From Vicinamibacteria bacterium (GTDB taxonomy: Bacteria > Acidobacteriota > Vicinamibacteria > Marinacidobacterales > Marinacidobacteraceae), in the NCBI GenBank assembly GCA_963668695.2, contig CAXXLQ010000004.1, positions 2,816,001 to 2,880,000 of the forward strand: 64,000 bases of DNA, written 5' to 3'. Position 1 is the stretch's first letter. Each line of letters begins with the position of its first letter. Positions 1 through 64,000 of the stretch are shown here, piece by piece. The position numbers and the translations under genes were made by a program. Under the pieces are notes generated by a model. It was not told where the DNA came from. It ran no database searches and worked only from the letters and a program-made list of their open reading frames with translations.

Positions 1-3000
1 AGTGCGACGGAGGGGACGGACTACGCCACGGTGTCGGACTTCACGGTGACGATCGGTGCGAACGCGACGAGCGGGACGGGGACGTTCACCTTGACGCCGA
101 CGCAGGACGTGCTGGGTGAGGGAGACGAGAGCATCACGGTGGGAGGGACGGCGACGGGGCTGACGGTGACGGCGGCGTCGTTGACGCTGACGGACGACGA
201 GACGGCTTCGACGGCGGTGACGCTGTCGGTGAACCCGGCGAGCGTGGGAGAGGCGGACGGGGCGACGGCGGTGGTGGTGACGGCGGCGCTGACGGCGCGG
301 CGCGGGGATCGGCGACGGCGGTGACAGTCGCGGTGGGGGACGGGGGGGACAGTGCGACGGAGGGGACGGACTACGCGACGGTGTCGGACTTCACGGTGAC
401 GATCGGGGCGAACGCGACGAGCGGGACCGGGACGTTCACCTTGACGCCGACGCAGGACTTACTGGTCGAGGGTGACGAGACGATCTCGGTGAAGGGGACG
501 GCGACGGGGCTGACGGTGACGGGTGCGTCGTTGACGCTGACGGACGACGAGACGGTTTCGACGGGGTGACGCTGTCGGTGAACCCGGCGAGCGTGGGAGA
601 GGCGGACGGGGCGACGGCGGTGGTGGTGACGGCGGCGCTGCACGGCGCGGCGCGGGGATCGGCGACGGCGGTGACAGTCGCGGTGGGAGACACGGGGGAC
701 AGTGCGACGGAGGGGACGGACTACGCGACGGTGTCGGACTTCACGGTGACGATCGGGGCGAACGCGACGAGCGGGACCGGGACGTTCACCTTGACGCCGA
801 CGCAGGACTTACTGGTCGAGGGTGACGAGACGATCTCGGTGAAGGGGACGGCGACGGGGCTGACGGTGACGGGTGCGTCGTTGACGCTGACGGACGACGA
901 GACGGTTTCGACGGGGTGACGCTGTCGGTGAACCCGGCGAGCGTGGGAGAGGCGGACGGGGCGACGGCGGTGGTGGTGACGGCGGCGCTGACGGGCGGCG
1001 CCCGGGGCTCGGCGACGGCGGTGACGGTCGCGGTGGGGGACGGGGGACAGTGCGACGGAGGGGACGGACTACGCCACGGTGTCGGACTTCACGGTGACGA
1101 TCGGGGCGAACGCGACGAGCGGGACCGGGACGTTCACCTTGACGCCGACGCAGGACTTACTGGTCGAGGGTGACGAGACGATCTCGGTGAAGGGGACGGC
1201 GACGGGGCTGACGGTGACGGGTGCGTCGTTGACGCTGACGGACGACGAGACGGTTTCGACGGGGTGACGCTGTCGGTGAACCCGGCGAGCGTGGGAGAGG
1301 CGGACGGGGCGACGGCGGTGGTGGTGACGGCGGCGCTGCACGGCGCGGCGCGGGGCTCGGCGACGGCGGTGACAGTCGCGGTGGGAGACACGGGGGACAG
1401 TGCGACGGAGGGGACGGACTACGCCACGGTGTCGGACTTCACGGTGACGATCGGGGCGAACGCGACGAGCGGGACCGGGACGTTCACCTTGACGCCGACG
1501 CAGGACTTACTGGTCGAGGGTGACGAGACGATCTCGGTGAAGGGGACGGCGACGGGGCTGACGGTGACGGGTGCGTCGTTGACGCTGACGGACGACGAGA
1601 CGGTTTCGACGGGGTGACGCTGTCGGTGAACCCGGCGAGCGTGGGAGAGGCGGACGGGGCGACGGCGGTGGTGGTGACGGCGGCGCTGCACGGCGCGGCG
1701 CGGGGATCGGCGACGGCGGTGACAGTCGCGGTGGGAGACACGGGGGACAGTGCGACGGAGGGGACGGACTACGCGACGGTGTCGGACTTCACGGTGACGA
1801 TCGGGGCGAACGCGACGAGCGGGACCGGGACGTTCACCTTGACGCCGACGCAGGACTTACTGGTCGAGGGTGACGAGACGATCTCGGTGAAGGGGACGGC
1901 GACGGGGCTGACGGTGACGGGTGCGTCGTTGACGCTGACGGACGACGAGACGGTTTCGACGGGGTTGACGCTGTCGGTGAACCCGGCGAGCGTGGGAGAG
2001 GCGGACGGGGCGACGGCGGTGGTGGTGACGGCGGCGCTGCACGGCGCGGCGCGGGGATCGGCGACGGCGGTGACAGTCGCGGTGGGAGACACGGGGGACA
2101 GTGCGACGGAGGGGACGGACTACGCCACGGTGTCGGACTTCACGGTGACGATCGGGGCGAACGCGACGAGCGGGACCGGGACGTTCACCTTGACGCCGAC
2201 GCAGGACTTACTGGTCGAGGGTGACGAGACGATCTCGGTGAAGGGGACGGCGACGGGGCTGACGGTGACGGGTGCGTCGTTGACGCTGGAAGACGATGAG
2301 ACGGCCTCCACGGAGGTGACGCTGTCGGTGAACCCGACGAGCGTGGGAGAGGCGGACGGGGCGACGGCGGTGGTGGTGACGGCGGCGCTGGACGGTGCGG
2401 CGCGGGGCTCGGCGACGGCGGTGACAGTCGCGGTGGGAGACACGGGGGACAGTGCGACGGAGGGGACGGACTACGCCACGGTGTCGAACTTCACGGTGAC
2501 GATCGGGGCGAACGCGACGAGCGGGACCGGGACGTTCACCTTGACGCCGACGCAGGACTTACTGGTCGAGGGTGACGAGACGATCTCGGTGAAGGGGACG
2601 GCGACGGGGCTGACGGTGACGGGTGCGTCGTTGACGCTGGAAGACGATGAGACGGCCTCCACGGAGGTGACGCTGTCGGTGAACCCGACGAGCGTGGGAG
2701 AGGCGGACGGGGCGACGGCGGTGGTGGTGACGGCGGCGCTGGACGGTGCGGCGCGGGGCTCGGCGACGGCGGTGACAGTCGCGGTGGGAGACACGGGGGA
2801 CAGTGCGACGGAGGGGACGGACTACGCCACGGTGTCGAACTTCACGGTGACGATCGGGGCGAACGCGACGAGCGGGACCGGGACGTTCACCTTGACGCCG
2901 ACGCAGGACTTACTGGTCGAGGGTGACGAGACGATCTCGGTGAAGGGGACGGCGACGGGGCTGACGGTGACGGGTGCGTCGTTGACGCTGGAAGACGATG

Positions 3001-6000
3001 AGACGGCCTCGACGGAGGTGACGCTGTCGGTGAACCCGACGAGCGTGGGAGAGGCGGACGGGGCGACGGCGGTGGTGGTGACGGCGGCGCTGCACGGCGC
3101 GGCGCGGGGCTCGGCGACGGCGGTGACAGTCGCGGTGGGAGACACGGGGGACAGTGCGACGGAGGGGACGGACTACGCCACGGTGTCGAACTTCACGGTG
3201 ACGATCGGGGCGAACGCGACGAGCGGGACCGGGACGTTCACCTTGACGCCGACGCAGGACTTACTGGTCGAGGGTGACGAGACGATCTCGGTGAAGGGGA
3301 CGGCGACGGGGCTGACGGTGACGGGTGCGTCGTTGACGCTGGAAGACGATGAGACGGCCTCCACGGGGTTGACGCTGTCGGTGAACCCGACGAGCGTGGG
3401 AGAGGCGGACGGGGCGACGGCGGTGGTGGTGACGGCGGCGCTGCACGGTGCGGCGCGGGGCTCGGCGACGGCGGTGACAGTCGCGGTGGGAGACACGGGG
3501 GACAGTGCGACGGAGGGGACGGACTACGCCACGGTGTCGAACTTCACGGTGACGATCGGGGCGAACGCGACGAGCGGGACCGGGACGTTCACCTTGACGC
3601 CGACGCAGGACTTACTGGTCGAGGGTGACGAGACGATCTCGGTGAAGGGGACGGCGACGGGGCTGACGGTGACGGGTGCGTCGTTGACGCTGGAAGACGA
3701 CGAGACGGCCTCCACGGGGGTGACGCTGTCGGTGAACCCGACGAGCGTGGGAGAGGCGGACGGGGCGACGGCGGTGGTGGTGACGGCGGCGCTGCACGGG
3801 GGCGCCCGGGGGGAGGCGACGGCGGTGACGGTCGCGGTGGGAGACACGGGGGACAGTGCGACGGAGGGGACGGACTACGCCACGGTGTCGGACTTCACGG
3901 TGACGATCGGGGCGAACGCGACGAGCGGGACCGGGACGTTCACCTTGACGCCGACGCAGGACTTACTGGTCGAGGGTGACGAGACGATCTCGGTGAAGGG
4001 GACGGCGACGGGGCTGACGGTGACGGGTGCGTCGTTGACGCTGACGGACGACGAGACGGTTTCGACGGGGTTGACGCTGTCGGTGAACCCGACGAGCGTG
4101 GGAGAGGCGGACGGGGCGACGGCGGTGGTGGTGACGGCGGCGCTGCACGGGGGCGCCCGGGGGGAGGCGACGGCGGTGACGGTCGCGGTGGGAGACACGG
4201 GGGACAGTGCGACGGAGGGGACGGACTACGCCACGGTGTCGAACTTCACGGTGACGATCGGGGCGAACGCGCCGAGCGGGACCGGGACGTTCACCTTGAC
4301 GCCGACGCAGGACTTACTGGTCGAGGGTGACGAGACGATCTCGGTGAAGGGGACGGCGACGGGGCTGACGGTGACGGGTGCGTCGTTGACGCTGGAAGAC
4401 GATGAGACGGCCTCGACGGAGGTGACGCTATCGGTGAACCCGGCGAGCGTGGGAGAGGCGGACGGGCGACGGCGGTGGTGGTGACGGCAACGCTCCACGG
4501 CGCGGCGCGGGGATCGGCGACGGCGGTGACCGTCGCGGTGGGTTACACGGGGGACAGCGCGACGGAGGGGACGGACTACGCAGACGGTTTCGGACTTCAC
4601 GGTGACGATCGGTGCGGGTGCGACGAGCGGGACGGGGACGTTCACGTTGACGCCGACGCAGGACACGGTGGGCGAGGGTGACGAGGCGATTTCGGTCGAG
4701 GGGACGACGACGATCCCGGGCCTGGTGGTGACCGGTACGGCGTTGACGCTGACGGACGACGAGACGATTTCGACGGGGGTGACGCTGTCGGTGAACCCGA
4801 CGAGCGTGGGAGAGAGCGCGTCGGCGACGGCGGTGACGGTGACGGCAACGCTCCACGGCGCGGCGCGGGGATCGGCGACGGCGGTGACCGTCGCGGTGGG
4901 TTACACGGGGGACAGCGCGACGGAGGGGACGGACTACCAGACGGTTTCGGACTTCACGGTGACGATCGGTGCGGGTGCGCCGAGCGGGACGGGGACGTTC
5001 ACCTTGACGCCGACGCAGGACACGGTGGGCGAGGGTGACGAGGCGATTTCGGTCGAGGGGACGACGACGATCCCGGGCCTGGTGGTGACCGGTACGGCGT
5101 TGACGCTGACGGACGACGAGACGGTTTCGACGGCGGTGACGCTGTCGGTGAACCCGACGAGCGTGGGAGAGGCGGACGCGGCGACGGCGGTGGTGGTGAC
5201 GGCGGCGCTCCACGGCGCGGCGCGGGGATCGGCGACGGCGGTGACAGTCGCGGTGGGAGACACGGGGGACAGCGCGACGGAGGGGACGGACTACGCAGAC
5301 GGTGTCGGACTTCACGGTGACGATCGGGGCGGGCGCGACGAGCGGGACGGGGACGTTCACCTTGACGCCGACGCAGGACACGGTGGGCGAGGGTGACGAG
5401 ACGATCTCGGTCGAGGGGACGACGACGATCCCGGGCCTGGTGGTGACCGGTACGGCGTTGACGCTGACGGACAACGAGACGATTTCGACGGGGGTGACGC
5501 TGTCGGTGAACCCGACGAGCGTGGGAGAGGCGGACGGGGCGACGGCGGTGGTGGTGACGGCGGCGCTGGACGGTGCGGCGCGGGGATCGGCGACGGCGGT
5601 GACAGTCGCGGTGGGGGCCGGAACGGACAGTGCGACGGAGGGGACGGACTACGCCACGGTGTCGGACTTCACGGTGACGATCGGGGCGAACGCGACGAGC
5701 GGGACCGGGACGTTCACCTTGACGCCGACGCAGGACTTACTGGTCGAGGGTGACGAGACGATCTCGGTGAAGGGGACGGCGACGGGGCTGACGGTGACGG
5801 GTGCGTCGTTGACGCTGGAAGACGATGAGACGGCCTCCACGGGGTGACGCTGTCGGTGAACCCGACGAGCGTGGGAGAGGCGGACGGTGCGACGGCGGTG
5901 GTGGTGACGGCGGCGCTGGACGGCGCGGCGCTGGGCTCGGCGACGGCGGTGACAGTCGCGGTGGGAGACACGGGGGACAGTGCGACGGAGGGGACGGACT

Positions 6001-9000
6001 ACGCCACGGTGTCGAACTTCACGGTGACGATCGGGGCGAACGCGACGAGCGGGACCGGGACGTTCACCTTGACGCCGACGCAGGACTTACTGGTCGAGGG
6101 TGACGAGACGATCTCGGTGAAGGGGACGGCGACGGGGCTGACGGTGACGGGTGCGTCGTTGACGCTGGAAGACGATGAGACGGCCTCCACGGAGGTGACG
6201 CTGTCGGTGAACCCGACGAGCGTGGGAGAGGCGGACGGGGCGACGGCGGTGGTGGTGACGGCGGCGCTGGACGGTGCGGCGCGGGGCTCGGCGACGGCGG
6301 TGACAGTCGCGGTGGGAGACACGGGGGACAGTGCGACGGAGGGGACGGACTACCAGGCGGTGTCGAACTTCACGGTGACGATCGGGGCGAACGCGACGAG
6401 CGGGACCGGGACGTTCACCTTGACGCCGACGCAGGACTTACTGGTCGAGGGTGACGAGACGATCTCGGTGAAGGGGACGGCGACGGGGCTGACGGTGACG
6501 GGTGCGTCGTTGACGCTGGAAGACGATGAGACGGCCTCCACGGAGGTGACGCTGTCGGTGAACCCGACGAGCGTGGGAGAGGCGGACGGGGCGACGGCGG
6601 TGGTGGTGACGGCGGCGCTCCACGGCGCGGCGCGGGGATCGGCGACGGCGGTGACAGTCGCGGTGGGAGACACGGGGGACAGTGCGACGGAGGGGACGGA
6701 CTACGCCACGGTGTCGAACTTCACGGTGACGATCGGGGCGAACGCGACGAGCGGGACCGGGACGTTCACCTTGACGCCGACGCAGGACTTACTGGTCGAG
6801 GGTGACGAGACGATCTCGGTGAAGGGGACGGCGACGGGGCTGACGGTGACGGGTGCGTCGTTGACGCTGGAAGACGATGAGACGGCCTCCACGGGGGTGA
6901 CGCTGTCGGTGAACCCGACGAGCGTGGGAGAGGCGGACGGGGCGACGGCGGTGGTGGTGACGGCGGCGCTGCACGGCGCGGCGCGGGGATCGGCGACGGC
7001 GGTGACAGTCGCGGTGGGAGACACGGGGGACAGTGCGACGGAGGGGACGGACTACGCCACGGTGTCGAACTTCACGGTGACGATCGGGGCGAACGCGACG
7101 AGCGGGACCGGGACGTTCACCTTGACGCCGACGCAGGACTTACTGGTCGAGGGTGACGAGACGATCTCGGTGAAGGGGACGGCGACGGGGCTGACGGTGA
7201 CGGGTGCGTCGTTGACGCTGGAAGACGATGAGACGGCCTCCACGGGGGTGACGCTGTCGGTGAACCCGACGAGCGTGGGAGAGGCGGACGGGGCGACGGC
7301 GGTGGTGGTGACGGCGGCGCTCCACGGCGCGGCGCGGGGATCGGCGACGGCGGTGACAGTCGCGGTGGGAGACACGGGGGACAGTGCGACGGAGGGGACG
7401 GACTACGCCACGGTGTCGAACTTCACGGTGACGATCGGGGCGAACGCGACGAGCGGGACCGGGACGTTCACCTTGACGCCGACGCAGGACTTACTGGTCG
7501 AGGGTGACGAGACGATCTCGGTGAAGGGGACGGCGACGGGGCTGACGGTGACGGGTGCGTCGTTGACGCTGGAAGACGATGAGACGGCCTCCACGGGGTG
7601 ACGCTGTCGGTGAACCCGACGAGCGTGGGAGAGGCGGACGGGGCGACGGCGGTGGTGGTGACGGCAACGCTCCACGCCGCGGCGCGGGGCTCGGCGACGG
7701 CGGTGACAGTCGCGGTGGGAGACACGGGGGACAGTGCGACGGAGGGGACGGACTACGCCACGGTTTCGAACTTCACGGTGACGATCGGGGCGAACGCGAC
7801 GAGCGGGACCGGGACGTTCACCTTGACGCCGACGCAGGACTTACTGGTCGAGGGCGACGAGACGATCTCGGTGAAGGGGACGGCGACGGGGCTGACGGTG
7901 ACGGGTGCGTCGTTGACGCTGGAAGACGAGGAGACGGCCTCCACGGGGGTGACGCTGTCGGTGAACCCGACGAGCGTGGGAGAGGCGGACGGGGCGACGG
8001 CGGTGGTGGTGACGGCGGCGCTGCACGGGGGCGCCCGGGGGGAGGCGACGGCGGTGACGGTCGCGGTGGGCGACGGGGGGACAGTGCGACGGAGGGGACG
8101 GACTACGCCACGGTGTCGAACTTCACGGTGACGATCGGGGCGAACGCGACGAGCGGGACCGGGACGTTCACCTTGACGCCGACGCAGGACTTACTGGTCG
8201 AGGGTGACGAGACGATCTCGGTGAAGGGGACGGCGACGGGGCTGACGGTGACGGGTGCGTCGTTGACGCTGACGGACGACGAGACGGTTTCGACGGGGTT
8301 GACGCTGTCGGTGAACCCGGCGAGCGTGGGAGAGGCGGACGGGGCGACGGCGGTGGTGGTGACGGCGGCGCTGCACGGGGGCGCCCGGGGGGAGGCGACG
8401 GCGGTGACAGTCGCGGTGGGAGACACGGGGGACAGTGCGACGGAGGGGACGGACTACGCCACGGTGTCGAACTTCACGGTGACGATCGGGGCGAACGCGA
8501 CGAGCGGGACCGGGACGTTCACCTTGACGCCGACGCAGGACTTACTGGTCGAGGGTGACGAGACGATCTCGGTGAAGGGGACGGCGACGGGGCTGACGGT
8601 GACGGGTGCGTCGTTGACGCTGGAAGACGATGAGACGGCCTCCACGGAGGTGACGCTGTCGGTGAACCCGACGAGCGTGGGAGAGGCGGACGGGGCGACG
8701 GCGGTGGTGGTGACGGCGGCGCTCCACGGCGCGGCGCGGGGATCGGCGACGGCGGTGACAGTCGCGGTGGGAGACACGGGGGACAGTGCGACGGAGGGGA
8801 CGGACTACGCCACGGTGTCGAACTTCACGGTGACGATCGGGGCGAACGCGACGAGCGGGACCGGGACGTTCACCTTGACGCCGACGCAGGACTTACTGGT
8901 CGAGGGTGACGAGACGATCTCGGTGAAGGGGACGGCGACGGGGCTGACGGTGACGGGTGCGTCGTTGACGCTGACGGACGACGAGACGGCCTCCACGGGG

Positions 9001-10770
9001 GTGACGCTGTCGGTGAACCCGACGAGCGTGGGAGAGGCGGACGGGGCGACGGCGGTGGTGGTGACGGCGGCGCTGCACGGGGGCGCCCGGGGGGAGGCGA
9101 CGGCGGTGACGGTCGCGGTGGGGGCCGGAACGGACAGTGCGACGGAGGGGACGGACTACGCCACGGTGTCGAACTTCACGGTGACGATCGGGGCGAACGC
9201 GACGAGCGGGACCGGGACGTTCACCTTGACGCCGACGCAGGACTTACTGGTCGAGGGTGACGAGACGATCTCGGTGAAGGGGACGGCGACGGGGCTGACG
9301 GTGACGGGTGCGTCGTTGACGCTGGAAGACGAGGAGACGGCCTCCACGGAGGTGACGCTGTCGGTGAACCCGACGAGCGTGGGAGAGGCGGACGGTGCGA
9401 CGGCGGTGGTGGTGACGGCGGCGCTGAACGGCGCGGCGCTGGGCTCGGCGACGGCGGTGACGGTCGTGGTGGGCGACGCGGCGGACAGCGCGGCGGAGGG
9501 GACGGACTACGCCACGGTGCCGGACTTCACGGTGACGATCGGTGCGAACGCGACGAGCGGGACGGGGACGTTCACGCTGACGCCGACGCAGGACCCGGCG
9601 AGCGAGGGGACGAGACGATCTCGGTGGAGGGAACGGCGACGGGGTTGACGGTGACGGGGGCGTCGTTGACGCTGACGGACGACGACACGGACGCCGCCTC
9701 GACGGGGGTGACGCTGTCGGTGGACCCGACGAGCGTGGGTGAAGAGGACTCGGCGACGGCGGTGGTGGTGACGGCGGCGCTGAACGGCGCGGCGCGGGGC
9801 TCGGCGACGGCGGTGACGGTCGTGGTGGGGGACACGGCGGACAGCGCGGCGGAGGGGACGGACTACGCCACGGTGCCGGACTTCACGGTGACGATCGGGG
9901 CGAACGCGACGAGCGGGACCGGGACATTCACCTTGACGCCGACGCAGGACACGGTGAGCGAGGGTGACGAGACGATCTCGGTGGAGGGAACGGCGACGGG
10001 GCTGACGGTGACGGGTGCGTCGTTGACGCTGGAAGACGATGAGACGGCCTCCACGGGGGTGACGCTGTCGGTGAACCCGACGAGCGTGGGAGAGGCGGAC
10101 TCGGCGACGGCGGTGGTGCTGACGGCGGCGCTGGGCGGGGGCGCCCGGGGGGAGGCGACGGCGGTGACGGTCGCGGTGGGAGAAGCGGGAGACAGTGCGA
10201 CGGAGGGGACGGACTACGCGACGGTTGCGGACTTCACGGTGACGATCGGGGCGAACGCGACGAGCGGGACGGGGACATTCACCTTGACGCCGACGCAGGA
10301 CACGGTGAGCGAGGGTGACGAGACGATCTCGGTGGAGGGAACGGCGACGGGGCTGACGGTGACGGGTGCGTCGTTGACGCTGGAAGACGATGAGACGGCC
10401 TCCACGGGGGTGACGCTGTCGGTGAACCCGACGAGCGTGGGAGAGGCGGACTCGGCGACGGCGGTGGTGCTGACGGCGGCGCTGGGCGGGGGCGCCCGGG
10501 GGGAGGCGACGGCGGTGACGGTCGCGGTGGGTGACGCGGGGGACAGTGCGACGGAGGGGACGGACTACGCTACGGTTTCGGACTTCACGGTGACGATCGG
10601 TGCGGGTGCGACGAGCGGGACGGGGACGTTCACCTTGACGCCGACGCAGGACTTACTGAGCGAGGGTGACGAGACGATCTCGGTGAAGGGGACGGCGACG
10701 GGGCTGACGGTGACGGGTGCGTCGTTGACGCTGGAAGACGAGGAAACGGCCGCCGCCACGACGGCGGTGA
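1..10770 (+). repeat. Intragenic tandem array of ~351-bp units (~30 copies), with three 357-bp variants at ~4480-5490
   Basis: 351-bp periodicity is directly visible (antisense ORF ends at 2092, 2443, 2794, 3145...). Variant units encode TTIPGLVVTGTAL. Confidence 0.95.
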
Positions 10771-13700
10771 CGCTTTCGGTGAACCCACGATCGGTCTCCG
10801 AGGGCGCCGGCCCAACGATGATTGCGGTGACGGGGACGCTGGGCGAGCCCTCGGCGGAGTCGAACATGGTATTAATCATGGTTTCGGGAGGCACGGCGAG
10901 GGCGGGGCCGGACTTCGTTCCGGTGGATCCGTTCCCCCTCATGATCCCCGCGGGTTCCACCAGCGGGATGGCAACATTCACGCTGACGCCGGTAGAAGAG
11001 GCAGCGGTGGAGCCCGACGAGACCGTTGTGATCGACGGGGACGCGGTGGACACTGTCGTGGTGTCCACCGAGATGAGGATCCTGGACAACGACAGCGCGG
11101 ACGCTCCGGCCGAAGTCCTGCCCGAAATTCGGATCTCCGACGCGGCGGCGGACGAGGCTTCGGGTGCGATCAATTTTCGGCTGAGCCTCAGCGCGTCGGT
11201 GCCCCGGACGGTGATCGTCGCCTGGGCGACGGACCCCCGGACCGCGCGGGAAGGACACGACTACATCCGCATCGCCGATACCGTGACCTTCCCTCCCGGA
11301 GTCACTGGCGCCACGATCACTGTCCGGCTGCTGGACGACCGATTGGACGAGATCGACGAGACCTTCCAGGTGCTCCTGTACGGTGCGTCCGGCGCGACGA
11401 TTGCGGACGACATTGCGCTCGGGACCATCCGCGACGACGATGGTCCCGCACTGACGATCGAGGACGCCACCGCGCTCGAAACCGACGGCTTCATTTCCCT
11501 GAGGCTTGTCCTCTCCGATCCGAGTCCGCAGTTGGTAGTCGCCCGTTGGGGTACTTCAGCCCAGACCGCGACACCGGGCGCCGACTACACGGAGACCAGC
11601 GGCATCACGAGGATCAGTCCCGGCGCACTCAGCCAGACGATCGTGGTCGAAGTGCTGGATGACTACATATATGAAGGGGAGGAAAGCTTCGTTGTGAGCC
11701 TCACCGATGTCGACAACGCAATCCCGCAGGGACCCGGGACCGCGGTCATCGTCGACAACGAACTCCCACCCGGAATCCGGATCTTCGACCAGCGCGCCAC
11801 CGAGAGCTCCGGCGTACTGGCATTTCTGGTCGCGCTCGACCGGCCGAGTGAACTGCCGATCACCGTCGAGCGCACTACCGCCAGCCGCACGGCGACTGGT
11901 GACGTCGACTACGTAGAAGCCCTGCAGCTCATTGAGATCGCTCCGGGAGTTACGGAGGTGCGCTCCCGCGTGGAGTTGATCGAAGACCTCTTGAGTGAAG
12001 ACGACGAGACGTTCCTGGCCGTATTGATGTCCCCGACAAACGCCGTCGTCTCCGACGGGGAAGCGGTTGGGACGATCGAAGATGACGATCCCGATCCGGC
12101 GATGTCCGTTCTCGACAGCCGTGCGTCGGAAGAAGCAGGGCAGATCGTTTTCCGGATCGAGTTGGACGCGAGCAGCGGGCGGACCGTTACCGTGGACTGG
12201 AGCACCGCGCCGGGCACCGCCAAGCCCGGTAGCGACTACCGAGACGCCAGCGGCACCGTCGTTCTGCCGCCGGGCAAACGGGTCGGAGAAGTTCGCGTCG
12301 ATGTCATCAACGATCGTCGGGACGAACCGGACGAGACGTTCCAGTTGGTGCTCTCCGGAGCCGGGAACGCGGAGATCGCCAGAGGGACGGCTACCGGGAC
12401 GATCGATGACGACGATGATGCGGCACCGGTCCTCTCGGCATGGCTGTCGCGGTTCGGGAGGACAGTCACGACGCAGGTCGCGGAGGCAGTCGGCGGACGA
12501 TTAAATGCGCCGTTCGGCGGATCGGCCAACATGCATCTCGGGCTGCAGCCGATGTATGGCTCGGGCGTCGCTATCCGGCCCGACCTCCATGGCGTTGGGA
12601 CGCGAAGCCGATCCGCGGCGAGCTATGGGTTCGAGTCCGTCAGCACGTTCGACCTGCTGTCGCGGAGTTCCTTCTTCCTGCCTCTCGCGACAAGGAGCGG
12701 CCAGGAGCCGTTCGGGTGGACGGTGTGGGGACGAGGGTCGCTGATGCGCTTTTCGGGCGCCGACGCCCCGGTTTCGGTCAGCGGGGACGTTCTGACAGGG
12801 CTCCTTGGACTGGACTACCGCCGGGGCCGTACGGTCGCGGGAGTGGCCGTCGCGCACAGTCGGGGGCAGGGCAATTTCGAGCAACTCGGCATGGCACGGT
12901 CCAGTGCGCGCGCCGGAACAATGCGGAGTTCCTTGACGAGTGTGAATCCCTATCTGGGAATCTCGTTGACTGATCGTGTCCGGTTCTGGGGCATGTTCGG
13001 AACCGGGGTCGGCGAGATGCAGGTGGACGGGGACTGGAATACCAGCGACCTCGGCATGCGCGCCGGCGTGTTGGGGATGCGCGGGGTGATTCTGGAGCCA
13101 ACGGATCCTTCCGGCCTTCGGCTCGCTGTCGAAACGGATGCGTTCGTGACGAAAGTGGATTCCACCGACGACCTGCGGCCGCGGCTTATCGAAGCCGACG
13201 CGAGCCGGGCACGCGTGCGACTCGAGGCCGCCCGCCGTTCCGGCTTTTCGGGGGGTGGGGCACTCACGCCGCGGGTGGAGGTGGCAGCGCGCTACGACGG
13301 TGGTGACGCCGAGACCGGGGCCGGACTCGAAATGGCTTCCGGGGTCGCGTTTGAGCACCCGGGATGGCGGCTGATGGCGGACTGGTCTGGCCGGATGTTG
13401 ATCCTCCACCAGGACGCGGAGTATCGCGAGTGGGGAATGTCCGGCGTGATTCAGATCCAGCCTTCACTTACCGGGGAGGGCTTGCAGGGCAGTGTCCGGA
13501 CCGGCTACGGCGCTCAGGCGAACGGAACGGGCCAATTGTTCTCGCCCTTGGGCAACGTGTTTGACACCCCGCTTCAGGCGCCAATCGGACGCCACTGGGA
13601 TTCCGAAATGGGCTACGGGTTCCTTGTGTTGCGGGACGCGCTGCTCGTTCCCTACGCGGGAGTTGCATCGCGCTCGAAGGAATTCCCATCGTTCCGCTTC

Positions 13701-13814
13701 GGGTTCCGGGTGGACGTCGGCACCGCCCTCAATCTCGATCTCGAATTGAACCGCCGGCAGGCCACCGACGAACGCGGGGTGTACGGGTTGTTCCTGCGCG
13801 CCTTGGTTCGCTAG
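1..13814 (+). CDS. Giant repetitive surface adhesin (5'-truncated): ~30 tandem 117-aa Calx-beta/Ig-like repeats, ~4 Calx-beta domains and a C-terminal autotransporter-like beta-barrel; split by frameshifts
   Basis: Consecutive + ORFs (31..324 through 9624..13814) encode the same VTLSVNP...ATEGTDY...GTFTLTPTQD...EGDETI unit. The last ORF continues into Calx-beta-like units (TA..G.DY, DD..DE.DETF) and a barrel region (WGRG, LGLDY, RYDGGDAETGAGLE). Breaks fall mostly at G runs. Confidence 0.85.
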
Positions 13815-13852
13815 CCAGCCTCGCACTTGGAGGCTGGCGCTTTCTCTCTCTT
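13814..13852 (+). terminator. Probable intrinsic terminator of the adhesin gene
   Basis: GCCAGCCTC-7nt-GAGGCTGGC hairpin followed by a T/C-rich tract right after the stop codon. Confidence 0.55.
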
Positions 13853-14174
13853 GTCCCGCTGACGAATCGGCGAGGCTCCCGGCGATCGGGTTCCGGACCC
13901 CGGGAAACGCGGATCTCCCCATCCCGGCTTTCCCGGCGACGGCTCTCCGGGGGACGCCGATGCGTTCCACACGCGCTGGTGGCGCGACGAAACGCCCCGG
14001 GATTCCTCGGGGAACTCGGCCGGAACGGCGTACGCGGGCGCCGCCGTTCGCCGCCGGGCGCGAACCGGTGGCGTGGCGCCGATTGCTCGCCACGCTGGGG
14101 TGATCTCCGTGTCGAGGAATCCCGGTCCGGCCGCCGGGCAGCGGGCAGGGCTCCGGTCCGGCGGGTTGCCGGAG

Positions 14175-15644
14175 TCAGGGGATGAGAAAGATCTTTTCGT
14201 TCGGCGGCTGGAGCCACTCCACGCCCTTGCTCGTCACGATCTGAGGGTTCGAGAAGTTGATCGCCAGCGGAAACCCCGGTCTTTCCGGGATGTTCATGTG
14301 AAGCATGTATTCGAACGCAAAGATGTGATTCTCCTGGATCACGAGGTGGTGCCGGTCGGCCCGGAAATTGGCCATCGAGGGTCCGAGAGTGCTGGTTCCG
14401 ATGGAGCCGTGCGCGTGGTTGTCGATGGCGAAACCCGGTTGATCGGTGTCGCCGAGCGCCTCCTGGATGATCACGTAGTCGAGATTGCGGGCGCCGTCGG
14501 GCGTCCGCCCCATTCCCTGGATGCCTGAATTCACGAACGGCGTATACAGGTAGCCCGCCTCCTCCATGGCCGCGACCATGGCGTCCAGGGATTCCTTGGC
14601 CGTCATGCCGACCCTCATGTGGGGTCTCATGATCCACTGGCCGGCCACCGCGAAATCGAACAGCTTCTGGATGCTCTCGGGAGGCGCCGTCTCCCCTTCT
14701 CGCAGGATGTAGGCGTGGGTCTTGGTGTCGGTCCCGAATCCCAGGTAGTTGACGCCGACGTTGAAGGCGAAGAAATCCCCGCGCTGGAAGACGTAGTCGC
14801 CGTGCCAGATCCAGTAGCGGGCGTCCGGTGGATACGGCGGATCCTCCGAAACCGCGGTGTAGTAGAGGCGGATGCCACCCCGGCCCCAAGTGCTGAATCC
14901 GGCCAGGTGCCGCTTGTACGCCTCCTCCCGCGCCCAGGTGGTGATCTCCCGGATCGTCGTCCTCCCCGGCTCGATACGAGCGAGGGCCGCCTGGTGAAGC
15001 TGGCGGGCGGCCTCGAGGTTGTTGATCTGCTCGGCCACATCCCGGACCGTTCGTCTCACCGCGAAATCGGTGATGAGGTTCTCGGCGGAGACGATTCTCT
15101 CCGCGTACTTGGGTCCGAGAACCTTGATGAGTTTCAGGTACGAAGTGTGGGACAGCCCGTCGGCCTCGGCGAGCCACTCGGAGGTGTTCACGGCGATGGT
15201 TCCCGGATCCCTTTCGGCGACGAATTCGGTGAACTCGTCGTACACCTCGTCGCCATAGCCGAACGCCAGCTGGTAGCCGCGGCCGTAACTGGAGATGGTC
15301 CGGGCGAAAGCGTCGGAGCCGCGCACGTCGATGTCCTCGACGGCTCCCGCGCTCCCGAACGCGGCCCGCTCGATCCGGTCACCGAGGTCGGTGAAGACGA
15401 GGTAACCGTAGGTGTTTCCGAACCAGTGGGCCAGCGGGTCGGGATCGCCATGGCGCGTGACGTGGATCCACATGTCCACGTTGTTGTCGCGCATGGCGCC
15501 CGGCAGGATCAGGTCGAGCTTCTCTCGCCGGAGGAGGCGGAGAACCTCGCCCCCACTCGCCGAGGTGTGGACTCCGGGTTGGGCGCCTGCGAAGCTGGCC
15601 GCGAGCACCAACGGGATCAAGATGGCTGGGGTTCGAACGATCAT
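14175..15644 (-). CDS. Secreted M24-family (Xaa-Pro aminopeptidase-like) protein
   Basis: Signal peptide MIVRTPAILIPLVLAASFAGA with an AGGAGA RBS; LDLILPGAMR..VDMWI N-terminus; pita-bread fold motifs (GFGTDTK, HAHG, FAFE). Confidence 0.7.
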   Translation of the reverse strand: MIVRTPAILIPLVLAASFAGAQPGVHTSASGGEVLRLLRREKLDLILPGAMRDNNVDMWIHVTRHGDPDPLAHWFGNTYGYLVFTDLGDRIERAAFGSAGAVEDIDVRGSDAFARTISSYGRGYQLAFGYGDEVYDEFTEFVAERDPGTIAVNTSEWLAEADGLSHTSYLKLIKVLGPKYAERIVSAENLITDFAVRRTVRDVAEQINNLEAARQLHQAALARIEPGRTTIREITTWAREEAYKRHLAGFSTWGRGGIRLYYTAVSEDPPYPPDARYWIWHGDYVFQRGDFFAFNVGVNYLGFGTDTKTHAYILREGETAPPESIQKLFDFAVAGQWIMRPHMRVGMTAKESLDAMVAAMEEAGYLYTPFVNSGIQGMGRTPDGARNLDYVIIQEALGDTDQPGFAIDNHAHGSIGTSTLGPSMANFRADRHHLVIQENHIFAFEYMLHMNIPERPGFPLAINFSNPQIVTSKGVEWLQPPNEKIFLIP

Positions 15645-15884
15645 GGTCTGTCTCCTGCCGGCGGCCCGTGGAAGAGGTCGCGGAAGCACCGAGCCCGAAG
15701 CAAGAACTGGCCGGTGAGAGAACCAGATTACCGAAGTCTCGAACCGGGTAGGGTACCGGAGCGCGGGCTTCCGGGTGTTTGGGAGCAGGGGAGCAGTCCC
15801 CCGACGGGCGGGCGTCGCGCCGAAGAGAGCCGTCGAGTGCCGCTCGGCGGGTGGTCAGCAATGCGCGGTTTCGCCCACCTTCAG

Positions 15885-16111
15885 CGAGCGACGCCGGCTG
15901 CGGAGACCAGCGATCTTGGACGGCTGTGCGCGCTCTACCCGGGCTGACGACGGGAGTTTCGCCCCGCTCTAGCGGAGCGATGCCGGTCTGAAGGCCGGCG
16001 TTCCTGGACGGTTGCGTGCGCTCTACGCGGGGTGGCGACGGGAGTTTCGCCCCGCTCTAGCGGGGCGATGCTGGCCAGTTCTCCCGGTGGGGGCCTGAAG
16101 ACCGGCGCTCC
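15885..16111. repeat. REP-like tandem repeat (~88-bp unit, ~2.3 copies) with palindromes
   Basis: Units start at 15917 and 16005. They contain CGCCCCGCTCTAGCGG(A/G)GCG and GCCGGTCTGAAGGCCGGCG hairpins. The second unit carries the 19-nt motif at 16075-16093. Confidence 0.75.
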
Positions 16112-16118
16112 ACGCTCC

Positions 16119-17294
16119 TTACGCCGCCATCTTCTGGGCGGAGTCGAGGACCGTCGCGATCCTGGTAGCGGCGCGCTGCATCTCGTCCATCGTGCCGAGG
16201 GAGATGCGGCAGCGAGTCCACAACGGCGGGAACGGCCGCCCGACGCGAACGCCCTCGGCGGCGCAGGCCGCCTGGAAATGCTCGATCGGCATCCCGACAT
16301 CCACGAAGATGAAGTTCGTCTGTGCGTCCGTAGAGCTGAGGCCCCGGTCGGCGAAGAACTTGATGATGAAGTCCCGCGCCTCGGCGTTCCGCTTCTTCTC
16401 GTTCGGGAGGTAGTCGGGATCCGCCTTGTCGCGCTGGAGGGCGGCGTTCGCGGCGACCAGCGCCGGCGTGCTGACCGAGTTGCCCATGTGGAACTCGCCC
16501 AGTTCGGCGATGGTGTCTTCGTGGGCGATCGCATAGCCGACCCGGAGACCGGCCATCCCGTAGGCCTTCGAGAAGGTGCGCGCCACGATGAGCCGCGGGT
16601 TCTCGATCGCCGTCGGGATCATGGTCTCATGACCCGGCGTGGTCACGTAGTCGATGTAGGCCTCGTCGGCCAGGATGCGGAGGTTTTTCTCCACGTCGAG
16701 GGCCCGCATCAGGAAGTCCTTGCTCTGGGCTGGATCGACGAGCGTAGCGACCGGATTGTTGGGGTTGCAGTAGAAGAGCATCCCGCTGCCCTTGCAGGCG
16801 TGGAGCGTCTGGTCCAGATCCATCTTGAACTCGGACGTCAGCGGTACCTCCTTCGTCCGGTAGCCCATCAGGTTCGCGTATCCGAAGCACTCTTCGTAGG
16901 TCGGCAGCGACCCGACGAGCGCCTTCTCCTTGCTTGCGTACTGATGAGTGCAGTCCACCAGGATCTGGGTGGAGCCGGCGCCCACGAGGACGTTTTGCGG
17001 CTTCACTCCCCACTTCTCGGCGATGGCCTCCTGCAGGGGGCCGAGGAACCGGAACGGGTAGCGTCCGGCGATCACGCCTTCGGGTCCGATGACCGAATCG
17101 ATGGCGTCCATGACCGCCTCACCGGGGCCGAGTGAGTTCTCGTTGTTGGCGAGGTTGATCGCCTCTTCGGGGGCGATTCCCATCTCGGCGGCGAAGGCGA
17201 GCTGCTCGCGGAGGCGCGAGCGGACGACAGTCGCGGCATAGAGGCCAGCGGCGCCGGCGGAGGCATGACTCAGGAAACTGCGGCGGGAGAGCAT
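16119..17294 (-). CDS. HisC-like PLP-dependent aminotransferase (class I/II) with Tat signal
   Basis: MLSRRSFL start with GGAGG RBS; NENS.G, CNPNNP, DEAY and RTFSKAYGMAGLRVGY motifs. Confidence 0.85.
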   Translation of the reverse strand: MLSRRSFLSHASAGAAGLYAATVVRSRLREQLAFAAEMGIAPEEAINLANNENSLGPGEAVMDAIDSVIGPEGVIAGRYPFRFLGPLQEAIAEKWGVKPQNVLVGAGSTQILVDCTHQYASKEKALVGSLPTYEECFGYANLMGYRTKEVPLTSEFKMDLDQTLHACKGSGMLFYCNPNNPVATLVDPAQSKDFLMRALDVEKNLRILADEAYIDYVTTPGHETMIPTAIENPRLIVARTFSKAYGMAGLRVGYAIAHEDTIAELGEFHMGNSVSTPALVAANAALQRDKADPDYLPNEKKRNAEARDFIIKFFADRGLSSTDAQTNFIFVDVGMPIEHFQAACAAEGVRVGRPFPPLWTRCRISLGTMDEMQRAATRIATVLDSAQKMAA

Positions 17295-17353
17295 GGGGTG
17301 GCTACCTCCTCGTAGCGGGGGGTTCTGCGGTTCTGGACGATGAGTGATTCGGC

Positions 17354-18550
17354 CTACTGCTGCTGGTTGTCGGCGGTGGCGAGCCCGAGCACTTCCGCGA
17401 AGACCGCGGTTGCGCGCTGCATCTCTTCGAGGGTGCCGATCGAGATGCGGGCGTGGGAGTTTTCGTAGGGAGGGAAGTCCCGGCCCACCATGATTCCCTG
17501 CTTTGCGCAGGCCTCGCGGAACTCCTTTGCCGAACGACCGATGTTCACGAAGATGAAGTTCGTCTCGCTGGGCACCGGGTCGAGGCCGTTGCTCGAGAAG
17601 AAGTCGAGGGTGAACTTGCGCGCCGCCTCGTTCCGCTTCACTTCCCTCTTGATGTAGGCCGGGTCTTCCAGCGATCCCATCGCGGCCGCGATGGAAAGGA
17701 TCGAAGTCCCGAAAGTGAGACGCAACGGGGCCAGCTTCGCGATCGTGCCGGCCTGCCCGAAGGAATAGCCAATCCGGAGACCCGCCATTCCGTACGCCTT
17801 CGAGAAGGTCCGGCCCACGAAGACGTCGCGGTACTCCATCGCGAGCGGGGCGCCGGTGTCGAAGGCGGGGTGGGTGACGTAGTCGTAGTAGGCCTCGTCG
17901 AGAAGAATCGCGGTGTAAGGCGATTCCTTCTTGACGAACTTCACGAAGTCCGTGATGTCCGCCAGCGAGTGGACCGTGCCGGTGGGGTTGTTCGGGTTGC
18001 AGAGGAAAACGAGTCCGGCGCCGATTGAGGCTCCGGCCATCTTGTCGAGGTCGAGTCCAAGATCTCCCATCATCGGGATGGACTTGACCGGTGCACCGAC
18101 GTACTTGGCGGTCCGCACCGGGTTCTCGTAGGAGCACTCCCCGGTGACGAGCGCCCGACCCGGGCCGGTGTACACCCGAACGGCGTTCCGGAGGATCTCC
18201 GAGGAACCCGGAGCGAGGACCACATGCTCGGCGCCCCCGCCGTACATCTCTCCGATCCGCTTGCGGAGGTCGCTGCCACTGATCCGCGCGTTCATCGGAT
18301 AGCGCATGATCGAGCCGTACTCGCCCCGGAGCGCCGCCACCGCGGCGGGTCCCGGACCGAGCGGGTTCTCGTTGCTGCTGATCCGGACCTCGTCGGCCTC
18401 GGGTGGCGGCACGAAGACCGGCGCCCCGCGAAAGCCGTTCTCGGCTTCCCAGGCTTCACGGCCGCGGGCGGAGATCGCGTGAAGAGCGGCCGGGCTGGTT
18501 GCGGTTCCACCGCCTGCCAAACTAAGGAAACTGCGACGGTTGGTCTTCAT
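17354..18550 (-). CDS. HisC-like PLP-dependent aminotransferase (class I/II) with Tat signal, paralog 2
   Basis: MKTNRRSFL; SNENPLG, CNPNNPTG, DEAY and RTFSKAYGMAGLRIGY motifs. Confidence 0.85.
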   Translation of the reverse strand: MKTNRRSFLSLAGGGTATSPAALHAISARGREAWEAENGFRGAPVFVPPPEADEVRISSNENPLGPGPAAVAALRGEYGSIMRYPMNARISGSDLRKRIGEMYGGGAEHVVLAPGSSEILRNAVRVYTGPGRALVTGECSYENPVRTAKYVGAPVKSIPMMGDLGLDLDKMAGASIGAGLVFLCNPNNPTGTVHSLADITDFVKFVKKESPYTAILLDEAYYDYVTHPAFDTGAPLAMEYRDVFVGRTFSKAYGMAGLRIGYSFGQAGTIAKLAPLRLTFGTSILSIAAAMGSLEDPAYIKREVKRNEAARKFTLDFFSSNGLDPVPSETNFIFVNIGRSAKEFREACAKQGIMVGRDFPPYENSHARISIGTLEEMQRATAVFAEVLGLATADNQQQ

Positions 18551-18700
18551 CGGATCTCTCCCTGATCGAGTATGTGCTCCGCGGTCGAGAGCTTCTTCTG
18601 AGTCTGATGTCGGATAGGCGAATTCATTCGGGTTGCTATTTTGGGTGGACGGAGCCTACCGGTTGGCCGAGATACGGCGCAACCCCCACGAGGGTTCCGC

Positions 18701-19216
18701 TCAATGCACCATGAGGTCGGCGACGAGCGCGGTTTCTCCCCACTGCATCTTGAGGGTGCCGTTCATTCCGTCGGCCATCAGCGTGATGGTGAACATCTCG
18801 GCGGAACTGTCGGCCTTTTCCACCTTGAGGGGAGCACTGAACAGGTCCTTTTCCGGATTGTGGGCAAGGCCCGACTGCCCGGTCTCGCCGTTCACCAGCA
18901 GGTCCCAACCGTCCTCGGTCTTCTGCGCGAAGAGGCTGTAGGCGCCGGCGGACACCATCTGGCTGCCGATCATCAGGTCACCCTCGGTGGTGATCGTGGT
19001 GGCGTCTTCGGAGCCGAGGCGCCACACCATTCCGGGCATCGCCTGGCCCAGCATGTCGCGGCCGTTCAGGCTGGGACGGCCGTAGTCCACGGTGACCGCC
19101 TTGCCGTCAAAGCTGGCTTCCACCTTGGCGCGCGGGTTGTGCGCCAGAGCGATCGCGGCCAGACCGACGGACAGAGCGACCGCCGAGATCAACATTTTCT
19201 TCGGGAAGTGGATCAT
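18701..19216 (-). CDS. DUF2911-like secreted protein
   Basis: Signal peptide; VDYGRPS..GR, WRLG..ATT, GAYSLF and E.FTI...W motifs. Confidence 0.7.
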   Translation of the reverse strand: MIHFPKKMLISAVALSVGLAAIALAHNPRAKVEASFDGKAVTVDYGRPSLNGRDMLGQAMPGMVWRLGSEDATTITTEGDLMIGSQMVSAGAYSLFAQKTEDGWDLLVNGETGQSGLAHNPEKDLFSAPLKVEKADSSAEMFTITLMADGMNGTLKMQWGETALVADLMVH

Positions 19217-19364
19217 GGGTTGGTCCTCCGGCCGCGATTCTAACGGGCCGCCCGGTGGCCACGGCAATTCCGTTGCGGCGCTTGAGGACGGCGCGGTAGG
19301 CTCACCCAGAAGAGGCCCGGTCGTTTGCGCACGCGCGCGGGCGGGGCTCGAGGATCGATCTCCC

Positions 19365-21536
19365 ATGCAGCCTGCTCCTCATCATCGGCGTCCCTTCCGA
19401 GCCCTGGTGGCCGGTTTGGCCCTGCTGGCACCTTGCCTATTGGCACCTTCCCTGACGGGAGCAGACGAGCGCGTTGACCGCCTGCCCGAGGAACATCGGG
19501 TGTGGCTGGAAGAAGAGGTGGTCTACCTCATCACCGAGGTAGAGCGGGAAGTGTTCCTTGAGCTCCAAGGGTTCGAGGAGCGCGAACACTTCATCGAGGC
19601 GTTCTGGCTGCGGCGGGATCCCGTTCCGGCGACGAAGGAAAACGAGTTCAAGATCGAGCACTACGAGCGTCTCGACTACGCCAACCGCTTCCTGGGCAGG
19701 GACGCCCCCCGGCCGGGATGGCAGACCGACCGGGGCCGCCACTGGATCATCCTCGGCAAGCCGCGCCAGCGCGAGCAGTTCGACGGGCGCAACGAGGTGG
19801 TGAGCATCGATCTCTGGACCTACCAGGGAGACACCAGAATGGGCCTGCCGCCCCGGTTCAATTTGCTGTTCTTCAAGAAGGAAGATATCGGCGAATACGA
19901 GCTGTACCACCCGTGGGGCGATGGCCCGGACGCGCTTCTTCGTCGCGGCGAGCTGCTCCGAAACCGCCAGCATGCGGTCGTCGACATCCTCGAGGTGGTG
20001 TCCATGGATCTGGCCCGCGCGAGTCTGGTGGTGGATCTGACCGACCCGCACGCCGATTTTCTTTCGGCCACCAACACCATCGCCCCTCGGCTCGACACCG
20101 TGCGGCCCTCGATGAGCGTGGACAAGAACTTCGCGGACATCCTCGAATCCCCCTACAAGATCGTGGATCTGGAGGAAATCGAGGGGTATCTCCGATATGG
20201 GGATCGGGTGACCTCCGAATACTCGTTCCGCTTCGTCACGAGCGAGGCCGATTTCCGGGTACTGGTGGGACCCAGGAACACGCCCTTCATCCACTACAGC
20301 GTGAAATTCGCCCCGGAGGATTTCTCGCTTGAGTTCGACGATCGTGAGTACGTCTACCAGACGACACTCGAAGTCGAACTCGAGCTGCGCACGCTCGATG
20401 GACGCCTGGTCGCGGTGCAGCGGAACGAGCCCGAAATCCGGCTCACCGAAAGCCAGCATCGCGAGGCGGCCCCCCGTCCCTTTGCCTACCGCGACAACCT
20501 ACCGGTGATCCCCGGCGAGTACGAGGTGAGCGTCGTCGTGCGCAACCGCGCCAGCCAGCAGTACACGGTGGTGAGCGCTGAGGTTCAGGTTCCCGCGACC
20601 GGTGGTCCGGGCGCTGTTGGCCTCGCCGACCTGGTGCTCGCGTACCGCGCCGATCTGGGAGCGGATTTCGCAAGCGATCTGCGATTCGGAACCTTCCAGT
20701 TCGGTCCCGCGGTGCTCGAGCCGTCGGTGGGCGGAGTGTTCGCGGCCAGCGACACCCTGACCGTTGCGGTCCAGACGTTGAACGCCAAGGCCGACCAGAG
20801 TCTGCGGCTCCGCATCCTGACCGATGAGGGCGGTGGTCCCGACACGCGCGCGGCGGGTGAACTGCTGGTGGAGCGGGTGGTGGCGCCGGGAAGTGTGGCC
20901 GATCCGCCTATCGAGGAGTTTCCGCTGGCGGGGATCGGGGCCGGCCGCTATCTGGTGGTGGCGGAGCTTCTGGACAGCGCCGGGACAACAGTCGCGTCGC
21001 GGGAAGCCCCCATTCTGGTTTCCCCGCGCGCCACGGTGGATCGTCCCGGTTTTATTGTGCGGCGGTCTTTCGCCACCCACGTGCCGGGACTGCTTGCCCT
21101 TGCGCTCGGCGAGCAGTTCATGGCCCACGGCCGCGTTTCGGAAGCTACCGTCGCTTTCCGGGAGGCGGCCGCGAATCCGAACTTGCCGATGGCGCGCTGG
21201 AAGCTGGCGAGCGCGTTGCTGTTTGCGCGGAAAGCGGACGAAGCGCTGGATCTTCTGCTTCCTATCGAGACGGAATACCCGAATGAGATCGACGTGGCTG
21301 AAGGAGTGGGTTTCGCTTACTACATTCGACAGGAGTGCGGAGAAGCAGTCCCGCGTCTGGAACACGCTCTCACCCTGCGCACGGCGGATTCCTCGCTACT
21401 GAACGCGCTTGGGGATTGTCACGAGCAACTCGGTGACGGGGAACGCGCGCGGGAAATGTTCGAACGTTCGCTGGAGTTGAATCCGGGCCAGCAGGGTGTT
21501 CGAGACCGCCTGGCCGGGCTCGGCGACGGTCGCTGA
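19365..21536 (+). CDS. GWxTD-domain protein with C-terminal TPR repeats
   Basis: WLEEEVVYLIT, FW..RDP, EHY.R..YAN, PGWQTDRG; TPR-like C-terminus; signal peptide. Confidence 0.85.
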   Translation: MQPAPHHRRPFRALVAGLALLAPCLLAPSLTGADERVDRLPEEHRVWLEEEVVYLITEVEREVFLELQGFEEREHFIEAFWLRRDPVPATKENEFKIEHYERLDYANRFLGRDAPRPGWQTDRGRHWIILGKPRQREQFDGRNEVVSIDLWTYQGDTRMGLPPRFNLLFFKKEDIGEYELYHPWGDGPDALLRRGELLRNRQHAVVDILEVVSMDLARASLVVDLTDPHADFLSATNTIAPRLDTVRPSMSVDKNFADILESPYKIVDLEEIEGYLRYGDRVTSEYSFRFVTSEADFRVLVGPRNTPFIHYSVKFAPEDFSLEFDDREYVYQTTLEVELELRTLDGRLVAVQRNEPEIRLTESQHREAAPRPFAYRDNLPVIPGEYEVSVVVRNRASQQYTVVSAEVQVPATGGPGAVGLADLVLAYRADLGADFASDLRFGTFQFGPAVLEPSVGGVFAASDTLTVAVQTLNAKADQSLRLRILTDEGGGPDTRAAGELLVERVVAPGSVADPPIEEFPLAGIGAGRYLVVAELLDSAGTTVASREAPILVSPRATVDRPGFIVRRSFATHVPGLLALALGEQFMAHGRVSEATVAFREAAANPNLPMARWKLASALLFARKADEALDLLLPIETEYPNEIDVAEGVGFAYYIRQECGEAVPRLEHALTLRTADSSLLNALGDCHEQLGDGERAREMFERSLELNPGQQGVRDRLAGLGDGR

Positions 21537-22506
21537 GCCCGCCGCCGCCGTACCTCGGGGTTTTCCTGAGGTGATTGGCAGGGCGTTCGCCTTACGCCCC
21601 GAGGGCGCGTGGTTCCAGCGGAATCGTCCACTCGCTCCGTTCACGACGCTCGGGCTCGGGGGACCAGCCGACTGGTTCGTGCAGGTCGGCGGCGAGGAGC
21701 AGCTTCTTGCAGCTCTCTCGGCCGCCAGCAACGCCGGGCTCCCCGTCACCCTTCTTGGCGGCGGATCCAACGTGCTGGTGTCTGACGAGGGAGTCCGTGG
21801 GGTGGTGGTCCGGGTGCGCGGGGGCTCTGCGCACCACCTTGACGGCCGAACCGTCCGGGCATTCGCCGGAATGACAGTGAACGGGCTTGTCCGCTGGAGC
21901 ATCCAGCGAGGCCTCGCGGGTCTCGAGGCGTGGGCGGGCACCCCGGGAACGGTGGGAGGGGCAATCCATGGGAACGCTCACTTCGGCGGCCGGAACGTGA
22001 GCGAGTTGGTGACGGGGCTGCGTGTCGTCGGTGACCAGGGGGATGTGGAGACGCTCCCTGTGGAAGCCGCGGAGTTCGGGCCCGGCGGCGCCGCTCTCGC
22101 CCCGAGGGGGCGCATCGTCTTGTCCGCCGACTTCGGAGTTCAACCCGGGGATCCGGCCGTCCTTCGCCGGCGGGCTCGAGCATCCCTGGCGTTTCGGAAG
22201 CGCACCCAACCCCTCGGGCTCCCGAGCGCCGGCTGCGCCTTCCGGAACCCGGACCCCAGCCGGGTCTCCCTGCCTCCCGATGTCCCCTGCGCCGCCGGCG
22301 CTCTGCTGGACCGGACCGGGATGAAAGGGGTTGCGGTCGGCGGGGCCCGGGTGTCCGAGGTCCACGCCAATTTCCTGACTGCCGGACCCGGCGCGACGGC
22401 GGCGGACGTGCATCATTTGCTCGGGGTGTGCCGGGAGGCGGTGTCGGCGGCCTTCGGGGTCGAGCTGGTGCCCGAGCTCGTTTTCCTGGGAGAGTTTTCG
22501 TCTTGA
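21496..22506 (+). CDS. murB: UDP-N-acetylenolpyruvoylglucosamine reductase (start uncertain)
   Basis: TT.GLGGPA, LGGGSNVLVSD, GLE..GTPGTVGGA..GNA, QP..PSAGCAFRNP, HANF. Confidence 0.9.
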   Translation: MFETAWPGSATVAEPAAAVPRGFPEVIGRAFALRPEGAWFQRNRPLAPFTTLGLGGPADWFVQVGGEEQLLAALSAASNAGLPVTLLGGGSNVLVSDEGVRGVVVRVRGGSAHHLDGRTVRAFAGMTVNGLVRWSIQRGLAGLEAWAGTPGTVGGAIHGNAHFGGRNVSELVTGLRVVGDQGDVETLPVEAAEFGPGGAALAPRGRIVLSADFGVQPGDPAVLRRRARASLAFRKRTQPLGLPSAGCAFRNPDPSRVSLPPDVPCAAGALLDRTGMKGVAVGGARVSEVHANFLTAGPGATAADVHHLLGVCREAVSAAFGVELVPELVFLGEFSS

Positions 22507-23846
22507 CTCGAGACGCTCCCGCTCCGACCACTTTGATCGTCGAGGGTGGCGCTCGACTGGAAGGCCGGGTGAAGGTCGAGGGCAACAAGAACGCCGCGCT
22601 ACCGCTCCTCGCCGCCTGCCTTCTCACCGACGAGTGGTGTGAACTCCGGAACATGCCGGAGATTCGCGACGCGGCCACGATGGCCGAAGTCCTGCAGGGG
22701 CTCGGCGCCGAAGTGGAGAGAGGGGAAGGGGGTTCCGTGCGGATCCGGGCCGCAGACATCCGGAGCGACGAACCGGACCCCGCGGGGGTGGGCCGGCTGC
22801 GCGGATCGGTGCTGCTTGCGGCGCCGCTGCTCGCGCGTCGCGGGAGGGTGCAGATGGGGGAGCCGGGAGGAGACTTCGCCGGGCGTCGAAGCCTCGACGT
22901 GCACCTGGCGGCCCTTCGGGCCATGGGGGTCAGGGAGGTCGAGGGGCCCGGCCGGGTGCTCGAGGCTCCTGATGGCCTGCAGCCCGCCTCCATCTATCTC
23001 GAGGAGGCGTCGGTCACGGGAACGGAAACGGCGCTGCTGGCCGCGGCGGGAGCCGAGGGCGTCTCGGAAATCCGTCACGCGGCCTGTGAACCGCATGTCG
23101 TCGAGCTGTGCGGGTTCCTGGAGAAGATGGGAATCGGCATCGAAGGGGCCGGTACTCCGACCCTGCGGGTGTTCGGCCGGGAGCGCCCGGCCGGTGCTGC
23201 GTGGACGCTCGCCGGGGACTTCGTGGAGGCCGGAAGTTGGGCGGCGGCCGCCGCCCTGACCGGCGGAACGGTGGAAATCCGGGGAGCGCGCGCCAGGGAT
23301 CTCGAGCCGATCGTGGCGGTGCTCAGCCGTCTCGGAGTAGCGATCGAACTCGAGGAGGATCGGCTGGTTGTCGAGCCCTCCCGGCTGCGCGCCGCGCGGC
23401 GCATCACCACCGCTCCGTGGCCGGGATTCCCGAGCGACATGGTGAGCCTCACGACGGTGTTGGCGACGGCCGCCGAAGGCGCCACCCTGGTTCACGACTG
23501 GATGTATGAACTCCGTCTCTTCTCCCTCGAACAGTTGATCGGGATGGGAGCGGACATGTTCCTCTGCGATCCACATCGGGTGATCGTCACCGGGCCTACC
23601 AAGCTTCGGGGGAGAGACCTCGACGCCCGCGACATCCGATCGGGAATGGCGCTAATCGCGGCGGCGCTTGCCGCGTCCGGCGAGAGCCGCATCACCCCGC
23701 TCGAAACCGTGCAGCGGGGTTATTCCGACCTGCCGGAGAAACTTCGCTCCCTGGGGGCAAGGGTGGACATTCTAGTAGCTGGTGGACAAAGTGGCGTGAG
23801 CGCCGAGGCCGGCCAGTCTCCCGGTGGGGGCGAGGCGCCCGGCTGA
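22503..23846 (+). CDS. murA: UDP-N-acetylglucosamine 1-carboxyvinyltransferase; C-terminal ~24 aa come from an inserted repeat
   Basis: GNKNAALP, LRGS, PGGD..G.R..D.H, SVTGTE, PWPGFPSD, DIRSG, RGY motifs; TTG start overlaps the murB stop. Confidence 0.92.
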   Translation: MTRDAPAPTTLIVEGGARLEGRVKVEGNKNAALPLLAACLLTDEWCELRNMPEIRDAATMAEVLQGLGAEVERGEGGSVRIRAADIRSDEPDPAGVGRLRGSVLLAAPLLARRGRVQMGEPGGDFAGRRSLDVHLAALRAMGVREVEGPGRVLEAPDGLQPASIYLEEASVTGTETALLAAAGAEGVSEIRHAACEPHVVELCGFLEKMGIGIEGAGTPTLRVFGRERPAGAAWTLAGDFVEAGSWAAAAALTGGTVEIRGARARDLEPIVAVLSRLGVAIELEEDRLVVEPSRLRAARRITTAPWPGFPSDMVSLTTVLATAAEGATLVHDWMYELRLFSLEQLIGMGADMFLCDPHRVIVTGPTKLRGRDLDARDIRSGMALIAAALAASGESRITPLETVQRGYSDLPEKLRSLGARVDILVAGGQSGVSAEAGQSPGGGEAPG

Positions 23847-24263
23847 CAAGGCGCGTGAGGGAGGAGCCCCCACCGGGAGAACTGGCCCGGGCGTATTCCG
23901 ACCGAAACCCAACGATGAGCGGCGCGAAGCGACGCGGTGAACAGCCGGTGGTGGAACCCACGTGAGCGCCGAGGCCGGCGAGGCACCCGGCTGACAAGGC
24001 GCGTGAGAAAGGAATACCGAGTGTATTTCGACCGAAACGCAACGATGAGCGGCGCGAAGCGACGCGGTTCAGCCGGGATGGATCGCCGGCCGAACGCCGC
24101 GTGGGTTTCATCACCGGTTGTTTGGCCGGGATGGATCGCCGGCCGAGCCCCCACCGGGAGAACTGGGCCGCGTGGGTTTCATCACCGGTTGTTTGGCCGG
24201 GATGGATCGCCGGCCGAGCCCCCACCGGGAGAACTGGGCCGCGTGACTTTGTTCACCGGCTGC
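23775..24263 (-). mobile_element. MITE-like element cluster with internal tandem duplications, inserted in the murA 3' end
   Basis: Ends GTAGCTGGTGG...CACCGGCTGC; core matches copies at 26451, 40023 and 48346 in reverse orientation. Confidence 0.8.
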
Positions 24264-24271
24264 TTGGCGCC

Positions 24272-26395
24272 TCAGTCTGATCCCGGCAGGTAGCGCTCCC
24301 GGAACTTCTCGATCGCCGGGAGGAGCGGTTGGCGATCGTGCAGGGTGCCGGCGAACAAGTCACCCAGCCGGTCGAGACGTTCGGGCAGGGTGGCGATCGT
24401 GAAGCGGTCGGGGCGGAGATCTCCGTCGAGTTCGTCCCAGTCCAGGGGAGCCGAGACCGATGCGGCCGGCACCGGACGCGCCGCATAGGGAGGAACCACC
24501 GTTTGCCCGCGCCGATTCTGGAGGAAGTCGAGGTACACCCGCCCCCGCCGCCGGGAGGTGGTCCGTTCGACGGTGGCGATGTCCCGGTGTTCGCCGGCAA
24601 CGTGGGTGGAAACCGCCTCGGCGAACTGACGGACCACGTCGTAGGGATAGATCGGTTCCAGCGGGACGTAGATGTGAAGCCCCGTCGCGCCGGACGTCTT
24701 CAGATAGGGGCGCAACCCGATCCCGCGAAGCACCTTGCCGAAGGCCCGGGCGAGGCGGACCACGTCGCTGAACGGTCCTCCCCCCGGGTCGAGATCGAAG
24801 ACCGCCCAGTCCGGTGTTTCGCGGTGCGTTCTCCGGGACAGCCAGGGGTGGATATCGATGCTCCCCAGGTTCGCGGCGAAGAGCAGCGCGGCCGCGTCGT
24901 TCACGATGAGGTAGCGGATCGTTTCACCCCGGTGACCCGAAGGGATCTCCTCGCTCACGATCCACTCCGGCGTGTGATCGGGGAGGTTCTTCTGGTAGAA
25001 GGCCTTGCCCCCGACGCCATCGGGATATCGAAGCAGGTGCGACGGGCGCTCGTGGAGGTAGGGGAGGAGGTGTTCGGCCACCCGGTCGTAGTAGCGGATC
25101 AGGTCTCCCTTCGTGTAGCCATGGTCCGGCCAGAACACCTTGTCCAGATTCGTGAAGCGGAGCGGCCTGGCCGACGCGCGCGCCGCCCGCTGCCGGGAGA
25201 GGCCCGCGAGGAGGTGATCGGACGGATCCCCGGTGCCGACGCTTCCGGCGGGAATGCGCAGGCAGTCGGCAAGGCGGTTCGGGTCGCCCGCAAGCACCGG
25301 CTCGGTCGGATATACGCCGGCGCTTCGCCGCGCGATCGTCCCGGGAAGCCCGGCGGCCTCGCAGGTCGCATGGAACTCTTGTCCGCGGACGGCCACATGG
25401 TCTCCGAAGAGCAGTGCGCCGCCGGGCGGCAGCAGGGTGGAGAGAAGGGTCTTCCGTTCGAGGAGGGGGACGTTCCGCACGTCCCACTCCTCGTAGCGGA
25501 GCAGGTCGTTCAGGTAGAGCGAAACCGGAATTGAGCGATCCCCCGCCAGGTACAACGCCAGGCGTTCACGGGAGGGCCGTTCGGTCTCGTCGGTGCTCAC
25601 GAGCGTCCCATGCGCGAGGAACTCTTCGGCGCGCAGAGATTCGGCGTCCGCCAGGATCTCTGGCAGCGCGAGTCGGATCCGGTCGTCTCCCGTTTCCAGA
25701 AACGCCCGGGCCTCGCGCCGCCCGAGAAAGACAGGGACGCCGTCGAGTTCCGGCTCGAAGATCCAGGCGCCATCCGTGAATGGTTCCCGCTCGCCCTGCG
25801 GGCGGACCGGAGTGGGAGGCGGTTCGCCGGTCCACGGCGCGGCTCCTTGCAGTTCGAAAAATGGCTGGCGATCCGATTCGCTGCGGACGTAGCGGTCACG
25901 CCCCTTGAAGAGGAGCCACTCGTCCTGCCCTCGCTTGGTTTTCACCAGGTGCCAGGAGCCTCGCAGCTTGCGGCCGGACAGGTGCACCACCAGCTTCCCG
26001 GCCTCGATCCCGGCGGCCCCCTGATCCTCGCCTCCCTCAGTGATCCGATAGGTGCCCCGGTCCCATATCGCCATGGTGCCGCCGCCGTACTCCCCCTCGG
26101 GAATCACCCCTTCGAAATGGGTGTACGCGAGCGGGTGGTCCTCGGTCCGCACGGCGAGCTTCTTGACCTCGGGGTCATAGCAAAAGCCCCGGGGCACGGC
26201 CCATGACCGGAGGACTCCGTGCATTTCCAGCCTCAGGTCGTAGTGGAGCCGGCGAGCCTCATGGCGGTGGACCACAAAGCGGCGGCCCGTCGGCAACGCC
26301 GTGCCCGGGGCGCCTTCCGGCGGGGGTTCGGGCGTGCGACCGAAATCCCGCTTCGTCACGTAAGCGGTGATCGTTTTGGATCGCTTGTCGGGCAT
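24272..26395 (-). CDS. ligD: LigD-like protein: 3'-phosphoesterase, degenerate ATP-ligase domain and PolDom primase-polymerase
   Basis: HEARRLHYDLRLE, SWAVP, EDHPLAY (PE domain); TNLDKVFWP, RYPDG, FDLDP, KTSG..GLH, DFLQN (Pol domain); ligase motif I reads EPELDG. Start could be 26431. Confidence 0.85.
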   Translation of the reverse strand: MPDKRSKTITAYVTKRDFGRTPEPPPEGAPGTALPTGRRFVVHRHEARRLHYDLRLEMHGVLRSWAVPRGFCYDPEVKKLAVRTEDHPLAYTHFEGVIPEGEYGGGTMAIWDRGTYRITEGGEDQGAAGIEAGKLVVHLSGRKLRGSWHLVKTKRGQDEWLLFKGRDRYVRSESDRQPFFELQGAAPWTGEPPPTPVRPQGEREPFTDGAWIFEPELDGVPVFLGRREARAFLETGDDRIRLALPEILADAESLRAEEFLAHGTLVSTDETERPSRERLALYLAGDRSIPVSLYLNDLLRYEEWDVRNVPLLERKTLLSTLLPPGGALLFGDHVAVRGQEFHATCEAAGLPGTIARRSAGVYPTEPVLAGDPNRLADCLRIPAGSVGTGDPSDHLLAGLSRQRAARASARPLRFTNLDKVFWPDHGYTKGDLIRYYDRVAEHLLPYLHERPSHLLRYPDGVGGKAFYQKNLPDHTPEWIVSEEIPSGHRGETIRYLIVNDAAALLFAANLGSIDIHPWLSRRTHRETPDWAVFDLDPGGGPFSDVVRLARAFGKVLRGIGLRPYLKTSGATGLHIYVPLEPIYPYDVVRQFAEAVSTHVAGEHRDIATVERTTSRRRGRVYLDFLQNRRGQTVVPPYAARPVPAASVSAPLDWDELDGDLRPDRFTIATLPERLDRLGDLFAGTLHDRQPLLPAIEKFRERYLPGSD

Positions 26396-26450
26396 GTCGG
26401 GCAGACCGAAACGCCGGTCTGGGTGCTCCATTCTGGCGGCTCCGGGACTA

Positions 26451-26651
26451 ACAGCCTGTCGACAAGGTCACGCGGCCCGGTTCTCCCGGTGGGGGCTCGG
26501 CTGGCGATGCATCCCGGCTGAACGGCGACGCTTTCGCGTCGCTCATCGTTGCGTTTCGCTCGAAATACACCAGGTATTTCCTCCCTCACGCGCCTTGTCA
26601 GCCGGGCGCCTCGCCAGCCTCGGCGCTCACGTCACTTTATCGACAGACTGT
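26451..26651 (+). mobile_element. MITE-like element copy
   Basis: TIR ACAGCCTGTCGACAA...TTATCGACAGACTGT; shared core CATCGTTGCGTTTCG.TCGAAATACACC...GCGCCTTGTCAGCCGGG. Confidence 0.8.
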
Positions 26652-26699
26652 TGGCGCGAAGGACGGTTTCCAAGCCGGCTTCCCCGGCGAGGTCATTCC

Positions 26700-26727
26700 T
26701 TGACAGAGGATCGGGGCGCGCTAATCT
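26700..26727 (+). promoter_or_regulatory. Sigma70-type promoter
   Basis: TTGACA (26700-26705), 16-bp spacer, TAATCT (26722-26727) in a GC-rich background. Confidence 0.6.
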
Positions 26728-26736
26728 GCCGTTACC

Positions 26737-26922
26737 CAGTCGGTTTCCCGCAACCGGCGTTACGGGTGCGCTCGTCCCGTGCGCGGCTCCAAGGGTCCGG
26801 GTTTCCGGGCCCACCTCCATCCGTCTCCTTCCTTCCTCAAAGGAGCCAGAACGGGACACCCCTTGGGGGATGTCCGGGAGCCGCGTCGGGCAGACAACTG
26901 TATCCGGTTGCCGGATCGGCTG
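26737..26922 (+). ncRNA. Candidate structured ncRNA or leader RNA (~185 nt), family unassigned
   Basis: Nested long-range complementarity (GCAACCGG/CCGGTTGC, CGCGGCTCC/GGAGCCGCG) encloses two hairpins; starts ~10 nt after the -10 box. Confidence 0.4.
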
Positions 26923-27077
26923 CCGCTCGGTCGGTAGTGCGCGCTGGCCGGGGAGTCCCGCCGGAAGAACTAGCCCGGATCGCCTGCCTCGCTCCCGTCT
27001 TTCCAGAGCGTCGAGGCCACCCCGAACCCGCTACCATCGGGACTCCGGGATTTCGCTCTGTGACTACCGTTCCGAAA

Positions 27078-27113
27078 CCATCAGTTTGCCCATCAGTTTG
27101 CCCATCGGTTTGC
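27078..27113 (+). repeat. Three 12-bp direct repeats CCATC(A/G)GTTTGC
   Basis: Directly visible, 55 bp upstream of the S9 peptidase start. Confidence 0.8.
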
Positions 27114-27168
27114 CTGGTTGAGACACGGAGCGGGGCGGTGACGTCCCCGGCAGCCGGAGGCCGCTCAG

Positions 27169-29367
27169 ATGCCGAAACTCCTGACTGATCCGTACCGGCC
27201 GTCATCTCGACCCTCGAGCCGGGGCCCTTGGCGTCCGGCGTTTCTCGCGGGGGCGATCCTCGTGGCCGCGTTCTTCATCGGCTGCGACGAGCCGGCGGAC
27301 GCTCCGAGCATGACGCTCGAGGAGATCCTCGACATCCGTCACCCGACCGAACCGGTCTGGACCCCCGACGGTTCCGAAGTCATCTTCGTCTGGGACCTGA
27401 ACCAGCAGATGGACCTTTACGCGGTAGAGCCCGGGTCCGGGGAGCCGCCGCGGCAATTGACCCGGTGGGGGGATTCCTACGAGGAGATTTCGGGTCTTTT
27501 CTGGGGCGCGGAGGGTGATGTCCTCCACTTCGTGCGCAATGGCCGGCTCTACCAAATGAATCCGGACCTCGCGGGAACCCTCAGAGCGGTGTTCCCTGAA
27601 GAACCGGGTGGAGAATCCGGCTTTGCTCCATCCCCGGACGGCGGGCGGGTGGCCTTCGCCCGGGGTGGCGATCTCCACGTCCGGGACCTTGCCGACGGCG
27701 CCGAGATGCAGTTGACCCGCACTGGCGACCGTTCGGAGGGCGGGGCCGCCTGGTCGCCGGACGCGCGTTTCATCGCCTACACGGTTTCGACCAGTGAGAC
27801 TTTGGACGAGACCCACGAGGTCTCCGGCGACAAGCTGGTGTTTCGGAGCTTTCCGGGGACTCCGCCCGACCTGTGGGCGGTGCCCGTCATCGCGGGCGGG
27901 GTGGCGCGGCGAATCGCCGCCGGCCCCGGTGCCGAATCGAGCCCCCGCTGGCTCGATGCGGCGCGCCTGATCTTCCAGGAGGTGTCCCCGGACCACCGCA
28001 CGCGTTCGGTGGTGCTTGCCGACCTCCGGGACGGCTCGTTGCGCACCCTTCACCGCACGGAGGACGAGAAGTGGTGGAGCCTCGCGTACCTGGGGGCGGA
28101 GCCGCGACCCTCGCCGGACGGAGCGTGGGTGGCTCTGCTCGATGACTCCTCAGGCTGGGATCAACTGGTAGTGGTTTCCGTCGCCGACGGTTCGGCGCAC
28201 GCGCTGACGGGCGAAGGAGAGGAGGCGCGGCGCTACGCCTGGTCGCCCGACGGCCGGTTCCTCGCCTGGGATGCGAACCCGGATCACCCCGGCCAACGCC
28301 AGCTCTTCGCCGTGGATGCCGCGGATCTGCCGGAAGCGACCCCGAGGCGATTGACCTCGGCTCGGGGAACGAACGTCCAGCCCGGCACGAGGAGCGGGTT
28401 CCTCCTGGCCTCGGAGCACGGCGGGTTCTCTCCGGACGGCAACCGCATCGTCTATCAGCACGCCGGTCCGCGCGCCCCGGCGGATCTCTTCGTGGTGGAC
28501 ACCGCCAGCTCCGGCGAACCGGTGCGGCTCACCAACTCATTGCCCGAGACGCTCGACCCGGCGCTCTTCACCGAGGGCGAGTTCGTCCGCTACCCGGCCC
28601 GCGACGGGGGAGAGGTCCCGGGCTATCTCTTCGTGCCTGACGGGCTCGACGGTTCCGTCCGGCATCCCGCCATCGTCTGGGTGCATGGCGACGGGATCGC
28701 GCAGAACTATGACGGCTGGCACGTCCGCCGCGACTACGGGGTGTACCACTCGTTCCACCAGCTCCTCGTTTCCGAGGGGTACGTCGTGTTCATGCCCGAC
28801 TATCGCGGCAGCATCGGATACGGCCGCGACTTCCGGCAGGAGTCGTACCGCGACGTGGGAGGAGGGGACTACCAGGATGTCGCCGCGGCGGGCGAATACC
28901 TGAAGACCCTCGAGTTCGTGGACCCGGATCGCATCGGCGTCTGGGGCCTCAGCTACGGAGGCTTCATGACGATGCAGGCGCTGACGCTCGATCCGACCCT
29001 GTTTGCCGGCGGAGTGAACGTCGCCGGCGTCGGGGACTTCCGCCTCTGGTTCCGTGATCCGGGCGGACGCTGGGTGGAAGGCCGCATGGGAACTCCGGAG
29101 GAGAACCCCGCCGTGTATGAGCTTGGGGCGCCGGCCGACCGGGTGGACCGTATCGAGCGTCCGCTCCTGATGCTCCATGGCACGCCGGACGTGAACGTGC
29201 CTTACTTCGAATCCATCAACCTGGCCGACCGCCTGCTGCGGGCCGGCAAGGACTTCGAGTTCGTCACCTACCCCGGCGAGTTCCACTACTTTCACCGTGA
29301 GCACGTGCTCCGGGACGCCTGGACCCGGGTGCGGCGCTTCTTCGGCCAGCACCTCCGCGGGTCGTAG
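27169..29367 (+). CDS. S9 (prolyl oligopeptidase/DPP-like) peptidase, lipoprotein
   Basis: WSPDG beta-propeller repeats; GLSYGG nucleophile, D.NV, GEFH; lipobox FFIGC. Confidence 0.9.
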   Translation: MPKLLTDPYRPSSRPSSRGPWRPAFLAGAILVAAFFIGCDEPADAPSMTLEEILDIRHPTEPVWTPDGSEVIFVWDLNQQMDLYAVEPGSGEPPRQLTRWGDSYEEISGLFWGAEGDVLHFVRNGRLYQMNPDLAGTLRAVFPEEPGGESGFAPSPDGGRVAFARGGDLHVRDLADGAEMQLTRTGDRSEGGAAWSPDARFIAYTVSTSETLDETHEVSGDKLVFRSFPGTPPDLWAVPVIAGGVARRIAAGPGAESSPRWLDAARLIFQEVSPDHRTRSVVLADLRDGSLRTLHRTEDEKWWSLAYLGAEPRPSPDGAWVALLDDSSGWDQLVVVSVADGSAHALTGEGEEARRYAWSPDGRFLAWDANPDHPGQRQLFAVDAADLPEATPRRLTSARGTNVQPGTRSGFLLASEHGGFSPDGNRIVYQHAGPRAPADLFVVDTASSGEPVRLTNSLPETLDPALFTEGEFVRYPARDGGEVPGYLFVPDGLDGSVRHPAIVWVHGDGIAQNYDGWHVRRDYGVYHSFHQLLVSEGYVVFMPDYRGSIGYGRDFRQESYRDVGGGDYQDVAAAGEYLKTLEFVDPDRIGVWGLSYGGFMTMQALTLDPTLFAGGVNVAGVGDFRLWFRDPGGRWVEGRMGTPEENPAVYELGAPADRVDRIERPLLMLHGTPDVNVPYFESINLADRLLRAGKDFEFVTYPGEFHYFHREHVLRDAWTRVRRFFGQHLRGS

Positions 29368-29419
29368 CAGCGTGTCGGTGGCAATGCGGGCAAGCGTGAC
29401 GCCCCCGAAGGACGCCCAG

Positions 29420-31615
29420 ATGTCAAAACTCCTCACCGACGTTTCCGGTTCTCCACCATCCGGTCCCATGTCGTTCTTTCGAGGAGCAGCGTTCGTGGCG
29501 GGGTCGGCGTTCCTCGCGGGGGGGCTCTTCGCCGGCTGCGACGAACCCGTGGAGGCGCCGCTCATGACCCTCGAGGACATCCTCGACATCCGCCACCCCA
29601 CCGAACCCGTGTGGAGCCCGGACGGGAGCCAGGTCGTCTTCGTCTGGGATCTGAACCAGCAGATGGATCTCTACGCGGTGGAGCCGGGCTCGGGCGAACC
29701 GCCTCGACAGCTCACCCGCTGGGGCGACTCCTACGATGAAATCTCCGACCTTTTCTGGGGCGCGGACGGTGACCTCCTCTATTTCGTGCGCAACGGGCGG
29801 CTCTATGAGATGAATCCGGACCTCGCGGGGACGCTTGAGACGGTCTTTCCCGACGAACCCGGCGGCGAATCCGGGTTTCAGCCGTCCAGAGACCGCCGGC
29901 GCATCGCCTTCAGCCGGGGCGGCGATCTCTACGTCCGGGAGCTTGCGCGCGGAGCGGAGATGCAGTTGACGCGCACCGGCGACCGCTCGGAGGACGGCGC
30001 CGTCTGGTCTCCGGACGGGCGGTTCCTCGCCTACACGGTTTCACGCCGCGAGACGCTGGACGAGACCCCCGAGATTTCCGGCGCCAGGCTCGTCTTTCGG
30101 CGGTCCCGGGGGTCGCCGCCGGACGTCTGGGCGGTGCCCGTCATCGCTGGCGGGGTGGCGCGGCGGATCGCCGCCGGTCCCGGCTCCCATGCAAGCCCCC
30201 GCTGGCTCGACGCAGCCCGGCTGATCTTCCAGGAAGTTTCCCCCGATTACCGGACCCGCTCGGTGGTGCTCGCGGACCTCCGGGACGGTTCGCTCCGGAC
30301 CCTCCACCGCACGGAGGACGAGAAGTGGTGGAGCCTCGGCTACCTGGGGGCGGAGCCGCGTCCGTCTCCCGACGGCGAGTGGGTGGCTCTTCTGGACGAC
30401 GCCTCGGGTTGGGATCAACTGCTGGTGGTCTCGGTGGCGGACGGCTCGGCGCACGCGCTGACCGGGGAAGGGGAGGAGGTGCGGCGGTACGCGTGGTCCC
30501 CCGACGGCCGGTCCCTGGCCTGGGACGCGAATCCGGATCATCCCGGGCAGCGCCAGCTCTTTGCCGTGGACACCGCGGATTTGCCCGTCGTCACGCCCAG
30601 ACGGTTGACCTCGGCGCGGGGAACGAACGTTCAACCGAAGAGGAGGACGGGGTTCCAACTATCCTCCGAACACGGTGGCTTCTCGCCCGACGGCAGCCGC
30701 ATCGTGTATCAGCACACGGGCCCGCGCGCCCCGCCGGATCTCTTTGTGGTGGACACCAGCGGCTCCGGTGAACCGGTGCGGCTTACGAACTCGCTTCCCG
30801 AGACGCTCGACCCGGCGCTTTTCACCGAAGGCGAATTCGTCCGCTTTCCAGCCCGGGACGGGGGCGAGGTTCCCGGCTATCTCTTCGTCGCCAAGGGGCT
30901 TGACCGTTCCGTCCGGCATCCCGCCGTCGTCTGGGTCCACGGCGACGGGATCGCCCAGAACTACGACGGCTGGCACCTCCGGCGCGACTACGGGGTGTAC
31001 CACTCGTTCCACCAACTCCTCGTTTCGGAGGGGTACGTCGTGCTCATGCCCGACTATCGCGGCAGCGTCGGTTACGGCCGCGATTTCCGGCAGGGGGTCT
31101 ACCGCGACGTCGGGGGGGAGGACTATCAGGACAACGCCGCGGCGGCCGACTACCTGAAGACCCTCGAGTTCGTGGATCCGGACGGCATCGGCATCTGGGG
31201 ACTCAGCTACGGCGGGTTCATGACGATGCAGGCGCTGACGCTCGACCCGACGCTCTTTGCCGCCGGGGTGAACGTCGCCGGCCCCGGGCAATTCCGCGAC
31301 AACCGAGGGCGCTGGGCAGTGGGGCGCATGGGGACTCCCGAGGAGAACCCCGCAGGCCATGACCTGGCGGCCCCCGCCGACCGCGTGGAACGCGTCGAGC
31401 GTCCGCTTCTGATGCTCCACGGGACATCGGACGTCAACGTGCATTACTTCGAGTCCGTCAACCTGGCCGACCGGCTGCTGCGGGCCGGCAAGGATTTCGA
31501 CTTCGTCACCTATCCCGGGGAGTTCCACTACTTTCACCGGGAGCACGTGCTCCGGGACGCCTGGACCCGGGTGCGGCGCTTCTTCGACGAGCATCTCGAG
31601 CCCGGCCCGAGGTAG
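29420..31615 (+). CDS. S9 peptidase, tandem paralog
   Basis: Same architecture, closely similar to the upstream copy; GLSYGG; lipobox LFAGC. Confidence 0.9.
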   Translation: MSKLLTDVSGSPPSGPMSFFRGAAFVAGSAFLAGGLFAGCDEPVEAPLMTLEDILDIRHPTEPVWSPDGSQVVFVWDLNQQMDLYAVEPGSGEPPRQLTRWGDSYDEISDLFWGADGDLLYFVRNGRLYEMNPDLAGTLETVFPDEPGGESGFQPSRDRRRIAFSRGGDLYVRELARGAEMQLTRTGDRSEDGAVWSPDGRFLAYTVSRRETLDETPEISGARLVFRRSRGSPPDVWAVPVIAGGVARRIAAGPGSHASPRWLDAARLIFQEVSPDYRTRSVVLADLRDGSLRTLHRTEDEKWWSLGYLGAEPRPSPDGEWVALLDDASGWDQLLVVSVADGSAHALTGEGEEVRRYAWSPDGRSLAWDANPDHPGQRQLFAVDTADLPVVTPRRLTSARGTNVQPKRRTGFQLSSEHGGFSPDGSRIVYQHTGPRAPPDLFVVDTSGSGEPVRLTNSLPETLDPALFTEGEFVRFPARDGGEVPGYLFVAKGLDRSVRHPAVVWVHGDGIAQNYDGWHLRRDYGVYHSFHQLLVSEGYVVLMPDYRGSVGYGRDFRQGVYRDVGGEDYQDNAAAADYLKTLEFVDPDGIGIWGLSYGGFMTMQALTLDPTLFAAGVNVAGPGQFRDNRGRWAVGRMGTPEENPAGHDLAAPADRVERVERPLLMLHGTSDVNVHYFESVNLADRLLRAGKDFDFVTYPGEFHYFHREHVLRDAWTRVRRFFDEHLEPGPR

Positions 31616-31657
31616 AGCAGATTCGGGCGGCCCGCACGCGCCGCGGCGCCGGCTCCG

Positions 31658-32827
31658 TCAGCCCAGGGCGGCGCGGAAACGGTGGGCCAGTTCGTCCGGT
31701 CCGGTCCGGTTCCAGGTCTCGTTGACGCCGATCATGAAACCGCCGTCCGACCGGACACCTCCCAGATCCACCTGCTGCTCGCCGAGGCGGCGCCGAAACG
31801 CCTCGGCTTCGGCGCCGGCTACCCACAGCCGGAACAGGTTGGTGCCGCCGGCCATCCGCTCGACGCGGAACGCCTCGTGCCGGTCCACCTCGGAAATGAA
31901 GGACTCGGAGACCGCCACCGCTTTCGCAAATCGCTCGATGAATCCCGGAAGAAAACTGAGCGCGACCGCCGCGAAGGGCCACGCGGCGGGGAGTCCGCTG
32001 CCGAACATTCGGCGGGTGTGGAACATGCCGTCGAGGAGGGAAGCCGGGCCCGCCAGAATGGCCCCGGAAGCTGCGTTGAAGTACTTGTAGAGCGACACGT
32101 AGACGGTGTCGAACGGGCGGGCCAACTCGGCGACGTCCATCCCGGAATAGGCGCTTTGCAGAAACATGCGCGCGCCGTCCAGGTGCAGCCGGATGCCTTC
32201 CCGGCGGGCAAACGCGGTGATCCGATCGAGTTCCCGCTGGTCGAACGTTTCCCCTGAGCGCCGCCGGACCGGCGTTTCTATCGAGATCACCGAGACCGGT
32301 CTCGAGACGCGCCCGCCACGAGTGCGGTCCACGATCTCCTCGACCTGTTCGAGGGTGAAGGTTGCCTTTCCGGGGGCCAGCGGAATCAGCGGGATCGCAC
32401 TCAGCGTCTGCACGCAGTCCCCGGAGTCGTTGTAGAGGTGAGCCTCGGCCTGGATGATCGCCCGCCCGCCGCCGGCTCCGGCGAGGGCGCGCACCGCGAG
32501 ATGATTGGCCAGCGTCCCCGTCGGCATGAAGACCGCGCGTTCCTTCCCCAGGATCGCCGCGAACTGCTCCTCCAGAGCCTGGACCGTGCCGCCGTTGGAA
32601 TAGGAATCGCGATGGATCCGGCCTTCGTCCGCCATCCGCGCCAGGAGGTGTCCCTGCTCGGAGGGAGTCAAACCGAGCCCGTCTCCCATCATGCGCACCC
32701 GTCTGGATTCGGAAGCAAGGGCGGACAGCGAGGCGGGGCCACCCGCAGCCGCCGCGGGTCCGAAGAGGCCCGCGCCGAGTCCGAGGGATCCGGCCTGAAG
32801 GAAGCGTCGTCTGGGAAAGTTGTTCAT
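31658..32827 (-). CDS. Low-specificity threonine aldolase/beta-eliminating lyase family PLP enzyme with Tat signal
   Basis: MNNFPRRRFLQ; FMPTGTLAN, HLDGAR, YVSLYK; GAGGA RBS. Confidence 0.8.
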   Translation of the reverse strand: MNNFPRRRFLQAGSLGLGAGLFGPAAAAGGPASLSALASESRRVRMMGDGLGLTPSEQGHLLARMADEGRIHRDSYSNGGTVQALEEQFAAILGKERAVFMPTGTLANHLAVRALAGAGGGRAIIQAEAHLYNDSGDCVQTLSAIPLIPLAPGKATFTLEQVEEIVDRTRGGRVSRPVSVISIETPVRRRSGETFDQRELDRITAFARREGIRLHLDGARMFLQSAYSGMDVAELARPFDTVYVSLYKYFNAASGAILAGPASLLDGMFHTRRMFGSGLPAAWPFAAVALSFLPGFIERFAKAVAVSESFISEVDRHEAFRVERMAGGTNLFRLWVAGAEAEAFRRRLGEQQVDLGGVRSDGGFMIGVNETWNRTGPDELAHRFRAALG

Positions 32828-33023
32828 GGCGTCCTCACTCTGTGGGCTCCTGGCTGCCGGTTGAGCTGCCGCGCCCGGATTCGCTTCCGGGGCCGGTTCT
32901 AGATCTGTTTCGATGGGAGCCGAGGTTGCTGAACCAGCGTATCCGGCTCGGTCCAGCCCGGCAACTTCGGTCCGGACCGCAGGGCCGTGAGACGACCCCA
33001 CCGTACGCGGTTCGAAAACTAAA

Positions 33024-33178
33024 GGCAGCGAACTTGGTTCGCTGCCCGCCAGCTCGGGGGGAAAGTGTGAAAGGGGGAACTCCCCCTTTCACAAGAAAAC
33101 AACGACCAATCGGAACTCGCCGCCGCGCGCCGCAGGCGCGCAAGGGAGTTTCGATTGCCGGCGCGCAGCGCCGGGCGG
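33024..33178. repeat. Dispersed multi-hairpin element, copy 1
   Basis: Homologous to 58328-58479; four stem-loops. Confidence 0.8.
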
Positions 33179-33259
33179 ACCTTGGACGGGGCCCGAACGT
33201 ATTTAGTCCCATGGCGAATCCAGGTCAGCCGCGGTGGCCCCGTCCAGGGTCCGCTCGAC

Positions 33260-34681
33260 CTAGCGTTCGGGTTTCAGCAAGGCTCGGAAGGCTGGAGGAA
33301 CGTTCATTCCGAGGGTTTCCGCTTTGGCCAAGTGGTTCCTGGCCTCGGCGGTACGACCTCGCTGGCGCGCCACATCCGCAAGCAGGAAATGGAGGCCGGC
33401 GCGTTGGCCGGCGGCCGCCTCGTCTTTCTCGGCGGCTGCCAATGCCCGATCCAGGGTTTCCGCCGCCTCGCTGAGCCGGCCCAGGGTTGCGAGCAACTGG
33501 CCGAGACCCTGCAGGGCTCCAGGGTGATCGGGTTCCTGGGCCAGCGCCAAGCGCAGGTAACGTTCCGCCTGCCGAAGATCGCCGCGCTGGAAGTGGAGGC
33601 TCGAGGCCCCGAGGAGCGTCGGGACGTGAGTCGAGTCGGCGGCGACCGAACGACGGTAGAGATCGTCGGCCTCCCGGTCGCGTCCGCTCCGTGCCAACAG
33701 GTTGGCCAGGTTAGCCATCGCCGCGCTCGAATCCGGGTCGCGCCCAAGGGCCTCGCGGTAAGCGGCTTCGGCGTCGTCGTTGCGGCCGAGCCGGGCGAGC
33801 GAGTTGCCGTGGTTGTAGTGCAGCTCCGCGCTGTCCGGACTCTCGGTGAGCAGGCGCCGATAGATGGCTTCGGCGGTCTGATGATCGCCGGCGGCGCTCG
33901 CGCGCCGGGCCCGGGCCTCCTGTCCCCGGCTGTCGGCCCGCAGATCCTCGACAGCGACGAGAAGGGGGTCTTGGTCCGCGGTGATCCCGAGGGACAGCGA
34001 GCGGGAGGCGGCCCGGGCGCGGGCGGCGGCATTCGCCGCAGCCTGGGGGTCCCCGAGGCGTCTTTCGATCTGGGACAGGAAGGACCACCCCGCGGCGGAA
34101 GACGGGACGCGGTCCACGACGAGTTCGAGTGCGGCGCGGGCACCCGTCAAATCGCCGTCCGCGATTCGACGTCGTCCAAGGGCGAGAGACGCCTCCGCGG
34201 AGTTCGGGGCGTTTTGCCGTAACGCCTCCCAGCCGGCTCCCGCCGCCTCGTCCTGGCCAGTCGCCTCCAGCGTTCGCGCGCTGAGAGCAAGGGACGGGGA
34301 AAAACGGGGATTCCGGCGGAGCGCCTCGCCGGCGAGTTCGAGGGCCCGAGCCGGGTCGGCGCCCTCCAGCAGCCGGCCGTGGAGGTGCGGCCAGCGGTGG
34401 TCGGCACCGCCGAGGCGCGCAGCCTCGGCGTAGGCAACCGCCGCCGGTCCGGTGAGACGATGGGCATGGAGGACCATCCCGAAACGGCCCCAAGCCGAAG
34501 AATCCCCCCGGTCCCGCTCAACCGCCGCCCGGGCGCGCCGGACGGCCTCGACAACGGAGGGCTCCATGCCGTCCGGGGAGACTTCGGGGATCTCGGCTCC
34601 CCCGCAGGCAGCCAGGAGCGCCAACAGCGGCCCCAGGAAACGACCCCCGCCGGCAGCGGTGGGGGCCGACGCCTCATTCAC
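33260..34681 (-). CDS. TPR-repeat lipoprotein
   Basis: Lipobox LLAAC; many TPR units (AWGRFG, HYNHGNSL, ALQGLG). Confidence 0.8.
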   Translation of the reverse strand: MNEASAPTAAGGGRFLGPLLALLAACGGAEIPEVSPDGMEPSVVEAVRRARAAVERDRGDSSAWGRFGMVLHAHRLTGPAAVAYAEAARLGGADHRWPHLHGRLLEGADPARALELAGEALRRNPRFSPSLALSARTLEATGQDEAAGAGWEALRQNAPNSAEASLALGRRRIADGDLTGARAALELVVDRVPSSAAGWSFLSQIERRLGDPQAAANAAARARAASRSLSLGITADQDPLLVAVEDLRADSRGQEARARRASAAGDHQTAEAIYRRLLTESPDSAELHYNHGNSLARLGRNDDAEAAYREALGRDPDSSAAMANLANLLARSGRDREADDLYRRSVAADSTHVPTLLGASSLHFQRGDLRQAERYLRLALAQEPDHPGALQGLGQLLATLGRLSEAAETLDRALAAAEKDEAAAGQRAGLHFLLADVARQRGRTAEARNHLAKAETLGMNVPPAFRALLKPER

Positions 34682-36290
34682 CGGGACTACCCTCGCCCCG
34701 AACCACGACCACCGCCTGGTCGAGGGCCGGTACCCGGAACACTTCCCGCGAGCCGTCCGACCAATGCACGCTCAGGCTCTGGAGCACGGTTGTGTCCGGA
34801 ATTCCGAAGTGGGCTCGCGGATCGCCGGAAGAGAGATACGAGACGCCCGGGTTCGCCCGCGCGATCCGGACCCCCGCCGCGGTCTGAAGGGCGACGGTGG
34901 CGCCGTGGTCGAGGGTGCCCGCCGGCAGCCGGGGTTCCACCATCAACCAGGCCCCCTCCCCGGCAGAGCGGTTCTCGAAAATCCGGGCGCGGCCGTCCGC
35001 GGCGGTAATCACCAGGTCGAGGTCGCCGTCCGCGTCCAGATCCCCGGCCGCCAGGCCGCGGCCGACAACGGGGATCTGGCTGAGTTCGGGCGACAGTGCC
35101 CCGGCGTCTCGGAAGCGGTCTCCGTCGCCGCGGAGGACCAGGGCAGGCTCCGCGTATTGCTCGAAGAACGGAGAACGTGGAGATTCCCCGGGGGGGCGGG
35201 CTACCCGTCCGTTGGCGATCACCGCATCGAGGATCCCGTCGTGGTCGAAATCTCCCAGGGCGACTCCGAACCCGGTCATGCGGAGGCCGAGCGTCCCGAG
35301 TCCGAGGTCGATCGAGCCGTCCACGAAGCCGATTCCCGGTTCCGCGAGATAGACGGTATTCGTCTCCTCGGCGAAGTGCGTGAGCAGGATGTCGAGGACG
35401 CCGTCGCCGCTTAGATCCCCTATCTCCACTCCCATCCCGGCTTCCGGGCGGCCGAAACCGCTGAGCGCGGCGCCCAATAGCAGCGCCTCTTCCCCGAAGG
35501 TCCCGTCGCCCTGGTTCACCCACAGGTGATTCGCCTCGGTGTCGTTCGCCACGTAGAAGTCCGGCCGTCCGTCGCCCGTGAAGTCCTGGCAAACGACTCC
35601 CAGGCCCCTGGCCGGCAGAGCCGCGATCCCGGTCTCGCTCCCGACTTCCACGAACGTGCCGTCGCCACGGTTGCGGTAGAGAAGATCCGGTAAGCCGGGT
35701 ATATCGGTCGGGTTGCAGTAGTCCTGCTCACCGGTGGCCGCGAAGCATGAGAAGCCCGGGTCGTAGTCCAGGTAGCGGGTCACGAAGAGGTCGAGGCTCC
35801 CATCCGCGTCGTAGTCGCAAAAGGTCGCGGATGCCGACCAACCTTGGTCCCAGGGTCCTCCGTCGGACACCTGGAAACCATCCGGGCCGGAGTTGAGCAG
35901 AAGGACGTCTCGCCCGAATCCGGTGCGAAAGAGGTCCAGATCTCCATCCCCGTCGACGTCTCCGGCCGCGACCCCCATGCCGTAAGCGCGGGTGGCCGGG
36001 ATTCCCGGGGCGTCGCCAAACCGGATTCCCGGACCGCGGTTCTCGAAGAGCCGGTCCTCGCCCTCACCCTGGACGAGATAGAGGTCCAGATCGCCGTCAC
36101 CGTCCTGGTCGAAGAGCGCGACTCCCGAACCCATGATTTCGGGCATGAAGTAGTCCGGGCGGCCGTCACCGGTGCTACCGGGGTGGTGGATGAATTCGGC
36201 GCCCGAATCGGAGGTTACGTCGGTGAAGCGCGGCTGCCCCGCGCCCGACGCGACGGCGACCGCGAGGCCCCCCGCGGCGACCATCCGCAA
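34674..36290 (-). CDS. CRTAC1-family FG-GAP repeat protein with ASPIC/UnbV C-terminus
   Basis: DxDGDGDLD repeats, GSGVALFD, EAGMGV, SYLSS..R.HFG. Confidence 0.85.
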   Translation of the reverse strand: MRMVAAGGLAVAVASGAGQPRFTDVTSDSGAEFIHHPGSTGDGRPDYFMPEIMGSGVALFDQDGDGDLDLYLVQGEGEDRLFENRGPGIRFGDAPGIPATRAYGMGVAAGDVDGDGDLDLFRTGFGRDVLLLNSGPDGFQVSDGGPWDQGWSASATFCDYDADGSLDLFVTRYLDYDPGFSCFAATGEQDYCNPTDIPGLPDLLYRNRGDGTFVEVGSETGIAALPARGLGVVCQDFTGDGRPDFYVANDTEANHLWVNQGDGTFGEEALLLGAALSGFGRPEAGMGVEIGDLSGDGVLDILLTHFAEETNTVYLAEPGIGFVDGSIDLGLGTLGLRMTGFGVALGDFDHDGILDAVIANGRVARPPGESPRSPFFEQYAEPALVLRGDGDRFRDAGALSPELSQIPVVGRGLAAGDLDADGDLDLVITAADGRARIFENRSAGEGAWLMVEPRLPAGTLDHGATVALQTAAGVRIARANPGVSYLSSGDPRAHFGIPDTTVLQSLSVHWSDGSREVFRVPALDQAVVVVRGEGSPGE

Positions 36291-36292
36291 GA

Positions 36293-37579
36293 TCAGCGGC
36301 GCAGTACCGATCGCGGGCCGATATCCCCAAGGCTCGGGGTCCCGGCGAGCTGCATGGCGAGTTTCAGCTCGGCCCGCAGAATCCGAAGCACGGCCTCGAC
36401 TCCCGCTTCCCCGAAGGCCGCGAGCCCCCAGAGGTAAGCGCGACCAATCAGGATGGCGTCGGCGCCGAGAGCCAGGGCCTTGAAAATGTCCACCCCGCGA
36501 CGGATCCCGCTGTCCATGATCACCGGGATTCGACCCGCAATCGCTCCCGCTACCTCGGGCAGACTGTCGATGGTGCCGATCCCGCTCTCCTCGGCGCGCC
36601 CACCGTGGTTCGAAACCACGATCCCGTCCACGCCGTGCTCCAGGCAGAGCTCGGCGTCTTCCGCGGTGACGATTCCCTTGAGCAGGATCTTCATGCTCGT
36701 GGCGTCACGGAGCCGCTTGACCACATCCCAGGTAAGCGAGGCATCGTTGAGCCCGGCGAAACGACTTCGTCCGTTCGCGTCTTCCACCTCGATCCCGTCG
36801 AACATGCTCTTCCGGGAGACATAGTTGGCGAAACCCGGGACATGGCAGATCTCGCATTCGCGCGGGTCGAGCCGGGCCGAGAGCGCCGTGGTGATCCGGT
36901 TGCTTCCGGCGGGGAGGTCCACCGTCAGCACTACAGCGGGACAACCCGCCGCCTCCGCGCGACCGACGAGCTGCTTGGTCACCTCGAAGGAAGTGGTCGG
37001 ATAGAGCTGGTACCAGACGGGCTCACCGCGCGCTTCGTTCACCTCTTCGACGCCGGAGGTAGTCACCGTGGAGAGCAGTTGGAGGTGGTCCACCGTCCGC
37101 GCGGCCCGCGCCACCGCGACCTCCCCCTCCGGGTGAAAGGCCTTCTGGCTTCCGCACGGCGCGATGCCGATGGGGGAGGTCCATTGCCGGCCAAAGAGTT
37201 CCACCGACATGTCCGGGTCCGATACGTCCACGAGCCGGCGCGCCCGGATGCCGACGTTCTCGAGAGCCCGCCGGTTGGCGGCGAGGGTTCCCTCGCCGTC
37301 CACGCCGGTGGCGATGTAGCCATAGTGCGCGGGAGGGAGGTTCTGCTCCGCGACCACCCGGAAGTCGAACACATCGACAGCTTCTTCCGGGGAACCGACA
37401 GGCATCCGGGGGAATTGGCTGTAGCCGAAATGTTCCATGCCGCCAGCATCCGGCGCCCGGGTTTCCTGCCCGCCCGCGGTGCGGGGTTCCCAACATCCCG
37501 AGGAAAACAGCAACGGACTCCCGGCCAGATAGCGCAGGAAGCGGCGACGATTCGGGGTTAGGTCGTTCGGGTCACGCAT
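36293..37579 (-). CDS. FMN-dependent alpha-hydroxy-acid oxidase/dehydrogenase with Tat signal
   Basis: NRRRFL; WYQLY, LTVD, LKGI, VSNHGGR, DSGIRRG.DIFKALALGA. Confidence 0.88.
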   Translation of the reverse strand: MRDPNDLTPNRRRFLRYLAGSPLLFSSGCWEPRTAGGQETRAPDAGGMEHFGYSQFPRMPVGSPEEAVDVFDFRVVAEQNLPPAHYGYIATGVDGEGTLAANRRALENVGIRARRLVDVSDPDMSVELFGRQWTSPIGIAPCGSQKAFHPEGEVAVARAARTVDHLQLLSTVTTSGVEEVNEARGEPVWYQLYPTTSFEVTKQLVGRAEAAGCPAVVLTVDLPAGSNRITTALSARLDPRECEICHVPGFANYVSRKSMFDGIEVEDANGRSRFAGLNDASLTWDVVKRLRDATSMKILLKGIVTAEDAELCLEHGVDGIVVSNHGGRAEESGIGTIDSLPEVAGAIAGRIPVIMDSGIRRGVDIFKALALGADAILIGRAYLWGLAAFGEAGVEAVLRILRAELKLAMQLAGTPSLGDIGPRSVLRR

Positions 37580-37822
37580 CGGTTCGCTCCTGAGGCGCCC
37601 GCCATTGTGTCACCCGCCCGCGAGCGGGCTACCACGAGCAGGATGGGCTGCTGATCGGCCCCGCTCCAGGAGCCGGGGAACGGGCCACCCCGGGTCGAGA
37701 GTTTGTGTTGGGGTCGTTTGGATTGTGCAAAGGACGGCACGGTATCATCGAGAATCGACGGCCGGGCAGCGACGCGACCGGGCGGCGAACGAGAGCGTTC
37801 CGAGGACGCGGGGGGAAAACCC

Positions 37823-39202
37823 ATGAACACGGCGATGCGTTTGGCAGCGAGTGAGAATCGGCGCTCAGACGGCGGGCCGCTCTGGAGTCGAAGGTCTCTG
37901 ATGCACTCCAGCTGCGCGGCGGCACTCCTGGCCCCCTGGGCTCGATTCGCGGGCGCGGCCCTTGGGTCGGGTGAAGGCGGATTGTCCGGAGCGGGTTCGG
38001 CGCCGGCTTCCGGCGGCCAGGACCCGGGGCTGGATACCGCGGGCGATGACATCGTCCTCGGGACTTCGGCTGCTTTCACCGGCCCCTCGCGTGGACTCGG
38101 TAACGAGCTGTACCGGGGCGCCATGGCCTACTTCAGCCACCTCAACGAGAGCGGCGGAGTCGGTGGGCGCCGGGTAGCGCTGAAGCTGTATGACGACGGC
38201 TATCAGCCCGACCCATGCGTTCAGAACACCCTGAAGCTGATGCTCGAAGACCAGGTATTCCTGCTGTTCGGCTACGTGGGGACGCCTACCGTGACCCGGG
38301 TCCTCCCCATGCTGAAGAAGTTCCAGCAACAGCAGATCTACATGTTCTTTCCGTTCACCGGCGCCCAACCGCAGCGGGAGCCGCCCTACCGGGATTTCGC
38401 CTTCAATCTGCGCGCGTCCTACCGCCAGGAGACGGCCGGTTTGGTGGAGAATTTTCGCGCCACCGGACGCCGCCGCATCGCGGTCTTCTACCAGGCCGAT
38501 GCCTATGGCCGGAGCGGTTGGGCGGGGGTCCGCGCCGCGCTCGAGAACCACGGCGAGACGATCGCGGGCGAGGCGACCTACCGGCGCGGCGCCCGCTTTA
38601 CCGGCACGATGCGGGCCCAGGTCGAAATCCTGCAAAAGGCGTCCCCGGACGCCGTGATCTGCGTGGGGGCGTACGCCGCCTGCGCCGCCTTCGCGCGGGA
38701 CGCGATTGACCTCGGTCTTCGGGTTCCCATTGCAAACCTTTCGTTCGTCGGCAGCGAGAATCTGGTGAACCTGCTCAGCGAGGGGCGCGACGACCCGGAG
38801 ACCTACACCCGGTGGCTCGTCAACTCGCAGGTGGTGCCGAGTTACGAGGACGAATCGGTGCCGGCGGTGCGGGAATACCGCGAGCTGATGGCGCGTTACA
38901 ACCCCCAGATTCCGGACCAGTTCGCGGATGACCCGTACGACCCGCTGCCCCAGAGCTTCGTCAGCCTGGAAGGATTCGTGAATGCGAAGCTGCTGAGCGA
39001 GATCTTCCGTCGCTTCGAGGGAACGCCGACCCGAGCCGGGCTGGAGGACGCGGTCTTCTCGATCCGCGACTTCGACCTCGGTATCGGCGAACAGGTCTCG
39101 TTCGGGCCCGACCGCCGGCAGGGGCTCCAGCGGGTCTATTACACGGTCGTCGAGGAGGGCCGTTTTGTCCCCTTGACCGATTGGAACGCGCTGCCCGCCT
39201 GA
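37823..39202 (+). CDS. LivJ-like (type 1) periplasmic substrate-binding protein
   Basis: G.SAAFTGP, DDGYQP, GYVGTPT, FN.RASY..E, YQ.DAYG; Tat-like SRRSLM. Confidence 0.85.
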   Translation: MNTAMRLAASENRRSDGGPLWSRRSLMHSSCAAALLAPWARFAGAALGSGEGGLSGAGSAPASGGQDPGLDTAGDDIVLGTSAAFTGPSRGLGNELYRGAMAYFSHLNESGGVGGRRVALKLYDDGYQPDPCVQNTLKLMLEDQVFLLFGYVGTPTVTRVLPMLKKFQQQQIYMFFPFTGAQPQREPPYRDFAFNLRASYRQETAGLVENFRATGRRRIAVFYQADAYGRSGWAGVRAALENHGETIAGEATYRRGARFTGTMRAQVEILQKASPDAVICVGAYAACAAFARDAIDLGLRVPIANLSFVGSENLVNLLSEGRDDPETYTRWLVNSQVVPSYEDESVPAVREYRELMARYNPQIPDQFADDPYDPLPQSFVSLEGFVNAKLLSEIFRRFEGTPTRAGLEDAVFSIRDFDLGIGEQVSFGPDRRQGLQRVYYTVVEEGRFVPLTDWNALPA

Positions 39203-39203
39203 C

Positions 39204-39969
39204 ATGAGAGTTCACAAGCTGTTCCAGCGGATGCGGTTCGGCATCTTCGCGCTCTTCGGATTGATCGTCCTTTCCACCTCCCTGCTCTGCATCCGGACAG
39301 TGGATACCGAACTCTCCGCGGAATACGCTGCCAACAGCCAGAGCATCGCCAAGACCATCGCCGATGCCAGCGTGGACATCCTCCTGAACCGGAACCTGGC
39401 GACGCTGCAATCGCTGATTGACCAGTTCGTCGAGGTTCAGGGGATCCGCTACATCTACATTACGGACGAGCAGGGCGAGTTCCTCGCGCACACTTTCGTA
39501 CCCGGAATTCCGGAGCAGATCCTGGAAAGCGATCCCTTCCGGACGGAGCCGGTCGAGCGCAGTCTGCCGGGCATGGGCGATTTCATCGAGGTCGGCAGTC
39601 CCATCCTGGCCGGGGTGGCGGGGACGGTTCATCTGGGGATGGATCTGGATCTGGTGGCCGCTCAAGATCCAGCGGGCGATCGGGCAACAGATCTATCTGA
39701 TCTCCATCCTTCTGGTGCTAGGTATCCTGGCGTCCATCTGGCTGGTGAACCTCGTCGCGCGCCCCCTGGCCGAGCTCCTCGCCTATGCGGTGGAAACCGC
39801 CAGGCGCCCCCCGGAACAAAGAGCCCACGCGATTGCCAAAGAGGAATTGCTGGCGCGTGACGACGAGGTCGGGCAGTTGGCGCGTCTGATCCTGTACCTC
39901 TCACAGACCCGGCCGCCCTCCGGGCCCGAGGCGCTGCCCGGCTCCCCGGAGGCGCGCCCGGCGGCGTGA
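39204..39969 (+). CDS. Membrane sensor-like protein (TM-periplasmic-TM-HAMP), frameshift near 39660
   Basis: ORFs 39204..39860 and 39418..39969 join into TM1, a periplasmic domain, TM2 and HAMP (RPL..L...DEVGQLA); no output domain. Confidence 0.7.
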
Positions 39970-40022
39970 CGGTCGAGGGAGGAGCTGGCCGGGACCGCAT
40001 CGTGATGGGCGGTCGGCCCTTA

Positions 40023-40203
40023 GCAGCCTGTGGACAAAGTCTCGCGGCGTTCGAGCGGCGATCCATCCCGGCTGAAACACTCCGCTTCGCGTCGTTCATC
40101 GTTGCGCTTCGGTCGAAATACACCCGGTATTCCTCCCTCGCGCGCCTTGTCAGCCGGGCGCCTCACCGCTCTCGGCGCTCACGACACTTTATCCACAGGC
40201 TAC
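40023..40203 (+). mobile_element. MITE-like element, clean 181-bp copy flanked by TA
   Basis: TA|GCAGCCTGTGGACAAAGT...ACTTTATCCACAGGCTAC|TA; lacks the 19-nt motif. Confidence 0.85.
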
Positions 40204-40216
40204 TAGGGAGCGTCGG

Positions 40217-41532
40217 GTGATCCAGCCTTCGCCCCGCGTCGCCCGGATCCTGGCAGTCACTGTCTGTACGGTGCTGCAACTGTGTTTCGGGACGGTGTAT
40301 GCCTGGAGTTTCTTCCAGACGCTGCTCGTCCGGCAGTCCGGTTGGACCTTCACCGAGACGGCCTGGGCATTCAGCCTCGCGATCTTCTCGCTTGGCGTGT
40401 CGGCGGCGTGGGCCGGGCAGGTATTGCCGAGGATCGGGCCCAGAAAGCTCGCGCTGGCGGGAAGCCTTCTGTTCTGCGGCGGATATGTGATCGCCGGGGT
40501 GGCCCTGCAACTCGATCACGTGCCGCTCTTTTGTCTCGGTTACGGCGTGGTCGGCGGAATCGGGATCGGGATGGGTTACGTGACCCCGGTCGCTACGGTC
40601 GCGAAGTGGTTCCCCGACAAGAAGGGGCTGGCGACCGGCATCGTGGTCATGGGTTTCGGAGTGGGTGCGCTCTTGCTGAGCAAGGGTCTGGCGCCGGTGC
40701 TGGTGGTTCAGGCGGCCGGCGATCTACCGCTGGTGTTCTTCGGGCTCGGCGCGGTCTTCGCGGTCATCCTGATTCCCGCGAGCCTCCTGATGAGCAATCC
40801 GCCCCCGGCGCCGGAAGCCTCGGGTTCGGCAGGAGGCGAGCGGCGCGGAGCTCCCGAGGAAGAAACGGTCAGGACCTACCTGAAGACCGGTCAGTTCCTG
40901 CTTCTCTGGATTGTCTTCTTCTTCAACATTGCGGCGGGAATTTCGATCATCAGCTTCCAGTCGGAGTTGCTCCAGGAAGTCTGGACCTTGGCCGACCCGT
41001 CGCTGGAACCGGCGGTGCTCGCCCAGTACGGAGCGACCCTGATCGCGGTGAGCTCGTTGTTCAACGGCGTGGGGCGTTTGTTCTGGGGACTCCTCTCGGA
41101 CCGGATCGGCCGGGTGAACGTCTTCCGGATTCTGCTCGCCACCCAGATGGTCGTGTTCGGAGTCCTCATGACCGAGACGAACCCCTGGATTTTCTCGATC
41201 CTCATCTGCTACGTCCTGCTCTGTTTCGGCGGCGGGTTCGCCACCATGCCACCCTTCATTCTGGACGTTTTCGGCGCCCGGAAGATGTCCGCCATGTACG
41301 GGGCGGTCCTGACCGCCTGGGCCGCGGCGGGAATCGCCGGTCCCTTGTATGTGGGTTATCTGAAGGACGTGTATCCCGACCGGGCGGTCATGTACTGCTC
41401 ATCGGGATCCTGATGCTCGGCGGGGGCTACCTCTTCTCGTACCTGCTGAACGACGAGCGGATTCGCCTGAGCAAGCCCACTCTGGAGGGCACGCTTCGGG
41501 AGTTCGGGATCGCGGCCCCCAAGAGCTCGTAG
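40217..41532 (+). CDS. OFA-family (oxalate/formate antiporter-like) MFS transporter, frameshift near 41397
   Basis: GTVYAWS, KWFPDKKGLATG.V.MGFG.G, NG.GRLFWG..SDRIGR, GGGFA; the last TM helix is in the alternative frame ending at 41532. Confidence 0.85.
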
Positions 41533-41546
41533 CGGCGCTCCGCCCT

Positions 41547-42713
41547 TCAGAGGCGGATTCGCCGTACTACCTGGCCGTTGTTCTCCCAGGGGGTTGCCTG
41601 GTAGCGCGAGGCCTCCACTTCGGTGGGCTGTACGCCGCCGGCGTCCCGCGCCCGGGAGACGAGGCGGTGCTGTCCGGGAGCCGCGGAAGGCCAGTCCATG
41701 ACAAAGCGACGCAGTCCGAACCGGTGGGTTGACGGCAGGAGTTCCGCCGGCTGGAAAGGGCCATCGTCCACGCTGACCTCGACCGCGGAGATCTCCGAGG
41801 CGCTGTCATTCCAGGCGAGCCCGTGAATCCGGAGGTCCGGCCCCGGATCCCCCTCGACGCGGGTAACGAGGGACTTCAGCCGCATCCGGCCGATCACGCT
41901 GGCGGTGTGGAGGATCCCGGAGGGGGTTTCCACGCCGCGCACGGTGACGTAGTCCTTGGCCTGGTACCAACCAGCAAAGCGGGACGGCCAGACCTCGATG
42001 CGTTCGACCCACTTCACCTGGGCGACACCGTAGAAGCCGGGGACGATCAGCCGGAGCGGACCGCCGTGCTCCCGGGGAAGGGGATCCCCGTTCATGGTGT
42101 CGGCGAGCAGCACCTCGGGTAAGAGCGCATCGGCTACCGGCAGGCTGCGGGCGAAGCGCCCGGGGTAGCGGTTCCCGCGGAGGCGCTCCTCGGCCGCGTC
42201 GGCTCCGAAGAAGACCACTTCCCGCGCGTCCGGACCGACGAGATCGTCGAGTAGCGGAGCGAGCGGAACTCCGCCCCAACGGGCGGCTCCTACGAGGCCG
42301 TGCATCCCGACGCCGCCGTTGCCGCAGCATTCGAACAGCGCGACCGACTCCTGCCGGAGCATTCCGGCCAGCTCGTCCAGGGTGAGCGTTTTGGCAGACG
42401 GGGCGCCCCGGATGCCGATTGCTAGTTGGAAGCGGGCTGCCTGAACCTCCGGAATCTCCCCGTGGTGCAGGACGAAGAACTCGTCGTTCGGCACCACCTC
42501 GCCGGTGACGCGGGTGAGGTCGGTGAAGCGCGCCCGGGTGCCGGGGGGCAGGGGTTCGAGGTCGGCCCACGGCAAGGAGTCGCTCGCCTGGCCCGCGCCC
42601 CGCGAAAGGGCCGGGAACGGCCGCGTCAAAACGGCCGCCGCCAGCCCGGCGAGAACGTGGCGCCGCCTCACGAATTGGGACGCCGGGTCTGTCCCTGCGA
42701 AGACGGCGGCCAC
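41547..42713 (-). CDS. Sulfite-oxidase-family molybdopterin oxidoreductase with Tat signal
   Basis: RRRHVL; FFV..H, ECCGN, W.GVPL, MNG.PLP..HGGPLRLIVPG.YG...VKW; C-terminal dimerization domain. Confidence 0.85.
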   Translation of the reverse strand: MAAVFAGTDPASQFVRRRHVLAGLAAAVLTRPFPALSRGAGQASDSLPWADLEPLPPGTRARFTDLTRVTGEVVPNDEFFVLHHGEIPEVQAARFQLAIGIRGAPSAKTLTLDELAGMLRQESVALFECCGNGGVGMHGLVGAARWGGVPLAPLLDDLVGPDAREVVFFGADAAEERLRGNRYPGRFARSLPVADALLPEVLLADTMNGDPLPREHGGPLRLIVPGFYGVAQVKWVERIEVWPSRFAGWYQAKDYVTVRGVETPSGILHTASVIGRMRLKSLVTRVEGDPGPDLRIHGLAWNDSASEISAVEVSVDDGPFQPAELLPSTHRFGLRRFVMDWPSAAPGQHRLVSRARDAGGVQPTEVEASRYQATPWENNGQVVRRIRL

Positions 42714-42767
42714 CGCCAGTCCCCCGGGGGACTGGCGGCGGCGCGCTCCCTCAACGGGTGGCTTCGA

Positions 42768-45587
42768 TCAGAAGTGGACCCGGATCGCGAACCGGATGAT
42801 CCGGGGAGAGAGGAAGTTCAGGACGTTTCCGTATGCCGATCCGGCCGCGGTATTGAGCTGGGTCTCGGTGTTCGAGTTTGTGATGTTGAAGATGCTCAGC
42901 TCGGGGGCGATACGCGCCCACCCGGCATAGAAGTCCCGGAACAGGGCAATGTCGAACGTGGTCACGTTCGACAAGCGTTCACTCCCGATCGGCGCGGCCA
43001 GAATCGTCGCGCTGCCCTGGTTCAGGTCTCGCACCAAGAAGGTGCGAGCGATCGGTTGGCCGGTCTGGTAGCGCATGACCCCGGAGGCGCGTACGCCGAA
43101 GGGCGCATGCCAGGTGCCGATGAACTTGAATTGGTTCGTGCGGTCGTAGAAGGACTTGCCCTTGGCGTTCACCAGCAGGTTCGGGTTGGTGAAGAGCCCG
43201 GGGTTCGTGTTCTCCCACTGCCCCCCCCGCGACCAGGTGTCGGTGTCGTTGTATGAGTACGAGACCAGCGCCTGCCAGTCGTTGGAGAGCCGCTTTTGGG
43301 CGATCACTTCGACGCCCTTGTAGCCGGTCGTGAACCGGTCCACCGTCTGGACCACCCGCTGGTTCAGCCCCACGAACTCCGGTCGCAGGTTGAAGACAGT
43401 GAGCATGCCGCCGTCGTCCCCGGTGCCGGCCATGCCGTCCGGACCCGGATCCCGAACTTCCATCGGGTCGTATGCGGAGTCCGGCGCCGCGAGGTTCAGC
43501 CTGTCGGACTTGTCATTGCTGCTGCGTACCGAGAACGTCGCCTGGACCCATAGGTCGCCGGAGAACTCGCGTTCGAGGCTGGCAGTGAACTCGTCCGTGT
43601 ACTCGTGCTTCAGGGCCGGGTCCACCACATTCACCGCCGCGGTAGCGCCGAACCCGTCGGAGAGGATGGCTCCCTGCTCACCGTTCTGGAACTGGCTGTC
43701 GCCGTTCAGGTCGTTCCAGACGTGCCTGTTGTTGAGGTTGCCGTTCTGGTTCACGAAGTTGGCGAACCCGGTGGAGAACTGGTGGTAGTAGCGGCCCCAG
43801 CTCGCCTTGAAGGCACTCTGTCCGCCCTCCTCGAGGCCGACCACGACGCCGACGCGGGGCGCGATGCTCGCGAGGTCGAGGATGCCGGTGCGCTCGGGGA
43901 ACTCGCGCGGGCACCCGGCCGCGGCGGTGCACCAGCTGCCATCCGGACTGTTCTGCTGCGGCAGCCAGCCGTGGTAGCGGTCCCAGCGGAGGCCGAGTTT
44001 GAGGGTCAACCGATCTCCGATCGAGATGATGTCGTCAATGTAGGCGGAGGTCTGATCCAGAGTCTGGCCGTCGAATCGCGGGGTGTTGCGGAGGGTCACC
44101 TCGACCGGCGCGCCGTTGTCGAAGGTCAGGTAGACATCGTCGATGGCGGTGGTCTCATTCGAGATCGGGTTGTGCGAGTACTCCACTCCCGCTCTGATCT
44201 CGTGGTTCGCATTCAACAGGCCCTCGGCGAAATAGGTGAGGTCGCTCTTGTACGAGAACCGCTTCCGGCGCCGCTCGACATTGAAATCACGGGCGTTGAG
44301 GAAGCTGTTCGTTCCCCGGTCGTACCCGGCCTGGAGGCCTGCCGCCTGGGCTTCTTCCGAGTGGTAGGTCGGGAACCAGACGTTGAGGTGGGAGAAGCGG
44401 GTGTCGAGCAGGGCGTTCTGGCTGAGGGTGGAGGTCAAATTGGCCTGCACGATCCGGAACGTGTCGTCCTCGATCCAGCTCGCCTCGGGTGGCCGGTTTC
44501 CGGCCAGCCCGCGCCGCGGCTTCCAGTAGGTCATTTCATGCCACTCGAGACTCAGCTTGTTGCGGTCCGTCAGGTCGGTATCGCTCTTGATCACGAACTG
44601 CCGCATGTCGGTGTCCTCGGTGACGCTGTCGATCCCGGAGACATAGCGGTGGACCCGCTCGTCGCGGAACGAGAAGAAGAACGTTGACCGATCCCGCACT
44701 ACCGGACCGCCGATCTGGAAGGTAGCGTCGGAGAGATAGTCGAACTGCCCAGCGGTGGCGCCGGATTGCTCGAGTTCCTGGGTGAAGTTGTCGAATTGGG
44801 TGGCGTCGTTTTGGTAGTGGAAGCCAGCGCTGCCGGTGAATTCGTTACCGCCGCTCTTCGTGACCATGTTGAGGTAAACACCGGGGGCGTTCACCGACGC
44901 CGGGTGCGAACCCGTCGCGACCTGGACTTCCTCGAAGCTGTCGTAGTCGTAGTAGTAGCCGCTGGCTCCGAGCGCCGCGGGACAGGTCACGTTCACGCCG
45001 TTCAGGTAGTAGCTGTTCTGGCCCCAGGAGGTGCCGCGCGCCGAGAAGACGGCCTGCAGGCCGGTCTCGCTGCCGCCCACGTCGAGGCGGTTGGTGGTGA
45101 CGCCGGGCGCCTGGTGCTCGAGCAGCGACCAGACGTCGCGGGCGCTCGGCACTTCCGCAAGGAGGCTGGCGTCGAAGGTGGCGCCGATGACGGTGCTCTT
45201 GGTGTCGAGCAGCGGGGCTTCGCCCACCACCGTGACTGTCTCTTCGATGGTTGAGAGTTCGAGGGCGACGTCGAGGCCGGTCGTGCGGGCGATGTCCACC
45301 CGGACCTCTTCATAGACGCGGGTCTGGAAACCGCCGAGCTCGAAGCGCAGCGTGTAAATGCCGGGCGGAACCGCGAAGAAACGGTAGGTTCCGGTGCCGG
45401 AACTGACCGACACCTCACTGCTGCCTTGTCCGGTCAGGGTGACAGACACCCCCGGAAGCACCTGTCCGGTCCCGTCGAGGATGCTCCCCTCGACGGTTCC
45501 GGACTGGGTCTGTCCGGCCGCCATGGCCGCGGTAAGCGCGGCGGCGAGAAATGCGAAGACAAGACTTCGCGAGGTTGGCTTCCTCAT
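42768..45587 (-). CDS. TonB-dependent receptor (Oar-like, carboxypeptidase-regulatory N-domain)
   Basis: Signal peptide; G.V.G...D..G..LPGVSVTL; VTKSG.N.F.G; LGLRWD; C-terminal PR.IRFAIRVHF; GGAGG RBS. Confidence 0.88.
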   Translation of the reverse strand: MRKPTSRSLVFAFLAAALTAAMAAGQTQSGTVEGSILDGTGQVLPGVSVTLTGQGSSEVSVSSGTGTYRFFAVPPGIYTLRFELGGFQTRVYEEVRVDIARTTGLDVALELSTIEETVTVVGEAPLLDTKSTVIGATFDASLLAEVPSARDVWSLLEHQAPGVTTNRLDVGGSETGLQAVFSARGTSWGQNSYYLNGVNVTCPAALGASGYYYDYDSFEEVQVATGSHPASVNAPGVYLNMVTKSGGNEFTGSAGFHYQNDATQFDNFTQELEQSGATAGQFDYLSDATFQIGGPVVRDRSTFFFSFRDERVHRYVSGIDSVTEDTDMRQFVIKSDTDLTDRNKLSLEWHEMTYWKPRRGLAGNRPPEASWIEDDTFRIVQANLTSTLSQNALLDTRFSHLNVWFPTYHSEEAQAAGLQAGYDRGTNSFLNARDFNVERRRKRFSYKSDLTYFAEGLLNANHEIRAGVEYSHNPISNETTAIDDVYLTFDNGAPVEVTLRNTPRFDGQTLDQTSAYIDDIISIGDRLTLKLGLRWDRYHGWLPQQNSPDGSWCTAAAGCPREFPERTGILDLASIAPRVGVVVGLEEGGQSAFKASWGRYYHQFSTGFANFVNQNGNLNNRHVWNDLNGDSQFQNGEQGAILSDGFGATAAVNVVDPALKHEYTDEFTASLEREFSGDLWVQATFSVRSSNDKSDRLNLAAPDSAYDPMEVRDPGPDGMAGTGDDGGMLTVFNLRPEFVGLNQRVVQTVDRFTTGYKGVEVIAQKRLSNDWQALVSYSYNDTDTWSRGGQWENTNPGLFTNPNLLVNAKGKSFYDRTNQFKFIGTWHAPFGVRASGVMRYQTGQPIARTFLVRDLNQGSATILAAPIGSERLSNVTTFDIALFRDFYAGWARIAPELSIFNITNSNTETQLNTAAGSAYGNVLNFLSPRIIRFAIRVHF

Positions 45588-45977
45588 GGGACCCTCCTGT
45601 TTGGTGGGGGATTGGCCGAGTTGGGGTCGAGTGCGAAGGCAGGTCCAGCGGACCTGCCCAAGTCGGGATAGCGAGCGATGGTCCCGGGGGGCGGGCCGCG
45701 CTCGAAGGTGAGAGTTTAGGGCCGGCGTCCTGCCGGTCGTCCATTCTGGTGGATTCGGAGAACCGGAGATGCGACCGCTGGCGGGAGGTCCCGACCGGGC
45801 AAAAAGCGCGGAACCCCCCGGATTTGAACGCATGCTGGCTCCATTTCCTCCATCGGCCTTCCAAGCCGAAAAGGCGTTATACCACATGCTGTACTAGGAC
45901 TTCGGGCAAGATTTGTACCGTGGTTCGGCGGCCGGGTCGGCGACCGCTCGCGTGGGCCGTCCACCGGTCACCAAGAC

Positions 45978-47153
45978 TCAGGGCGATCTGGTGCGCGCGC
46001 AGGAAAACAGCGCCTGCTGCGCCGCCGTCCAGTCTCCGGAACCGTCCGCGTGCTGGATCAGCATCCGCCCCTCCCGGTACATCCCGAGGTCGAGGGTGAA
46101 CTCCTTGGCGTTCGACTGACGGCCGCTGTGGTCCCAGGCGGCGGGAATCGCCGGATCGTGGAAGCGGTAGATGCCGGTCCTGCCGTAGGCGATCTCGTTG
46201 GACCAGACGTCCATTCCCGGAATCCGGCCGGCAAGGAGGCCGTCCACGAGCGGCAGAGTGGTTTCCATCTCGAGGATTCCGGGAATCACCGCCCGGCGGA
46301 GCACTTCTCCGGGGCTTCTCGCTTCGGTGATCGAGAGTGGAACGCGGCGAATTGCCCGGTAGCGCTGGGGAGCGCCCGGCGCCAGGCTGCGGAAAATGCC
46401 GAGGATGGCCCGGCCGCGCGGCTCGCTCAGTTCCTCGTCGAGATAGAGGGCGACCCAGGTTTCCGGCCCGAGCGTCACGAACCGGGAGCCAGTCAGATCG
46501 AGGCCGCCGTAGTGGCCGGCCGTGATGTGGGTGGCCGTAGTGGCGTGACAGGGGGGATGGGAAGGAGGACCGTTCGATCGGCACGGGCAGGGGGTGTCGC
46601 AGGGGCAGGCGGTGAAGGCATGACCGGTGATCTCCCAGTCGGGGAATTCCGCGCCCGCCGTCTGCGCAGCCTGCGCCTCCGCCGGCAAACGCATGCCCTG
46701 GCCGCCCGCCGGGCGGAGCAGGAAGCGGACCGTGTCCGCGAACCGGACGGCGGTGGGTTCACCGGCCACGAGGGTCGGTTCGTATATCCAGTGCCGGGCC
46801 GCTTCCGCCGCCGCCGCTCCGAGATCTTCGGGTCCCCGGAGGGAGCGGGCGTCGGCGACCGTCCCGTCGCGGTCCACGGTCAGCTCCAGGATGACGAGCG
46901 CCTCCTCGCCCCGTTCGCGCGCCGATTCGGGATACGCCGGTGGTTCGAAGCGGATCCTCTCGGGACGGCGGACATCCCCGCCGACAGGAACGATGTCCTC
47001 CTCCGCGGGAAGCGCGGGCCGGCTGGTCTCGGAGGCCGGCGGGTTCTCCTCGATGGGCGTCTCGTCCTCGCGGCGTTCGCCGCAGGCGCCGCCCAGCAAG
47101 ATCGCCAGGGCGGCATAATGCGGGAAACGCCGTGGGCAAAGGAACCAAAACAT
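45978..47153 (-). CDS. TonB C-terminal domain fused to a DUF1326-like Cys-rich domain, lipoprotein-like
   Basis: VGGDV..P....PPAYPESA...G....DGTV (TonB_C); W.I.G....CPC..PCPC......C (DUF1326-like). Confidence 0.7.
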   Translation of the reverse strand: MFWFLCPRRFPHYAALAILLGGACGERREDETPIEENPPASETSRPALPAEEDIVPVGGDVRRPERIRFEPPAYPESARERGEEALVILELTVDRDGTVADARSLRGPEDLGAAAAEAARHWIYEPTLVAGEPTAVRFADTVRFLLRPAGGQGMRLPAEAQAAQTAGAEFPDWEITGHAFTACPCDTPCPCRSNGPPSHPPCHATTATHITAGHYGGLDLTGSRFVTLGPETWVALYLDEELSEPRGRAILGIFRSLAPGAPQRYRAIRRVPLSITEARSPGEVLRRAVIPGILEMETTLPLVDGLLAGRIPGMDVWSNEIAYGRTGIYRFHDPAIPAAWDHSGRQSNAKEFTLDLGMYREGRMLIQHADGSGDWTAAQQALFSCARTRSP

Positions 47154-47224
47154 CGGTTAGGCGCCGATTCTGTCTCATACGGACGACCGCCCCGCGAAAC
47201 CTGTGGTTCGCGCTTGCTGTCTGG

Positions 47225-48298
47225 ATGTTTTCGGCGGCGCTGGGTGGTGGGCAGGAGGAACCGTCACCCGATCCGGCCCTCGCGGAAGCGGCCGCCCTGA
47301 TCGAGGCCGGCGAACGGGACGAGGCGGCGCGCATCCTGCACGACTTCCTGGTCGCCCGGCCCTGGGACGCTGGGGCGTTTCACCAAGTCGGCGCGATGTG
47401 GCTGGTCGCCGGGGAACCTGAACTCGCGCGCCCGCCTCTGGAGGGCGCGGTGGCGCGCGCCCCCGACTTCGTAGATGGCCGCCTGGCGCTCGGACAGGCC
47501 CTCGGACAGCTTGGGAGGGTGGAAGAAGCCCTCAGCCAGTTGGAGGCCGCCTCCACGACGGACCCCGGCCGCTTCGAAGCGCCGTACCTCGCGGCCGCGG
47601 TGCTCGACGGGGCGGGACGTCTCTCCGAAGCGGTTGACAAGGCCGCCCGGGCGGTGGAACTCGCGCCGCGCGACGCCGGGATGCGCCGGTTCCTGGGGCG
47701 GCTGCTGCTGCGCATCGAGCATTGGCCGGAGGCGCAGGCGGAACTCGAGCGGGCGCTACAGCTCGGCTACCGTGAGGATCCGGCGATCTTCGCCGACCTG
47801 GGCGCCGCGCTGCTGGGGCAGGAGCGCCTCCCGGCGGCGCGGGCCGCCTACGAGCGGCATCTGGAGTTGGCCCCGGACGATGCTGAGACGCTCCTGCAAC
47901 TGGGATATCTCGACTGGCGCACCAATGAATACGAGGCTTCCGAAGAGTTCCTCGAGCGCGCGATCGCCCTCGACCCGAATCTCCGGCGAGCCCACCACTT
48001 CCTGGGCCTGACCGCGCTACGTCGCCAGGAGTTCGACCGGGCCGAGGGGGCCTTCCGCCGCGCGCTGGAACAGGGCGAAGATTTCCCGGAGGCTTGGTTG
48101 AATCTCGGGAAGATCGCGCTGCGCCGCGGAGACGCGGAGGATGCGGCGCGCCTGCTGGAGACCGCGATCCGCTACGCGCCGGACTATGCGGACGCCTACT
48201 ACCAACTCTCCTTCGCCCGCCGGCGGCTTGGGGATCCGGAGGGGGCGGCAGCCGCCCTCGAACGGTTCGAGGAACTCAGGCGGGAGCAGGACGGGTAA
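47225..48298 (+). CDS. TPR-repeat protein (start uncertain, may be further upstream)
   Basis: About 9 TPR units (ALGQALGQLG, AHHFLG, AWLNLG, AYYQL). Confidence 0.8.
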   Translation: MFSAALGGGQEEPSPDPALAEAAALIEAGERDEAARILHDFLVARPWDAGAFHQVGAMWLVAGEPELARPPLEGAVARAPDFVDGRLALGQALGQLGRVEEALSQLEAASTTDPGRFEAPYLAAAVLDGAGRLSEAVDKAARAVELAPRDAGMRRFLGRLLLRIEHWPEAQAELERALQLGYREDPAIFADLGAALLGQERLPAARAAYERHLELAPDDAETLLQLGYLDWRTNEYEASEEFLERAIALDPNLRRAHHFLGLTALRRQEFDRAEGAFRRALEQGEDFPEAWLNLGKIALRRGDAEDAARLLETAIRYAPDYADAYYQLSFARRRLGDPEGAAAALERFEELRREQDG

Positions 48299-48345
48299 TT
48301 GAAGCGACCGCGGCGGGACGGCTTCTCCGGAACGGCAGAGAGTTA

Positions 48346-48580
48346 ACAGCCTGTGGCAAAACCCACACGGCGTTCGACCGGCGATCCATCCCGGCTGAAC
48401 CGCGTCGCTGCGCGCCGCTCATCGTTGCGTTTCGGTCGAAATACACCCGGGCCAGTTCTCCCGGTGGGGGCTCCTCCCTCACGCGCCTTGTCAGCCGGGC
48501 CCCCACCGGGAGAACTGGCCCCACCGGGAGAACTGGGCCTCGCCGGTCTCGGCGCTCACGTGGGTTTCACCACAGGCTGC
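48346..48580 (+). mobile_element. MITE-like element flanked by TA, carrying three copies of the short motif
   Basis: TA|ACAGCCTGTGG...CCACAGGCTGC|TA; motif at 48452, 48500 and 48519. Confidence 0.85.
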
Positions 48581-48589
48581 TAACGGCAG

Positions 48590-48967
48590 ATGCGGTCGAG
48601 ATTCTTTGGGAGATCCAGCTCCGATTCGGACCGCTTCCGAAGTTCGCCAGCAGGGGATCTGGCCAGGCGCAGCGGGACCACGCGGGACCACGCGGGACGG
48701 CGGGCACGGCAGGAACCATGGTGGAAGGACTGGCTGGGGATCGGAACAAAGCGCGAGTGGCTGTGGGTTGGCTTGGTCGTGGTTGTCGGGATCGGCTACA
48801 CCTACAAACAGGACGGGCTCGCGGGAGCGGGATGGGCGGCTTTCGTGACGGCCGGAGCCCTGTTGGTGGGTGTGTGGATGAAGCGGCAGGAAAAAGCCGA
48901 GGAGAATCGAAAACCCGTCTTGCGCCTCCGTGATTCGGAGCGCGACGAATACGGTAGGAAGCGCTGA
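48590..48967 (+). CDS. Small hypothetical membrane protein (2 TM)
   Basis: Two hydrophobic segments (WLWVGLVVVVGIGY; WAAFVTAGALLVGVW); start uncertain. Confidence 0.5.
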   Translation: MRSRFFGRSSSDSDRFRSSPAGDLARRSGTTRDHAGRRARQEPWWKDWLGIGTKREWLWVGLVVVVGIGYTYKQDGLAGAGWAAFVTAGALLVGVWMKRQEKAEENRKPVLRLRDSERDEYGRKR

Positions 48968-49127
48968 GCGCGGGGTTTGCTCCCGGGATTTTCGCTGCGC
49001 ATCGGGGCGCAGCATCGCGGCGGCGTTGCGCGTCGCGCGCGGATCTTGTGGTTCGCCCGGCGCCTCCGGGGGCGCGTACTATGGGGCTGCCGCCCAAACT
49101 CAGGAGGAAATCCCCAGGAGGAAATCC

Positions 49128-50132
49128 ATGATCCGTTCGAAACGAATCCTCATCGCCACACTCCTGTTCTTCGGGGTGGGCGCAGTGCCGGCTCTGGCCC
49201 AGTCCACCCATCCGCCGGTCGCCACCTTCTCCATCGTCGCCCACGACCCCGACACCGGCGAGATGGGGGTCGCGGTCCAGTCGAAGTACTTCTCGGTGGG
49301 GCATGTGGTGCCGTGGGGCGAAGCCGGAGTCGGGGTGGTCGCCACCCAGGCGAACGTGAACGCCGGCTATGGGCTCCAGGGACTCGATCTGCTCCGGCAG
49401 GGACTCAGCGCGGAAGAGGTCAAGGATCGGCTGCTCGCCGAGGACACCTTCCCCGGCGTGGAGGGCCGGCAGTTCGCCGTGGTGGACGCGAACGGTGGGA
49501 TTGCCGTCCACACCGGGCCTACCGCGAATTTCTGGGCGGGTCACCGCGTGGGTGAGCACTACTCCGCCCAGGGCAACATCCTGACCGGGCCGGAGGTGGT
49601 CGAGGCGATGGGTGACGCCTTCGAGGCCGCCGAGGGAACGCTCGCCGAAAAGATGCAGGCGGCGATGGTCGCCGGGCAGGAGGCCGGGGGAGACAGCCGC
49701 GGCCGCCAGTCGTCGGCGATGCTGGTGGTCGGCAAGGGGATGGGCCGGAACATCAACAACGACGTGGTGGCGAGGCTCCAGGTCGAGGACCATCCGATGC
49801 CCATCCAGGAACTGGGGCGGGTGCTCAACATCAACCTCGCCATTACCGCGATGTCCCGCAGCCGGGAAAGGAACGAGGCCGGAGACGGCGCGGCGGCGCT
49901 TGCCGCCGCCGAAAGAGCCACCGAACTCTGGCCCGACGCTTCCGACACCTGGCTGAACCTTGGTCTGCTCAACTACTCGCTCGGCAATCGCGACCGGGCG
50001 CTGGAGGTCTTCGGGAAGGCCGCATCGATGAACGAGCTCTTCCGTGGCCAGTTGGAGTCCACCCTGGGCTGGACCGGCCATCCCGGGCTCGATGACGAGT
50101 TCCTGGCGGCGCTTTTCCCGGGGGGCTCCTGA
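49128..50132 (+). CDS. DUF1028 (Ntn-hydrolase-like) protein with C-terminal TPR
   Basis: TFSIVA.DP..G.MGVAVQS, ATQA, QGNIL, GGDSRGRQS; signal peptide; GGAGG RBS. Confidence 0.85.
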   Translation: MIRSKRILIATLLFFGVGAVPALAQSTHPPVATFSIVAHDPDTGEMGVAVQSKYFSVGHVVPWGEAGVGVVATQANVNAGYGLQGLDLLRQGLSAEEVKDRLLAEDTFPGVEGRQFAVVDANGGIAVHTGPTANFWAGHRVGEHYSAQGNILTGPEVVEAMGDAFEAAEGTLAEKMQAAMVAGQEAGGDSRGRQSSAMLVVGKGMGRNINNDVVARLQVEDHPMPIQELGRVLNINLAITAMSRSRERNEAGDGAAALAAAERATELWPDASDTWLNLGLLNYSLGNRDRALEVFGKAASMNELFRGQLESTLGWTGHPGLDDEFLAALFPGGS

Positions 50133-50174
50133 GAGGTCCCTCGGGCACGCGCGGGTCTTTGAGCCTCGGGTAGC

Positions 50175-51122
50175 GTGATCCGTTCCCTCGCGCTCGCCCT
50201 GGCGATCGCGTCGCTCGGCGCGGCGGAGGCGCAGGGTCCGGACGCCCAGGATCCGGACGCTCTGCTCCGCGCCGGCCAGCGGTGGCTCGACGCCGGCAAC
50301 TCCGGCGCCGCGGTGGAGTCGTTCCGCCGGCTCGTGCAGGCGGTTCCGGACTCCCGCTCCCACTACTACCTGGGCGTCGCGCTCCTGCGGGATGATCGGC
50401 CCGGAGAGGCGGTGGATGCACTTCGGCGGGCGGAGTCGGTCGCCGAGGCACCCAATCCGGCGCTCGCGTTATCACTCGGGACGGCGCTCCTGCGAGGGGG
50501 AGCCTCCGAGGAGGCAGTGGTTGTCCTCGAAGCGGCTGCCGGGCATTTCCCGCGCGCCGCTCCCATTCTCATCCAGCTCGGTTACACCCATTACACGAGG
50601 CTCGAAGGCGAAATGGCCCGCGGCGTCCTGCTCCGGGCCCGCGAGATCGCCCCGGCGAATCCGCTCGCTCCCTTCTACCTAGGTCTCGCCGAGGCTGCAC
50701 TCGGTGAGCTGGAGCCGGCGGCCGAGGCCTTTCGCGAAGCGGTTCGTCTGGACCAGGGGAATCCCGAAGCCCGGGTAGCGCTCGGCCGGACTCTCTCCCA
50801 GTTGGGACGCCCGCAGGAAGCCCGCCAGGAATACGAGGCGGCGCTCCGAATAGCGCCCGGATCTCCGTCCGCGTTCGTGGGGCTCGGAATGCTCGAGCTT
50901 CAGCAAGGCCGCCCGGAAGCCGCGGCCGGTTCCTTCGAGGCGGCCCTCGAAGTGGCTCCCGGCCACCGTCAGGCGCTCTACAACTTCGCTGCCGCCCTGG
51001 CCCTGCTGGGGCGCGCGGACGAGGCCGCCGCGGTACGTCGCCGGTTCCGGGAGGCCGCCGCTTCGGGGGAGGACCCCGGCCGTTCGCTTTCGCGTACCAG
51101 ATCGAAGCCGCGTCCGCGCTGA
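50175..51122 (+). CDS. Secreted TPR-repeat protein
   Basis: Signal peptide; TPR units (HYYLG, FYLG, ARVALG, ALYN). Confidence 0.8.
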   Translation: MIRSLALALAIASLGAAEAQGPDAQDPDALLRAGQRWLDAGNSGAAVESFRRLVQAVPDSRSHYYLGVALLRDDRPGEAVDALRRAESVAEAPNPALALSLGTALLRGGASEEAVVVLEAAAGHFPRAAPILIQLGYTHYTRLEGEMARGVLLRAREIAPANPLAPFYLGLAEAALGELEPAAEAFREAVRLDQGNPEARVALGRTLSQLGRPQEARQEYEAALRIAPGSPSAFVGLGMLELQQGRPEAAAGSFEAALEVAPGHRQALYNFAAALALLGRADEAAAVRRRFREAAASGEDPGRSLSRTRSKPRPR

Positions 51123-53502
51123 TGGGAAACCCAGCAGCCGGTGCCGGAACCCAGGCGGCCCAGTTCTCCCGGTGGGGGCTCGCCCGGCGATGCATCCCGG
51201 CCAAACACCCGGTAGTGAAACCCACGCGGCCCAGTTCTCCCGGTGGGGGCTCGGCCGGCGATCCATCCCGGCCAAACAACCGGTGATGAAACCCACGCGG
51301 CCCAGTTCTCCCGGTGGGGGCTCGGCCGGCGATCCATCCCGGCTGACCGCGTCGCTGCGCGCCGCTCATCGTTGCGTTTCGGTCGAAATACACCAGGTAT
51401 TCCTCCCTAACGCGCCTTGTCAGCCGGGCGTCTCACCGGCCTCGGCGCTCACGCGGGTTCCACCACCGGCTGTTCACCGCGTCGCTGCGCGCCGCTCATC
51501 GTTGCGTATCGGTCGGAATACACCCGGGCCAGTTCTCCCGGTGGGGGCTCCTCCCTCACGCGCCTTGTCAGCCGGGCCCCCACCGGGAGAACTGGGCCTC
51601 ACCGGCCTCGGCGCTCACGTGGGTTCCACCACCGGCTGTTCACCACTCCGCTCCGCTTCGTTCTGTGTTGCGTTTCGGTCGAAATACACCCGGGCCAGTT
51701 TTCCCGGTGGGGGCTCCTTCCTCACGCGCCTTGTCAGCCGCGCGCCTCACCCCCACCGGGAGAACTGGCGGGCTCGGCGCTCACCCGGGTTCCACCACCG
51801 ACTGCCAGAGCTCGGGCTCGCGGTGTTGCTCGGTGCATCGCCGGCGGCGGGTGAGAACTTCGTCTTCGTGGACCGGACCGAGGCGGCTGGAATCCGCTTC
51901 CACCACGAGGACGGCGGCAGCGGCCGGCGTTACGTGATCGAGATTGTCGGCGCGGGTGTCGCGGTATTCGATTACGACGGCGACGGTTGGCCGGATCTTT
52001 TTTTCGTGAACGGGCACCCGCTGCCAGGTGATACGGGCGGGGGGACGGTCGGGAACCGTCTTTTTCGGAACCGGGGGGACGGGACCTTCCGGGACCGCAC
52101 CGAGGAAGCGGGACTGCTGGATGCGCCGGACGGCCTCCGCTACGGCATGGGGGCCGTCGCGGGTGACCTCGACGGCGACGGCGATCCGGACCTGCTCGTT
52201 ACGCATTTCGGCGAAGAACGGCTCTTCCGGAATCAGGGAGACGGCACCTTTCGCGAAGTCCCGGGCGCCGGCGGTGCGAGCGATGCCCGCTGGACGACCA
52301 GCGCCGCGCTCTTCGATCCCGACGGGGACGGGGATCTGGACGTCTACGCCGCGAATTACCTCGACTACGCGCTGGAACGGCACCGCGACTGCGTGAGTCC
52401 GGTCAAGGAAGTTCTCGCCTACTGCCACCCGCAGGAATACCCGGGAGCGGCCGATTCCTTCTTCGAGAACCTGGGGGACGGGACGTTCCGGGCGGTTCCC
52501 GTTCCCGGTTCGGAGGAAGGGAAGGGGTTGGGAGTGGTCATCACGGACCTCGGAGACGACGGTGCGCCGGACGTGCACGTCGCGAACGACACGACCCCGA
52601 ACTTCCTGTTCCGGACGGAGTCCGGGCCGGAGGGGGTCCGGTTTGTCGAGGACGGGCTCGCATCCGGCGTCGCGTACAACGAGGAGGGCCTCCCGGAAGC
52701 CGGGATGGGCAACGATTGGGGAGACGTGGACCGTGACGGGCGCATGGACCTCGTCGTCACGAACTTCGACTTCGAGACGAACACCCTTTACCGGAACCTC
52801 GGCGGCGGGCTCTTCCTGGACGCCACCGCGGCCTTCGGAATCGGAAGCGAGAGCCTCACCGAACTCGCCTTCGGGTGCGATCTCGCCGATTTCGACAATG
52901 ACGGCTGGCTGGACCTGGTGGTGGCAAACGGCCACATTCTCGACAACATCGCGAAAATCCAGTCGAACCTCCGTTTCGCCCAGCCTGGTCAGGTGTTCCG
53001 GAACAACCACGGCGTCCTGAGACGCAGCCGGGCCAGCGAGGGCGACTTCGCCCGGCCGCGGGTTGGACGGGCTCTTGCCAGTCTCGACTACGACCTCGAC
53101 GGGGATCTGGACCTCGTTCTCGCCAACAACCGGGGTCCGGCGGAGTTGCTCGAGAACCGGGGCGGGGACCAATCGGGGCGTTCGGTGGGCTTCTTGCTGG
53201 TCGGGACCAGCGGAAACCGGGACGGGATCGGAGCGCTCCTGAGCCTCGCGAGCGGCGACCTCGTGCAGCGCGAGGAGCGGCGGGCAGGGGCCAGCTACCT
53301 GGCTCAGCACGATCCCGTGATGTGGTTCGGTCTCGGCCAAGCGGCCAGCGCCAGCGACATCACGATTCGGTGGCGGTCCGGGCGGGAGGAGTTCCTCGGA
53401 TCCCTGCCGGCGGGGTGGGTCCACATCATCAAGGAGGGGTCCGGGCGCATCGGCGGCTCCGAGGTGGGCGCCCGGGGGGACTCGAACCGGGAGGCGCGAT
53501 GA
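51122..53502 (+). CDS. CRTAC1-family FG-GAP/ASPIC-UnbV protein, interrupted after codon 4 by the MITE cluster (possible pseudogene; in-frame GTG at 51823)
   Basis: Body from 51808 has FDYDGDG, GMG, EAGMG and SYLAQ..FGLG; removing 51134-51807 restores MGNPELGLAVLLGASPAAG. Confidence 0.75.
51134..51805 (+). mobile_element. Amplified MITE-like cluster (three 71-bp left-end units plus repeated cores) flanked by a CA duplication
   Basis: CA|GCAGCCGGTG...CACCGACTGC|CA; core repeated three times; seven short-motif copies. Confidence 0.85.
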
Positions 53503-55199
53503 GGGCCGGGTTGGGGACGGTGGCCGGGTTGGGGACGGTGGCCGCGCAGGTCCTCCTCTTCGCCGGGGCGGCATCCGCCCAGCCGGAAATCCGCTTCACC
53601 GAGGTGGCGGAGGCGTCCGGGATCCGCTTCATCAACATGTACGGCGGGGTCCGCAGCAAGGACTTCATCGTCGAGACGACCGGTACCGGTGCGGCCTTTT
53701 TCGACTACGACGGCGACGGGGACCTGGATCTCTTCCTGGTCAACGGATCCCGACTCGGGTATGACGAAAGCCAAAGCCTTTCGAACGCGCTATTCCGGAA
53801 CGAGGGCGATGGACGATTCACGGAGGTCACCGGGCCAGCGGGCCTCGAGTCCTACGGTTGGGGGCAGGGGGCCTGGGTCGTGGATCACGACAATGACGGT
53901 GATCTCGATCTCTTCGTCACCCGCTACGGGCGGAACCTCTTCTACCGAAACCGGGGAGACGGCACCTTTGAGGAAGTGGGGCCCGAGTTGGGTCTGGACG
54001 ATCGTCAATGGGGCACCGGGGCCGCCTTCGGCGACCTGGACGGCGACGGCGTCTCCGACCTGGTGGTGGTGAACTACGTGGACTTCGACCCGGAGGGCAC
54101 CCCGGGGCCGGGAGAGGAGCCTTTCTGTTTCTTCCTCGGCATCCCGGTCATGTGCGGTCCGAAGGGGCTGGCCCCGGCGCCGGCGATCCTCTACCGCGGG
54201 CTCCCCGACGGGCGTTTCCTCCGGGTCGAAGGAGAGGAGATCGGCGCCGAGCGGTACTTCGGCCTCGGGGTGGCGCTCGGCGATCTGGATGACGACGGCG
54301 ACCTCGACGTCTACGTGGCGAACGACCAGATGCCGAACAACTTCTACCGGAACGACAGCGGGGACGGAGAACTCGAGTTCACCGAGATCGGTCTTGCGGC
54401 CGGCCTCGCCTACAACGAAGACGGGCGGGCGCAGGCGGGGATGGGGGTGGACCTCGGGGACTACGACAACGACGGGCAACTGGACATCGTCGTCACGAAC
54501 TTCTCCCACGACTACAACACGATTTACCGGGCGGCGGGTAGCGGGTGGTTCCTCGACGAATCGTTCGCCGCCGGGGTTGCGGAACCGAGCTATCCGTACC
54601 TCGGTTGGGGAACCGGATTCCGCGACCTCGATCGCGACGGTTGGCTGGATCTGGTGGTGGTGAACGGGCACGTCTATCCCGAAGTCGCGGGTGGAGTCAC
54701 GGAGAGCGACTACGCCCAGCGGGGACTTGTCTTCCGAAACCTCACCGGAGGCGTCTTCGCCGAAGTCCCGCCGACGGCGCTGGGAGTTCCCCGGGTCTAT
54801 CGCGGTGCCGCGTTCGCCGACTACGACGACGATGGAGACACCGACCTGCTGGCGACCGTCATGAACGGTCCGCCGGCGCTCTTCCGGAACGACACGGAGA
54901 CCACAGCCGCGTGGGCCGGGTTTCAGCTCGTCGGCCGGACGAGTCCGCGGGACGGGATCGGAACGCGGCTCACCCTCATGGGGGGAGACGTTTCCCAGGT
55001 GCGCGACGCGCGATCTGCGGGCAGCTACCTCGCCTCCAGCGACCCCCGGGTCTTCTTCGGCCTGGGCTTGGGAGACGGTCCATTCCGGGTCCGGGTTCGC
55101 TGGCTCTCCGGCTGCGAGCTGGAGGTCGAGGCTGTCCCCGGCGGTTACCTACCGGTAGTAGAACCGCGCGACTGCCCGGCGGACCCGGGCGGCGGGTGA
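53499..55199 (+). CDS. CRTAC1-family FG-GAP/ASPIC-UnbV protein
   Basis: ATGA overlap with the upstream gene; FDYDGDGDLD, AQAGMGVD, SYLASSD.R.FFGLG. Confidence 0.88.
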   Translation: MRAGLGTVAGLGTVAAQVLLFAGAASAQPEIRFTEVAEASGIRFINMYGGVRSKDFIVETTGTGAAFFDYDGDGDLDLFLVNGSRLGYDESQSLSNALFRNEGDGRFTEVTGPAGLESYGWGQGAWVVDHDNDGDLDLFVTRYGRNLFYRNRGDGTFEEVGPELGLDDRQWGTGAAFGDLDGDGVSDLVVVNYVDFDPEGTPGPGEEPFCFFLGIPVMCGPKGLAPAPAILYRGLPDGRFLRVEGEEIGAERYFGLGVALGDLDDDGDLDVYVANDQMPNNFYRNDSGDGELEFTEIGLAAGLAYNEDGRAQAGMGVDLGDYDNDGQLDIVVTNFSHDYNTIYRAAGSGWFLDESFAAGVAEPSYPYLGWGTGFRDLDRDGWLDLVVVNGHVYPEVAGGVTESDYAQRGLVFRNLTGGVFAEVPPTALGVPRVYRGAAFADYDDDGDTDLLATVMNGPPALFRNDTETTAAWAGFQLVGRTSPRDGIGTRLTLMGGDVSQVRDARSAGSYLASSDPRVFFGLGLGDGPFRVRVRWLSGCELEVEAVPGGYLPVVEPRDCPADPGGG

Positions 55200-55225
55200 A
55201 TGTCACGGCCTTTCGTGAAGCAATT

Positions 55226-55411
55226 ATGACCATTGTGAACACAACTTGTCTCTTGGGTCTCTTGGGATGTTTCGCGTGGGCGTCCGCTGCGTTCGGGCAG
55301 GATGGCGGCATTTCGGGCACGGTGACTGACTTTGGCGGCGGGGCGCTGCCCGGGGTGACCGTCGAAGTGTCCGGCTCGACGCTGGCCGGCCCGCAGGTGG
55401 CGGTGACCGAC
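55226..55411 (+). pseudogene. Remnant of a TonB-dependent receptor N-terminus
   Basis: Signal peptide plus GISGTVTD..G.ALPGVTVEV.......VTD, then homology stops. Confidence 0.6.
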
Positions 55412-55607
55412 CGCCTGGCGGTTCGGCGGCTGAACGGCGGGACAGCCACCGCGCCGTCCGCACCGGACCGGGTGGTCGAGCAGAGTTCGCGAGACATTTC
55501 CCCCACTCCGGGGGCAATGTCGCTCGAACAGCGGCGGTCCCTGACCACGGGCTTCGCGCCCCGTCGCTGTTTCCCCGTGTTGCTCCCCGGCGGCGTGGCG
55601 GGCGGCG

Positions 55608-55635
55608 ACGCCGCGTGGGTTCCACCACCGGCTGC
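55608..55635 (-). mobile_element. Solo MITE terminus abutting the modC stop codon
   Basis: ACGCCGCGTGGGTTCCACCACCGGCTGC|TA matches the element end. Confidence 0.65.
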
Positions 55636-56747
55636 TAGGGGGCGTCAAAGGACACGGTCTTCAGGAGCGCGAACACCTCGCCGCCGCGCTTCAGTCCGAG
55701 ATCGGCGACCGCGTCCCGAGTGATCCGGGCGCGCAGGCGCTGTCGCCCGACCTCCACCAGGATCTCGGCGAACGGACTGGCAGGATCCTCGGAGACGCTT
55801 CCGATTCTGCCGCGTAACACGTTCCGGATACTGATCGACTCGGGTGGCCGGGTCGCGAGCGCGACGTCCCGGGCGCGGACGCGAAGACGCGCCACCGCGC
55901 CCACCTGGTAGCGGGTCCCGGGCACCCGGAGAATCTGGCCGTCGAGGTCCAGTTCCGACAGCCCGAGCGCCGGAAGCTGTGCCCGGACCCGCGCGGTCAA
56001 AAGGGCGCTCGTCTCGAAGCGCGAGAGCGCGTCTCCCGCCTCCAGCCGCTCGAGCGACTCGGAGGTGGGCGCCGCCGCGGCGATCCGCCCCCCGGACATG
56101 AGCGCGATCCGGTGGGCAATTTCGATTACCTCTCCGAGGTCGTGGCTCACGTAGAGCACCGCCATCCCGGCTTCTTCGGCGAGGGAACGGAGCCACGGCA
56201 GCACGGCGTCGCGAGCCTTCCGGTGGAGCGCGGAAAGGGGCTCATCGAGCAGGAGCACGAGGGGGTCGGAGAGGAGCGTCCGCGCCAGCGAGACACGCTG
56301 GCGCTCTCCCCCCGACAGTCCCCGTGGGGTCCGCTCCAGTTGCGTCGCGAGCCCGAGTCGTTCCACGACCTCGGAGAACGCGAGGGGCCGGTTCCGCTGC
56401 GCGGCGGTGGCGCGCCGTTCCGCATAGCGGAGGTTCCCTTCTACCGAGAGGTGCTCGAAGAGCGCCGGTTCCTGAAAGGCGAAGCCGACCCGCCGGCGAT
56501 GCGGCGCCAGGAAGACCCCGCGGCTGTCGTCCTGCCAGATCGATGCGCCCGCCTGCAGTCGTCCTCGCAGCCGCGTGAGGCCGGCCACCGCGCGCAGGAC
56601 GGTGGTCTTGCCGCTGCCGGACGGCCCGAAGATCGCGGTCACTTCGCCGGCCGGTGCGGCAAACGCGGCCTCGACTTCGAAGGCCCCGACCGTGCCGCTG
56701 AGCGCCAGATCGATGGATCCGGCCGGTCGGGGAGCGGGGGCGTTCAC
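55635..56747 (-). CDS. modC: Molybdate ABC transporter ATP-binding subunit
   Basis: [23 protein letters not shown]; C-terminal TOBE domain (SIRN.L, ITR.AV..LGL..G..V). Confidence 0.92.
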
Positions 56748-57424
56748 CGAGCTCTCCCTCCCGGCCTCTGCTGCAGGCTGAGGGTCAGCGCCACCACCAC
56801 GAAGGAGAACACGAGCAGCCCGCCCGAGAGGAGATGGGCGGTGCCCCATTCCATGAGTTCCACGTGGTCGTAGATCGCGATCGAGAGCACCCGGGTGGCG
56901 CCCGGGATGTTGCCGCCGATCATCAGGATGACCCCGAACTCTCCGACGGTGTGGGCGAAGCCCAGCACCCCGCCCGCGATCAGGCCGGGCCGGGCGAGCG
57001 GCACCGCAACGGTCCAGAAAGCGTCCCAGGGAGAGGCGCGCAGCGTCGCGGCCGCCTCCAGCGGACGATCGCCGACGGCTTCGAAGGCGCTCCGGATGGG
57101 CTGGACGGTGAACGGCAGCGAGTAGATGACGGAACCGATGACCAGCCCCGGAAAGGAGAACGCCAGGGAACGCTCGCCGAACAGCCGGGCCACGAAACCA
57201 CCCGGCCCGTCGGGCCCCAGTGCGATCAGCAGGTAGAAACCAATGACGGTGGGGGGCAGAACGAGGGGTAGAGCGACGAGGGCGGCGACCGCCTCCTTGA
57301 ACCGGAAGGAGGTACGCGCGAGCCACCACGCGATCGGCGTCCCCAGAAGCAGGAGGAAGACCGTGGTCACCCCGGCCAGCTCGAGCGTGAGCCGAATCGG
57401 CGGCCAGATGGTTTCCGCGCTCAC
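56744..57424 (-). CDS. modB: Molybdate ABC transporter permease
   Basis: [41 protein letters not shown]. Confidence 0.95.
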
Positions 57425-57437
57425 GATCCGTTGGGGC

Positions 57438-58211
57438 TCACTCCGCGCGATAGCCGTGTCGGCGGAGAATCTCGCGCGAAGTTTCCGACCCGAGGAAATC
57501 GAGGAATCGCGCGGCAGCCGGGTTGTCCCGCCCGGCCTCAAGCAGCACCGCCTGCTGCCGGATGGGAGCGTGGAGGTCTTCGGGTACCAGCCAGCGAGAC
57601 CCGCCCGCGCTCGAAGCGATCTGCGAGAGGGCGATGAACCCCAACTCGGCGTTCCCGGTGCGGACAAACTGATGCGCTTGGGAGACGTTTGTTCCGATGA
57701 CCCGCCGGTCCCGAAGCATGTCTTCGAGCCCGAGCGCCCTCACCGCCTCCATCGCCGCCCGGCCGTAGGGGGCGAGCGCCGGATTTGCCAGCGCGACACG
57801 GCTGAGGTCAGGATCGCGGAGAGCGCCGGGCCCCTTGATCCGTTTTGCTTCCGTGCTGAAGAGCACGAGTCTCCCCACCGCGTAGGTGCGGCGGCTGCCG
57901 GGGACTGCGAATCCGTCGCGCTCCGCCCGCTGCGGGCGCTCCTGATCGGCCGCGAGGAACACCTCGAAGGGAGCGCCCTGAACGATCTGGGCGTAGAGCT
58001 GGCCGGTGGAACCGAAGCTGAGGAGCGGAGTGTCTCCGGTCGCGTCCTCGAAAGCGGTCGCGATCTCGCGAGCCGCCGCCGTGAAGTTGGCGGCCACCGC
58101 CGCCCGGACGCTCCCGGTCCCGGCCGAGAGCTTCGCGGGCGAAGCCCACCAGACGCCGGCCGAGAGGAGGACGATCGCGAGGAGTACTACGGGGAGGGTT
58201 CGTCGAGCCAT
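57438..58211 (-). CDS. modA: Molybdate-binding periplasmic protein
   Basis: [33 protein letters not shown]. Confidence 0.93.
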
Positions 58212-58327
58212 GCCCGTCGGCATGGTATTGGGGGTTCGTTGCCGGCGGCCTGGATCGGATTCGGTCACGCGGGGACCCGATTGAGGCGGGAGAAGCGGCG
58301 CCCCCACTCCAGTGTGAAAAGACGGAT

Positions 58328-58479
58328 GGCAGCGAACTCTGTTCGCTGCCCGCGAGTTCGGGGGAAAGCGTGAAAGGGGGGATTCTCCCCTTTCACAAGA
58401 AGGTAACGACGAATCGGAACTCGCCGAAGCGCGATAGCGCGCGAGGGAGTTTCGAAGCCCGGCGCGAAGCGCCGGGCGG
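58328..58479. repeat. Dispersed multi-hairpin element, copy 2
   Basis: Homologous to 33024-33178. Confidence 0.8.
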
Positions 58480-58562
58480 TTTGGGAGCGGGGGCTGGACT
58501 CATACTCGCCCAGGAATCTGGACTCGTTCAGCGATGTGCTCCCGCTCCCGAACCGCTCTGGT

Positions 58563-59783
58563 CTAGCGGGTCGCCGTCATCATGATCTCGACCTTGATGC
58601 CGGCGCCCATCATCTGGGCCTCTACCGTGGCGCGCGCTGGAAACGGCGCGCCGACGACCTCGCGGTACACCTCGTTCATGGCGCCGTAGTCGCGCATGTC
58701 CTCGAGGAAGACGACAGCGTCGTCCACGTCCCGGAAGGTCAGTCCTCCCGCCTCGAGCGCCTCGGCAAGCCGTCCGAGGACGGCGCGCGTCTGGTCGCCG
58801 GCGTCCTCGCTACGGTCCGGTCCGGGTGCGACCATGCCGGACAGATAGAGCCGGTCGCCCGCCCAGATTCCCGGGGAGAGCGGGCTCCCTGAACGGGGGC
58901 CGCCCGGAGCCAGCACGCTGCGCTCGGCGCGGCTGGCCACACACTGGACTTCGGCCGCGAAGAGCGGGTTCGCGAGCCGCGCCTCCACCGTGGCCCGGGT
59001 CGGCGGATCCTCGGGGAAGAACTGGCGATACGCATCGTTCATATCACCGAAGGTGCGGGGGTCGTCCAGAAACACCCGGCAGTTCGCGACGTTCGAGTAG
59101 TCCATACCGGCCGCGTCGAGCACGAGGCCGATGTTCCCCATGATGCGCTGCATCTGCTCCGTCACGCCGCCCGCGACCGGCTGGTAGGTGTCCGGATCGC
59201 GCGCGGTGGCGCCGGCGACGAACAGCGTGTCTCCCGCCTCGATGCCCCAGGAGTAGGGAAGCTCGGGGCTCTTCATCGCCTCGGGGTTGATGACTCGCCG
59301 CTCCACCCCTTGTTTCACCGCGACCATCGAGATTTCGACGAGCGCTCCCGGGATCGCGATGCCGGCCTCCACCGTCGCGCGGGTCGGAGGGTCCTCGGGG
59401 AAGTACTCGCGATACACACCGTTCATCGCCTGGAAGTGCCGGATGTCCGACAGATAGACGTTGACCGCCGCCACCCGGGAAAAATCGAGTCCGACCTTCT
59501 CGAGGGTGGCGCCCATGTTGTCCATCGTCTGGCGAACCTGTGCCTCGATGCCCCCCGGAACGAGATCGAGGGTGCCGGGCACGTTGCCGAGGGCGCCCGC
59601 CAGATAGACGAGGTCGCCGCTTTCCCGGAACTCGGAGAAGGGCAGACCGACGTCACCCGTGTCGGCCGGAGCCTCGGGTGCTTCTCCCGTACCGCCGCAG
59701 CCGAGCGCGAGAAGGATCAGGAAGGGTGCGGCAACAAATCGGGTAGATCGGAACCATCGGATACCTTGGATACGCTGGATCAT
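58563..59783 (-). CDS. Lipoprotein with three tandem RidA/YjgF/UK114 domains
   Basis: Lipobox LALGC; three units each with V.L.D....MN..Y...F....P(T/A)RATV...E. Confidence 0.85.
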   Translation of the reverse strand: MIQRIQGIRWFRSTRFVAAPFLILLALGCGGTGEAPEAPADTGDVGLPFSEFRESGDLVYLAGALGNVPGTLDLVPGGIEAQVRQTMDNMGATLEKVGLDFSRVAAVNVYLSDIRHFQAMNGVYREYFPEDPPTRATVEAGIAIPGALVEISMVAVKQGVERRVINPEAMKSPELPYSWGIEAGDTLFVAGATARDPDTYQPVAGGVTEQMQRIMGNIGLVLDAAGMDYSNVANCRVFLDDPRTFGDMNDAYRQFFPEDPPTRATVEARLANPLFAAEVQCVASRAERSVLAPGGPRSGSPLSPGIWAGDRLYLSGMVAPGPDRSEDAGDQTRAVLGRLAEALEAGGLTFRDVDDAVVFLEDMRDYGAMNEVYREVVGAPFPARATVEAQMMGAGIKVEIMMTATR

Positions 59784-59928
59784 GGGGGGGAGTCCTCCGG
59801 ACATCTTGAGACGGCTCGCGATGATACATTCGGGAACCCCCGCGGCCCCGCGCGAAGGCCCGCCCACCGCCGCCCCGAAACCCGGAATCCTCCCGGGCCG
59901 GTGGCGCGGACCGGCCGCCCCAAAAAGA

Positions 59929-61233
59929 TTGCATTCCGTTTTTTGTTCCGGCCCGGGCGGCCGCCTCGCCGCCGACGGGGTTTGCCTGGAGCGCGCGCTG
60001 GCCGCTGCGGGGGCATCGACGCCCGCCTACGTGTACAGCGTGCGTGCGGTTGTCGAGCGGTTTTGCGCCCTGCAGGGGGCCCTCGCGGGAACCGACCATC
60101 TGATTGCGGTGGCGCTCAAGGCGAACGCCCTGCCGGCGCTGCTGATCCCGCTCCGGGATCTCGGCGCCGGGGTGGAGGCGGTTTCGGCGGCGGAATTGCT
60201 GGTGGCGAGCGGACTCGGTTTCCCCGGGAATCGGATGGTCATGTCCGGTGTCGGCAAGACCGAGGTGGACCTCGAGACCGCGCTGGACCTTGAGGTGCGT
60301 TTTGTTTCGGTCGAATCGGGAGCGGAGCTCGAGTTGCTGAACCGGCTGGCGCTGCGACGTGGTCTCCGGGCTCGGGCGCTCCTCCGTCTGAATCCCGGAG
60401 TGGACGTGGCGACACACCCCAAAATTGCCACGGGAACCCCCGCCGCCAAGTTCGGGATGGCAGCGGCGGACGTCCTCGAGGTCGCCGAGCGGGCCCGCGA
60501 CTGGCACGGGGTGGAGGTCCTTGGAGTTCACGCCCACGCGGGATCCCAGGTCCGCGACGTGGCGACCCTGGCGCGGAGCGCCGAGCGGCTCGGCAAGGTC
60601 TTCGCCCGCCTGCGCCGCTCCGGGATCCCCGTGCGGATTCTGGATGTCGGTGGCGGGCTCGGTATCCCGCACCGCGACGGAGAAGACGAGATCCCGCTGG
60701 CTGTTTATGCGGAAGCGGTGCTGCGAACGCTCCGGGATGTTTCGGCCAGCGAATTCCCCGATGCGGATCTCACCCTCGTGTTCGAGCCGGGGCGGGCGCT
60801 CTTCGGGCCCGCGGGAGCCTTGGTGGTGCGGGTTCTTCACACCAAGCAGACCGGAACCCGGGAGTTCTGCGTCGTCGACGGCGGGATGAACGACTTCCTG
60901 CGGCCGGCGTTGTACGGGGCCTGGCATCGCGTCGTGCCGCTCGTCCGCCGCGCGGGTCCCGATCGGGTCTTCGATGTCGTGGGCGGGGTGTGCGAGTCCG
61001 GCGACCTGTTCGGAGAAGACCGCGCGCTGCCCCCTCCGGAACCGGGAGATCTGCTCGCCGTGCTGGATGCCGGGGCCTACGGGTATTCGATGGCCTCCAA
61101 CTACAACCTGCGCCCTCGACCGGCGGAAGTCGTAACCCGGGATGGCTCCGCGTTTCTGGCGCGGCCGGCTGAGAAGCCGGCGGAACTTGCGGCCCGCGAA
61201 CTCGGTGCCCAACTGGCAGGAATTCCTGGGTGA
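59929..61233 (+). CDS. lysA: Diaminopimelate decarboxylase (start uncertain)
   Basis: TP.YVY, ALKAN, KFG, H.GSQ, DVGGG, EPGR, CESGD, GAYGYSMASNYN. Confidence 0.92.
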   Translation: MHSVFCSGPGGRLAADGVCLERALAAAGASTPAYVYSVRAVVERFCALQGALAGTDHLIAVALKANALPALLIPLRDLGAGVEAVSAAELLVASGLGFPGNRMVMSGVGKTEVDLETALDLEVRFVSVESGAELELLNRLALRRGLRARALLRLNPGVDVATHPKIATGTPAAKFGMAAADVLEVAERARDWHGVEVLGVHAHAGSQVRDVATLARSAERLGKVFARLRRSGIPVRILDVGGGLGIPHRDGEDEIPLAVYAEAVLRTLRDVSASEFPDADLTLVFEPGRALFGPAGALVVRVLHTKQTGTREFCVVDGGMNDFLRPALYGAWHRVVPLVRRAGPDRVFDVVGGVCESGDLFGEDRALPPPEPGDLLAVLDAGAYGYSMASNYNLRPRPAEVVTRDGSAFLARPAEKPAELAARELGAQLAGIPG

Positions 61234-61754
61234 GCGCCGACAAGGCACCGCCGCCGCGTTTCGCGCTCCTCGGGGCGCTGGCGCTCCTGACCATCCTGGC
61301 GGCGGTCCGGGTCGCCACCACGATGGACGATCCGGCCGATTTCCTGCTCGCCCTCGGCCTCGTGGCGCTCTTCACGCCCCTGAAGGCATTGATGATCCGG
61401 TGGTTGGATGGACGGCGGCCCTACCAGTCGGCGTTTGCGGCGTCCGTGTTCTCCGCGATCGTCGGCATGGTGTTTCGCGAACCGCTCAACCTGTGGTCGC
61501 TGCTGTTTCGCAGCACGATGCTGACCGCGGCCCTCGAGGCGCTTCCGCTCTTTGCGATGCGGACCTCGGATTCCCCGGTGCGAGTCCTCGTGCTGTCCGG
61601 CTACATGAGCGTGGTGGTCCATCTGCTCTCCGGCGGGTTCGTGCTGCTCTCCTGGAGACCGCTCGTCGGGGGGCTGTTGATGGTGGCCGGAGTTGGGGCG
61701 ATGTGGCTTCCGCTGTTCCTCGGCGGTTTCCGGCGCACCGGGGTCCCGCGGTAG
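61230..61754 (+). CDS. Hypothetical polytopic membrane protein
   Basis: About 6 hydrophobic segments; GTGA overlap with the lysA stop. Confidence 0.65.
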   Translation: MSADKAPPPRFALLGALALLTILAAVRVATTMDDPADFLLALGLVALFTPLKALMIRWLDGRRPYQSAFAASVFSAIVGMVFREPLNLWSLLFRSTMLTAALEALPLFAMRTSDSPVRVLVLSGYMSVVVHLLSGGFVLLSWRPLVGGLLMVAGVGAMWLPLFLGGFRRTGVPR

Positions 61755-61837
61755 CCCGCCAACCGAGAGTCCGAGCCCGACGACGAAACTGTCGGGGAAA
61801 CCGTCAGGAAACCGTCAGGAAGGCCGCGGACGGGCGG

Positions 61838-64000
<2,163 letters not shown>

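Follow-up and report, generated by a model that had tools for sequence, protein, structure and literature searches.

A 20-nt motif in repeats and genes of an uncultured Acidobacteriota family is probably a non-autonomous insertional element

The window, by which we mean the whole 64,000-nt stretch of DNA analysed here, contains 15 copies of the motif CCAGTTCTCCCGGTGGGGG at ≤2 mismatches (12 exact and three with one mismatch), where 100 dinucleotide-preserving shuffles of the window gave 0.00 matches, that is, none expected by chance. An earlier note on this DNA had listed 16 copies; 15 were recovered in place, and the 16th, at 23813..23830 (plus strand), is only 18 nt long, one T of the motif being absent. 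The leftmost copy (16075..16094, plus strand) lies in a REP-like hairpin, REP-2, where 20 nt replace one T of gctgg|T|ctgaagaccggc, and this site class, E7, recurs genome-wide. Its tandem neighbour, the hairpin gccggtctgaaggccggc at 15982..15999, is empty, so that the filled and empty pair is as had been described. The REP-2 hairpin folds with z = -3.2, a value obtained with the consensus string and not with the 15982..15999 copy itself.

The other copies lie in a MITE whose reference copy, at 40020..40206 (plus strand), has every motif site empty and folds as one long hairpin; this copy is absent from a contig of another sample. Comparison with it defines site A (cgcggc[GT]tcg at 40045, filled at 51231 and elsewhere), site B (cacccgg[TAT]tcc at 40119, filled at 48452) and site C (cagccggg^cgcctc, filled at 51577 and by the head-to-tail double copy at 48500-48536), all of which read as the earlier note had them. 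For site D, the insertions at 23813 and 51750 were also found, but only the former is of the proposed 18 nt, since 51750 is a clean 19-nt gain; the 18-nt variant recurs at site D elsewhere. Further copies occupy site B at 23867..23885 (minus strand, the host MITE being on that strand) and site A at 24148..24166 and 24219..24237 (minus strand, each within a 71-bp tandem unit) and at 26477..26495 (plus strand, an A3G variant).

The host MITE at 48343..48583 (plus strand) has site B filled (48452..48470, plus strand) and site C filled twice, by two head-to-tail units with an 18-nt period (48500..48536, minus strand), whereas its orthologue in the sister species G004 has neither site filled. An array of MITE modules at 51135..51805 (plus strand), in which three 71-bp left-end units precede three bodies, carries seven copies and is also present in G004, where three of the seven sites are empty. 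The empty ones in G004 are site A of unit 3 (51302..51320, plus strand; GT in G004), site B at 51529..51547 (plus strand; ..aggTATtcc in G004) and site C at 51577..51595 (minus strand). Filled in both species are site A of 71-bp units 1 and 2 (51160..51178 and 51231..51249, both plus strand), a site B copy with one mismatch (51695..51713, plus strand) and the site D copy (51750..51768, minus strand).

A genome-wide count, which the earlier note had called for, yielded 1613 copies at ≤2 mismatches, 1123 of them exact, in 4.10 Mb with a G+C content of 67.5%, a density of about one per 2.5 kb with both strands used equally. This genome has at least eight recurrent sites: the ~187-bp TA-flanked hairpin MITE holds five and 16-18-nt palindromic REP-like hairpins hold the others, and relatives carry additional ones. 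About 1276 of the 1548 main-contig copies occupy the five fixed MITE sites, and the motif is nearly missing from genes, with about one real coding case in the 1613 copies. Its edges are sharp: beyond G-S-[19 nt]-C, the consensus drops to background. Of the 259 inserts listed for filled B sites, 253 have the exact 19-mer, which is also kept in four genera, whereas 39 of 156 host MITE positions are polymorphic at a minor allele frequency of ≥0.1; the motif is thus far more uniform than its host repeats. Alone, it is not palindromic and does not fold (z = +0.6). Inverted motif pairs form perfect 20-23-bp stems, and in genus g4 the two arms, which were paired by hand, differ and give G.T pairs on one strand.

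Filled and empty sites across the genome always differ in length by 18 or 19 nt. Our comparisons show that a fixed block of 19-21 nt (the motif being 20 nt) replaces 0-3 bases of pre-existing DNA, which thereby grows by 18 or 19 nt; the bases replaced are T, GT, CG, AC, TAT or GAC. In keeping with the earlier description, copies occur in both orientations, and neither target duplications nor terminal inverted repeats were found at motif insertions in the genome-wide comparison. Flanking donor sequence is never carried along, though donors have at least eight different flanks. The block sits directly 3' of a G-rich triplet, most often CGG, then GGC, then GCG. When the 20 + 20 nt flanking the copies were clustered, 104 contexts resulted; among their representatives, 77 have G at position -2, and position -1 has G in 74 and C in 28. 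Site-B copies with cagg in place of c/t-cgg are filled in two cases and empty in 50. The junction position varies by about 1 nt among insertions and both junctions show GG...C microhomology; with their variable position and replaced bases, the junctions resemble products of repair or template switching no less than those of transposition.

The motif was found in 22 of the 61 genomes searched (this genome, G000, included), all from one family. Copy numbers at ≤1 mismatch range from 7 to 1526 per motif-bearing genome, and the distribution is lineage-restricted and burst-like. A technical origin (an adapter, which the earlier note had named beforehand, a barcode or assembler noise) would suit a short, uniform sequence, and nothing else speaks for it. 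It is refuted by independently assembled genomes of other species, which have the same copies at orthologous positions, by the occurrence of the motif in short-read and long-read MAGs of several projects and of the region in runs of seven studies, and by gene copies that stay in frame.

The polarity of the change can be read from relatives, in which the earlier note had proposed to compare filled and empty alleles. Site B is empty/filled in 262/259 copies here and in 235/196 in G004, against 31/0 in G014 and 9/0 in G019, and in the closed genome G010 of the same genus, where the MITE is common, all 97 of 97 matches are empty and none is filled. The contrast between G010 and this genome, with about half of the sites filled, identifies the motif as a real insertion and not as an ancestral module. 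In addition, a single-copy gene of G010, which from its translation we take to be coaBC-like, has gained 18 nt of motif in frame, and this gain is absent from 13 of 13 other genus genomes aligned. A second single-copy gene, presumably of the RND-transporter type as judged from its translation, contains an in-frame 18-nt gain in G000 and G001 that G004, G008, G009 and G014 lack. The motif has therefore landed in frame in single-copy genes at least twice, which shows de novo insertion into unique DNA. These results uphold the proposal of a discrete micro-element written into pre-existing DNA, mostly other repeats; hairpin-rich DNA is its usual target, as had been suggested, but not a required one. 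Over 366,660 aligned nt (87.3% identity), G000 and G004 have 26 motif units in common; 22 are found only in G000 (15 in clean motif-sized gaps), eight only in G004 (six clean) and a further 18 are ambiguous. About 45% of the units in aligned host sequence common to both differ between the sister species.

Among 396 complete MITE copies we found 40 distinct fill-state combinations, with all four gametes at every pair of sites. For fill state against SNPs, r2 averaged 0.035, 0.057 and 0.023 at distances of 1-5, 6-10 and 11-20 nt, compared with 0.198, 0.154 and 0.081 between SNPs. Fill states are thus nearly unlinked to adjacent SNPs, showing that insertion recurred many separate times. This bears on the alternative, in part raised earlier, of an ancestral module within a BIME-like mosaic repeat, with empty sites produced by deletion, the patchwork by recombination or gene conversion, and no new sites. 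The concentration of copies at the five fixed positions within a single MITE family would fit it, gene conversion could switch fill states either way, and deletions do happen between haplotigs. We nevertheless give this alternative hardly any credence: besides the near-absence of linkage and the uniformly empty site B of G010, G014 and G019, the bases at empty sites (TAT, GT, T) could not be regenerated by motif deletion, and it is contradicted by the two single-copy genes with an insertion and by the filled REP hairpins, which are unrelated to the MITE.

The variable MITE sites have length classes that are motif multiples only; therefore, no other MITE segment behaves like the motif. Tandem 18-nt arrays are confined to one site and behave like slippage. 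At that site a near-identical haplotig pair carries two copies against one, as expected from slippage; the iterative addition that the earlier note thought would fit the double copy is not supported. Its view that some copies are passive holds for the 71-bp units and for copies amplified along with their host, and indeed most copies have multiplied passively with host repeats by amplification or tandem duplication. In haplotig pairs with 99% identity, covering about 180 kb, motif changes were losses or copy-number changes only, with no new insertion; the losses, via GGCC microhomology and in one case a 15-nt internal deletion, show that copies can be lost by microhomology deletion. For sites within the MITE, gene conversion from filled paralogues may be the immediate route.

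A Pfam profile search of this genome gave no match to RVT_1 (reverse transcriptase) or Y1_Tnp (Y1-HUH; RAYT), the two routes of writing named first in the earlier note, and the best TnpB match was under the cut-off. The single GIY-YIG match lies within a 664-aa open frame. The note had also pointed to IS110 genes as neighbours of a source copy; the sole IS110 element lies 7 nt from a motif site, not at the site itself, and it is missing from the motif-bearing closed genomes G019 and G025. No source copy of the motif was found, and on the main contig the motif shows no leading- or lagging-strand bias. The genome is 91.7% complete, and a missing gene is therefore possible. To our knowledge, 20 bases is below the size handled by any known transposase.

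The absence of these enzymes and of strand bias would be expected if no dedicated machinery existed and microhomology-mediated template switching during replication or repair copied the motif, from one of its many copies, into gaps or stalled forks beside GG/GC, the motif winning merely through its abundance and its location in hairpin-forming repeats. The replacement of 1-3 target bases, the ~1-nt variation and GG...C microhomology of the junctions, and the GGCC-microhomology losses and 15-nt deletion between haplotigs point the same way. However, donor flanks, despite their diversity, are never transferred, and such a process sits poorly with MITE length classes restricted to motif multiples, with two coding targets that both lie outside repeats, and with conservation of the motif across genera while its hosts diverge. 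We consider such template switching unlikely, while granting it some weight.

The cross-genus conservation could also mean that the 19-mer has a function, such as being bound by a nucleoid, recombination or uptake protein or forming an arm of an RNA or DNA hairpin, and was kept and spread by selection on host repeats, its route of entry being secondary. Its density, equal use of strands and the inverted-pair stems, with the one-strand G.T pairs of g4, are consistent with such a role. We judge this quite improbable as a full account: 7 to 1526 copies within one genus are hard to square with a needed site, the motif appears as an indel and never via point mutation, about one real coding case stands among 1613 copies, and a partner protein was not found. 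Since it leaves the insertion step unexplained, a functional site is at best complementary.

The explanation we favour, with moderate confidence, is that CCAGTTCTCCCGGTGGGGG(C) is a 'nano-element' that truly inserts but is non-autonomous, belongs to a single family of uncultured marine and sponge Acidobacteriota and would be copied in by a trans-acting activity. New copies would arise by copy-in, the donor being retained, with existing copies or a master template as their source. This activity would recognise the motif itself, nick or gap the target beside SGG, act without leading- or lagging-strand preference, and be something other than a reverse transcriptase, Y1-HUH transposase or TnpB as defined by Pfam. 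Host-repeat amplification and tandem duplication then multiply the copies, one site changing in 18-nt steps, and very short-tract conversion between paralogues may aid the turnover of fill states in the MITE family. The motif would thus be among the smallest mobile-looking DNA elements known, entering mostly small repeats and also ordinary genes in frame.

Its closest precedent is the small dispersed repeats (SDRs) of cyanobacteria, especially SDR4-6, as the earlier note had rightly seen. Elhai et al. in 2008 reportedly described SDR1-8 of Nostoc punctiforme and relatives as ~20-nt units in hundreds of copies, nested in other repeats and filled or empty between close relatives. Compared by description, the motif shares the ~20-nt, non-coding size, the copy number, the nesting and the filled and empty states among relatives. 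It differs in its phylum, Acidobacteriota, in its G+C-rich host, in being non-palindromic and unfolded alone, in having a target rule that can be defined (insertion 3' of CGG/GGC, replacing 1-3 bases), and in its documented in-frame insertions in single-copy genes. The BIMEs of E. coli are mosaics of palindromic units and short extra motifs, and the hosts described here resemble them as intergenic clusters of short modules in variable combinations; here, however, one module has demonstrably been added to pre-existing elements and unique genes, which we do not know of for BIME motifs. Elements of the IS200/IS605 type insert as single strands 3' of a short target word. The motif likewise lies directly 3' of a 3-4-nt word, in an orientation fixed relative to it and without target duplication, but it lacks end hairpins and replication-strand bias and replaces target bases, and in this genome TnpA was not found and TnpB was under the cut-off.

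REP/REPIN elements owe their mobility to RAYT (Y1-HUH) transposases and, as described by Bertels & Rainey (2011, PMC3116915), share with the motif a short intergenic nature, hundreds to thousands of copies, inverted hairpin doublets and lineage-specific bursts. Here the RAYT/Y1 gene was not found and the motif unit is not itself a hairpin; REPINs spread as doublets, whereas the motif enters other repeats and genes at SGG. The SRMs associated with Ssn (GIY-YIG) nucleases and NTS/SRM repeats are ~30-nt hairpins (Chenal et al. 2025, PMC11893778), and as described there they resemble the motif as a short, very abundant, oriented repeat family for which a protein partner is expected. The motif differs in not being a hairpin, and the only GIY-YIG match here, in its 664-aa frame, is not a small Ssn-like gene. 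In public databases, entries for this clade of uncultured marine and sponge Acidobacteriota carry the labels Vicinamibacteria or 'Ca. Marinacidobacterium'.

Searching the window for the motif CCAGTTCTCCCGGTGGGGG with up to two mismatches yielded 15 copies, against 0.00 matches in shuffled sequence. An earlier note on this DNA had listed 16 copies; the remaining one, at 23813, measures 18 nt because a single T is missing. The pairs of filled and empty sites (with and without the motif) described in the same note each read as stated, with one correction: the clean gain at 51750 amounts to 19 nt and not 18 nt. Both the copies and the pairs are real. The whole assembly (G000; 4.10 Mb, 67.5% G+C, four contigs, C1 to C4) contains 1613 copies at up to two mismatches, 1123 of them exact, 403 with one and 87 with two mismatches, shared evenly between the strands (816 versus 797). 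The unit measures 19-21 nt, and its information content drops to background level beyond G-S-[19 nt]-C. Spacings between copies in G000 are strongly regular (18, 48, 71, 98, 25, and 55 nt) because most copies occupy fixed places in a repeat, and the 20+20-nt flanks fall into 104 clusters, 68 of which are singletons. On either strand, the 22-nt motif unit folded no better than shuffled versions; inverted copies, for example those at sites B and C of the host repeat, 48 nt apart in 148 cases, form a perfect 23-bp stem.

The main host is a repeat of about 187 bp, here called the MITE, which has the ends AGCCTGTGG.., is flanked by TA, folds into one long hairpin, and reaches a core depth of about 650 matches in a BLAST depth profile of G000. 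When copies on the main contig were classified, 333 were assigned to site A of the MITE, 307 to site B, 371 to site C, 203 to site D, and 62 to site E. A further 114 lie in REP-2, an 18-nt palindromic hairpin (GCCGGTCTTCAGACCGGC), 27 in REP-3, a second hairpin (GCCGACC-TC-GGTCGGC), and 131 in other contexts. At 24100-24240 and 51135-51345 of the window, the left end of the MITE together with site A is repeated as a tandem 71-bp unit, and 116 spacings of 71 nt were counted across the genome; tandem duplication of sub-modules is therefore a further way in which the MITE family grows. A contig from one sponge-metagenome run joins position 40020 straight to 40206, so that this strain lacks the whole MITE, which suggests recent MITE mobility. 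This contig was the sole usable bridge among the four runs aligned, of 18 listed. The runs containing the region were mostly sponge metagenomes, and the public-run contigs (Logan) were short, ended at repeats, and were uninformative on fill states. No full-length IS with MITE ends was found in G000.

Filled and empty junctions were compared by a k-mer anchor search, in which the distance between flanking anchors in filled copies was always 18 or 19 nt longer than in empty ones. Read in motif orientation, with the replaced bases in brackets, the empty target is gcggc[GT]tcg at site A (20 nt inserted), cccgg[TAT]tcc at site B (21 nt), gaggc[G]cccgg at site C (19 nt), agcgg[T]gagg at site D (20 nt), and aagcg[AC]gcgg at site E (20 nt). 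In REP-2, whose empty hairpin is GCCGG-T-CTTCAGACCGGC, the target is gccgg[T]cttcag and, on the opposite strand, the arm that mirrors it (20 nt), and in REP-3 it is cctcgg[T]cggc (20 nt). These junctions therefore describe a block of 19-21 nt that substitutes for 1-3 target bases, with no target duplication and no inverted ends.

Taking one representative per context cluster, G stands at target position -2 in 77 of 104 cases, and position -1 holds G in 74 and C in 28; the commonest triplets upstream of the motif among the 104 representatives are CGG (35), GGC (23), and GCG (11). The upstream G/C bases are also present in empty sites and are therefore part of the target. Site-B copies with a cagg flank were filled in 2 cases and empty in 50, whereas more than half of those with ccgg or tcgg were filled, a contrast that fits a need for CGG and that co-conversion would produce equally. 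Two structural accounts were rejected. One sets the target in the middle of a palindrome; stems spanning the junction averaged 1.88, versus 2.10 in shuffled partners. The other is mirror-site copying over the MITE hairpin (quasi-palindrome correction); the mirrored pairs A-D and B-C, with odds ratios of 1.7 and 2.1, were not more strongly associated than A-B (4.6).

The earlier note had proposed a micro-element that inserts into other repeats, and had set against it an ancestral module whose empty copies arise by deletion. Our results favor insertion on four grounds: polarity, the bases of the empty sites, insertions into unique genes, and independence from the host haplotype. As to polarity, every genus that bears the motif also has the MITE, whereas all five motif-free closed genomes of the family lack it; junction counts at site B demonstrate that the MITE can be common without the motif. 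Empty and filled site-B junctions numbered 97 and 0 in G010, a closed genome of the same genus, 31 and 0 in G014, 9 and 0 in G019, 235 and 196 in the sister species G004, and 262 and 259 in G000. As to the empty sites, they hold TAT, GT, or T, bases that deletion of the motif cannot yield, and the T of empty REP-2 is the base that makes the palindrome perfect. Deletion does seem to have left traces: a clean 19-nt indel between GGCC microhomologies separates 97%-identical haplotig segments (near-identical duplicated contig segments of G000), leaving 'ggCctt', a form found 12 times among empty REP-2 copies, which looks like a deletion scar distinguishable from the ancestral 'ggTctt'.

Insertion into unique DNA was found in three places. 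A G010 gene, which by its sequence would be coaBC, contains the exact 19-mer within a variable loop (TSSPGG), where it keeps the reading frame and adds a net 18 nt; the insert is absent from all 13 other genomes of the genus that were aligned. In G000, a putative RND transporter gene carries the motif in frame (PHRENW, +18 nt), an insert found on both haplotig copies and also in the relative G001; exactly those 18 nt are missing in G004, G008, G009, and G014. The third copy is intergenic, common to four species and missing in two. None of the three carried any donor flank along. Beside a conserved motif copy (G000:C4:3267790-3267900 and orthologues), we noted a 13-nt tandem repeat (cagcggacccaat..), whose copy number differs among four species and which is absent from two.

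The fourth ground is independence from the host haplotype, with fill state almost unlinked to nearby SNPs. The 396 complete MITE copies show 40 combinations of fill states, and all four combinations were seen for every pair of MITE sites. In a linkage analysis of 333 MITE copies with 39 SNPs, the mean r2 between fill state and SNPs 1-20 nt away was 0.035, 0.057, and 0.023 in three distance bins, versus 0.198, 0.154, and 0.081 between SNPs at the same distances. The idea of an inserting micro-element thus holds.

To judge turnover, G000 and G004 were compared over 366,660 aligned nt at 87.3% identity. The two genomes share 26 motif units, 22 are private to G000 (15 in clean motif-sized gaps) and 8 to G004 (6 clean), and 18 are ambiguous. 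At two orthologous MITE loci of the window, five motif sites differ between these genomes and four are common; both MITEs are absent from G001 and G008. A nearer comparison is offered by about 180 kb of duplicated segments within G000, which are 99.1-99.6% identical: C1 (whole, 144 kb) against C4:310-411 kb, and C4:3.78-3.86 Mb against C4:10-89 kb, at the ends of C4. The motif-related differences between them were two copies versus one at site C, the REP-2 indel of 19 nt, and an internal deletion of 15 nt; no new motif insertion was seen. We read this as a turnover per site a few times faster than single-base substitution, and not as hyperactivity. The segments probably represent strain haplotigs or a circular overlap left unresolved, and not a plasmid; they agree with the 9.3% 'contamination' figure and allow near-identical strains to be compared within one assembly.

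Tandem motif arrays were found at site C only (140 doubles, two triples, one fourfold, and one fivefold array). They are therefore read as slippage and not as a mark of the insertion step; the earlier note had suggested that the head-to-tail double copy would fit iterative addition. The difference of two versus one copies between haplotigs is in keeping with slippage. Slippage, as a source of head-to-tail copies at one locus, leaves the sites other than C unexplained.

The motif varies far less than its hosts do. The exact 19-mer is present in 253 of the 259 filled site-B inserts itemized, and this word is conserved across four genera; in the MITE, 39 of 156 positions, a quarter, are polymorphic at a minor allele frequency of at least 0.1. 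Variants spread as well: many unrelated sites in several genera carry the T6C form, another form, changed in a complementary way at its two ends, is shared by REP-2 and REP-3 contexts, and in genus g4 the motif has a dialect of its own (CCGGTTCTCCCGGTAGGGG) and additional sites. Such variants suggest that existing copies serve as templates, or that there are two or more templates. At six loci of G025, a g4 genome, inverted pairs 34 nt apart combine site A with a new site (gatg-CAT-ccc); their arms differ so that, as we pair them, one strand gets G.T pairs, a hint of strand-specific structure.

Of the 61 genomes searched, G000 among them, 22 contain the motif, and these belong to a single family; not one copy was found in those other families of the order that the search covered. 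Counts at up to one mismatch range from 7 to 1526, and this range is found within one genus. Low counts are genuine in the closed genomes G010 (13), G014 (78), and G009 (114), and may reflect assembly loss in fragmented MAGs. G000, G001, G004, and G008 make up a clade with high copy numbers. An exact-match scan of species-representative genomes found at least 95 stretches with the motif. Among the matches listed, 80 loci are nearly all from MAGs labeled Acidobacteria, Vicinamibacteria, or 'Candidatus Marinacidobacterium'. Two exceptions were inspected, a contig labeled Gammaproteobacteria, with the motif in its usual REP context, and an Acidimicrobiaceae MAG in which the match is a chance in-frame 19-mer in an ordinary gene resembling acyl-CoA dehydrogenase. 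No exact match was found in viral contigs, and no Rfam family was found within the window. A literature search returned nothing on 'Marinacidobacterium' and nothing relevant on SDR4/SDR5.

The small dispersed repeats (SDRs) described by Elhai in 2008 are said to be units of about 21-27 nt in hundreds of copies, reportedly inserted within other repeats in filled and empty versions, and reportedly found in certain genomes while close relatives have almost none. Judged by these features, the motif works like the SDRs: it falls slightly below their length range, is present in 1613 copies, is nested in other repeats in both versions, and is unevenly distributed within its genus. The host differs, being an acidobacterium, whereas SDR1-8 come from heterocystous cyanobacteria.

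The motif fails the defining tests of other known systems. The enzymes proposed in the earlier note were not recovered, since G000 (91.7% complete) contains neither an RVT_1 candidate nor a match to RAYT (Y1_Tnp, PF01797), both of which were detected in control genomes. This sets the motif apart from RT-templated addition of the retron, DGR, or telomerase-like kind and from REP/REPIN-RAYT systems, from which it also differs because its unit is no imperfect palindrome. Unlike IS-derived MITEs, it has no TIR and no target duplication, and target bases are replaced instead. From IS200/IS605 it differs in lacking a Y1 TnpA, a TnpB above cut-off in G000, and a general replication-strand bias: all classes gave p > 0.1 except site C (p = 0.009, with tandem copies uncorrected), and an apparent bias in the relative G018 was a listing artefact. 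The lack of bias argues against an IS200/IS605-like single-strand route. Ssn/SRM systems combine a small GIY-YIG gene with a hairpin repeat of about 30 nt, whereas the sole GIY-YIG match in G000 sits in a 664-aa frame and the motif is no hairpin. DNA uptake sequences (DUS/USS) are short words enriched in genes and spacers that arise by point substitution, whereas the motif arises as an 18/19-nt indel and is truly coding in about one of 1613 copies.

Several origins were rejected. An IS110 element with a 428-437-aa frame lies in a REP-3-type hairpin at G000:C4:482000-484200 and at positions 4440-6240 of a G004 locus (L190), with identical flanks in both genomes (gccgaccggagg before and gtccggcgttcc after the IS); there is one copy in G000 and 10-11 in G004, G008, and G014. 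REP-targeted insertion is typical of the IS110 family. The element does not share the motif site, as it is 7 nt off, and the family is absent from the motif-bearing closed genomes G019 and G025. The motif is also not the joined or solo end of a larger element: spacing analysis of G000 revealed no longer element bounded by it and no split halves at the ends of one, and the half-motifs that lie apart from full copies represent either decay or chance similarity. The partial copy at C1:136845 belongs to the haplotig duplication. In the low-copy genome G010, genes flanked by closely spaced motif copies look ordinary in ORF lengths and first residues. The 3' end (ctcccgttgggg) of tRNA-Glu(ttc) at C4:2086916-2086989 equals the 3' half of the motif in 11 of 12 bases; the match is weak and probably compositional, and a tRNA origin was set aside as too weak.

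The constant ends, the lack of a donor flank, and the fact that no other segment of the MITE behaves alike point to something that reads the motif itself. On these grounds, the best account would be copy-in by a trans-acting activity targeting SGG, with later passive amplification of motif copies together with their hosts; a dedicated activity at the first step is what we infer. The replaced bases and the variation of about 1 nt at junctions would fit a gap-and-fill or template-switch step. We put forward only tentatively, and hold to be rather doubtful, that a new trans-acting activity, with no recognizable reverse transcriptase, HUH, DDE, or TnpB, writes the 19-nt word beside SGG and replaces 1-3 bases. 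If this were true, DNA mobility would exist in a minimal 'tag-writing' form, which would explain the cyanobacterial SDRs too.

To our knowledge, very small mobile repeats have appeared in print only once (cyanobacteria, 2008). We rate the motif as a variant of a rare, poorly understood kind that is unusually tractable. The clade offers a much cleaner system than the cyanobacterial repeats, with one 19-nt word in about 1600 copies, a target rule that can be read, a host repeat whose sites are all empty in one closed genome but half filled in relatives, dated in-frame insertions in ordinary genes, and several closed genomes of one genus. A gene search by phylogenetic profile and a biochemical test with defined oligonucleotides thereby become possible. 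For annotation, the motif adds six codons to proteins, builds perfect 20-23-bp intergenic hairpins, and breaks short-read assemblies.

As a separate observation, the first 10 kb of the window (1-10000) have a composition unusual for G000, with about 71% G+C and a GC skew near +0.30; long open frames of 956, 585, 689, and 1396 aa on the plus strand cover them.
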